A stretch of DNA of 64,000 nt from Perna viridis (lineage: Eukaryota), in NCBI GenBank assembly GCA_037379345.1, contig CM074512.1:26908001-26972000 (forward strand), given 5' to 3'. The notes beneath the pieces are model-generated. The model was given only the letters and a program-made list of their open reading frames with translations. It was not told the DNA's origin and ran no database searches. Shown one piece after another: positions 1 to 64,000 of this stretch (position 1 is the first letter of the stretch; the number at the start of each line of letters is the position of its first letter). Both the position numbers and the translations under genes were made by a program.

Positions 1-1
1 G

Positions 2-307
2 GTCCTCCAACAGTAACTGTGGCTCAGCCATCTTACTCAGTCACTACTGGACAACAAGTGACCTTGGTCTGTACTGTGACCTCTAACTTGGCTATCAATA
101 ATGTCTACTGGCAGAGAAATGTTGGTGGTACCATAACAACCATCCAATCTAACACCAACACCAACAAATATAGTGGTAGTACTGTTAATGCACCATCCTT
201 AACCATCTCTAATGCTGCCCAGAGTGATGTTGGTACATATACCTGTTTTGCTACTAACAGTGTAGGAACTGGACAAAGTACAACGACCACTCTCAGTGTT
301 ACAGGAA
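2..307 (+). CDS. Exon 1 in window: Ig domain 1 (306 nt, phase 1-1)
   Basis: Position 1 is the G of the acceptor, by alignment to exon 2. Donor A|GTATGT. PPTVTVAQPSYSV...C...W...DVGTYTC. Confidence 0.9.
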
Positions 308-3300
308 GTATGTATTTTTGTCTCTTTTAATCTGGTAATAGAAATTGTGCCTTTGCAAAGACAAGTTACTTGTATATGTGTTTTGTCCCACCTTTGTTTT
401 TGCATGTTTTATATATGAGTTTGTCATTAACACATATAACACTATTTTACCACCAAACATGTTTTGTTTATAATTAAAGTTATTTTTTGCTGATGTTAAA
501 TAACTTGAAATATTAACATTTGTTGTATGATAATTGTCCTGCTATATACAAAAAAGTGTTTTAATGCTTCCTTTGTTATAGATGGATAGTTTGTTCATAT
601 GATCACTTTATTATAAGAATTACATCCTTGCCAGATAAATATAGCCAGCTTATGCTATAGATTCATGAAGTAATCAACATTGAGCTTAAATTGAATTTCA
701 ATGTTTTTAGCAGTAATATAAAGAATACCAGTAATAATGATAAAATGTTGTAAGAATTTAAAGAATCCTTTGCCAATAAACATTAGTATTTCAAGTCTGT
801 TAACAAAACTCTTGGTTGCCTTTCAAATCATGGTAGGTTTACTTATTGTATACTGATAAATTACTATGATCATCATTTAGATATTTTTTACAACTTATAG
901 AAATATTTGTATTTCTGTCCTTATTATATGCAAAATAATTTCCCACTTTAATATCTGGATAACTGATACATATTCCATCTTCATTAACCTCAGGTCCCCC
1001 AACAGTAACTGTGGCTCAGCCATCTTACTCAGTCACTACTGGACAACAAGTGACCTTGGTCTGTACTGTGACCTCTAACCTGGCTATCAATAATGTCTAC
1101 TGGCAGAGAAATGTTGGTGGTACCATAACAACCATCCAATCTAACACCAACACCAACAAATATAGTGGTAGTACTGTTAATGCACCATCCTTAACCATCT
1201 CTAATGCTGCCCAGAGTGATGTTGGTACATATACCTGTTTTGCTACTAACAGTGTAGGAACTGGACAAAGTACAACGACCACTCTCAGTGTTACAGGAAG
1301 TATGTATAATTTGGTTTGGTTAATAAGTTATAATGTATATCCAGAATTCTAGCAATATAGAGATGTCTTTTTGTTGTGTATCTTTGAGTATCATTTTGGT
1401 TTACACATCAGTTTTGTGATTGAATTCCAGTTTTGTACAGCTATTTGAGGATGCAGGTCATGATAATATACACAAATTGATGAATATAACTAAATGCATA
1501 GAAATAAAAGTGAAAATTTGTATACTTTTTAAATATGAATGAACTACTGTTTTGTTGTAGTTTGTATTTATTATCCTTCAAAAAAGAATTCATTTTTTAA
1601 TATAAAAGTAATTTTAAATAATTGAAAAAAAAACTTTCCCTGTTACATTAAAAAACATTTCCCACATTATTTTAGATCTTGATTAGCTGTAGGCAGACAA
1701 TGTTGTTTGTCCCTCTTCTGTGTTTGCTTCTTTTCCTTGTCTTTGTCTTTTATCTCTTGCAAAATAATAACATTCAACAAAATGGCAAAATTGTTTATAT
1801 TTTCTTGAGTAATTTAACTTTGTAAATGATGATAAAAATGTCGCACATAGTCCATCATTATTAAGTCTATATGTATGGAATGTGATTTGATTTCCTCATA
1901 TAAGGGGTGATTGTTAAATGTCAATCAAAGATCCCTTTGTTAGTGAAAGAAAACAAACTACGTATACAATTTGTAAGTAAAAATGAAAATAGGCATGGAT
2001 GTTAGTTGACAAAATTTTGGCTTATGTCATCTTAAAATTCAGTGTGCACTTTCTTCAGGTAATTAAAGGTGTGCTTCTGATTTACAGAAAAAAAACAAGC
2101 CGATGATCCAAACAGTCCAGATATATTTATTTATATGATTTGTTCTTTTTAACCTTGTCAAGCCTGAATTGAATGATAGTAAAATACTATATTTCAGTTA
2201 TTAATATAAATAAAGAAAATTTGTTGATTTGTAGAACCCTTTACATCACCTCTTTCAAATGAATTTAAGGATACTAGTAACTAAAAACAAAGGTTGCCTT
2301 CCATAGCTTGAGGGTCTTGTCTTTTTTGGTTTACCTAAACCACTGGCATAAAATTCTGTCTTGCTAATTTTTAGTACTCAGTTAATTTGCTTTTGCTGTC
2401 AGAAGCTTTCTTTAAGTAACCATTTATAGTTGGTAGTAATTAATAACTGACTTGCTTTAACTCATAATTTTTTTTTAAATATATTTATCACAAAATTTTG
2501 TAGCAATACCAGTAGTTAATGTACAACAAGCAACATACTCTGTTAACTCGGGACAGTCTGTAACATTGGTCTGTACTGTCACCTCAAACCTTGCTATAAA
2601 TAATGTCTACTGGCAGAGAAATGTTGGTGGTACCATAACAACCATCCAATCCACCACCAACACCAACAAATATAGTGGCAGTACTTCGTCTTCACCATCC
2701 CTAACCATCTTTAATGTTGCATCATCTGATTTGGGCACTTATACCTGTTTTGCCAGCAATATTGTTGGAACAGGACAAAGTAGTACCACTACATTAGTTA
2801 TTTCCTTTCCACCAACTGTTGTAATTCAGCAGTCATCATATTCTGTCAGTGCTGGTCAATCAGTGACCTTGGTCTGCACAGTAACATCAAGTCTTCAGAT
2901 ATCATCTGTGCAATGGCAGAGAAATTTTGGTGGTATCATAACAACCATTACATCCAACACAAATACCAACAAATATAGTGGCAGTACTACCAACATTCCA
3001 TCGTTGTCAATTTCAAACACTGACTCGAATGATGCTGGGCAATATACTTGTTATGCCTCTAACAGTGCTGGCACAGGCCAGAGTACCATAACAACTTTAA
3101 CAGTGTTGTTGCCTCCTTTAGTGAGTGTTCCCCAGTCATTTTATTCAATAACAACTGGCCAGGCTATAACCTTGACTTGTACTGTGACCTCTACCCTTCC
3201 TGTCAACAGTGTCTACTGGCAAAGAAATGTTGGTGGCACAATAACAACGATTACTTCTAACACCAACACTAATAAATATAGTGGCAGTTCAACAAACACA

Positions 3301-6300
3301 CCATCCCTAACAATCTTTAGTTCTAACTTCAATGATGCTGGCAGTTACACTTGTTTTGCTACTAACAGCGCTGGAACTGGGCGAAGCAACCCAACAACTC
3401 TTAGCGTAACTGGAAGTAGGTTTAGTAGCAGTATTTCATAATGTTACATGGTTCATGTTTATAAAAGTAGGTATGCAAGCTTTCATGCTTCCAACTTGAA
3501 TTATGTAATCCATGTATTTCATGTAACACGTGTAAGGAATTATAAGGAGAGTGAAAATGTTGATTATGTCAAAGAGACAACAAACCTGGCAGGATGAAAA
3601 ATGTCAAGGCCACTCATGGGTCTTCCATGAAATTCTTTGAAGACACATGAGTGACCTGGAGCTGACATTTTTGCTACTATTGTGGCAACAGAATAATCGC
3701 TTGAAAACTTTAAGGATGAAAGTGTAGAAAGAGCAATTTTTTTTCAGTATACATATAGAAAAATGTACAGCTAAAATCTATATTTCTGAAATTATGCAAA
3801 AGGAAAGGAAATTTAAAGGATAAGATTTTGAAAAATACTTTAAGAAATGAATTCTTCTTGTGAAAAATGCAGATATGTATACTTATATAATGAATTATTT
3901 AACATCTCCATACAAGCCTACTTAATGAACTGCTTTTAAAATATTATATATATGTTCTATTGAGCTAGCTATAGCTTTGTTCATTGCCCTTTTGTTCAGG
4001 AGTTGTGTAATCAAGGCTTTGTTCAGACTAAACTAATTTACTTTCCAATAATGATGCCCATTTTATTTTAAACCAATTTCAGACATTTCACAAGCACATA
4101 AAAAATAAAATATTTTGCAAATGTAACATTCGGGGAAAAATCCCTATGTTTTGTTACACTTCTACCATACACATTTTTTTGTGTTGTAATTATATTTTTG
4201 TTGTCTCATTTATTCACACTCTTAAGTTGGAACAGAGATTTGCTGGTGTTACTATAAATGATTCTTGTGATATATCTGGTTAATTTTTACCCCCTGTCTA
4301 CAGTAATATCAGTAAGCTAAAGGTTTTAATATTGCTTTTTTCAATTGTTTATGCATTTTATTGATCAATAAGTCTTCGATAGATATCATTTTTTGCTGAA
4401 ATAATTTTCAAGGAATATTGAGATATTTAGACAACTGTTTGCCTAAATTTTGATATTTTTAATAGCATAAGTTACAACAATACAATCGTAGCAATGCTTG
4501 GTTGACAAGTTTTCATACATATAACTTTTTAATTTTTTATAGGTCCACCCACAGTTACAGTAGCTCAGCCATCTTACTCTGCCACAACAGGACAACAAGT
4601 GACCTTGGTCTGTACTGTGACCTCTAACCTACTTGTCAATAATGTCTACTGGCAGAGAAATGTTGGTGGTACCATAACAACCATCCAATCTAACACCAAC
4701 ACCAACAAATATAGTGGAAGTACTGTTAATGCACCATCCTTAACCATCTCTAATGCTGCCCAGAGTGATGTTGGTACATATACCTGTTTTGCTACGAACA
4801 GTGTAGGAACTGGACAAAGTACAACGACCACTCTCAGTGTTACAGGAGGTATGGTTACTGCATTTTTTATATGAAATGATTTATCAGTTTGAAAAAAGTT
4901 TATCAAAGATTAATTTACATATTTAATCCAGTATTATTTTGACATGACATTACGACTCCAAAGATTTTTATTTTCAGTCGAAGATGAAATGATATAAAGT
5001 TTTGATTTTGTTCAGACTTCTTATAATTGACAAGGCAATAAAAACAAGTGAATGACACATATAAGTTTCAAAACAGCAATTATGGGTTAATTTATACATA
5101 ACAACAGAAGGTTCAGTCATCCTTAATTGTGCTCTCACACCAAATATTACTTTTTTTATAATTTGAGAGAAATTGGAGTGACATGTACAATGCTACAAAC
5201 AGGTACACTAAGACAGTACAGTGTTCACACAAACTGCCTTGTATAAGTAATGTGATTTATACCTGTTTACTGATGTGTAAGAATAGGAAAGAGTTCTGTT
5301 ATAATCATTAGTAGTAGTAGTAGGATTTATCTGCTTGCATTATTTTGGATATGATGTATAAAATTTGTCATTGAATTTCCATCTCGTGCCTTTTTGTTTG
5401 CCTTTTATTTTTTTTAGAATAGATCTGCATTTCCTTTACATTTCACGTAGTTTTAGAAGTCATTATGTTGTTATTTTCAGCCTCATAGATACTAATTGTA
5501 TTAAACAGATATTTTAGTTGGTAGTTGACAGCTAATGATATATATTTCTGGTTCCCTTTTATGGTATTAATAGAAATTAGTCTGTGATTATTTAAATAAA
5601 TCATTTTATCAAAAGCTAGAAAAATTTTTTCCATTACATGGCTTTCATTTCAGGTTCAGTATATAACAGTGAGAGAATGTGAAGCATAGACATTTTTTTG
5701 CCATTTTTGTAATTTTGTTGCACTTCAAGTATTTAATAACTGTAATTTCAGTTCCCCCTACAGTCACTATTCTCCAACCATCATATTCTGTCAATGTTGG
5801 AAACACCATAACTTTAGAATGTACTGTTACATCAACACTTCCTGTTACCTCTGTCCAGTGGCAGAGGAACATTGGTGGATCCATAACCACCATCACATCC
5901 ACTAGCAACACCAACAAATATGGTGGCAGTACTACCAGTATTCCTTCATTGACCATTAATTCAGCAGAACTTGGAGATAGTGGCAGTTACACATGTTTTG
6001 CTACTAATATTGTTGGAAGTGGACAGAGCAGTGCTACTACACTTACTGTCAATGCCAGTATGTTTAAAGATTTTTGCTGTCTACTCATACAACTTAATTT
6101 TGATTCAGGATTGCCTGAGCTTTTTACTGATTTATAATTTTTCATAATCATTATACTGGTTCTAATACATGTAGTTATTTTTTGTTATGGATAATTCTTT
6201 TCTGATAAAGGTAAAAACTTCTAACTTTATTTTGACAAATAGATTTGATTTTTTAAAGGAAATAATATGAACAATACACAAGATTGGAACTTTTTTTTTC

Positions 6301-9300
6301 TGTTAACAAAATATTGAATCAATTTTCAGATCCACCTACTGTTAATGTATTACAACCATCATATGGCGTAACAGTTAGTAACTCTGTTACCTTACAGTGT
6401 GTTGTTACTTCTAGTCTACCGGTCACCTCTGTCTACTGGCAGAGAAATGTCGGGGGTTCTGTCACAACTATTACCAGTAATACCAATACCAACAAGTACT
6501 CTGGAAGTACAGCTAATGCACCATCATTGACCATTTTAAGTGCTGAGTTGGGAGACACTGGAAGTTATACCTGTTTTGCATCTAACAGTGCAGGAACTGG
6601 CCAAAGCACTGTTACCACCCTCACTGTTACTGGCAGTAGGTTTTCATTTGCACTGTGTTCCTTGATACTCATATATAACATAGATTATCTTTATAATCTC
6701 CATTACCATTACAGAATGTTTGTTTAATGTACTCCATAAGCTAGAAGCATAATATGGTCTTGGAATATAGCTTCATACTCTTTCTTTTCTTGCTATAACT
6801 GTGTATTTTTTCATTATTCTAATAATCAATTATAGGAATAAAAATATTTTGTTTTTTTTACTCAACATACATAGGAAATGACTTTACAAAACAATTTCTT
6901 TTTGAATACATGCAAAATTATTTGAATTTTCTATTTTTTTTATCCTCAAAGTAAATAAATTGACAACATTTTAAATAATAACAAAAAAGAAATGCATGTA
7001 AGATAACATTTGGACTATCAATTATGAATGATATGACCCAAACAAATGACCTTTAATTTTCTTTTTTTTTATAAAATTGATGAAAAAATCCTGAGAGTCA
7101 GTGTACTTGACTGCCCATTGTGTTAGGCCTGTATCAAATAATGTTAACTTCTTTGATGATGGCTGTTTCAACCACATAATTACTGGATATAAGTTTTCAC
7201 TTGGCATCTTTTGTCTTGGGTTGACATACGCTGTTAAGTATACATGACCATACCATATTTGTTGTACACCTATATACACCCACCCTTATCTTATACAAAT
7301 TCAATGTACATTTTATATATTTATCTTATCCTAAGTATTGTGCCTACACTTTTGTAGCCTTTCAAATGTGTCCTTAACTGATAATAATGGTACCGGTAAA
7401 TGGATTTATTTTGGAAGAAAAAAATGCTTTAAAATAGCAGGAATGTTACATTAAAATGTATTATACTATTTTGTAAATATTGTCCTCATTATTTAAATAT
7501 TTGTACATAATTTGGAAAGCATTCGTTTACAGTTGTTATCAGTAAAAAAGATATGAAAGTGACCCTAATTTAGAATGGAAACTTCAACACACAAAAAAAA
7601 AAGAATTATTGACCTTCATATAAAACGGATTTTACAAGTGGAGTAGGTAATAAAATGTTCTAAATGGTTTCAATAGTTATTCCCAAGCCATTTTTAAATG
7701 AAATTATTTCAGTTCCCCCAACTGTCACAATATTACAGCCAACCTACTCAGTCACAGTTGGTGATTCTGTTACTCTTGAATGTACTGTGACATCTGTACT
7801 CCCTGTAACTAATGTGGAATGGCAGAGAAATATTGGTGGTACCATAACAACCATCACATCCACCACTGACACTAACAAATACACAGGAAGTACTGTCAGA
7901 GTTCCGTCATTGACAATATCAATCACAGAATTAGCAGATACTGGAAGTTATACTTGCTTTGCTTCCAACAGTGTAGGAACTGGTCAGAGTACTGTTACAA
8001 CCTTGACAGTTACTGGCAGTAGGTTTCTCTTGACACTTGGAATGGCAATATCAACCTTATTTATATATTTTTTCTCATCTTTACTGTAAGCTCTTATACT
8101 CATAACATTGATGTGCCTCCTATTCCTTGTGTCCTATGCATTCTGTCACTCAACACAAAACATTTATATTTTTTACATTGATCTAGGTTTACTATGATGT
8201 ATTTCTTTTTAAATATTTTCTTGACATTTTTTGCATGATCTGAATTCCTGGATATTTCTTTTTGCAAATTAGGAATATGGGTCAACTGTATCTGAGCAAT
8301 AAAATTGACAATGATAACTTACTAGTTATAATATACTTTCTGACTTTTATTATATGGAGAAATTAACTATTCCAATATAGATAACAGTTAATGGTAATTA
8401 TATTGGTTGAAAACTCTTTATTGGTAAACTGTATGTATTTTATACCCCCTTCTTTAAATACATGTACTAATGGAGTATAGTGATCAGGATGTCTGTTTAT
8501 CCACACATTGTATACCTTTATGCATTTTTGAATTCATCCTTCAGGGAATAATTTTTAGGTGCTTGTTTTTCCTGTTGTACATTTGCTATTTTTAATTGAT
8601 TTTAATGGGACTTTGGAATATCTTTAATAAGAATATGGATTTTGCCACTGATTCAAAATTTACAGTTATGCAATGCTGCTGTGCATCTGCTATCTGAACG
8701 AATTTTAGGTTTTCATCAATTTTACATGGACTTAAATCATATGTATCATGAAGTAGTCACAACTCCAAACCTGCCTGATGGTATTTTATGACATTTTCAG
8801 TGAATGATTATTTAATGATATTTTACACCTGCTTTTTTGATTTTTGATAAAAATGAATTTTTGGTTTCCATTAAAATGATGTAAATTGCCATAAACTCAA
8901 TTAGATGGTACATGTGTTGTAACTAATTTTCAGCCTGTTACCTCACTTAGGCTATGCCTTCTGTTGAGGTATCCATTTCATTTTAGTTTTTGCTTATATA
9001 TTTGATCTCGTTATTGAAGTAGTTTATATCAAAGTTAAGCATAGAATGATGTTTGTTTTTGTTTGTTGGGGTTTAACGTCCGAGCAGCAATATTTCAGCT
9101 ATATTCAGACGAAAGCATAGAATGAAAAGTCAAGATTATATTTGCATGTATGCATGACCTAGGTGTGTCTCTGTGGAGGGCATTCTTTTGTGAGCTTTAC
9201 TAAGAGCTCACAAAGTGTTGTTAATGACAGAAAAAGTTGACGTTAATTTAAAGCTGAAGGGAATTTTTGTCTCTGTACTGCTCTCATTTTACTTATGATA

Positions 9301-11106
9301 ATACTTCAGAATATATTTGAAGTACTATAACATTTTAAACATTGTCAAATCAATTTTAGCTCCTCCCATCCCCACAATAGTAGAGCCATCTTATTCCATC
9401 ACCCTTGGCAATGCTGTAACCCTGGAATGTTCTGTTACATCTATCCTCCCTGTCACTAAAGTGGAATGGCAAAAAAATATAGCTGGTATAATAACATCAA
9501 TTACATCTACAACTGACACCAACAAATACACAGGAAGTACTGTTAGTACACCATCCCTGACAATTTTGTCAACAGAATTTGCAGATACTGGAACTTATAC
9601 ATGTTTAGCAGTCAACAGTGTAGGAACTGGTCAGAGTACTGTTACAACCTTAACAGTTAGTGGCAGTAGGTTTCGAATATAAACTCGCTATTGGTTTCCA
9701 ACTTCTATCAGGGCTAAATGACTCTCTTCCATATTTACATAATATTGTCAACCCTGTTCTTGATTTCTATGGTATTAGTTTTTGCTGGTATTTGTTTCTG
9801 AGCATTGTCTGAAATATCTAATGCATATGACTTATTATGTATTCAATGGTTGTAGTTATATCAAAACATCTAATTTAAAACCATTTTTTCTTCTGTTTTC
9901 TAAATAATGCCAAAAACTTATTTCTACAGGCCACTTTGTCACTAGATTGTTGCTTTTTTGTTGTAAAAATAATAAAGACTGTATATTAGTGCTATCAAAG
10001 AGCTTTTATTCTTGATTTAATTTATTAAGGAAGTACAGGAATATATAGTCTGTTCCCAAAATACAGATCTATATACAGAAAGAACTACAGTTACATGAAA
10101 ATATGGTGTACTTAGATAAAAAAGCATCATCTGTTTGATAGGCTGCACCCTGTATCACTTCTACCTATGGTCTGAATTATATATATCTTTCATGCTCTGT
10201 TTGGGTATTTTCTGCTGTCTTATTTCAATAACCTAAAAACTGTGCTTTATTGATACCACATCATGTACTGGTACATTTAAAACCACTGAAATACTCTTGC
10301 ATGTTTACCGGTATATTTTTTAACTAGATACAGTTGTAATCATTTACTAATGGTAAACTACTGTACAATAGTTTTTTCAATTTCATTTGATTATTATGGT
10401 CAAAATCTGATTTTCCAGACTGATAAAACTTATTTTTCTACTTACTTATGTAACCAATCATTTTTCATGTATAGTTGTATAATTAATTTGCCAATTTAAT
10501 TATGACAAATGATGTTTTAAATCAACAGTGCTGTGCTGCTGCTCAACTCTTTCTTCACAATTTGTGAAAAGTAGTTGCAGTTTTCTATGTGGTCTTGCAA
10601 ATTCTGCATGGATTTATTTATTTGATTAATACATTTCTTTTTGTTCATTCTATTTTTTAAAGTAAACAATGGATAATAGCCTTTGAATCATCAAACATTT
10701 TTCTACTTTTTGTTTCCATCTACTTTTATTCTCTGTTATTTGTTCTTGTAATGTTTGCAGAAGTTTATATATATATGATATATATATATACTTCTGCAAA
10801 CATTACAAGATATATATATATACATACACACTGCTCCATCGGATCAAAATTGATAAGGAAGATAATGTAAAAAGGTCTGAAAAATTCCAAACGTGCGTGT
10901 ATATATATATATATATATATACAACGTCTCAGAATGTGATGACTCTATTTGCAACACTGCTCCATCGGATCAAATTGATACAGGGAAGATATATAAACGT
11001 ATAGAAAGGTCACTCTGCTGTGCGAGTTCGAGTCCCGCGGAGGGAACGACCAAAAATTTGCATCGCAAATTTGACAGTTCTAACATCGTTGGGAATTTTT
11101 CAGACC

Positions 11107-11147
<41 letters not shown>

Positions 11148-14100
11148 CCTGCTTTTCATATGAGTACACTCAGTTATGCTACAATACAAACATGCTATCA
11201 TTGCAGTATTGGGTTCATGCTTGTTACATCATTACAGCAGTGTATGCCAAATTGGTACCAGACCGAATCTCTTATTTGAACTTTTCTTCTATTTTGGGCA
11301 ACTGAAAAAAAAAAAACAAGACATGTCTGTTGGTTCTGCAGTATTTCATTTTCACTGCATTACAGTGTTTGTTGTCTTTTATACCGTCATCTGTATTTTG
11401 AAAGTCATTACTTGATTCCTGTTTCATTTCAGCTCCTCCAACTGTTACCATTTTACAACCATCATATACTGTGACTGTTGGTAACTCTGTTACCCTTGAA
11501 TGTACTGTTACTTCTGTACTCCCTGTGACTAATGTTGAATGGCAGAGAAATATTGGTGGTACCATAGCAACCATCACATCCACCACCAACACCAACAAAT
11601 ACACAGGAAGTACTGTCAGTGTTCCATCATTGACTATATCAACCACAGAATTGGCAGATACTGGAAGTTACACTTGTTTCGCATCCAACAGTGTAGGAAC
11701 TGGGCAGAGTACTGCTACAACCTTGACAGTTACTGGCAGTAGGTTCCCATTGGCATGGCTTTCCTATGTATCTAATGAACACACTATCACTCTTGCAACC
11801 CATTTTACCAACCTTTCTTATCCCAGTTACAATCCTGATGCTTTTTTTTTTATTTCACCAATTCTGCATTTAACACTTAATCCATGTTATATCTTTATTT
11901 TTACCAGCTTGTTTGTCTATTGTCTTTCTGTTTCTTAAAATGTGCCCATCTATTAACAGTGAACTTTTGATTTAGTGACTTCTGTATGGTATTTCTTTGT
12001 AGAAGGCTTACTTTATTTGAACTACTGAAGAAAAACTGATAAAAGAAATATTGTAATTAGACTTGATTTTTTTAATAGTCTTAATTATCCTTTTACTTAG
12101 AATGAAAAGTGAGTGTGAGGGAAAAAAATCAATTTGAAATGTTGCAATTGATAATTTGAGAGATAAGAGATAAATTATGCTTCAAATTGATTTAAATGAA
12201 TGAGAGAGAAGAAAAATGCTTAAACTTATTTTATGTTAGTATTTACTTAAATTTAGTGAAAAGGATTCTGTTTTAAGGTGAAAAACATAAGCTGGGTTTT
12301 GTATTAAACATTAGATAACTTCATAAGGGTCTTTTATTTAAAATTTTCAAAGCTGATCCTATTCATTAGTATTAAATATAAATCAAATGTAGTTGTCCCG
12401 TGTTTTGTTTAAAACATACATCTATCGATTTCAGCCCCTCCCACCGTCACAATATTACAGCCTACTTATTCCGTCACAGTTGGTGATTCTGTCACACTTG
12501 AATGTACTGTTACTTCTGTACTCCCTGTGACTAATGTTGAATGGCAGAGAAATATTGGTGGTACCATAACGACCATCACATCCACCACCAACACCAACAA
12601 ATACACAGGAAGTACTGTCAGTGTTCCATCATTGACTATATCTACCACAGAATTGGCAGACACTGGAAGTTATACTTGTTTTGCATCTAACAGTATAGGA
12701 ACTGGGCAGAGTACTGCTACAACCTTGACAGTTACTGGCAGTAGGTTTCCATTGGCATGGCTTTCCCATGTATTTTATCTTTACACTATTCCTGAAATCC
12801 CTGTTGCACTCTGATATATCTTGTATCAAGCATTAAGATAATTTTGTAATCAAACCCTGATGGTTCTTACACTGCTATTTCCCACTGTCACATGTATCAC
12901 TGTGTCACAATCCAAGTTTTCAAATATGATCTCACCAAACCCAGTAACAACCAACTCTTGTCTCGTATATGTAGCTACTGATAGATAAACCTTGCTTTAC
13001 AGAATCTTTTTGTAACCCATACTGCTATAATTAAATAACTAATGGACCCAGTATTAATATTTTTTGACCAAGTAGTTAAAAGATTTATATATTGTTTCTA
13101 ATTTTTGTTTTATTTGATTATGCACTTATTTTTGTTTTTATACCTTGAGAAGGTTGTAGGTTATATAGGATTACCCTACATGTATATATATGTCTGTCCA
13201 CATATCTTGTAATTATAACTCCTTCTGCACTTTTCAGTCGGTTTTGATTTAGTTTATACATGTAACGATAAGAACTTTTTGGGATAGAATACCAGTTCTT
13301 CCAACTAACACGGTCTTCTCCCCTTCCATACAATTTTAAACAACAGTTGAACTGAAGGGGAAAATACAGATTTTAATGAAATTTAGTGTAGAAGATAGAA
13401 ATCAAATGTAGATGTGCATGAAAGGAGATAATAATTGTCTTATACCTGTCAAACAGAGATAATACAACTTAAGGAGTTTTCTTCTTAAAACATCTCCTAA
13501 AACACTGAATTGATGTTGACAAATTTTTATAGAAAGTTAAGGCATCATTTGTATATATACACTAGATACGATGGTTAATCCCATGTTAATGTAATGAGAG
13601 GGGTTTAACATGAAGGGTGTCTAATTGAAGCAGGGGTATTATCTTTTGGGGTTATTTACAATGTTTATAGTTTTTATCTATTTGTAAATTGTGTATGACT
13701 TCATTTTGTTTATCAATACCATTTTAATATAAATATGTCTCAATTTAACTGATATTTTTTAATAAGTTTTTCTTTTTCCTCTCCTTTGTCAGATGTTTTA
13801 TAGAAAAAAACAACCCCCACAAAAAAACTCCTCCCCCCTCCTCCCCCCACACAAAAAAAAAAGATATGGATCTTGCCTTTTAAGGGTCATTGTTTTTAAT
13901 CTGTTGTTTTGCAGCTCCTCCAACTGTCACAATATTACAGCCAACCTATTTAGTCACAGTTGGTGATTCTGTTACACTTGAATGTACTGTTACTTCTGTA
14001 CTCCCTGTGACTAATGTTGAATGGCAGAGAAATATTGGTGGTACCATTACGACCATCACATCCACCACCAACACCAACAAATACACAGGAAGTACTGTCA

Positions 14101-17100
14101 GTGTTCCGTCATTGACTATATCAACCACAGAATTGGCAGATACTGGAAGTTATACTTGTTTCGCATCTAACAGTATAGGAACTGGGCAGAGTACTGCTAC
14201 AACCTTGACAGTTACTGGCAGTAGGTTTCCATTGGCATGGCTTTCCCATGTATTTTATCTTCACATTATTCCTGAGATCCCTGTTGCACTCTGATATATC
14301 TTGTATCAAACATTAAGATAATTTTGTAATCAAACCCTGATGGTTCTTACACTGCTATTTCCCACTGTCACATGTATCATTGTGTCACAATCCAAGTTTT
14401 CAAATATGATCTCACCAAACCCAGTGGCAATCAACTCTGTCTGGTATATGTAGCTACTGATAGATAAACCTTGCTTTACAGACTCTTTCTGTAACTATTT
14501 TGCTGTAATTATTTCTCTGACATATCACCTATGTACCAAGTATTAATATTTCTTTTTGTTAAAGTTGTTAGTAGGTATTTATTGCTTCTAGCTTTCTTTT
14601 TCTTTAAACATGCAATTATTTTAGGACTTTTTGCCTGTTTTCAACTATATATTGATCACTTCATTTTCTTTATGATCACCCCTTTTATACCCCTACTCCA
14701 AAGACAATAGGGTATACTGTTTTACCCTTGTTAAACCTGCTTTTTAGGGGTTATTGTTTTAATCTCTTGTTTTGCAGCTCCCCCAACTGTCACAATATTA
14801 CAGCCAACCTACTCAGTCACAGTTGGTGATTCAGTTACCCTTGAATGTACTGTGACATCTGTACTCCCTGTGACTAATGTTGAATGGCAGAGAAATATTG
14901 GTGGTACCATAACAACCATCACATCCACCACCAACACCAACAAATACACAGGAAGTACTGTCAGTATTCCGTCATTGACTATATCAACCACAGAATTGGC
15001 AGATACTGGAAGTTATACTTGTTTCGCATCTAACAGTGTAGGAACTGGGCAGAGTACTGCTACAACCTTGACAGTTACTGGCAGTAGGTTTCTGTTGGCA
15101 TGGCTTTCCCATGTATTTATTAACCTTTCTTGTAACCAACCCACTGCTCCAATCCACAGATGTCCTTAGATATTATTACATACACTTGTTGTTTTACTTT
15201 TTTTCTTATTTGTTTTTCTACATTAGTCTTTTGATGATGCATACCACGGTTTGTGACCTGTTACCTTTAATTTAGAGGTCAAGGTCAAGTTGTCAATTTT
15301 ATGATTTGCAAATGTATATAGCATTTTTACTGCACCAGGACTCACAGAGATGGATTCTATCTCAATAGATATATTAATTATAATTAACCAATGTACATAT
15401 TTTCATTTTACACTTGTTTATATCATCTTTAGAATTACGACTTTACTACTGTATCTCCTTTCATTTGTAAATTTAAGGGTATCTTCATGTGTAAGCAAGA
15501 AAAAAGTACTTAACCAATCACATGGAAGTTTTTTTATTTGAATTGTAGTGTATTAATTGAGCTTTGTCATTCACATCAACAAATATAAATTTAAATTAGT
15601 CAGTCAGATTGAGCAAAACCCTGTATTTCTGTTCAACAAAAAGTTTGGAAAAAATTTTAAAAAAATCGTGAGGCATTTCAATTATTTAGCCAATAGTGTA
15701 TAACTTTAGAATGGTGTTACACTTTGGGTAGAAGTAATTCTTATTACTCTTGTCTTGTAAAGATATGTTTTTCTAATGGAGCTAGAAAACATTGGTACTA
15801 CAAGTTACTGATAAATAAGAACCTTTTTTAATTTAAATGCACTGTCTGAAGTCGTATAAAATGGAGTCATTAATTTTTAATTTGGTCCTAAAATTTTAGC
15901 GTAATTAATTTATTTAAAAATATTAAACATAATGAACTATATCTGAAGTGTCTATCTCTGTCTTTGTGTTTCTCTATCCTTAATAATTAATTTCAGCTCC
16001 TCCTACTGTCACAATACCACAACCTACTTACTCAGTCACAGTTGGCAATGTTGTTACCCTTGAGTGTACTGTTACTTCTGTACTCCCTGTGACTAATGTA
16101 GAATGGCAGAGAAATATTGGTGGTACCATAACAACCATCACATCCAACACCAACACCAACAAATACACAGGAAGTACTGTTAGTACACCATCCCTGACAA
16201 TTTTGTCAACAGAATTAGCAGATACTGGAAGTTATACATGTTTTGCTTCCAACAGTGTAGGAACTGGTCAGAGTACTGTTACAGCCTTGACAGTTACTGG
16301 CAGTAGGTTTTGATGGTCACATAGATTAGATTCCCATATTATCTGATTTTTTTTATCATATTACACTTTTACATTTGTATATAAAAATTATCAATAATCC
16401 ATTTCACAAACTATTTTTATGCCTTTCATTATCATTACACCCCTTCCGCTTTATTCCATGCCTCCAAAAACATTCTAACATATTCAACTATATTACCATT
16501 CCTGCCACATTATTGTTGCTTTAAAGAATAGATATAACCCTGATATCAAGTAAAACAGATTTGAAGCAGCTTAGCAATCAAGTTTGCAGGGAAAACGAAT
16601 TACTATGTATTTTCTCATTCTTTCTTCCATCTTTATATACCATTACTATTGCTTTATTAAGAATACCTACAGTTTTAATGATTGCTAGTTGACTTGATAA
16701 CTATTGATTATGTCACAAATCTGTGATCAATGTAAAATATCTTGAAGTTGTTTTGCAGTATATAATTGTTAAAATGTATGCATTACTTAAAATGCATATA
16801 AAAGAAGACAAAGACCGGATTATTTTCCTGCTATGATTTACTGATAGTAAATCCTTTGATTTCAGCCCCTCCCACTGTCACAGTACCACAGCCTACTTAC
16901 TCTGTGACTGTTGGTGATATGGTCACTCTAGAATGTACAATTACATCTGTACTCCCTGTGACTAATGTTGAATGGCAGAGGAATATTGGTGGCACCATAA
17001 CGACCATCACATCCACCACCAACACCAACAAATACACAGGAAGTACTGTCAATATCCCTTCTCTGACCATATCTGCTACTGAATTGGATGACTCTGGAGA

Positions 17101-20100
17101 CTATACATGTTATGCTTCTAATAGTGTAGGAACTGGACAGAGTAGTACTACATCTCTTACAGTTATGGGAAGTAGGTTCCTGTTTAAAGGACATTCTATG
17201 CATTGCCTTCATCCTACATCACTTTCATCCCATATACATTTATTCACATATCCATTACTGGTATTCCATGCGGGAAAGGAATATTTCTAGCCCTTTTCCC
17301 GTATATTTTTCCCTAGGTCCCCACTTTCTTTTCCGCACATTGTATCTTTCCCTTGTGTTGGTATTATTCAACTCTTTTAAGCATACATCATTAACCTTGA
17401 CATTTAATTTTAATTCAGGAAAGTTTCAAATGAGTTAAATTCTTATTCTGTTTTTATCACATTAATCATTTGCAATGTTTTACTTAATATCTGACAAATG
17501 TTATAATTCGTACCTTACATCTGTACAAGGTTGATTTCAGTACTTTATATTCAAAACAATGATTTATTGCAATTTTAAGTTTATACACTAAGCTAATATG
17601 CAGAGTTAATTCGGTCATTAGACAGTTTGATAGTTTGGTAAATGATCAACCAATGCTGTATAGCAACATGTTGGGTAATATTTAATGATTGACTAAATAC
17701 TTGTCAACAAAATGACAATAGTGTCAAAACTTGGACAGTGTCTATTGATTAACTGATATTGGTCAATACAACAATAGCTTGGACAGTATTATACTGATAT
17801 TGGTCAACCATAGTCAAAACTTTGACACTGTCTATTGATTAAGTGATATTGGTCAATACAACAATAGCTTGGACAGTATTATACTGATACTGGTCAACCA
17901 TAGTCAAAACTTTGACACTGTCTATTGATTAACTGATATTGGTCAACACAACAATAGCTTGGACAGTATTATACTGATATTGGTCAACCATAGTCAAAAC
18001 TTTGACACTGTCTATTGATTTACTGATATTGGTCAGTATAACAATAGCTTGGACAGTATTATACTGATATTGGTCAACCATAGTCAAAACTTTGACACTG
18101 TCTATTGATTTACTGATATTGGTCAACCATAGTAAAAACTGGAACAGTGACAATTAACTTTCTATTGTATCTATAATTCTTTGTTTGCTGTCTGTAATAT
18201 TTTTATTGATCTTTGAACTTTCACTGAGAACATTAGTTGTGTGTGTCTATTTTCCCTGTCTTGTATTTATCCTTGGAATATATTCTTATGAGTTCTGCTC
18301 ACTCCTTGGTTCCCTTGAATACTCAACATAGACATAAAATTGTGATTGTAGCTTATGTTTTATGTTTTAATTTTTCTAATATTAATTACAGGTTTCTTTA
18401 TTATACATGAATTAACACTGGTCATTTTGCTCTGAATGACCTCATATTTGTGTCCTAATAACCTTTTGACGTCACTGAAACAATGTAATTTTTAAATTGT
18501 GATGTCATTAATCTTTATGTTGAAGGAAAATTCAGTAAGAAAACAACATGAAAAATGTGTTATTTTTGTCAATGGTGTCCACAAGTGTAAATATGTCTAT
18601 AGTCAAACAATCTTTACTTTTGTGTTGCAGGTATTAACCAACGATACTTGTGTACATTTGTATGTTAATTTTTGTTTTTACTTTTTATCAGTATTGAAAT
18701 AATGAGGTACAACAATGTATTTATTTACAGGTTTCTTTAAAGACATTCAAATAAAATGATGTGAATATAATTAAAACAAATCATGTGCATCTGTTTGCTT
18801 GTCTTTTCGTGTGTTATGCATAGTATAAATTACTCCGTAGTTTATCACATATAGTTGTGATTTCATGTTTTACCATAATCTTTTATAAGTTGAAACCTGA
18901 TAGTTGGAGCTGGCTACATTATGGATATGTTAAAGGTTTAAACCAACCTTACCATTATTAGCTTTATAATTTTAGCTCCACCTGTGCCTACTGTTGCTCA
19001 GAACTCCTACTCAGTGACCACTGGCCAGCCTGTTACCTTGGTTTGTACTGTCAGTTCTATCCTACCTGTAACTTCTGTGTACTGGCAAAGTAATATTGGT
19101 GGCATCACAACTACCATTACATCATCCACAAATACTGCCAAGTATAGTGGCAGTACGGTTGCCAATCCATCCTTAACGATATCCAGTGCTAGTTCCTCTG
19201 ATGCTGGATCTTATACATGTTTTGCTACCAACAGTGTGGGAACAGGACAGAGTGGTGCTACTGCACTTAGTGTAACTGGTAGTAAGTACAACATTTACAT
19301 GGAAAGTCATATTTTATCTTGATGATTTTTTTTCCTTAAGTGGTGAAGGTTCATGAGGTATGGCTCATTTCATTGAAAAATGTATTTACTGACAATATGA
19401 TTGGTAGAGACCATGAGCTAATTGATTTATATTCATCTTTATTCATATTTAAATCCAAACACCTGTATCTGCCCTGAAAGTAGAGGCATATTATAGTTTA
19501 AACAGCATACCCAAATCATAAGTAAGCATTGCATATAAAACTAGTGGTACCTATTTCCTGTAAGCCTTAATTGAGTTATTGTCCAAGTACTGTTAAATTC
19601 AAGGTCGATAAAAAGGCCAAATTCTTACTAAAACTGAATTCATTTAAAAAAAGAGATGTTTCTAACCTTTTTATTATTTGAAATGTTTTAGATATACCAA
19701 CTGTAACCATTCAAGACCCAACTTACTCAGTTTTAATAGGAAACTCAGTTACTCTTGTCTGTACTGTGTCAGCTAATCCAGTACATACGTCTGTGGAATG
19801 GCGTAAGGTGACAAACACTGGTACTGTTCCTGTCAATCCTGGAGTTGTCAATAAATATTCAGGGTCAACAGTCAATACCCCATCTCTTACTATTAACAAT
19901 GCTGATAATACTGATTCTGGGACCTACATATGTACAGCTACTAATGCTGTAGGAACTGGTCAGAGTCAACAGACTACACTCACTGTTACTGGAAGTAAGT
20001 TATGACAATGGAATGTAATGGAAAATTAATTTACTGATGAGGGGAAATCCTACTGATTGACGCTTGTCATTGGCAAGATATAAGAACAGAAAATTAAACA

Positions 20101-23100
20101 TGTTATTTCGTAATTTAGGAGATATTGGGGACAAATTTAATTAGTGAAAAGATGAAATTTTATCAAATTTAAAGTTTTGATGAATAGCTCAACTCCTGCT
20201 GCTCTGAACAATATATGTAAATTTATGTGAAAATTATAAAATTTTGTCTCCAGGGTATTTCTCCGAAATTATTGATTATTACTCTTGAAGATGAAGATAC
20301 ACTTCAAGGATATGTTGATTGATCATCTCAAAACTAACAATAATCATCAATGAAACATTCCCCCTATTTTATTAGATGTTCCTGTAGTACAAGTTTTAAG
20401 TCCAACATACTCTGTGATTTTTGGAGGAACTATTACTCTAGAATGTACAGTATCGGCCACACCCACTCACACAAGTGTTCAATGGAGACGGATTCAGAAT
20501 GGTCTTGAATCACCCATTAATACAGCCTCCAGTAAATACAGTGGTGCTGTAGTTAACTCACCATCCCTGAGTATAAATAATGCAGATCTTAATGACAATG
20601 GAGAATATGTTTGTACTGCCACTAACATTGTTGGAACTGGCAGAAGTTCAACAACTGTACTTACCATCACTGGCAGTAAGTAGTTCCATAATCCAATAGT
20701 AACTTTACAATAAATACAACCAAAAAAATTATGATAAATTTATTTATGCCCACTTAAACCAAATTATTTATATCAATAACTTTTTTGACAAATTTGTTGC
20801 ATTGTTGTTTTTTTGTATGTAAAATTAACTGTTTTTTTTTTTTTTTTTTTTTTTTTAGAAAATAGTCATTCCTTAAATATGATCACCTTTTATTCACAGT
20901 TTGCATTTTAATTGTTTTATTACTTATATTTACTATTTGTCTTTTGCAATTAACTTCCAATTAACTTCCAATTTCTTGCTTTAAACATTTAGAAAAAAAA
21001 ACAAGATTGTAGAGGCTGATTGTTTATTTAGCATTCATTCTTGTTCAAAACATTTAATATGAGTATCTAAGCAAGATGAAAGATGAAATTTCATTATACT
21101 CATACCATTATTGAAAATGTGGTATTGTGAGTTGTTACAGAGCATCACATGCCAGACTAACGATTGACGTTCAGTCAAACCGGAAAAGGTATCAGACAGG
21201 CCCATAGAAATGGATCAGGGAAGTGAATTCATTCAAAGTGGAAGTAGCTTTTAAATTGATTTAAAATTAAAGCATACAATTCAAAACCAGGAAAAAATGA
21301 TTTACAGTATTACATACAGTATCTAGATTCTGTAATGCTAAATTATTTTTTAAAAAATGTACAATCATTTACCTTTCCTATCTAGCCTCTTCAAGCTATT
21401 GTCCCTTTTTCACATAGGTATGAAAAGTGTATTAGTGTGATGTGCTGTTGTGCCTTACTCATATTACTTAGGTCCTAACTAAATCTTCAAAAGTGAATCT
21501 AAACATGATGATGGCTTTGACTTTTACTTATCTTTATTATATATTCTTGTACAAAAAAACATGTGTTTGTTATATGCTTTTCTTGTGTTTAGGATAACCA
21601 TGAAACACATATGCAAACTAACAAATTAATTCATGAAAAACAAGTAATTAAAAGAATCATTTAGTAATTTTGTGTTTTCAGTTGGATTTCGTAAATGAAA
21701 AGAGTGTGGTTGTCAAAAACAAATGATTTTAAGAGATTGTCCATGTAAAATTCAGGCAGATCCTATGATATGGATGACACAGTGTAAATTCCACTTAAAT
21801 TTTTTGTTCCAATGTAATGTATATATCATATGTGTGTCAAATAGTATAAAGATTGTTTTAAATCATCAATGAATGGCTCAGAAAATGAAAAAAATTCTCT
21901 TAAGAAAGCAACCAATTTTTTCTCAAATTAAAGAATTATCTCCCTTTTTTCAATGAATTTCAATGCTTTCTATGTAATTTTTTTATTTTTAAATCATTAC
22001 AGTTAATGAAACACCAACATTCAACTTTGGGGAAAGATGCATTTGTGATATGAAATGGGAGAAAACTTTTTTAAAACAAATTTTGTCATGTGCCACCCAG
22101 TGTCTGTTTTTTTCATGGACTGCCTCTTAAATATTTTTAAATGCACAAAAACATATATTTATTAGTCCTAAACATGTGTTTCCATGTGTTGCAATTTTGC
22201 CTTTTATGCAATAGATTATAAAGCTGCAGAAATTGACACATTATTCTGTAAAAAAGTATGTCAAAAGATGTGAAAAAATGAACTCTCTTTAAAATAGTGT
22301 ACAAATGAAACTTTTTTTATACCAAAAACTGATGTATTTTCTCCCAATCCAGGGGAATGGCTTGTTATCCCCTGGATTTGTTAAGATAAAGAAATATTAT
22401 TTATCTCTAGTATGTTTGATAAAGCGTGGTAACATTGAATTATATCTTGACCCACCATAAAACATTCTCCATTGCAGATCCACCAAGTCCAGTGATAGCA
22501 CAGAATTCTTACACTGTACTGATAGGTAGCACCATGACATTGGTTTGTACTGTCACATCCAACCCTTCTGCTACCTCAGTCTCTTGGCAATTCACCAGAA
22601 ATGGTGTCACAACTACAATTGATGTTGTCAACAATAACAATAAATATGGAGGCTCAACCCTGAATGTTCCCTCATTGACAATTTTCAATGCAGCCAATAG
22701 TGATCAGGGAGACTATGTTTGCCGAGCCACTAATCAATTTGGAACTGGGTCCAGTCAGACTACTACACTTACAGTTACAGGCAGTATGTATACATTTTAA
22801 ACTTTGAGGAAGGTTTATAGGTAAAACAATGGACTGTGTTAGTAAAAACTTTGATAACTAACTTGGGTTTTCTACTTTGCTAATGTTATTGTAATAATAA
22901 GCTTATGGACAATCATTCTTTAACTTGTATAAATATTCTCAGGTAATGCACTCAACATTAAATTGTATTCCTGTAGTGTTTTTTGAAAAAGAAATAACAA
23001 ATTTTTTTTTAATGCATCTGAAATCAATTGCTTTTATTAATGATAAAAAACTACAAGAAAATATTTGTTCTTATTTAGAATAGGTCAACACCTGTAGAAA

Positions 23101-26100
23101 CAATGCCTATTGTAATGGTTATAATAGCAAATTTAAAAAGCAGAGTTCTAAATTAAGTTTATAAGTTTGTATAACATAGTCAATTGTTTTGACTATTAAA
23201 ATATACAGCAGAAAAATGTTTTTTGAATTCTGGATTGTATACCGGTAGTTAGAATAAGCATTGGCTTTCACTTTTTTAGCTCACCTGAAGGCCATGTGAA
23301 CTATTGGCATTACTTGGCTTTGACTGTTAGCATATTTTTCAAAAATGCTCTTCTGAAACTACGGGACAAAATTCAATGAAAGTGGGTATGATTGTTCCAT
23401 AGGGTATCCTGCAAAAAATGACATTTGGGATTTTTGAGCCTTGAAAAAAAATGGAGGATGCTTCTAAAAATAAAAGCACAAGAATAAGAGAGCAGTTTTT
23501 TGCATGTATCTCCATAACCATTTGGTTACACCAAATTTTGACATTGGGGTAAAACTGTTCAGCATGATGAGATCCATCTGTCATCAAATTTTTGTGAGAA
23601 TATTTTGACCCATGTTGGAGTTACTGAAATTTCTGAATTTTTTTTTATATATTTTTGATGTTATTACTTTTAAATATCTTCTCCTCAGAAACTAACATAC
23701 AACAAAAGTTTGTGTGATTGTTTCTTAGGATATCCTACACAAAATTACTTCAGATTTTTTATTCACGAAAAAACAATGGTGGCCGTTACTGAAAATAGGA
23801 TATAGGGGTCAGACAGCAGTTTTTGGCATATATCTCAAAAATCATTAAGTTCTTAAAAATTCTGACTGAGGATAAATAGTGAAGAGAGATCTATCTGTGA
23901 TCATATGTTGGGTATTATTGCCCTATCTGTGGTTATATGTTGGTTTATTGCCCTATTTGGAAGTTTTTTTTTGTTATTGTTTTTAACTCACCTGGCCAAA
24001 GGCCAAGTGAGCTTATGCCATCACTTGGCATCCGTTGTCGTGGACAAATTTTCAAAAATCTTCTCCTCTGAAACTACTAGACTGACAGGTTTTAAACTTG
24101 GCAGGATTGTTCCCTAGGTTTTAAACTTGGCGAGATTGTTCCCTAGGTTTTAAACTTGGCAGGATTGTTCCCTAGGGTGTTCTGCACAAAATGACTGTTG
24201 GGATTTTTGATCCATAAAAATCATGGCCGCCGTTACTAAAAATAGAACATAGGGGTCAGATGGCAGTTTTTTGCAAATAACTCAAAAACCGTTGTCTTTA
24301 GGAAATTTAGGTGGCACGTAATATTGTTCAGCATCATAAGATGGACCTATGCCGAAATTTTCAAAACGATTCATCAACTGATGTAGTAGTTGCGGCCCCT
24401 GAAACAGCTTTTTTTGCATATTTCGCATGTGCAAATTTGAAAATTTTCTTCTCAAAATCCATTGCACAGAATTCAACGAAAGTTGGCATATATCTTTCTT
24501 AGGGTATTCCACACAGAATGACCATTTGGATTTATGATCCATGAAAAAACATGGCCGCCATTACTAAAAATAGAACATAGGGGTCAGATGGCAGGTTTTT
24601 GCAAATAACTCAAAAACCATTGCCTTTAGCAAATTTCTGGGAGCAGGTAATATTATTCAGCATCATGACACGGACTTATGACGAAACTTTCAAAACTATT
24701 CGTCATCTGGTGTAGGAGTTGTGGCCCCTGAAACAGTTTGTATGCATATTTTGCATCTGCAACTTTGAAAATCTTCTTCTCAAAATCCATTGCACAGAAT
24801 TCAACGAAAGTTGGAATATATGTTTCCTAGGGTACCCCACACAAAATGACTGTTGGGATTTTTGATCCATGAAAAAACATGGCCACCGTTACTAAAAATA
24901 GAACATAGGGGTCAGATGGCATTTTTTGCAAATAACTCAAAAACCGTTGTCTTAAGGAAATTTCTGTTAAGGTAATATTGTTCAGCATCATGAGATGGAC
25001 CTATGCCGAAATTTTCAAAATGATTCGTCAACTGATGTAGGAGTTACTGCCCCTGAAACAGTTTTTTTTTTCATTTTTCCCTGTGCCACTTTGAAAATCT
25101 TCTCAAAATCCATTGAGAGAATTCAATGAAAGTTGGCTTATTGTTCCTTATTGTTTCCCACACAAAATGACCATTGAGATTTTTGATTTGTTAAAAAAAA
25201 CATGGCCGCTGTTACTAAAAATAGAACATAGGGGTCAGGAGGCAGTTTTATGCAATTAACTGAAGAACCATTACCTTTAGCAAAATTCTGCAGGGTTATA
25301 TTATTTAACGTAATGGGATGGACTTGTACTAAAATGTTCAAAACATTTTGTCAACTCATGTAAGAGTTGTATCTCCTGAATCATTTTTTTTTCACGTGTA
25401 CTCTTTTGAAAATCTTCTTTTCTAACATTATTTTAGATCATTCAATGAAAATAAGCATATTTGTTCAATAGGGTATGTGTTCAAATTGACTTATGTGATT
25501 TTTAATCCATGATAAGATACAGCTGACATTACTAAAAATGAAACATAGGGGTCAGAAGATCTTTCTTTGGCAAATAATTCAAAACCTGTTGCCTTATAAG
25601 CATATTGATATTGCATGTAACTCTAAAACCGTTACCTTTTGCAAAAGCTTTGCAGGGGTTATATTGTACAACATCATGAGTCCTACCAATGCTGATATTT
25701 TAAAAATGATTTGTCTACTAATGAAGGTGTTTTGGCTCCTGAAACATTTCTGAAATTTTTTTTTTCCACATGTACAACTTTGAAAATCTTCTCTAAAACC
25801 ATTTAAAACCATTTAAGATCATTTAATGAAAATTAGCATATTGGTTCTTAAGTATATTGTGCTATGACATCTGATTTTTAATTTGTGAATAGATATGGCT
25901 GCCTCTTCTAAAAACTGAACGAAGTGGTTGGAAGACATTTTTTTGAAAATAATTAAAAAACTGTTGCCTTTAGCAAAATTCTGGTCCAGGTCATAAAAAT
26001 GCCATTAAAAGCGTTTACTACATTTGACAATTAAGTTAATTTTAACTTAGCCTGCCTCATTCCTCAAGTTTTTAGAATAAGCAAATGGTTAACCAGGTGA

Positions 26101-29100
26101 GCAATTCAGGCTCTCTTGAGCCTCTAGTTGATATTGTTACTTCTCAGACCCATACAGAATTCAATGAGGTATTGGTTGATTAAAGTCAATGACTTTTTTA
26201 TGCAATAACCCATAACACTCTTATAGACACTGACCATTTTTGGGATTTGATGTCAAGATAAGACATTTTTTTTTGCATATGTACAAAATTATATTTATAT
26301 TTCAACAGGAACTACTTGAAAATCTGCCTTGTAAAGTAATAGCAAAAAAATTGACCATTGTTTTTATGTTTTTTTAAATAATTTGGAATATTTTTTTATT
26401 TTTCAAAAAGATCCCAGCCCCTTCCTCGCTAATAAAACACTTACCAGTAGATGAAAAGTCTAATACTTTTCTTTATATTTAGGTATTCCTACTGTGCAGG
26501 TGCTTTCATCTACATATAGTACCAACTTTGGAAATTCAATAACATTGGAGTGTACAGTTTCTGCCAACCCTACTCATACCAGTGTGCAATGGAAGAAGCA
26601 GGTCAATAATCAGTTTGTTGATATTGTCTTTGCTAACAACAAGTATTCAGGATCTGTTGTCAACAACCCATCTCTGACTGTCAACTCAGCTGATCTGAAT
26701 GATGAAGGTTACTACATCTGTACTGCTACTAACAGTCTTGGAACTGGACAGAGTGCTCAGACTTTCCTTGATGTTCTTGGAAGTAAGTGATTCTATATTC
26801 TACTTACACTACTGAAAAGTACACTTTATCTGTACTCATTTGTATTTCAAAGTTAACTTTATAGTAGGATGGGTTTTAATTTAACAAAATTTTTTAAATT
26901 TTATTTGAAAACTCTCTGATCAAAGTGTAGACTTCTTATTAACCTCTATTAAGCATATTTACTTTATAGAATTTTAAAATCATGTGAATTTTTTCCATAA
27001 TAAAAAAGAATGTACCTTTCTTCTGTTTATAATATTTTATGTTCATTTCGTTCAGACATCTTAACAGTAACTATTCAGCAGACAGCTTACAGTGTAACTC
27101 GTGGTGGAACAATTACCCTTGGATGTACTGTCTCAGGTTCCCCTGCTGCTAACAATGTGTACTGGCAGAGAACTAGCAATAGTGTTGTAACAACTATAAA
27201 TAGCAATACAAACACCAACAAGTACTCTGGCTCCACAACCAATTCACCATCTTTAACTATAGCTAATGCTGAGGAAAATGATGAAGCTTCCTATGTGTGT
27301 TTTGCTACCAATGTTGTTGGTACTGGACAATCTCAGCCTACTTTCTTAACTGTTACTGGCAGTAAGTACATGTAATTATGCTGAGAAAAGCAGGGGCAGA
27401 TCCAGGATTTTATGAATGGGAGGCATAATTAAACCAGACATGTTTAATGAATGAATATGATAAATTGACATATTCAATAAATATTCAGCAGATTACAATA
27501 AGTTTTTTGTTTTTTTTTCTTTGAAAAGGGGGACATATGTCCATTACATCCTCACCTGGACCCTCACCTGAAAAGCTGTTATGATAGGTACCATTACAGC
27601 TTTTGCAAATAAACAATAAAAATCTAGTGAATGCTTAACTTAACGTTAGCCTTGATCATTGTAAACATATTAATTTTCATGGTGTTCTATTATACCCACT
27701 CAACCATTGGGTGGTATATTGGAATCACCTTTTCCCCCTGTCATTCCGTCATTCCGTCCAAATTTTCTTTGCAATTATTTTGAATTCTAATGGATTAGTT
27801 GATTTCAAATTTGGTATGTAGCTTCATATAGATGGGGCATATGTTGTGAGCATTTTTAATTGCTCTCTAAAATCAACTTCCTGTTTCTTGGGACTTTGCC
27901 ATTTTCTACTATATGGGATGATAGAGAAAATTTTTGTCACAAAAATTTTGGCTCCCTATTGATGGATTGATTTCAAATTTGTTTGTGAGGCATATAGATA
28001 GGCATATTCTATAAGCAGTTTTTGGTTTCTCTTTGATATTAACTTCCTGTACAAGTGGGGGTATGCATAGCACAACAACATATGCAACTTCTTGTTATTG
28101 CTATTTTTGTGATTGACAGAATAGCACAAAAAAAGTACCCCTGGAATTGATTCACAAGACTTTAAAATGCTTATAATTTTTTTTAAACATTTGAAATTGA
28201 TATCCACAATTATGTTCACTTGACAGAATATGCAAAAACATTAGTACACTTGCAGTATTCTATGTGATTTTTCCTATTGTATTTTATTGCAGATCAAGGT
28301 CAATGAACTCGGTATGTGAGCTTTATGGTTCACATGATTTTTTAAAAAAAGTAAAAATGAAAATGCACATTTATTAAAAGGAATTAAGATTTGTGTTTTT
28401 TTGTAGGTATTCCAGTGGTACAAATTGCTCAGAACAGTTACAGTGTCAATTTCGGAGGCACTGTCACATTAGTGTGTACAGTAACAGCCAACCCTACCCA
28501 TACAAGTGTACAGTGGCTGAGAGTTATTAATGGACAGTCTCAAAATTTGAATCTTGTCCAGAATAAGCATAGTGGATCAACTGTTAATACACCATCAATA
28601 ACAATCAACTCTGCAGATCTCTCTGATGAAGGCAATTACATATGTACAGCCACCAACAGTATTGGAACTGGACAGAGTCAACAAACTTTCCTAGATGTTG
28701 TAGGAAGTATGTGCTCATATTTACCTATAATGTCCAATACACAGGGGTTTAGAAACTCTACAAAATATGTTGTTTTACTCATTCTGCAGTACCAATCAAT
28801 TTTGGGCTGTTAGGCCTCTGATATACATGGGCACATTTGTGAGGATATTGGCTGTACTAGTTTTTGTAAAATTGATGTTAGAATCCAAGCAAACTTTCCA
28901 TACTTAACCAAAGTGTTAAACTAAAAAGTTGAATTGCCAATATTTACAGTTTGTCTATACTGAATGTTTTGGTCAAAAACTCAAGTTAGGTTATCTTAAT
29001 ATTTAAAAAAAAGAAAATTACAAAGTAATTTACCAATTAAAGATGAAATACAGATAGCTTTGCCAACATAGAGCTGATGTTATCTTTATTCTTTAGTAGT

Positions 29101-32100
29101 CTTATGGTTTATATTTTGGCTGGTCTAGATTCTGTACTGTGGCACAGGTATCACCTTTTTTAAAAAGAAAAAAAAATGTTCCATTTTGTATCGAAGAAGA
29201 TATATTCAGAAAGCATCAGAATCAGTCGCTAAACTGCACTGTTCTAATAAATTTGAAAATTGCATAATTCACTTCTTGATTTTGTTCATTCATTAAGTAA
29301 TAATCCCCTTGCAGGACATGTGTTGAACTAATAATGAAAATGAAAATAAAGCAAAATAAGAAAAAATTGCCAAATTGTCAAACTCTTTGATATTTATACA
29401 AAAATAGCCTTGATAGTTGTATCATTACAACTCCATACAAAATATTTTGTTGCTCAAAGCTTGTACCATACATTTTTGGAATAATTACCCCTAATCCTTC
29501 CATTTTTGTAGAAATTTTGTGAAAACTGTAAAGATACAGTATTTGTGACATCATTGTGACTCAATTATGACACAACAGCTTGTATATTCTGTATAATAGG
29601 AAAAGATACATATGTCTGCTTTACTGTAAGACTTTTAATTCCTAACACGCGCAGATTGGTATCATTCTATTGGTATTACCATGTTAAGAAATCGAGACTA
29701 GTAGGGAGCCAAAAGAACAGTTATTTAACAATCTCTAAGTTCACTAGGTCCTCCATGTTTATTGTCTTGGAATAAAAGTCAAGACAATTTCTTTGTGAGT
29801 AAAACTTTGTCTCAGGTCCATTCACTATTAATATTGGTCTAAACCTTGCAATTTATGTAAAAAGTAAAACCTTTGAAACTAACTCCTATCAGAAGCAATC
29901 TATTTTTTATTTTTAAAAAATTTGTTATCAAATTGCAGGACTTACATTTGATCTTTGATTTATCTTTCAGGCGTCCTTTCGGTACAGATTGTACAATCAT
30001 CATACTCAGTTTTGATTGGTCAGTCTAGAACATTAGAATGTCTAGTTTCTGGTTCACCAGGTGCTACTAGTGTGTATTGGGAGAAGATTGTTGGAAGCTC
30101 TACCACCACTATAAATAGTAACACTAACACTAATAAGTATACTGGATCTACTGTTTCTACACCATCTCTAACCATTCTTAATGCTGATCAGTCTGATGAA
30201 GCTAATTATGTCTGCTATGCTGTAAATGCTGTGGGAACTGCAAATAGTCAACAGACTTTCTTGGATGTCACTGGAAGTATGTGCCTTTTTAATGTATAGC
30301 TGTTTTTAATAGCTGTTTCAGGTTTACATCATTACACATTTTTGTTTCAGGTATTTTTTTTGAATTGGTATAAAGTAAATATTCTTTAAGAATTTGTTTA
30401 AAAATAGTAACTTTTCTGTCAGCAGTTTTAATAGTATTACATGTTTTTTTCTCAAACTTTCAAATTTCAAATAAAATCCCAAAACTTCTTTTCATTGTTG
30501 TACCTTTTTTTTCTCCATAGACGTACCGTCAGTTGTTATTCAACAGGCACAGTACACAGTGCTAGTAGGAAACTCTGTCACATTAGTCTGTACAGTCACA
30601 GCAAACCCAACCCATACTAGTGTCTATTGGAGAAGAACTGTCAGTGGTATTACCACAGATATTACTGTAGCCAATAGTAACAACAAGTACAGTGGATCCA
30701 CAGTTAGTACACCTTCACTGACCATAAATAATGCTGGGGCAGCCGATGAGGGCAGTTATGTTTGTTTTGCCAGTAATTCAGTTGGTACTGGTCAGAGCTC
30801 ACAAACATTCCTGGATGTTTTTGGTGGTAAGTTACTATACATATTTGTTTTTAAAGAGCCCTAATTATTACAGTTTTTGTGAATGTAATTTGTCTTTTTT
30901 GCACGTAGAGAAGTGACAGACATCCTATAATTTTCACTTTGCTCATTTGACTGTTGGTTGACAGTTTTTGTAAGTACAGTATCTAAAAAATATTTACCTA
31001 GTACAGTGAAACCTATCTAACCTGAACCCTGAAAAAACCAAAACAGAAAACCTGTATAAACAAGTCCTTTTTCCCCTTCATATAAGTTTAAATTATTTTA
31101 AATTTGACTAAACCAAACATCTGCCTTAACTGAAAAAAAAACACAATCTATAGATATTTGAAGAATGTTTGCTGTTCTGTTTAAAAATAATTTGCAAGAA
31201 CACTATAAGTAATCAAAATTGATGGGTCAGTGTGCTTGTTTTAGGGATAAAAGCCCTTAAAATTTTGGCAGGAAAAGGACTTCTCTTACTTTTCATATGT
31301 TTTGTCTTAGTAGGTTTTATCTATTAAAAAACCTGAAGAAATAACAAGAATTTCATAAAAAATTCCCAAATAACATTTTCAGGTGTGTTAATGAATTTAA
31401 AAGAAAATCAGGGTCACTGGGCAAAAAGTAGCAATGCTTAGCATTGCTATGAAATGGATAATACCAGAGGAGTACGAAAGTCTGACAAACTGGTTATTTT
31501 TTTCCCACTTTTTTATTATTATTTGCAGAAGTGTGTATTGTATTTCAATGCTGAAAAGTTTAGTAAAAATAGTTGTGATGAAAAATCACATGATTATGAG
31601 AGTAAGACTTCGAGAATGCAATAATGAAAACTAAACATTGTTCAAAGTTCAAATTATGTACACTTCTTTAATATCATCTGCAGGTGTGTATATTTAAGTT
31701 TAGGCTTCAGATAATGCTAATATGATTTTATGCTATGCCTATGATGGACGGAGTTCAATGTTGCATTTGTGCAATCGTCTACTTTAGTGTTGACAAATTT
31801 TGTCAGTTCCGTAAGAAGATTTTTCATCAACTCATAGTTTTGGTCTTACATTCTACATATATATGACGTCGCTGACACTTTGTCCATATTTATGTATTGT
31901 GAACCCAAAATCTCTAAAACTATACAAGTCTTTAGTACAAAAATCTACAATTATCTGTTCTGCTACTATAATGTAAAGATGTAAAGGAATAACTAAGGAT
32001 AAATAAATATCTTAAAATATTTACACACCTATTATTCTTACAGCAATTCCAACAGTGGTTATCACAAACCCATCCTACACCGTGAACATTGGCAGCACAG

Positions 32101-35100
32101 TAACCATAGGCTGCTCTGTAAGTGCTAATCCAAGTGAGACTAGCGTGTATTGGCAGAAAATACAGAATGGTGTCACTACAACCATTAATGCAGGAAGCAA
32201 CCAAAACAAATATGGTGGATCAACCGTGCAGTCACCTTCACTACAAATCTTTAATGTTGATCAGAGTGACCAAGCTAACTATGTCTGTTTTGCAACCAAC
32301 AGTGTTGGAACTGGTAACAGTCAGCCATCTACATTAAATGTTCTTGGAAGTAAGTACAGCCTAAGGATAGAATAACCTTTAGATATTGTTTAAGGTCCTG
32401 CCACAATATATGGAGGACCTTTTATAGTGATCTTTCTATCCATAGCAAATGGTGTCCAGGTTGAAATTTTTTTCGAATTTCAAGCTAAGGATTTGATGTT
32501 TTGCAGGTAGCTAGGAAACTTCTAGAGAATTTGTCAGTTACCAGGGTTTGTAACTTTTGACCTTTAAAGTTTTGTACATTTTTGTTGCTTTTTCAAAGTA
32601 TTAAACAATCTTCCAATTGTAACTTTTTGTCATTGATAATAGGATTTTGAAATTTGGCATGAGGGTCTTAACAAATTTAAACTCCTTTATGGCAGGACCC
32701 ACAGAAACAGGTTCCAACTCATGATATCTAGGTTGATTCTGTTAGAACAACTGTCAAGAGGTCAAAATTTATAATGTTTTCCAAATAGATTGAGCCTTAG
32801 TTTTACTTACAAACTTACAGTTGAGTCAAAAAATGCCCAAATATCTATTTTCAAAACACATTAGCATACATTCTCTGACTGTTACTGAGCTAGATATAGA
32901 TATTCACTTAGATCAAACTGGAAAAATGCATTAATTTTAAATTTAAGAATTCTTTAAGTCTAAATTACTGGGTTTATTAGATCTACTCTTTACAATAAAA
33001 CATTTGTTTCTCTTTTTGTAGACATTCCTGTTGTTGTTATCCCACAAAACCAGTACACTGTACCTTTTGGAAATACCATTCAGCTGGAGTGTCAGGTTAC
33101 AGCTACACCTAGTCATACATCTGTAGAATGGAGGAGAACTGTTAATGGTGTCACCACAACAATTACCGTTACCAATAACAACAAGTACAGTGGCTCCTCT
33201 GTCAGTACACCATCATTAACAATAACAGGAGCTAATAATGCAGATGAAGGTTTCTATACATGTTATGCTACAAATAGTGTAGGAACAGGGAACAGTCAGC
33301 AGACCTATTTGGATGTCCAGGGTTGTGAGTATTGTTCATTTATTAAACTTAAGTAATACACTTTTTCCGTTTTGATGGTCTAGAATTCATCACTAGTTTT
33401 GTGTCATGTCCATTTATCCTTGACATCAAAGAATTCTATTTTGTATCCAATTTCTAACCAAGCAATGACTGCATGCCCTACTGATAGGAGACTTTTATTT
33501 TATATCCAATATCTAACCTAGCAATGACTGCATCCCCCACTGATAGGAGACTTCTATTTTGTATCCAATGTTGGACCAGGCAATGACTGCATCCCCCACT
33601 GACAGGAGACTTCTGTTTTGCTGCTTAACAACTAAACATTAAAATTTTTATTTTAACAGCCGTTCCAGTGGTGCGAGTTCTTTCCAACCAGTACACTGTA
33701 CTATTAGGTAATACTGTTACATTAGAGTGTACTGTCACTGCTAATCCAGCACATACCTCTGTACAGTGGACACGTGTTCTCAATGGACAGGTTCAGAATA
33801 TTGACCTCACTAATAGCAAGTATAGCGGCTCTTCTGTAGGAACTCCATCTCTGACTATATCTGGTGCCCAGAACACTGATGAGGGATATTATACATGTAC
33901 TGCTACCAACATCGCAGGAACTGGAAGTAGTCAGCAGACTTATCTTGATGTTACAGGAAGTAAGTTTAAAACAGACTAGCTTATCTTCAAAACATTAGAC
34001 TCCAAACTGTCTATATATTGTCTTTGTTGCTAACAATAAATTTTCAATATTTTTCCAAGGCAACATTTGATTTTATTAATCAATATGGTAATTTGTCTGA
34101 ATTATATATGTTTGTACCTGTAATTATACACTCCCCTAAAATAATCTATTAAATCCAAGTCTGTTAAAAAAGTTTCACTGAAAAAGTTTAATTTTACATT
34201 AAAGAATTAATTTATACAAGATAACAATGGAAATGATGTGAAAACCTACTAAGTCAAAAAGATGTTAAAGTACAGTGTACCACATAAGCATTGTATAAAA
34301 ATTAGTAACTACAACAAAGATTGAAGCAACAGCAGTATTTTTAGATATCAAGTATTATCATGATGAACCTATTTTTATTTTCAGACGCACCAATAGTACA
34401 AGTTTCTCTGCCAAACTACAATGTAGATACAGGAAAATCTGTTACTCTTGGGTGTGTTGTTTCTGCAAGTCCAGCAGCCACCACTGTGTACTGGCAAAGA
34501 ATTGATTCTAATGGTGCAGGTTCAACCATTGATATGAATTTAGTCAAGTACTCTGGTTCAACTGTTCAGAATCCATCTTTAACCATAAGCAATGCCCAGC
34601 TCAGTGATGAAGGAAATTACAGATGTTACGCAACCAACAGCATTGGAACTGGACAGAGTCAGAACACTTACCTTGATGTAGTAGGAAGTATGTTAATTTG
34701 TACAGTATACCTACAGTCTCGATGCCACTTAACTTTGTCTGTTTTCCATGTCTGGTCTTTGTCCCTGGATTACATTCTTTTGATTACCGCTATAACCTTG
34801 GTTCCCTTGATTACTCTTTGAAAACACTAACCATTTATATTTGAAGTTAGTTACATTGAAACATTTCTTAAATTATTTTAATATCACTCTCAGTTCAAAG
34901 CATATCTCAAATAAAGATATTCTATTAGTAAATGGTCTTGGAAACAGCTTTCACCTTACATCTAAAATGGGAACTAGTGTAAACATGTTAGTAAGTATAA
35001 ACATTGTTTGTTTTACAATGCATTGTATCATAAATTTTGTATTGTTAGTTTATAATTAATCAAATTGCCATTTTGCTTAGTTCACCTGATACTTTTTAAT

Positions 35101-38100
35101 ACCAAAATAAACTTGAATGATAATAAAGTTTCGATTGATTTAATTGAGCTAATTTTTTTGGAAGCACCCTCAAAATACATTTTATCAACATGATGGCTTA
35201 AGATCTGAAACTATTCCAGATCAGTGTTATATGTATTTGCCAAAAGTTAATTAGAATGCAAGTTTTTTTCTCAGTTTTCAAGCAGTATGACCGAACTATT
35301 TACATATTTGCTGTAATATAAAATTTCAGCATAAGGGCATGTCACCATGGAGATCTCTTGTCTCACAAATCTTTTTCACAAAACTATTCTAAGTACATGT
35401 ATAATTGAATATGACTTTGTTACAGACATACCAATAGTTCAGGTTCTGCAGAGTCAGTACTCAGTAAACATTGGTAGCAGCAGGACTTTAGAATGTACAG
35501 TGACAGCCAACCCTACTCATACCAATGTATATTGGCAGAGGAATGTTGCAGGCCAATTAACTCAAATCACAATTGACAATGTGAAGTACTCTGGATCTAC
35601 AGTTGGTAACCCATCCTTGACTGTAAATAATGCTGAGAATAATGATGAAGGTTTCTATATCTGCTTTGCTACCAATAGTGTTGGAACTGGTCAAAGTGCT
35701 AATACATACCTTGATGTTATTGGAAGTAAGTGTGTTAATAATTATCAATTTAATTTATATTTCTTGCTGGGAAGTGACAAAGGGGCATGGAAAGGGTATT
35801 CCTTTATTAGTCCTTTTGTCTAACCATTCATAAGGTTGATGCATCTTGATGATGAAAGGCTCAGTAGTTGAAAAATTCTATAAATATAAGTCTTCCCTCT
35901 TTGTAAGAGTTGTTGTGAAATAATATTCTTATAGCTTGGTGAGCATATGTTTGAAGAGCAGTTTGACCATTAATGAGTAAGTTTTTTTTTTCAATTTCTT
36001 TCTGGCAAAGCAGAATAAGACTATAGTATAGGTTTGATTTGTCACTCTGCTTTATTTTTTAGTGGATAAAGTGGTTTGCGTTATTGATCTCCATTTGTAA
36101 TTGGTATGTTAGTTTAGTAACACATTAAATTCCAACTTTGATCAATCAGAATAACTTTTTGGCCAGTTTTGCCCTTTGACATTGTCTTTTTGTGAAATGT
36201 TAAGTTGTATGTACCTTTTTCTGAGTTGAATGATTTGATTATTTGCTTATACGTAGATCTTAATAAATAAATAAGTAACAGCTCATTTTAGTTTGTTATT
36301 TATAGAGTTATGGCCCTTGGTCTTTTTTTATATGCAATTTTCAATTGTTAAGACATTTTTGTACCCCTTACAAACAAATTTTAGGGGTATGTAGGGATCA
36401 GCCTGTCTGTCTGTTTGTCTGTCCATTGATACCTTGGTCTGTCTTCATTCATTGTTAGTACCACTCTTTCTGAACTCATTGGATTTTTGTGGAATTTTAT
36501 ATGTAGGATGGGAATCATATGTATATGTAAATAAAGGAATAAAATTATTGTCAGAATTTTTGATAGAAAGTACAGTTTTGACCCTTTTATTTCTTCATAT
36601 TGTGGCTTGTAGGTGACTCAAGTTTGCTCTCTGCAATACACTGAGATTTTGTGTTGAAATAAACATGTGATTGTTAAATCATCTAAGTTTATATATACTG
36701 TATATTTTTTTGGTATAATAATTGCAAGCCAATTTTCAACATTTTTAGCTCACCTGGCCAAAGGACATTGTTAACATTGTCAACATTCACTATGATCTAA
36801 TTATTCCCTTGGTTTTCAGGTATTCTAATTATCAGCATATTATCATCCTGGTTTTAGGTATTCCAGTTATCAACATTCACTATGAACTAATTATTCCCCA
36901 GGTTATCAAGTATTACAATTGCCAACATACTGTATGAACTTATTCCCTCTGGTTTTCAGGTATTCCAATTGTCAACATTCCCAGTCCAACTTTCACTGTT
37001 AATTATGGTGGTACTGTGACCTTGACCTGTACTGTGACAGCCAACCCTGCTCATACCACAGTCTACTGGCAAAAAATTGTCAACAGTGTTGCTACAACTG
37101 TCAGTGTCAACAACAGGTATTCTGGCTCAACTGTCAGTACTCCCTCACTGACCATCACAAATGCTGAACAATCAGATGAAGGTTTTTATGTATGTTATGC
37201 TACTAACAGCATTGGAACAGGAAACAGTCAACAAACATTCTTAGATGTTATTGGAAGTAAGTGTAGAGTCTACTAGGTATGGGATTGGTGTGTCTGTATT
37301 GAGTAAAGTAAATATGTAAAATGTTACTTGGATATACATATAGTTAATATCCAGCTTCCATTTTACACAATTTCTTAGTTTAAACTATTACATGTATATA
37401 GAAGACCTAATTGGGCAGTACTTACAGCTGGGTTCATAATTCTTGTATTCCTTACTTGCTCAGCCATCATAAAATAAGGTTATGGTGAATGGGACTTGGC
37501 TAAAGTTTACATAAACAACAGTTAATTGAGCTACTTGTAATATACTTGTATGATCATACTCTTAGAAGATCTTCAGTATCTACTACAAAGAGAAAAGAAA
37601 GAATAATGTAGTTTTCTTTATTTTGGAAACCTGACTGGTGAGTTCCACAGCTAAACATCTTGCTTGTGATTAACTAGGTCTTGGATAACAGCTATAAAAC
37701 CAAACAATACACTTTGTGAAGTTGATTTGAAAAGATCAAAGTTATCTGCTGAGGATCTCTCTAAATAAAACTGTGGATTCACTGTATATACGTAAACAGA
37801 AGGAAGTTTTATGACACACATAATATGTTTGAAATTGATTTTCAGGTGTCCCCATTGTACAAGTCTTATCCAACACATATAGTACCAATGTTGGAGCTAG
37901 CATTACATTAGAGTGCCGAGTGACCTCTAACCCTGCTCACACTTCTGTGCAATGGCTCCGTGTCCTAAATGGAGTCACATCCAGCATCAATCTTGGAACT
38001 GTTGGCAAATACTCTGGTTCTACAGTAAACCAACCATCACTTACTATCAATAATCCTGTTAACGCTGATGAAGGATATTATATATGTCAGGCAACCAACT

Positions 38101-41100
38101 CGGTTGGTTCAGGTCAAAGTTCTCAAACATATCTTGATGTCATTGGAAGTAAGTAAAACCTAATTTTGTTTGTGTATTGTTCATGCAGAGATAACCTTTA
38201 AAAGCTCATAAAGAGAAGAATTCTAGAATTAATTTGGTTTTAACTATTACGTAACTGTCTTTTTAAGAATCATTCAAATTCAATAAAATGTGATACACCT
38301 CAAAAAAAGGCTACATATTTTTTATTTTTGTTATTAAGATGCTTTATAGGTGCATATGATGAAATGTTTATTCATTCCATTCTGTCTGTTCTTAGGAGAT
38401 TTTCCAAATGGAAAATCCAACAGTTTCTATTGAATTTTAGTGACATTTACAGAGTTATCTCCCTTAATTTTGAATTCTACAGTACATTCTATATAACTTT
38501 GATCTCCTATGAACAAGGGTTATATGAAAAATCACATGGTACTTTCTGTTTACTGACATTTTAAACAAAATATCAAAAATAAAAATATGTAGGTTTTCCA
38601 ACCATGAATCACATTTTGCATGTGTTGATTGTTATGTGGAGTGCTACTTAAGTAGTGTAAGATATGCTGTAAATTCAGAAACAATTGTGGATGTTTAAAT
38701 TTTGTGATTTAAGACAAAATTGTGATTTTAATTATTGCAATAATCTGATTAATCCAGTTACATTCTTTTAAAAGTTTTGATTATTGCCTTTAGTACAACC
38801 CTGCCTCTTTTTTCATAGTAATAAAAACATTGTAATATTTTCTAAATTAACAATATGCAAAATGAAATATGAAAACATTATAGCCTTTATTCATATTTGA
38901 CCTTAAATGTTATCAATATTTTGTAGGTGTTTTGTCTGTTGTTGTACCCCAGTCACAGTACAGTGCTAACTATGGCCAGTCTGTTACTCTGGTTTGTTCT
39001 GTTTCTGGAACACCAGCAGCTACATCTGTGTATTGGCAGAAGGTGAAGAATGGCCAAACTACAACAATTAATACCAACTCCAATAGTAACAAATACAGTG
39101 GAGTTACATTGCAGAATCCTTCACTGACTATTAGTAATGTTGATAATTCTGATGAAGCCACCTACACCTGTTTTGGTGTTAACTCTATTGGAACAGGCCA
39201 GAGTCAGCAAACTGTTCTCTCTATTCTTGGAAGTAAGTCTTATATTTGTTCGAATTTACACTAAAGAATTAGTATCAAGTACAAATTGAAAAAAATATTG
39301 TTATCTTTAATATTTTGAATATTACTGCAGTTTCCATTTAACATATTTATACACTTTGAAACTTTGAGTCAAGAATGTATAGATATAATTTATCATGAAA
39401 TGAATTATAACATGCTGCATTTAAAACATTTTGATATTTTCAGTCTTTAACTACCAGTCATCATGCCTCCTCTTCAAACATTCTTTTTGGGGTTTAAAGG
39501 AATTATCCTGTCTGCACCCTTCTAAACTGCTTAATGGATTTTAATGAAAATTTAAGGGAATGATAGGCAGTAAATGGATATGGGCATAAAGGAAGATAAT
39601 TATTTGATGCCTTCAAAGGGAGATAATTCAAGTTCAGAATTTTACATAATGATATCTTGGAGAACTACCATTTGATTTTTTAATCAGGAAGAAGAAAGAG
39701 GAGTTTAAAAAAAGTAAGGGTAAAAAATCAACTAGTTTATCTATAATTTAAGAATAAGATCAGACAAAGTTGGGATAAATTCTTTCACCCAGTACATTTG
39801 AGGTTTTTCTCCTATGTAAGAAGAAAGGTTGAGTAGTTCTGGTTTTTTTTGGTGGAGAAGGGAGGAGGAGATTTGAAATAAGTAATGCAGGATTGAAATT
39901 TTTAAGAAATAAAAAGGCAGACAGGCCATAAGAAATAAGAAAAATAAAATGGCAGGACCTATTATTATCCTGATATTTTTTGTTTATTTTCAGGCAATAT
40001 ATATTTATACATTTTTTCATAATGAAAAAAAGCAGGATAGAAAATTTCATCTAACCCCCTGAACCCCATTAAAATCCAATTGTTGCTCTCTTTAGCACAA
40101 CTCATAAATTGCTCAATGGATTTTGTTGAAATTTTAATGTAATGCTTCATATATAGGTGTCTTTGAAGGAATAGATAATCCAGCTAATGTTTCAAATGTT
40201 TTTAATGTCAGGTTGCTGCATTAGGAGGTTATTAAACCTGCAAAGGATTTATCTTAATGTATTACTACTTAAAGCAGGGGATATAATTTGTGTGAGCTTG
40301 CTCAAGTGTGTGTAGTATAAATGGCATTGTGCACCTGCTATGTAGATTTATTTGATCAGTATGATGGACTTTGGGTTTCCTTATGCCGTATTCAGACTTT
40401 TCCATGTTAGAAATACTCCAACGAGGTTCCTATTCTATATTAGTAATGCTTTTATGCATCTTAGATTAAAACTTTTGATTTGAATAAGTTTTAGGCTCAG
40501 ATCAAAACTTAAAGATCACATGGAAGTTTTAGAAAGTATTTATGTACCTACGTGACTTGTAGGTGTGTGGGTATTCTTTTGTGAGGTATGCTCACAGTAG
40601 TGCTAATTTTGTTGAAAATTGGTCAATAAACATTCAGTTCACCATGGTTTATACAATGTCAGTTTTAGGGCAATTAGAAATGGAATCATGTTGTTATTCT
40701 AGATTTACCAACTGCCACGATACAATCAAACCAATATTCAGTCATTGTTGGAGGATCTGTCACCATACAATGTGTAGTTACTGGTAATCCTGCTGTCACT
40801 ACTATACAGTGGACTAGATTAGTTGGTGGTAATACTGATGTTGTAGATATTGCTGGTACGGCACGTTACAGTGGTGGAACTGTCAACTCTCCATCACTTG
40901 TTATTTCTAACGCACAGAACGGTGATGAAGGATACTATACGTGTGCTGCTACCAATATTGTAGGAACTGGTACCTCACAGCAATCATTTTTAGACATAAC
41001 TGGAAGTAAGTTGATAATAAAAATACTTACAGAATATTTATAAAAATATTCATTTTATAGTTAGTTACTGTATGTAGTGAAACATGTCTAAATTGAACTC

Positions 41101-44100
41101 TGAATAAACCAAAGTACTTTGTGAAGTCACTGTATATTACTAAAATGTATTTTGACCCTGTGCAGGTCTGGGTGTCAAAAGAATAGGCCTGCAGCAGCGC
41201 TAAGCTTGTCATAAAAGGCGACTAAATAGTGCTCAGAAATCTAGCCAGGGGCTAGGAGCTCTGCCCACAGAGCAACTGGGATGTGTGCCCCAGGTGGTGG
41301 AATGGGGTACCCCTGGTGTGTTACATGCTGGGGTTGTCAGGCTATAATACGGAAAACCTGACTGCAAACCATAGTGGTGCACCGTGTTGGGAAAGATGGC
41401 ACGTTCCTTGCACGTTAAAGAACCCTGCTGTGGTATTCGATAGGAGTATGAACCTTTGCGCTCTGCCACAGGAGGCTAAATTGCCCGACACTACCCATCC
41501 CTCCCTTTTATCTTGTGGCAATCAAAATTGGTCGACCCTGTTGTCCTTGTGTCCCATCCCTTTTTTTCATTTCGTCATCATTGTTTCATGTTAATTTTGT
41601 CATCCATTTCATGTTCATCGCCTGAATAAAGCTGAAATATTGCTGCTCAGGTGGTAAACCCCAACAATGAATCAATCAATCTAAAATGTATTTTGAACCT
41701 GGGTAAATCAAATACCTGTCTTATTCAAACAAATTGTACAGTGGTTCAGTTTAGAAAAATATCATGATATCTATGTCTTTCATGAAAGTTGAATGATAAA
41801 ATGGATGCAGTAAACAATATTTTGGTATCATTTTAGGTCCTCCAATTGTCAGCATTCCACAGAGTCAATACAGTGTTACTATTGGCAACAGTATAACCTT
41901 AGTCTGTAGTGTGACCTCTAACCCTGCTCATACCAGTGTAAGGTGGGTGAAAACTCTGAACAATGTTGAAACCGACATCACTGTAACCAACAGCAACAAA
42001 TACAGTGGAGGATCAGTAAATACACCATCTTTAACAATCAGCAGTGCCGCAAGTGCTGATGGTGGATACTACAAATGTTATGCCTCTAATAGTGTTGGAA
42101 CTGGACAAAGTCAAAGTACTTTCCTTAATGTAGTTGGAAGTAAGTGGTGTAGAGATAGAAAATATCATTGTACAAGTGGCAAGATTTTTATCATCTGTTT
42201 ACTATTGATATCTGTTTCCTTGCATAAACCATCATATAAAAAACACTTGTGTTTGTCATTAGAACAAAAAAAAAAATTCACAGATAAGATATATGTTTTA
42301 CAATGTGTTCTTATCATATTTTGTTATGTAATGAAATGTTTGACAATCAGAAAAAATATCTTCTATTATTTTTTTTTTTACAAAATCCAGATTATTGTTT
42401 TGAAGATGTATTGAACACTGTCTGTCCATAATATAATAACTTGATAATTTGATATAAAATTAATTTGAATCATAAAATTATCTTTAATGATCTTTTTGTA
42501 GATGCTCCACAAGTGAATATTTTAGCCAATACCTACAGTGTAAATGTTGGTAGCTCTGTTACCCTGCAGTGTGTTGTATCTGCCAATCCACAACATACAA
42601 CAGTATACTGGAAAAAGGTTGTCAATGGAGTTCCAACTAATGTAAATCTGGCTACAGCTAACAACAAATATAGTGGATCTACCGTCACATCTCCATCTCT
42701 TGTTATAAACAATGCAGTTGTAGCAGATGAAGGCTACTATGTATGCTATGCTGATAACAGCGTTGGAACAGGACAGAGTTCTCAAACATTCTTAGATGTT
42801 GTAGGAAGTAAGTTCATATTTGTTCTTTAAATACATATATAGGTATATTCAACTTGTGGAAATTCTTAATCATGAACTCATGGATCATTACGGTGTATCC
42901 ATCTGCACCATGAGAACTGATTTGGTCAATGTGTCATAATTTTCCTTTCCTCTTTCGTCTACCCTGTACTTGACTTTTTATATGAAACTCGGCGGATGTT
43001 TCTAGAAAAACAGAGGACACTTATCCTACCAGTGCACTTGGTCCATGCTCCCAGTTTTTAGTTGAGTCTAAATTACTCATTTACTTCAGTTCTTTGTTGT
43101 ATGTGTGTGTTTTTCATGTCTGGGTTACATTCTTTTGATTTCCAGTAGAATTTTGGTTATCTTGATTACATGGTACTCTTTAAAACATTTCAATTTGGTA
43201 AAATACCAGTAATTAATTTATGGCAGGTGTAACCTGTCAGAGGACACTTGAATATATAGACATATTTCAAAATCTTCTTGCCACAATTTTTTTCCTTTTT
43301 GTTGCTTTTCTAGGTATCTTGGTGGTTCATGTTGCATTGTAAAAAAAACATACATTTGCTTACAATAGTCAAACAGAGTCTGAAACTGCAGGTGCTTTGG
43401 TTGTTCATATTTATATATGTAAATTTGAAAATTGGGTTTAATATGGTATGGCAATGTTGTTATTCTTTACACAGAAATAGAATAATAAACTGAATAAAAA
43501 TAATTATTTAAGACCATATAGTTAAGGCTTTTTAGTGAAGAAGATATGAAATGTATGGAAACTCTGTAAGACGTGACTTCCTGTCAGACTGAAATCAAGC
43601 TTTCAGTGCTTCTAAACTATAAACTCCTGTCAGACTGAAATCAAGCTTTCAGTGCTTCTAAACTTAGTCCTCTAATAGAATCTTTATTAGGCCATTGTAA
43701 AAAAATTCATTTCTTTTCAAAAAAGTAATAAACATTTTTTTATAATAAGAGAAAAATCTCTTCTATTCTGATGAAGTGACTTAAATATTGGGAATATTTT
43801 TTATGTTTTTAAATCAGATCTTAATTTTTTTTAAAATACATGTATGAGTAATGTACCATTGTTTTCATCAATGAGTTAATTACAAGGCCCCTGTTCGCAT
43901 GTTTTTGATTGATATTGAGTCAATTTACCTATTACATAAAATTCTTTTTGACTTTTAAATTTCTAGATGTACCAATTGTCAATGTTGTTCAGCTCTCATA
44001 CCAAGTGAACCTTGGAAGTGACATAGAACTGGAATGTACAATTACATCTAATCCAGCCCATACAACTGTATACTGGCACAAGTTAGTTAATGGCCAACCC

Positions 44101-47100
44101 CAGCCTATAACCGTAACAGGATCTAACAAGTATAGTGGATCTACCTTGACAACACCATCACTTACTATCCGTAATACTGTGCAAGCTGATGCTGGAAGTT
44201 ATCGTTGTCTGGCTGATAATAGTGTTGGTACTGGCCAATCACAGATTACAATTCTCAATGTACTTGGCAGTAAGTAACACTTAATTTGATAAACTTTTCA
44301 AAATAATGAAGAAGACAGAAATTTTTATCGATGATTATACGTAAGTTTCTTTTCAAATGTCAAAGTTTAATTAATGACAAAAAAAGAAGACAGTGTGTCT
44401 GCAGTGGATGATTGAATAAAAAGGTAAACTATACATGAATTTACGCTTCAATACACACATATTCCTTTGCATACGTATGGGAGCATGGATGAATATTTAC
44501 ACATAATCGGCTGCACAACGACAGTGAAGGCGGCGTGGATGAAGTGATAGTTGGCATTGGAAAATATGACATGTAAAAAATTCAGCAGGAATATAATTGT
44601 TAAGGAAATATAACTAGGAAGAAGGAAAATTACAACAAGGTGTTTTTAAGGTTTCAGTCAGACTCAGTTCTAAGTTTTTTTTACGGAGCTGAAAATTACT
44701 CTCTTGACCGGTAAAATCAGTGTGCATATAATAAACTATTCTTATTGCTATATTATTCCATTAAGTTCATTGCCACACTCTTTCGAACTGCATGACCGCC
44801 ATATTGGTTTCAAGTTGACTGGCGTGCATGCATGTATGAATGATCTGGCGAAGTTCATGCATGTATGAACTTTCTGGCGAAGTTCATGCATGTATGAACT
44901 TTCTGGCAACAATGTTCTCGATCAATCAAAAATGGCTATAAGCACGAAGAATCTCATGATTAGAATTATTAACAGTTGATTATTGATATTTTTTTTAGAT
45001 GTACCAACTGTTGTATTGGACAAATCAGCTTACACTGTACCATATGGTGATACCCTGACCATTACTTGTACAATCACATCTGATCCATCCCACACTAGTG
45101 TTTACTGGCAGAGAATCAGCAATGGTGTTACCCAAACTATCACTGTACAGAATAATAACAAATATGCTGGATCATCCCTACAGGTTCCGTCACTGACCAT
45201 CTTCAATGCTGATGGCAATGATGAGGGAGATTACATATGTTTTGCTACAAATGCAGTTGGAACTGGTCAGAGTGGGAGAGGAACTGTAGATGTTACTGGA
45301 AGTCAGTTTCAATAAGACTTCTCCATAATCACTTTTTTTAAGTAAAATCGAAACTTTATAATTTAAAGTTAATTTCTTCTGCCATTCTGTGAAAACATAA
45401 AAAAAAGAAAAATGTCATTCTATAAAATCAAAAAAAAAGTTTGGAATGTGGTCAAAAGTGCAAGTTATTGGAGGAAATATGAAATGCCTCTCTAAATTGC
45501 TGAAGTATTATAACTATTATAAAATGAATACTACAAATTAAAAAATGGAATTAACTGACTAAATAAACGATGGGGCTCCCTCTTAATGGCCAACACTTAC
45601 ATTACAAATATATCATCAGTGTTGCTGAGTATAGCAATACCCTAGTTAAGTAGATGCTAATTATTTATTTATCTATTTAAGGTGTACCAAGTGTTAGAAT
45701 ACTGAAAAGCAGTTATTCTGTCCAGAAAGGTAATCCCATTACACTGGAATGTGAGGTTACTGGTACTCCAGCCCATACCAGTGTTTATTGGACACGTATT
45801 GTCAATAGTCAGACTGTTACTCTAACAATGACTGGTGCTAAATATGGTGGTTCTACACCAAGTTCACCATCATTGATTATATTTAATGCTGCAGAAAGTG
45901 ATGAAGGCTCATACATTTGCCATGCTACCAATGGAATTGGTACAGGCCACAGTTCTCAAACCGTTCTTGATGTCCAAGGCTGTAAGTTTTTTTGTAAAAT
46001 TAGAATATATTAAAATGTATAGATTTATCATACTAGCTTTTTGGGGCAATTAATGGGATAATATTTAACTTGTTGAACTGAAAATTTGTGTCATAATGTT
46101 TATAATAATATTTTATATTAAAGTGTATGATAAGGACAATATAACAGTTTCATAAAAAGTAAAAATAACTGTAAATAGTAATTCTTTGTAAATCAGTTTT
46201 AGGATTACCCATGGTCCAAAACTGTTATGTCTTTGTAAATCAGTTATAGGATTACCCTTGGTCCAAAACTGCTATGCTTGTGATTTGAATATTACAGGGA
46301 CAGTAATATTATTTTTCTACTTTTAGATGTTCCAAATGTTGTTGCTAGTATTACACCAACTGTCAGTGTAGGAGATTCCGTTGTTATTCAGTGTGTTGTT
46401 ACATCAGATCCTAAAGAGACATCCATCACCTGGCAGAAAGTCATTAACAATGTTCCTACCTCTTTGTCTATAACATCTAACAGTAGATACTCCGGTGGAA
46501 CTGTAACAACACCATCTCTCACCATTGCTAATGTTGAGGACAATGATGAAGGACAATACATTTGTCAGGCTACTAACAGTGTTGGTACTGGATCTAGTAA
46601 CCAGGTTTACCTTGATGTTGTAGGAGGTCAGTCATTCTTAAATTAGTTTTTTTGGATATTTTGTTTAACAATCAAGGTGATAAGCATTTTCAGTTGACAT
46701 AAAGTTGTACTAATTTACTAAATGAATCCTAATATTTTGACTTCTTATCTTATTAAACAGAATATTCTCATTTTGTTCTGAAATTTCATTTGATAGATGC
46801 TCCAAGACTGACATATGTGACACCAGCCAGGATAACAGTTCCAGAGGGTCAGTTGGTATTAGCCACCTGTGTCAGTACAGCCAACCCAGCCGCAACCTAC
46901 CGGTGGTTTAAGGACAATAGCAATCAGGTGTTTGCCACTGGCGCAGAACTTAGGATTACAACATCTCAGAGGAGTGATATGGGTGTTTACACATGTCGAG
47001 CCAGTAACAATTATGGCACTGATGATGCTCAGCTCACTGTTGATGTTCAATGTAAGCTTTAGATATGCAGTTTTATTGAAGAGTTTTTAGTTAAGGGTAA

Positions 47101-50100
47101 TACACAAAAAAATTAAAGGATAGAAAAGGATTTACACAGTTTGTTATTTTTTGTTGTACATATCTAAATGACAACCCAAAATACTGTTAATGAAGAATTC
47201 TTATAGGATTCTTTATTCTGTAATATAGGCTTGACACAATTTTGAATTTCATTTGAATTTGGGAATAGAAAAAAAACATGTTGCTCTGCAGAAAGGGAGT
47301 AATGTTGGTGAAACAAGAAATAAATTTATAAATCTACTCTCACTTGAACTTGGTTAACTTGTTTGAAAAGTATTTTTAGATGATGTACTCTTTATAGATT
47401 TTCATGACTTCGAATTTTTTTAGATAAACCTGATGTAACAATTTCGAAAACAACATCAGCCTTTAGTGGAACAGGAGGAGGATCAATCAACATTCCATGC
47501 ACATATGTTGCCAACCCAGCTGTGACTAGTGTTAGCTGGAGAAAGATTAAGGCTGGAGTTACAGATATCTTATCCATCACAGGCAGCAAATATGGTGGAG
47601 GTGGTCTTTCCCAGGCTGGTCTTACTATATACAACTTAGGATCTGATGACATAGCATCATACCAATGTTTGGCAACCAACACCATTGGTACTGGAGAGAG
47701 TGAAGTTGTTACTCTCTCTGTAGACACACGAGGTAATGATATGTGTGGAGGTTTTAAATTTTGGCAAAAAAAGACAAGGATTTTAAAAGTCAACAGAAAA
47801 CATAAACACTGCTTATTAGTCAAAACCTTGCAATCTTGGCCTGAATAAGTCCCACAATATATAAATCAGAACTACATAAGGAACTTATGATTTTTGACTG
47901 GCAGGACTCCTTATCTCTAACAATTGAAAACAGAAAAAAATATGTAACCTACCTCTAAAGCTGATTAAGAAAAAATATTCCCTCTCTAGTCATTCTACAA
48001 AATGAAAACCTCCTACTTTGTTTTAAGTATTCTTTACAAGAAATATACTTTTCTTGTTTGAATACCATTTATTTATTGCCATATATTTAAATAACATGTT
48101 TCCAGGTCCGTGGTTTTCCTCCCTGAACTAGTTGTCACATAAGTTTCTTCTTCATCATTATTGGCATTTTTAAAGTTTTTGTTTCAGTGACATGTTTTGA
48201 CAGAAATTGAAGTGACATGTTTTGACAGTAATTGAAGTGACATGCTTTGACAGTAATTGAAGTGACATGCTTTGACAGTAATTGAAGTGACATGTTTTGA
48301 CAGAAATTGAAGTAATTGATTTTACTGAAATTTTAAGTAAACAGAGAAATTTTTTACACAAATTTGGCTAAATCTCCTGCTTTGACATGAGTACCAGACT
48401 TAAATTTTTCATGAAATATGGGGAGGCTCCCTCCAAAAGCAGGAAACTTAACATGTATGCATCAGTTTCATCCTCATCTTTATGTTTGTGATTTGCCTCA
48501 ACACTTTCATCAGTAATTTCTGTTTTTCAATCATGATTGGTACTAAAATTCCTTCACCAAGTACCTGCCCTTTGGCCAGACCTTGTAACTGTAACTACAC
48601 ACACAAAACTGACCACTCTTATTGTAATTTTCTTTATAAAGCACAACCATGCAGACATAGCCAAAGAAGCAAATCTTCCATTCATAGTCAATATACCAGA
48701 CACACATAACCAATTGTATATAACCAAAGCAAGCATAACAAAGTGTATAAAGTAACCAAAACCTACATCACAGTGATTTTCAACATTTTTAAAAAGAAAT
48801 ATATGCCTGTGCCTTCCAGTTTTGGAAAATAATTTTGAAATAAATAACTGAAATGTAATACTGAAAAAAATCAACAGCAAAATTATCATGGTTTGGCATT
48901 TAGAAACATCCTTATTTTGGCTTTATTTTATAACTTGAAAAACTGCTGCTATTTGTTACAAAAATTTGAATTATAACGATATTAGAAAACAAATTCACAA
49001 ATTGAACTAATTTGTAAAGAAGCAAACTGTAATTGAATGAACAATTGTAAGCATGCCTTTATACATGTATATTTGGATTTGTTTGTAGCTGCACCTTTCG
49101 ATATTGCCATCAACCCTGTGTATGTAGATGTTGTGGCCGGAGATTCATTTGAAGCTACATGTACAGCCAAGGGAGATCCTGCTCCTAGCTTTGCTTGGTA
49201 CTATTCTGACAGGATGATTCAGACTGGACCCAAACTTACTGTCACTAGTTCTGTCAGCACTGATGATGGATTGTACACATGTGTAGCTACTAATGCCCTT
49301 GGAATGGCTCAAGCTACATTAGATGCTAATGTTAGGTGTAAGTACTGTGTAGTTTGAACTAATAATTCCTTTTTTCGTCATGAAAAAGTGATAAGTGATA
49401 TTACAACACTCAAAACTAATACCCACAAAGTCTGTTCTTCTATTTTAATATGAAAAAAGACCATTTTTTTTAGTCAAAAAGGTAAAAAAGTTTCTTTAGT
49501 CTATTATATATTTGTTATTTTTAAAATTTTACTGTGTATGTTTTTACCTTAATTTGTTTTATTATTATTATTTCTTTCTCTTTGTCCATTTAGTTACACC
49601 AATTAGCACAGTAACAACAACAGAATTCAAACGAGCTATTGGTAACCCTGTAACCCTGCATTGTTCTACCCGTGCCAACCCGGCTGCTACTGAGTGGATA
49701 TGGACAAAGGATGGTTCAAATCTGCTCAATCATTATTCTGATACCTTGTTGGTTGACATGGACAGTCTTCAGGATTTAGGAACCTATACATGTACTGCCA
49801 AGAACACAGTTGGACAATCTTCTATCATTGAATTCCATATCAAGGAAGCTGAGAGAGGTTTGATATTAGATTATATTTAAGGGCTTGTAGTGTACCCCAA
49901 ACATTTGACAGAACTTATGAAAATTTTAATAGTAAAAATGAATACATGAATGGTATCATTTAAGCTGTCTTAGTTCTCCTTTGAATTAAATCTGTGGCAA
50001 ACTTCTATTTATATTGTTTATGCCAGCTGCTCCTGTAAGACTATGTTGTAATGGAGCAAAATTTGGAAAATGACAATAATTTTACTTTTGTTTTCAAATG

Positions 50101-52645
50101 AAGATACTTGGGACTAAAGTTCAATATGAAAAATGATCATTAAACAGCTGTTCAGGATTATACAGAGAGATATACACCTACAGATAATAACATTTAAAAC
50201 TGAATCAACCATTGAAATATTTTTTCCATATTTCTATTTCAGTTACTGTTGTCAACACAACTAGTGGTGCTTTGTCTGAAGGAGAAATTGCAGCCATTGT
50301 TGTTGGTTGTTTACTTGCCATTGCTTTAGTAGCTATCCTCATTATCTGTTGTTTCACTCATGGTAAGTGATTCATAATTTCTAATAATGATTTATTTTCA
50401 CAACAGATGTGTAACAGAGATGCTTGTTAAATCCTGTTTGAGTTATTTACCCTCCCATTGATAATTCTACAATATATTAAATGTAGCAACACTTCAAACA
50501 TATATGAAAATTAAAAATGGTTCAAAATATAATATGTAAATAAACATTTTTGATTAATTTTACATCACTGTTTATTACACTTTCAATTGACTTTTTTGTA
50601 AATAATTTTATTATATAGATAGTAGTGTTTTATCGAATTCACGCTGTGAAATAAATTTGGTAATTTCACTCTCTGACTTTCTCCACCTGAAATGTCACAA
50701 CTTTGATATAAATCCGCCACTCACAGAATTTAAAATTCATGTTAAAAATATCGACAAGTTATGAAGAAATTCTATATAATAAATAGGATAATCAGTTGTT
50801 AATCATGAATAACCAAAATATTATCACTCGTACCAAGAACGCTTGAGGATTTAACTCGTTAAATCTAGGTGTTCTTTGGTACTCATAATAATATGAAGGT
50901 TATTCACTCTTTCCAATTAATTATCCTGTTAGTAATAATTTGTAATTTGACAGTAAGGAATGTGGGTAATGCTACCAATGGTTTTCTTAGAAAGCTAAAT
51001 ATAGGTTTAGTTATAAAATGCCTGAAAGTAACGATTCTGAATCAAATAAAAAACCAAGATATTCTGTTTGGAATTTAAAAGGATATTGGTAGCTTAGAAA
51101 AAGAAAACAAAAAAAAAAAAAAGGCTGTGGAGTTTTAAGATTTGATAACATCACATTCTTAATTATTTTTACCAGGCATGTGTAAGAAGAAGGAAAGAAT
51201 CGTTGAAGTACCTGTCCAACCTGAACCAAGAACCACATACAAGTAGGTTTCATCTTTATATTGTCATCATTTAACCTTTATCAGGTCCCATGGAACCCTA
51301 CACAGTAATGTAGTACTTATTTTGACCATAATGAAAACAATCCTCAAGATAATGAGAAAATTCACTATGTCTCTAATCAACTGTGAAATGAAAATGGAAA
51401 GATAATTACTGTGTCAAAAAAAATAAAATTATACAAAATACAGTACTTCAACTGGTAATATTGACTGGTTCAGTGTCGCGATCATGTTTCAAATCCAAAA
51501 TATAGGCTGCATACCTCCATACATCAACGAGGATGCATGTAAAACTTTGGTCAATTCATCAATTGTCTTTCGATTGGATTATGGCAACGCATTACTCTAT
51601 GGACTACCAGCTTGTGTCATTCAGAGACTACAAAGGATTCAGAACACTGTTGGGCGGGTGGTAACAAGAAAAAAGAAACACAAACACATTTCTCCGACAC
51701 TTGAGTCTCTCCATTGGTTGCCTGTACAGTACAGGGTGCAATACAAAATTCTGTTGTATGTTTTCAAGTCCATGAAACAAGAAATGCCACTATATATAAG
51801 TGAACTTGTAAACTTATACAGGCCATCAAGATTGTTAAGGTCTGAAAACAACTTAACACTTGTAACTCATATTGTGTGAACCAAAACCTACAGCAATAGA
51901 AGATTCGATAAAGTGGTTGCCACCCTTTGGAACGCATTACCAAAAGAACTGCATAATGCAAAATCAGTGTCTATTTTCAAAATGAAGTTAAAAACTCACT
52001 TTTTGTGACAAGCATTTTGAAGCCCTTAATTTCGTTTCTGTGATACGTAGTGCCATAGATGTTTGCTTGCTTTTGATTATTGAACCTTTGTTTTAACTGG
52101 TGATATTTTTCTTTTTTTAATGTGTACATTGTATGTTGTAGTAGCACATATATTTCTTTTCAAAGTTTTTTTTTTCCAAGATTTCAAATTTTAAACTTCT
52201 TTTTGGTAATTTTTAAATAGCAAACTTATCTTAGACTTTTTACCAAATTTATTCAATATATTTTTACTCAATTTGACTATGATTCATTTATATATATTCT
52301 TGTTTTTCTAAATATTTCCAATTTATTAACTTTAATAAATAACTAGACAAGTTTTACTACTCTGATATATTTTTGTGTGTTAATGTATTATATTTTTATC
52401 AGTAGTATATTTTTAAACATGTGATGTGATGTAAAGCTCTTTGAGTAATATTGTTTTAGATTAAGCCCTATAGAAAAATTGTAATAATACCAGTAATGAT
52501 GATAAATATATGATAGTCTTCAGAGAAAAAGTAAGGATATTATTTTTAATCTTCCTAATCAATGGCATGTATGATTTCATAAAAAAATTATAGCAGTTGA
52601 GCCTCCAACTTTTGCTTGATATTCAGTTCGTCACTAAATTCTTGC

Positions 52646-52690
<45 letters not shown>

Positions 52691-60504: not shown

Positions 60505-60835
60505 CTATAAGTAAATATAAAACAAATTATCTCCAGTTATAACTCAACTGAAATGCAGTCAAATACTTTGCTGAAATGAATAATTTCACCTAGTGTTAAT
60601 AACTTCTTTGTGACTCATGTTACTAGTATATTAGTGGATTATACACGCATGCAATACCGGTACGACAGGTGTTATTGTTTGAGCAAGACATGCTTACCCT
60701 TTAAGGGCACCTGATGTCACTCCCAGTTTTTTTGGGGAAGTTCTTATTGCTAGTGCTCAAGTTTTTTAAGTGATGTCTTGTTTTCCTAATATTCAGTTTT
60801 TATGTGTAATCTATTTTATTATTCGTTACATTATG

Positions 60836-61046
60836 TACTGTGACAGGACTTTTATTCATGAATATCAATTTTCGTGGATAGCAGACAAACCTTTGTTTTG
60901 TGAATTCTTGAATTCATTGTTTGATATGTCACATATTGCAAATAAATGAAAAATACGTATTTCGTCAGCAATTTAATTTCTTGGTTTGTGTCAACTACGA
61001 AATCCACGAAAATTGGTACCCTACGAATATAAGTACTTTCACAGTA
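60836..61046. mobile_element. MITE with ~45-bp imperfect TIRs and TA ends (Tc1/mariner-like)
   Basis: Left TACTGTGA...CAATTTTCGTGGAT; right ATCCACGAAAATTG...TCACAGTA. Confidence 0.75.
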
Positions 61047-61772
61047 TGTATCGTCTTTGTTTCCTGTATTCACATTTATTATGTATTTGAATGTTTCCAC
61101 TGCTGACGCTTAAGTATTATTTGTAAACATCTAAAAAAAATTGCCAGTATGTCTAACTTTGAAAACGGAAAAAAAAATACAGAAAAATTAAGAGTTACAT
61201 TAAGGCCAATTTTAGTAGAAAACTTATACCTAGTTTAAACTTGACCTAATATAGACTTTAGATGATACTGAACTTTTAAGGTCATGAGCCCAACAAAATT
61301 TAAGCAAGACTCAGGTTAAACCCCAACTTTAACTTCTTTCAAATAAAATGCTTTGTCAAGTGTAGCTAGATACACCAAAGGAGGTCTAACCCTGATCCCG
61401 GCATATATGGACACAAAATTCAAGCTTGATACAGCTTTCCATTTTGATTGTGATTAAATGTATAACACAGGATTATATGTTGTCCAGAATGAAGTAACTC
61501 ACATATTAGCAATAAAACTTTTAAAAGATTATGTGAACAGACAAAAAGTGGTTTCTATAAATCCCAGAATTTGTTTCTGTAGGGTATGATAAATAAAAAA
61601 GAGCTTAGCAGTACACAGCATGATATAACCACAACATGTTGAACTCTGTTCACATTGGGCAAGTGTAGACAATGCTAGTTTTTGAAACACTTAAGCATGG
61701 GGACTTAAAATTCATTATGGACACAACAACTGATTTGGACACAATAAACCACCAATTATTTTGAGATTAAAA

Positions 61773-62622
61773 AACAAGAGGCTCCCAGGAGGTTGAATCG
61801 CTCACCTGGTTGAATTTTGTCTTTCAATGGCAATAAATTTAACAAGGAATTGTCCAAAAATTTAGACTCAAGAAGACTTTGGTAGGAGATATCATAAAGG
61901 TCATTTCAGCAAATGTAAGTTTCTTTCTATCTATTATAGTTTTCAAGATATTAGCTCAAAATTGTAAAAAAAAAAAAAAATATATCATTTGTCATCTTTC
62001 CAGGGCAGTAACTTTTACAAAGAGTCATCCAACAACTTTGATCCCTGAAGACTTTTCTAGGCCTTCAAATAAAGATCATTTCAGCATTTGAAATAATTTG
62101 CCTAAATCTAAAGGTTTTGGAGATATAATAAGTGATAAAGTATTGTTTGACCCCTATGTTCTATTTATAGTAACGGCAGCCATGTTTTTAATGAATATTA
62201 AATCCCCACATCAGTTCTATGCAGGACACCCCAAGGAACATTCATACCAAGTGTGGTTTTAATTGGTCAAGTAGTGTCAGAGGAGAAGATTTTTGAAAGA
62301 AATAACATTAAAAATTGCAAAAAAATATCAAAAAAGGGCAATAACTCAAACACGGTTGAACAGATTAAAATGAAAATTTGACCACAGACAAATCTCATCA
62401 TGCTGAACATTTGGCTAAACCTAACGGTTTTTGAGATATATGTGAAAAACTACTGTCTGACCCCTATGCTCTGTTTTAGTAAAGGCAGCCATGTTTTTCA
62501 ACGGATCAAAAATCCCCACATAAGTTCCAATTAGTTAAGAAGTGTAAGAGGAGAAGAGTTTTGAAAAATTGTTAACGACAAACTATGGACAACAACGATA
62601 GACGCAAAGTGATGGCAACAGC
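61773..62622 (-). mobile_element. Second copy of the 58035-58939 element
   Basis: Collinear with 58035-58939 along its length; 5' terminus truncated. Confidence 0.78.
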
Positions 62623-62676
62623 AATTATTTTCTTAATGAATCTAATAAAAGAATTTTTAAAATCTGACCAAAAGTA

Positions 62677-63178
62677 AACCAGAGGCTCTAGAGAGCCTGA
62701 ATCGCTCACCTGATTAACCGTTGCTTACTTGAAAAACTTGAGGAATGAGACAGGCTAAGTTAAAATCAACTGAATTGTCAAATACAGGAAGTACTTTTAA
62801 TAGCATTTTTATGATCTGAACCAGAATTTTGCTTCTGACCCCTATGTTCTATTTTTAGTATAGGCAGCCATATCTATTCATGGATTAAAAATCACAAAAG
62901 TCATTTTTAGCAAAATACACTAAAAAAATATGCTTATTTTCATTCAACAATCTTAAATGGTTTAAGAGAAGATTTTCAAAGTTGTACATGTGAAAAAAGA
63001 ACACAAAAACTGTTTCAGGGGCCATAACTCCTACATCAGTAGACGAATTCTGGCATAGATTCATCTCATGATGCTGAACAATTTTATCCCCCTGCCACAA
63101 TTTTGCTACAAGCAATGGTTTTCGAGTTATTTGCAAAAACTGCCTTTTTAACCCTATGTTCTTATTTTAGCAATGGCA
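62677..63178 (-). mobile_element. 3' part of the Helentron-like subfamily seen at ~25970-26129
   Basis: Reverse complement matches ...GCCTCATTCCTCAAGTTTTT...CAGGTGAGC.ATTCAGGCTCTCT.GAGCCTCT, followed by one internal repeat unit. Confidence 0.75.
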
Positions 63179-63204
63179 GGGCAGGAAACTCACTGAAATT
63201 CTAG

Positions 63205-63635
63205 CCAAAAAAAAGTGTGTAAAACTGAAACTTTGGTAATGTATGTAAAACTGAAAGTTGTTAAATTTGGAAAAAAATCAGCAAAGCAAAACGAAATGTT
63301 AATTCGATCTGCAACTCATCAAGGTAAACTTGCATACCAAAAATCAGCTCAATATATCTGCAAGTGTTTTGAAAAAAGTGTGGAAAACTTAAATTTTTTG
63401 GTAAATTTTTCCAAGGGCCCTAACTCGAACAAAAATCAGTGAAGTGGAACAAAATGTAAACTTGATCTGTAACTAATCAAGGTTGACTCAGATACAAAAA
63501 AAAAACAGCTTAATTTCTGCTAGCATTTAGTGAAAAAAGTGTGGAAAAGTTCAATTTTTTTCCAGACTGACAGACAGACAGATGGACGGACAGATGGATA
63601 GATGCACGAAGTGTAAATCTAAAGTTCCTTGGCTA
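63205..63635. mobile_element. Non-autonomous repeat with ~165-bp internal units and (GACA/GACG)n tract
   Basis: AAAAAAGTGTG(G/T)AAAA recurs at ~63210, 63373 and 63533; GACAGACAGACAGATGGACGGACAG at 63569-63595. Confidence 0.55.
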
Positions 63636-63923
63636 AAGATGGCCCTGTTTGTGGTCAGAATTCCAGGAATAATTGTTAATGTCCTTTCTATAAGGGTAAA
63701 AGACTGCTTATTTCTTACATGCTAATAAAAAAACCAAATAATTTCAACAAGTAACAACTGATACAATTGAAGTGGATTAGGCATGAATTACGATACATGT
63801 ATATTATTTCCAATGTCTACCAATGTGTAGAATGACTGAAATCTAACAATGACAAATAATAGACAAAAACCAGATAATCAATGGCTGCATTTAAGATCTA
63901 TTCTAGATAAATTAAGGAACCAC

Positions 63924-64000
63924 CTCCAAGAATTTGTGAACTGCAGGCTATCCATTATAACTGTGATTGCACCTCCATCACCAGTGTTATCCTCCAATAC
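63924..64000 (-). CDS. Possible upstream exon (partial) of the PPxY gene
   Basis: GC-richer open frame VLEDNTGDGGAITVIMDSLQFTNSW ending AG|GTGGTT. Phase 2 matches the 60504 acceptor, but the donor is weak and the exon is truncated by the window edge. Confidence 0.3.

Follow-up and report, generated by a model that had tools for sequence, protein, structure and literature searches.

A Probable Type I Membrane Protein with 58 Tandem Immunoglobulin Domains in Perna viridis, a Member of a Bivalve Family Filed as Hemicentin-Like

Introduction

Hemicentin-1 (fibulin-6; HIM-4) shares with the product of the mussel locus analyzed here an array of more than 40 consecutive I-set-like immunoglobulin (Ig) domains, and the 26–30% identity between the Ig domains of the two proteins accounts for the name that has automatically been attached to the mussel sequences. 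However, hemicentin is secreted and carries a VWA domain at its N-terminus and TSP1, G2F, EGF and fibulin modules at its C-terminus. In vertebrate hemicentin-1, which served as our control, a non-Ig N-terminus of 448 residues precedes the Ig array, TSP1 modules follow it, G2F and EGF families are detected, and no transmembrane (TM)-like segment is present. Proteins carrying the 'hemicentin' label are abundant in bivalves; their functions are largely unknown, and their annotations need to be treated with caution (PMC13093298). Titin, twitchin and obscurin resemble the mussel protein through their linker-less rods of tandem Ig domains, but they are intracellular, possess FN3 and kinase domains and lack a signal peptide and a TM segment, whereas the signal peptide, the TM helix, the conserved disulphide Cys residues and the avoidance of sequons in the mussel protein point to the secretory pathway. 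Dscam, L1, Robo and the contactins are, like the mussel protein, surface proteins with I-set Ig domains, anchored either as type I proteins or through GPI; in these proteins 4–10 Ig domains are followed by FN3 domains and by tails of their own, while the mussel protein has 58 Ig domains, no FN3 domain and an unrelated tail.

Sialoadhesin (Siglec-1, CD169) is a type I protein with an ectodomain made of Ig domains only, which forms a long stalk that projects the binding site past the cell coat. Its likeness to the mussel protein is one of design: sialoadhesin has 17 domains instead of 58, its tail is short and devoid of Tyr motifs, and it relies on a single specialised N-terminal V-set lectin domain, in contrast to the repeated identical modules of the mussel protein. 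The giant cadherins (Fat, Dachsous, cadherin-23/protocadherin-15) are single-pass proteins with 27–34 repeats that form rods of at least 100 nm across extracellular gaps. They provide a functional analogy only, since their calcium-dependent cadherin repeats have a different fold and show no homology to Ig domains.

We have analyzed a 64,000-nucleotide stretch (the window; C2:26908001-26972000, + strand, on contig CM074512.1) of the AT-rich (~32% GC) genome of Perna viridis, whose assembly comprises 723 Mb in 46 contigs. The window represents the 3' two-thirds of a single gene of ~93 kb with 60 exons. We consider it probable that this one gene encodes a type I membrane protein composed of a signal peptide, 58 Ig domains, a 15-residue stalk, a TM helix followed by a Cys-Cys pair and a 135-residue cytoplasmic tail; this protein may act as a long-reach tether. 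An ectodomain consisting of Ig domains alone, a single TM helix and a tail with 14 Tyr residues had been proposed in an earlier sequence-only reading of the window; all three elements were recovered by profile searches, Pfam scans, spliced transcript contigs and local translation.

Architecture of the Gene and Its Ig Array

Using a profile derived from the domains of the window itself, we detected 44 Ig domains between positions 4 and 49847, all of them on the + strand, which bears out the earlier count of at least 44 tandem domains. Each of the 44 matches the Pfam families Ig_3, I-set and ig and retains the canonical Cys-Trp-Cys core; the invariant positions are Cys23, Trp36, Asp75, Tyr79 and Cys81. 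The Pfam scans covered these 44 domains, the tail and TM exons, several intronic open reading frames (ORFs) and the full-length Mytilus edulis orthologue XP_071159627.1. Every Ig exon has a length that is a multiple of three, is of phase 1-1, and is flanked by a polypyrimidine-AG acceptor and a GT donor. The coding features of the window are compiled in Table 1. Because one of the exons encodes three domains, the 44 domains occupy 42 exons, and the TM segment is encoded by exon 43, just as it had been numbered before. Together, the 47 coding exons of the window amount to 13,757 nt (4,585.7 codons), the length of the ~4,585-residue spliced frame reported earlier.

Table 1. Features of the poly-Ig gene within the window (positions are window coordinates).
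Feature	Position	Strand	Remarks
Ig exons, domains 15-16	2..1299	+	last two of five tandem ~992-bp units
Three-domain Ig exon, 912 bp, domains 17-19	2504..3415	+	
Twelve single-domain Ig exons, domains 20-31	4543..19281	+	includes second repeat family
27 single-domain Ig exons, domains 32-58	19692..49857	+	conserved membrane-proximal array
Stalk, TM helix and juxtamembrane Cys-Cys exon, 120 nt, phase 1-1	50243..50362	+	hydropathy; splice joints in four runs
Cytoplasmic micro-exon 1, 67 nt	51176..51242	+	GT..AG joints in four runs; frame open when joined
Cytoplasmic micro-exon 2, 51 nt	52792..52842	+	spliced contigs; open frame
Cytoplasmic micro-exon 3, 36 nt	53549..53584	+	spliced contigs; open frame
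Last coding exon, with 9 of the 14 tail Tyr residues and an acidic-then-polybasic cluster	54459..54705	+	stop codon at 54703-54705
3' UTR, to the contig ends	54706..55656	+	transcript contigs

The array had been expected to run off the 5' edge of the window, and the 100 kb of upstream DNA indeed contain 14 more Ig domains on the same strand, all within 35 kb of the edge, the first of them at window coordinate -35330 (negative coordinates lie upstream of the window); no Ig domain was detected beyond this point in the 100 kb searched. The introns in this upstream region are long, measuring up to 10 kb, and the region includes a second three-domain exon (-7859..-6945). A candidate leader exon, comprising an ATG and a 25-codon hydrophobic stretch, is located at -38270..-38195, ~2.9 kb in front of the first Ig exon. 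Its 3' border is of phase 1 and has a GC donor in place of GT, with a consensus-like context (..AAG|GCAAGT), and when joined to the first Ig domain, it reads through the junction in the same way as the N-terminus of the Mytilus proteins. It is therefore likely to be the exon for the signal peptide. An initial screen that combined an ATG, hydrophobicity and a GT donor yielded only poor candidates; the exon that we accept was found through its similarity to the Mytilus N-terminus. The extension in the 5' direction, which had been suggested as a check on the domain count, thus adds 14 Ig domains and a candidate leader and brings the total to 58.

When translated locally, the conceptual gene model that includes the leader (60 exons, 54 of them Ig exons; 18,132 nt with the stop codon) gives a protein of 6,043 residues and 628 kDa with no internal stop. 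The transcript contigs support the proximal part of this model, and the 30 distal domains and the leader were assigned to it by strand, phase, spacing and orthology; on these grounds, all 58 domains and the leader very probably belong to the same gene. The domains, each of ~100 residues, stand back-to-back, the ectodomain has 116 Cys residues in its 58 domains, and it is acidic (pI 4.95). In poly-Ig proteins, each Ig domain generally contributes ~4 nm to the length of the molecule, and the ectodomain of the mussel protein would accordingly form a rod of at least 230 nm outside the cell. The previous size estimate (at least 44 domains and at least ~175 nm) was conservative.

With respect to solved structures, the closest match by sequence is the titin poly-Ig segment 3b43 (E 7e-47), followed by Dscam, Robo and contactins, i.e., by generic I-set arrays. 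The model of a single domain reached a pLDDT of 94.8, and its fold matches generic V/I-type domains, among them antibody V domains, SIRP, the TCR and a perlecan Ig domain; the fold search with this model gave no specific lead beyond such generic Ig folds.

The TM Anchor, the Cytoplasmic Tail and the 3' End of the Transcript

Transcript contigs from four sequencing runs, derived from four studies, were placed on positions 49000-54990 of the window. The same chain of exons was found in all four of them (49089-49337, 49594-49857, 50243-50362, 51176-51242, 52792-52842, 53549-53584, and 54459 onward), with every intron of the GT..AG type; since the introns are skipped, these contigs derive from RNA. 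A lack of joints between the Ig exons and the TM exon would have spoken for several separate genes, but in the contigs of the four runs the last two Ig exons are joined to it. The loose end of the contigs in front of exon 57 matches the end of the exon at 47424-47732, and the contigs extend 7,841-7,862 nt upstream of exon 57, while the 26 preceding exons (18976 to 47732) sum up to 7,833 nt. This fit indicates that the main transcript most likely contains all 28 proximal Ig exons, a continuity that is supported by the match in length for the 26 and by direct placement on the contigs for the last two Ig exons. It also follows from the fit in length that the contigs break just inside the repeat zone, at the place where near-identical exons begin. 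We regard it as virtually certain that the TM helix and the tail share a single mRNA with at least 28 Ig domains.

The core of the TM helix consists of 21 hydrophobic residues with a mean Kyte-Doolittle value of 3.26. Acidic residues before this core and Lys-rich residues after it point to a type I topology. The protein thus has an ectodomain of Cys-Trp-Cys Ig domains, a single TM segment and a tail, as is expected of a type I member of the Ig superfamily (IgSF), and its putative signal peptide is deduced from the similarity of the leader to the Mytilus proteins. A sub-threshold Pfam match of the TM exon to DUF4690 was disregarded.

The frame of the tail is open to the stop codon upon local translation and encodes 135 residues, among them 14 Tyr, 22 acidic and 23 basic residues. 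Neither a Pfam domain nor an enzymatic domain was detected in scans of the tail exon and of the orthologue, and the ESM Atlas gave no usable match for the tail. A pattern scan of the window tail found none of the immunoreceptor motifs (ITAM, YxxL/I-x6-12-YxxL/I; ITIM, [SIVL]xYxx[IVL]; ITSM, TxYxx[VI]) and no NPxY motif; two YxxPhi sites (YKSI, YRSV) were the only matches. The second of these sites reads S-V-Y-R-T-V in Mytilus and there fits the ITIM pattern, so that it can be described as ITIM-like but is not conserved as such. Ten of the 14 tail Tyr residues are kept in four Mytilus species, a conservation that indicates a functional tail. That these residues are used for phospho-signalling, as the earlier reading proposed, is plausible but less likely than not.

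At their 3' end, the contigs extend 666-669 nt past position 54990. In several runs, they break off at a (TA)n microsatellite (55640-55660), and the nearest poly(A)-like hexamer (ATTAAA) is found at 55702; the true poly(A) site may therefore lie slightly past the contig ends. No convincing gene was found on either strand between 55.7 and 64 kb.

Three further segments were noticed in the introns of the gene. The stretch at 50600-50999 shows a summed contig depth of up to ~1,200 in all four RNA runs, with many joints that are not GT..AG and many loose ends, and in this it behaves like a transcribed high-copy interspersed repeat, not like an exon of the poly-Ig gene. In the intron between tail micro-exons, a 150-codon open frame (51427-51876, + strand) is covered by low-depth unspliced contigs only; its sequence resembles the C-terminal part of non-LTR retrotransposon ORF2 proteins, and Pfam scans of this and several other intronic ORFs gave no match. 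A 90-bp tandem repeat (4.5 copies, 96% matches) is present at 17723-18126 in the intron after domain 30.

A Fixed Base and a Repeated Distal Block

The array falls into two parts. Domains 32-58 are collinear, one-to-one best matches of domains 23-49 of M. edulis (63-83% identity); the best score is always above that of the runner-up, with a wide margin from domain 34 on, and none of these domains exceeds 68% identity to another domain of the gene. Domains 1-31, on the other hand, have no one-to-one partner in Mytilus and collapse onto a few Mytilus domain types. A like pattern is seen in three Mytilus species, with domain totals of 46, 49 and 51.

The youngest duplicates within the distal part are domains 12-16, which are encoded by ~992-bp units; the three of these units that lie upstream of the window are located at -2973, -1983 and -991. 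Their exons are 99.3-100% identical at the nucleotide level and exhibit 0-3 synonymous and no non-synonymous differences. Among the first four units, intron identity is 93-97%; the intron that follows the fifth exon (994-1299) is of unrelated sequence (~63%). Since the introns differ by 3-7%, the first four units represent distinct, real copies, although the number of copies in such near-identical blocks could vary between haplotypes or carry an assembly error. The length of the unit, which exceeds the longest period that Tandem Repeats Finder can detect (500), was measured by script. An older repeat family lies within domains 20-31, where domains 23 and 25-28 are 93-96% and domains 29-30 are 81-88% identical at the nucleotide level. 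Pairwise dN/dS values in this family are 0.04-0.21, and its introns are essentially unalignable.

The isoforms listed for M. edulis in RefSeq differ mostly by blocks of whole domains (100-714 residues), with some non-integral ends, and all of these differences are located between residues ~750 and 2,170, i.e., in the repeat zone; the isoforms are Gnomon models in a zone of repeats and could partly reflect mis-mapped reads. Taken together, the data indicate that the distal 20-30 domains are cassette exons that have been duplicated and homogenised, and these cassettes are probably also skipped. Because the proteins encoded by the cassettes are near-identical, a change in their number would alter the length, and hence the reach, and the valency of the molecule, but not its specificity.

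Avoidance of N-Glycosylation Sequons

The conceptual protein contains 520 Asn residues and 30.8% Ser plus Thr, yet only three N-x-S/T sequons (x not being Pro) are present, two of which are situated in the ectodomain. Shuffling of the sequence predicts ~153 sequons and never gave fewer than 126. The protein contains 132 copies of the reversed motif and 15 of N-P-S/T, which cannot be glycosylated, and the 27 proximal domains have no sequon at all in 2,679 residues. Orthologues and paralogues from Mytilus likewise avoid sequons (0-3 observed versus 75-132 expected), avoidance is weaker in the relatives from scallops and oysters (11-28 observed versus 52-126 expected), and sequons are not depleted in vertebrate hemicentin-1 (33 observed versus 39 expected). 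Selection of this kind is expected only if a protein is exposed to the glycosylation machinery of the endoplasmic reticulum (ER), and the avoidance of sequons thus argues for passage of the array through the ER and for its extracellular location. It also suggests that bare Ig surfaces matter for the function of the protein.

Orthologues, Paralogues and Taxonomic Distribution of the Family

When the tail exon was compared with 1.84 billion representative proteins, all genuine matches came from mussels. A gliding-motility-like protein and an ankyrin-repeat protein, both bacterial, were also hit and were rejected as artefacts of repeats and composition. Orthology of the tail to a characterised receptor would have spoken against the earlier reading, and the search found mussel predictions alone. 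The informative match is XP_071159627.1 from M. edulis, a protein of 4,924 residues filed as 'hemicentin-1-like isoform X20', whose tail is 68% identical to that of the P. viridis protein. Its 25-residue signal peptide leads directly into the first of 47 Ig domains, which are followed by a TM helix and the same tail; Ig families are the only Pfam families detected in it. Searches with the tail and the last four domains of XP_071159627.1 recovered this gene from M. edulis, M. galloprovincialis, M. trossulus and M. californianus, with many (more than 20) modelled isoforms per species.

In the P. viridis genome, the tail exon is single-copy, save for two weaker matches on contig C5. These belong to a paralogous giant Ig gene (C5:9273722-9326000, - strand) that encodes at least 55 Ig domains, continues past the examined stretch, and has a TM exon of the same type at 9279397-9279750. 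Its two related tail exons (9276172-9276456 and 9273722-9274129) are 2.3 kb apart and could be alternative 3' exons or the result of a local duplication. Other relatives comprise two further paralogue groups in Mytilus and proteins from Argopecten (61 Ig domains), Mizuhopecten, Crassostrea, Ostrea and Saccostrea. The architecture is therefore not unique to the C2 locus; the family is present in mussels, scallops and oysters and has at least one paralogue in the P. viridis genome.

Members of this family can be recognized by a signature that consists of a signal peptide, 30-61 Ig domains as the only domains, a TM segment starting with G-x-I-A-A-I, a Cys-Cys pair, the sequence L-P-x-x-x-Y-T-Y/acidic and a cluster of ~8-10 Arg/Lys residues. 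It is found in the window protein, the C5 paralogue, the three Mytilus paralogue groups, Mizuhopecten, Crassostrea, Ostrea and Saccostrea, and in part in Argopecten; the pattern 'G-x-IAAI ... CC ... G-x-C' of the TM exon is conserved across the family. Word-seeded searches, which have limited sensitivity, found the TM and tail signature in no non-bivalve protein. In the literature, we found no description of such an architecture or family; in papers on bivalves, 'hemicentin' appears solely as an annotation label. The sequences are public as automatic predictions, and we regard them as forming a separate family of type I IgSF membrane proteins that has so far gone uncharacterised. The expectation that this architecture would be hidden beneath a hemicentin-like automatic annotation has come true, as the orthologues are filed under 'hemicentin-1-like'.

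Possible Function and Alternative Explanations

In the mechanism that we propose, the 27 membrane-proximal domains would form a fixed base in which each domain is individually conserved, and the distal identical cassettes would set the copy number of a module and thereby reach and valency. The glycan-free Ig surfaces would make the contacts, and the conserved tail would couple the ectodomain through its Tyr motifs to adaptors, to the cytoskeleton or to endocytosis. As its most likely function, at about even odds, the protein would serve as a long-reach, multivalent tether for adhesion or recognition at the cell surface. A more far-reaching proposal, to which we attach a rather low probability, is that the family represents a new class of pteriomorph surface proteins, in which a quarter-micrometre, N-glycan-free rod with a 27-domain base and a variable distal block has a tunable length and valency and signals via its Tyr-rich tail. 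The copy number of the distal block would then vary between species and probably also between individuals and splice forms, and the targets of such a tunable capture device may be microbes, gametes, neighbouring cells or cilia.

All relatives bear public names ('hemicentin-1-like', 'hemicentin' or 'HMCN') that would make the protein a mussel orthologue of hemicentin, that is, a secreted matrix protein that organises cell attachments, and both the alignment with vertebrate hemicentin-1 and an uninterrupted array that exceeds 40 Ig domains (58 in our count) are in line with these names. The flanking parts of the protein contradict them. There is no N-terminal VWA domain, because the signal peptide of the orthologue abuts the first Ig domain and the candidate leader splices straight to it; TSP1, G2F, EGF and fibulin modules are likewise missing from the Pfam scan of the orthologue, and the last Ig exon is spliced directly to the TM exon, which is at odds with a secreted protein. 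Furthermore, the genome has G2F matches only at two other loci, C2:41802769-41807131 (- strand; at 41.80 Mb) and C7:24005642-24006163 (- strand; at 24.0 Mb). The C2 locus, which carries EGF-like ORFs and lacks an Ig array within 50 kb, looks nidogen-like, while the match on C7 could belong to a true hemicentin. An identity of the window gene with hemicentin is hence extremely improbable. The modules of the other known systems are missing as well, as had been stated before: the orthologue has neither a kinase nor an FN3 domain but possesses a signal peptide and a TM segment, which separates it from titin-like proteins, and the direct joining of Ig58 to the stalk and TM exon leaves no room for the FN3 domains of Dscam, L1, Robo or sidekick. 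One might also envision at least two genes at the locus, with the ~28 proximal domains belonging to the TM segment and the tail, and the distal domains 1-30 representing a separate, secreted poly-Ig gene or a set of pseudo-exons. The transcript contigs do stop at the border of the repeat zone, and the upstream introns reach 10 kb. However, the contigs stop exactly at the point at which a de Bruijn assembly would fail on near-identical exons, the distal exons are all open, phase-compatible and under purifying selection, neither a signal-peptide exon nor a terminal exon was seen between them, and the Mytilus models span the signal peptide, 46-51 domains and the same tail. We therefore consider a division into two or more genes improbable and retain the single gene as the preferred reading.

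Two further explanations concern what such a single-gene product does. The membrane anchor might be needed only during biosynthesis, so that the ectodomain is shed by cleavage within the short stalk and becomes part of an extracellular fibre, coat or matrix, while the tail serves in sorting. A very large, acidic (pI 4.95) and glycan-free ectodomain with 31% Ser plus Thr would suit lateral self-assembly, and the two YxxPhi sites, which are of the sorting type, are the only canonical motifs of the tail; but conservation from mussels to oysters extends over the TM segment, the Cys-Cys pair and a long part of the tail, beyond the needs of a sorting signal, and no cleavage motif was identified, so that we view shedding as unlikely. 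Bivalve poly-Ig genes are often found among the listed expansions of immune genes (PMC13093298), and a Dscam- or FREP-like, diversified immune receptor, in which cassettes provide many specificities, would agree with this classification, with the phase 1-1 boundaries that make any cassette skippable, and with the more than 20 isoforms modelled per Mytilus species. However, the proteins encoded by the repeated cassettes are near-identical, with dN/dS values of 0.04-0.2 and no non-synonymous change among the five youngest, so that skipping would alter length and valency and not specificity; moreover, no clusters of mutually exclusive alternative exons are present. We thus hold a role of the cassettes in generating many specificities to be highly improbable, and favor the long-reach tether, in which their number, not their sequence, is the variable property.

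Significance and Expression

Few gene sets in bivalve genomes are as abundant and as poorly understood as the 'hemicentin-like' poly-Ig genes. One coherent family can now be separated from them by means of a testable signature, and for this family, the hemicentin label is wrong. To our knowledge, its members, with 58-61 Ig domains, exceed all other membrane-anchored proteins described so far in the length of an Ig-only ectodomain. The combination of a conserved base with a copy-variable, homogenised distal block offers a model for the evolution of length and valency in surface proteins, and the near-total avoidance of sequons is unusually strong and points to bare Ig surfaces that are critical for function. 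Mussels are farmed, cause biofouling and harbour transmissible cancers, so that an uncharacterised major surface molecule of these animals is worth localising.

With respect to expression, run X6 carries a different organism label than the organism A runs. Its contigs are identical to the window (no other letters) and are ~ten-fold deeper than those of the organism A runs; the run may stem from the same species under a different name, or from a tissue with high expression of the gene.

What the first reader, a model, noticed from the sequence alone, without database searches (positions are those of the whole stretch)
2..46626. 38 interchangeable symmetric Ig exons upstream of a distinct 'constant' module: possible Dscam-like or length-variable splicing array
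Seen: exons 1-38 are homologous, all phase 1-1 and multiples of 3 nt (297-306 nt, one of 912). Any subset could splice in frame onto exons 39-47 (different Ig types, TM, tail). Established: arthropod Dscam1 uses arrays of duplicated Ig exons with mutually exclusive choice, and titin uses Ig-exon skipping to tune length; one phase-1 exon per Ig domain is also simply the IgSF norm. Inference: the locus could generate a repertoire of receptors differing in ectodomain identity or length (self/non-self or adhesion code). Against strict mutual exclusion: all these introns exceed 240 nt, I found no docking/selector elements or per-exon leaders, and exon 3 carries three domains in tandem. Constitutive inclusion or block skipping is therefore at least as likely.
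Basis: partly seen in the sequence, partly recalled or inferred. Interest (0 to 1): 0.8.

Follow-up and report, generated by a model that had tools for sequence, protein, structure and literature searches.

The report
Giant mussel Ig-repeat membrane protein gene
The 38 look-alike exons are real, but public RNA data show them spliced one after another into a single giant (about 58-Ig-domain) membrane protein that other bivalves also have, so this is a long adhesion-type rod and not a Dscam-like choice array.

Summary
Observation confirmed. There are 38 phase 1-1 Ig exons at 2-46626 (297-306 nt, one of 912 nt) with canonical splice sites. The array runs 35 kb further upstream (12 more exons), to a signal-peptide exon.

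Interpretation: the Dscam-like headline is not supported.
- Spliced contigs from four independent studies join exons 33 to 41 strictly consecutively at the predicted sites.
- The introns hold no shared or complementary motif.
- Exons 16-38 each have a collinear 1:1 ortholog in the Mytilus edulis protein 'hemicentin-1-like' (XP_071159627.1).
- The near-identical distal exons are under purifying selection (dN/dS 0.04-0.25), not diversification.

The gene encodes signal peptide, about 54 array Ig domains, 4 other Ig domains, a TM segment and a Tyr-rich tail. It is not a true hemicentin, Dscam or titin.

RefSeq models of the Mytilus, scallop and oyster relatives list dozens of isoforms differing by whole Ig units, almost all in the distal, recently expanded zone. 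That zone (exons 1-15 and upstream) was not tested in this species.

The scan earlier flagged a similar idea for a filamin gene elsewhere in this genome (s1-751519). Verdict: new member of an annotated but uncharacterised bivalve family; modest interest.

The parts
2..19281 (+). Distal 'young' zone of the Ig array inside the window: exons 1-15 (17 Ig domains; exon 3 = 2504-3415 holds three). Continues upstream of the window for 12 more exons.
   Evidence: Splice sites and phases. Pairwise identity 60-100%. No 1:1 Mytilus partner. dN/dS 0.04-0.25. Exon+intron unit of about 993 bp repeated upstream at 96-97%.
19692..46626 (+). Proximal 'old' zone: exons 16-38, 23 single-Ig exons, each with its own collinear ortholog in Mytilus edulis domains 23-45.
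   Evidence: Coordinates. Identity 38-68% among themselves. 1:1 orthology at 63-85%. Exons 33-38 joined consecutively in RNA contigs.
46797..47051 (+). Exon 39, a different Ig type (255 nt, phase 1-1).
   Evidence: Joint 46626>46797 and 47051>47424 in 4 runs. Pfam Ig_3. 71% identity to the M. edulis ortholog.
47424..47732 (+). Exon 40, an Ig domain distantly related to the array type.
   Evidence: joints, with a loose end that continues into exon 41 at 49089. (75 bits to the array profile). (65% identity).
49089..49337 (+). Exon 41, I-set Ig.
   Evidence: Loose-end 30-mer of the contigs maps uniquely at 49089. Pfam. 81% identity to the ortholog.
49594..49857 (+). Exon 42, membrane-proximal Ig. 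Boundaries come from splice motifs and ortholog alignment, not from reads.
   Evidence: (79% identity).
50243..50362 (+). Stalk plus transmembrane exon (hydrophobic 23-residue segment), 120 nt, phase 1-1.
   Evidence: Hydropathy scan. Splice context. Aligned to the ortholog's TM.
54459..54705 (+). Last coding exon: cytoplasmic tail with a conserved Tyr-rich, Arg/Lys-rich motif, and the stop codon. Small tail exons lie between 50.4 and 54.4 kb (one match at 52790-52843) and were not mapped.
   Evidence: (58% identity to the ortholog tail).
42860..43150 (.). Interspersed repeat of about 235 bp inside intron 34. It is not part of the gene product and explains a spike of RNA depth.
   Evidence: Depth 2,600-15,000. 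More than 7,900 first-look candidates genome-wide at about 87% identity. No Rfam match.

Best explanation
The window holds most of one gene of about 93 kb for a giant single-pass membrane protein of the immunoglobulin superfamily. Its order is: signal peptide, about 54 tandem Ig domains of one type (one phase 1-1 exon per domain, with two exons holding three domains), four further Ig domains, a transmembrane helix, and a short Tyr-rich cytoplasmic tail. That makes about 6,000 residues if every exon is used. It is the ortholog of the Mytilus 'hemicentin-1-like' gene and belongs to a small bivalve family, with at least three more such arrays in this genome. The main mRNA is made by ordinary consecutive splicing: the symmetric phases are the usual legacy of exon duplication in IgSF genes, not a device for choosing exons. 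The ectodomain has two zones. The membrane-proximal zone is a fixed set of 23 individually conserved domains (exons 16-38). The distal zone (exons 1-15 and the 12 upstream exons) grows and shrinks by tandem exon duplication in each lineage, while selection keeps the copies alike in protein sequence. Shown: exon structure, consecutive joining of exons 33-41, orthology, architecture and selection pattern. Inferred: inclusion of exons 15-32 on the same contig, function as a long extracellular rod (adhesion or spacer receptor), and signalling through tail tyrosines.
For: Exon anatomy. Expression and splicing: about 14 runs hold 0.36 of the sampled words of 41837-47700, which is close to its exon fraction. 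In 4 runs from 4 studies, one contig of 9.1-9.9 kb joins exons 33>34>35>36>37>38>39>40>41 at the predicted GT..AG sites. No other GT..AG joint between exons appears; the single extra row with GT..AG ends (41935>42724) falls inside exons 33 and 34 and is a cross-match of a sister exon. That contig carries 5,464-5,485 nt upstream of exon 33, and exons 15-32 sum to 5,454 nt. A 30-mer from a record with the same depth figure as that contig in every run, hence probably the same contig, maps uniquely to exon 15. No intron hub or motif: at most 4 of 39 introns share any local match on either strand, and k-mer sharing does not exceed shuffles. Orthology: the C-terminal module is 58-81% identical to M. 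edulis XP_071159627.1, except the short TM segment at 54%. Exons 16-38 hit M. edulis domains 23-45 in order, always better than any paralog. The signal-peptide exon and first Ig lie upstream. dN/dS is 0.04-0.25 among distal copies, with dS up to 0.8. TM segment. The ortholog has Ig-only Pfam content. Paralogous arrays lie on C1 and C5. Exon 28 has a single 100% match in the genome, so the intronless contigs are not a retrocopy.
Against: All RNA evidence is from assembled contigs, which drop minor isoforms, so low-level skipping cannot be excluded anywhere. Only 8 junctions are seen directly. The length arithmetic for exons 15-32 is not unique: skipping one 300-nt exon and reaching further into exons 14/13 would give a similar length. 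The distal zone (exons 1-14 and upstream) was not examined with reads. The contigs break at its border, which fits repeats but would also fit alternative junctions. RefSeq lists many whole-Ig-unit isoforms for the orthologs. No functional data exist.
Confidence: 0.8

Rival explanations
1. Length-tuning by cassette or block skipping: the proximal zone is constitutive, but exons of the distal young zone (window exons 1-15 and the 12 upstream) are skipped singly or in blocks. This would give receptors whose ectodomain differs in length by whole Ig units, as titin and filamin do. It is compatible with the best explanation rather than opposed to it.
For: All exons are symmetric. RefSeq isoforms of the M. 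edulis ortholog differ by 1, 2, 3 or 6 units of 102 aa, all ending at least 2,956 residues from the C-terminus. The same pattern holds in M. trossulus and M. galloprovincialis. One M. californianus isoform reaches about 5-6 domains further toward the membrane, into the conserved proximal zone. A scallop paralog shows gaps of 101, 103, 201 and 303 aa. C. virginica has up to X46 isoforms. The RNA contigs of this species break at the border of the distal zone.
Against: The isoforms are computational models built from short reads on near-identical exons (sister domains 75-100% identical), where spurious i to i+2 alignments are expected. No skipping joint was seen in this species in the stretch laid. 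Purifying selection on every copy shows each is used, but says nothing about regulation.
Confidence: 0.35
2. Dscam-like mutually exclusive choice: each mRNA takes one (or very few) of the 38 exons and splices it onto the constant module, giving a repertoire of receptor identities.
For: Only the formal possibility: homologous, symmetric exons lie upstream of a distinct constant part.
Against: Six array exons (33-38) lie consecutively on one transcript contig in four studies. There is no docking or selector complementarity and no recurrent intron motif. Exon 3 holds three domains. All introns are long enough to splice. The 23 proximal exons are conserved one-to-one and in order with Mytilus, and the RefSeq proteins of relatives contain 35-60 Ig domains in series. 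dN/dS is low.
Confidence: 0.02
3. Part of the distal array is not used at all: some near-identical copies are very recent, possibly polymorphic or mis-assembled tandem duplicates, or are silent pseudo-exons.
For: Five exon+intron units of about 993 bp are 96-100% identical. Such arrays are prone to collapse or expansion in assemblies and to copy-number variation.
Against: All copies keep open frames and intact AG/GT sites. Older copies show dS up to 0.8 with dN/dS near 0.1, which requires expression. DNA runs of the species hold 0.78-0.88 of the words of the stretch tested, but that stretch is not the distal zone.
Confidence: 0.1

Closest known systems
Bivalve 'hemicentin-1-like' giant transmembrane IgSF proteins (RefSeq models, e.g. 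Mytilus edulis XP_071159627.1; also M. trossulus, M. californianus, M. galloprovincialis; more distant in scallops, pearl oyster and oysters)
   Same: Same architecture: signal peptide, 45 or more tandem Ig domains, four distinct Ig domains, TM, and a conserved Tyr- and Arg-rich tail. The C-terminal module is 58-81% identical (TM segment 54%). The 23 proximal domains are collinear 1:1. The distal zone consists of near-identical repeats.
   Different: The number and sequence of distal domains are lineage-specific, with no 1:1 partners. This species has two three-domain exons. No study of function for any member turned up in my literature searches.
Hemicentin-1 / fibulin-6 (vertebrates, C. elegans him-4)
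   Same: A long uninterrupted run of more than 40 I-set Ig domains, at about 27-31% identity. This is the source of the automatic name.
   Different: True hemicentins are secreted matrix proteins with an N-terminal VWA domain, TSP1 repeats, a G2F domain, EGF repeats and a fibulin C-terminus. None of these is present here or in the ortholog. This protein has a TM helix and a cytoplasmic tail.
Arthropod Dscam1 hypervariable exon clusters
   Same: Tandemly duplicated Ig-coding exons in an IgSF transmembrane receptor.
   Different: Dscam uses exactly one exon per cluster, guided by docking and selector RNA pairing. It has 10 Ig plus 6 FN3 domains, and its variants are diversified. Here exons are included in series, no pairing elements are found, there is no FN3, and the copies are kept alike.
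Titin I-band Ig exons (and filamin rod repeats)
   Same: One symmetric exon per Ig domain, and a rod built from tens of Ig domains. The best solved-structure match is titin I65-I70, 3b43. Length tuning by exon skipping is the most plausible kind of alternative splicing here.
   Different: Titin and filamin are intracellular, and titin also carries FN3 and kinase domains. This protein is extracellular with a signal peptide and TM. Skipping is not shown in this species.

Membership tests
Dscam1-type mutually exclusive exon array | Only one exon of the cluster is present in any one mRNA | tested here: not met
   Exons 33-38 are all present, in genomic order, on one spliced contig in 4 runs from 4 studies.
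Dscam1-type mutually exclusive exon array | A docking site complementary to a selector sequence next to each variable exon (or another recurrent intron element) | tested here: not met
   All-against-all blastn of 39 introns (word 9) finds at most 4 introns sharing any site, with fewer matches on the opposite strand than on the same strand. 8-10-mer sharing is within the shuffled null. Weak, gapped pairing could escape these tests.
Dscam1-type mutually exclusive exon array | Dscam domain plan (10 Ig, 6 FN3, TM) | tested here: not met
   Only Ig families are found in window exons 39-42 and in the full ortholog (47 Ig_3 stretches, no FN3).
Hemicentin / fibulin-6 | N-terminal VWA, TSP1, G2F, EGF-Ca repeats and a fibulin-type C-terminus; secreted | tested here: not met
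   Pfam on the ortholog gives Ig-type families only. Vertebrate hemicentins carry PF00090, PF07474 and PF07645; the bivalve proteins do not. A TM exon lies at 50243-50362.
Hemicentin / fibulin-6 | Long tandem run of I-set Ig domains | tested here: met
   54 array domains plus 4 others.
Titin-like splice-tunable Ig rod | One symmetric (phase 1-1) exon per Ig domain | tested here: met
Titin-like splice-tunable Ig rod | Differential skipping of Ig exons between transcripts | tested here: inconclusive
   None is seen for exons 33-41 in this species. Whole-Ig-unit isoforms appear in RefSeq models of relatives.
Titin-like splice-tunable Ig rod | Intracellular sarcomeric protein with FN3 and kinase domains | tested here: not met
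   Signal-peptide exon, TM helix, no FN3 or kinase.
Bivalve giant TM IgSF ('hemicentin-1-like', Mytilus XP_071159627.1 group) | Collinear C-terminal module: four distinct Ig domains, TM, and a conserved tail motif | tested here: met
   tblastn matches at 71%, 65%, 81% and 79% for the four Ig exons, plus TM (54%) and tail (58%), in order.
Bivalve giant TM IgSF ('hemicentin-1-like', Mytilus XP_071159627.1 group) | Domain-by-domain orthology of the proximal Ig array | tested here: met
   Exons 16-38 hit M. edulis domains 23-45 in order at 63-85% identity. Each hit is above the second-best match and above the best own paralog.

The most novel reading that the evidence does not exclude
The distal, fast-evolving block of near-identical Ig exons (window exons 1-15 plus 12 upstream) is a regulated splice-tunable region. 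Tissues or individuals would then display receptors of different reach or valency, combined with copy-number differences between individuals and species. The result would be a bivalve-specific adhesion or self/non-self 'length code' on a conserved 27-domain stalk.
Probability: 0.15. Interest if true: 0.55.

Novelty: new member of a known kind. Interest (0 to 1): 0.3.

Why it matters
The result removes a tempting but wrong reading: a mollusc counterpart of Dscam hypervariability. It replaces it with a defined object, a roughly 6,000-residue, 58-Ig transmembrane protein conserved across bivalves but mislabelled 'hemicentin-1-like' and, as far as my searches show, unstudied. Its two-zone build is a clean natural case for studying how repeat number in giant adhesion proteins evolves: a stalk of 23 individually conserved domains, plus a distal block that each lineage re-expands while selection keeps the copies alike. 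It is also a concrete place to test whether the many Ig-unit isoforms in RefSeq bivalve annotations are real or are mapping artefacts.

Tried and rejected
1. Intron motif and complementarity search for docking or selector elements: nothing above chance.

2. Using contig length to prove inclusion of exons 15-32. The sum fits (5,454 against 5,464-5,485 nt), but the fit is not unique because all exons are about 300 nt. It is kept only as 'consistent'. I also tried to read the 10-31 nt overhang as a k-mer signature of a branch at the exon 14/15 border and dropped that as over-interpretation.

3. Looking for this species' own transcript-derived proteins in the protein collections, to read exon order in the distal zone. 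None was present, only the window's own ORF.

4. Literature searches for a characterised member of the family or for Ig-exon splicing in bivalves. These returned only Dscam papers and transcriptome lists that mention hemicentin in passing.

5. Rfam scan of the RNA-depth spike in intron 34: no family. It is an interspersed repeat.

6. Hemicentin, Dscam and titin membership: each rejected on defining domains.

All searches were made exon by exon by reference. As a result, no full-length comparison, structure prediction or exact-protein look-up of the product was made.

Full report
WHAT IS THERE

The window is AT-rich eukaryotic DNA (32% G+C) without N. Stop-to-stop frames on the plus strand show a long series of about 100-residue Ig-like frames. 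Each ends in the same donor context (GG-N-N|GT) and starts after a pyrimidine tract and AG.

Mapping gives 38 exons between 2 and 46626. All are phase 1-1, and all are 297-306 nt except exon 3 (2504-3415, 912 nt, three domains). Introns are 244-3699 nt.

Exon starts-ends:
- Exons 1-10: 2-307, 994-1299, 2504-3415, 4543-4848, 5752-6057, 6330-6635, 7713-8018, 9360-9665, 11433-11738, 12435-12740.
- Exons 11-20: 13915-14220, 14778-15083, 15997-16302, 16866-17171, 18976-19281, 19692-19994, 20376-20675, 22478-22783, 26483-26782, 27056-27361.
- Exons 21-30: 28407-28706, 29971-30276, 30521-30826, 32044-32349, 33022-33324, 33660-33959, 34385-34687, 35426-35725, 36960-37256, 37846-38148.
- Exons 31-38: 38927-39232, 40703-41005, 41837-42139, 42502-42807, 43967-44269, 44999-45301, 45682-45981, 46327-46626.

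Every exon tested is Ig_3/I-set in Pfam.

THE ARRAY IS LARGER THAN THE FINDING

The window is G000:C2:26908001-26972000. In 80 kb fetched upstream, a profile built from the 40 window domains finds 14 more domains in 12 exons. These include a second three-domain exon at window position -7857 to -6946. The first domain lies at -35331, and nothing lies further upstream.

A signal-peptide exon lies at -38270 to -38195. It has a consensus GC-type donor and joins in phase 1 to the first Ig exon, mirroring the start of the Mytilus protein.

Downstream of exon 38 come:
- exon 39 (46797-47051);
- exon 40 (47424-47732);
- exon 41 (49089-49337);
- exon 42 (about 49594-49857);
- a 120-nt stalk and TM exon (50243-50362);
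- small tail exons that I did not map;
- a last coding exon (54459-54705).

The product would have about 58 Ig domains and about 6,000 residues if all exons are used.

HOW IT IS SPLICED

About 20 public runs from 7 studies of one organism hold part of 41837-47700. Roughly 14 of them hold 0.36-0.37 of its sampled words, close to the exon fraction of that stretch. Three DNA-like runs hold 0.78-0.88.

I laid four of the 0.36 runs, from four different studies, on 41800-47750. In each, a single contig of 9.1-9.9 kb covers exons 33, 34, 35, 36, 37, 38, 39 and 40 with at most one mismatch. It joins them at exactly the predicted GT..AG sites, and its loose end continues into exon 41 (49089).

No other GT..AG joint between exons appears. 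The few other 'joints' have 20-42 matching letters. One of them (41935>42724) has GT..AG ends by chance but falls inside exons 33 and 34. All are partial cross-matches of sister exons, with the same depth figure as the main contig.

Because the contigs lack the introns, the runs are RNA. Because exon 28 has one 100% match in the genome, they are not copies of a retrogene.

The contigs carry 5,464-5,485 nt upstream of exon 33, and exons 15-32 sum to 5,454 nt. A 30-mer from a record with the same depth figure as the main contig in every run, hence probably that contig, maps uniquely inside exon 15. This is consistent with all of exons 15-32 being included and with the contig breaking where the near-identical exons begin. 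It does not prove it, since all exons are about 300 nt.

Two caveats apply. Contigs drop minor variants.

NO MACHINERY FOR EXCLUSIVE CHOICE

All-against-all comparison of the 39 introns shows no site shared by more than 4 introns on either strand. Complementary matches are rarer than same-strand ones. The only long matches are introns 10 and 11 (recent duplication) and a repeat shared by introns 14 and 27. Sharing of 8-, 9- and 10-mers among introns does not exceed dinucleotide shuffles.

TWO ZONES

Among themselves, exons 1-15 are 60-100% identical in protein. Exons 1 and 2 are identical, exon 4 is 97% identical to them, and exons 7 and 9-13 are 89-99% identical. Exons 16-38 are 38-68% identical.

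The best relative is Mytilus edulis 'hemicentin-1-like isoform X20', XP_071159627.1, 4,924 aa. Its last 700 residues align in order to exons 39, 40, 41 and 42 (71, 65, 81 and 79%), to the TM exon (54%) and to the tail (58%).

In the longest M. edulis isoform, domains 1-22 are 63-100% identical to a sister domain (most 75-100%), and domains 23-45 are 52-68% identical. Window exons 16-38 hit M. edulis domains 23-45 one-to-one and in order, at 63-85% identity. Each hit is above the second-best domain and above the best paralog in this genome. Exons 1-15 have no such partner.

The proximal 23 domains are therefore an old, fixed series, and the distal zone has been rebuilt separately in each lineage.

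Within the distal zone, synonymous divergence between copies reaches 0.1-0.8 while dN/dS stays at 0.04-0.25. The copies are thus kept alike by selection and are not diversified as a recognition repertoire would be.

WHAT RELATIVES SAY ABOUT LENGTH VARIANTS

RefSeq lists many isoforms for this family:
- M. edulis up to X23;
- M. trossulus up to X19;
- M. californianus up to X13;
- Argopecten irradians up to X37;
- Crassostrea virginica up to X46;
- Saccostrea up to X19.

Aligning the isoforms shows differences of whole Ig units. In a scallop paralog the gaps are 101, 103, 201 and 303 aa. In M. edulis they are 102/104, 204, 306 and 612 aa.

In M. edulis, M. trossulus and M. galloprovincialis, all differences end at least 2,954 residues from the C-terminus, that is, inside the young zone. 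One M. californianus isoform reaches about five to six domains further toward the membrane, into the conserved proximal zone.

These are computational models resting on short reads over near-identical exons, so they are a lead and not a demonstration.

WHAT IT IS AND IS NOT

The ortholog contains only Ig-type Pfam families: 47 Ig_3 stretches, with no VWA, TSP1, G2F, EGF, FN3 or kinase. With a signal peptide and a TM helix, it is neither a hemicentin, nor a Dscam, nor a titin.

The closest solved structures are titin I65-I70, Dscam Ig1-8, Robo and contactins, which amounts to generic I-set similarity.

The genome holds further arrays of the same domain type on C1 (54.59-54.61 Mb) and C5 (9.10-9.14, 9.28-9.31 and 9.46-9.49 Mb). 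Three of them have an exon-42-like domain.

The organism is coded. I did not try to name it.

Three literature searches found no paper on this protein family.

LIMITS

- No structure prediction was run.
- Splicing of exons 1-14 and of the 12 upstream exons in this species is untested.
- Tissue of expression is unknown because the runs are coded.

VERDICT

This is a real, large Ig-exon array and an ordinary (if extreme) one-exon-per-domain IgSF gene. It is consecutively spliced where tested and orthologous to an annotated but unstudied bivalve gene. The Dscam-like reading is rejected. Splice-tuned length in the distal zone remains possible (about 0.35), and its more ambitious 'code' version unlikely (about 0.15).

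Noticed in passing
window 42860-43150 (intron 34): RNA contig depth jumps to 2,600-15,000 here, against about 40 on the exons. The stretch is an interspersed repeat of about 235 bp with more than 7,900 first-look candidates across all chromosomes at about 87% identity. It looks SINE-like and abundantly transcribed, and has no Rfam family.
   Followed up: partly
window -2998 to 1299 (G000:C2:26905000-26909300): Five tandem units of about 993 bp (one Ig exon plus its intron) are 96-100% identical, introns included. The near-identity of exons 1 and 2 is therefore recent whole-unit duplication, not exon-only homogenisation. Only exon 4 sits among unrelated introns. The units could be copy-number polymorphic or an assembly risk.
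   Followed up: partly
window 2504-3415 and -7857 to -6946: There are two separate exons that each hold three Ig domains without introns. This implies intron loss followed by duplication of a multi-exon block within the distal zone.
   Followed up: no
window -38270 to -38195: The signal-peptide exon appears to use a GC-AG intron, with the rest of the donor matching the consensus perfectly.
   Followed up: no
window 51427-51876: A 150-codon open frame inside a tail intron resembles the C-terminal part of a non-LTR retrotransposon reverse-transcriptase ORF. It has no Pfam hit and is probably a decayed LINE fragment.
   Followed up: partly
window 50400-54460: The cytoplasmic tail is split into small exons (one match to the Mytilus tail at 52790-52843). 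In a scallop paralog, two RefSeq isoforms differ by a 15-residue tail segment, so tail micro-exons may be alternative.
   Followed up: no
G000:C1:54590000-54608400; C5:9106000-9142000; C5:9280000-9306200; C5:9462700-9485600: At least four further arrays of the same Ig-exon type exist. Three have an exon-42-like membrane-proximal domain, and the two inverted C5 arrays look like a recent segmental duplication.
   Followed up: no
window exons 7 and 9-14 (7713-17171): Copies that are 84-99% identical in protein differ at many synonymous sites (dS 0.1-0.8). The block is older than its protein identity suggests and is held by purifying selection.
   Followed up: yes
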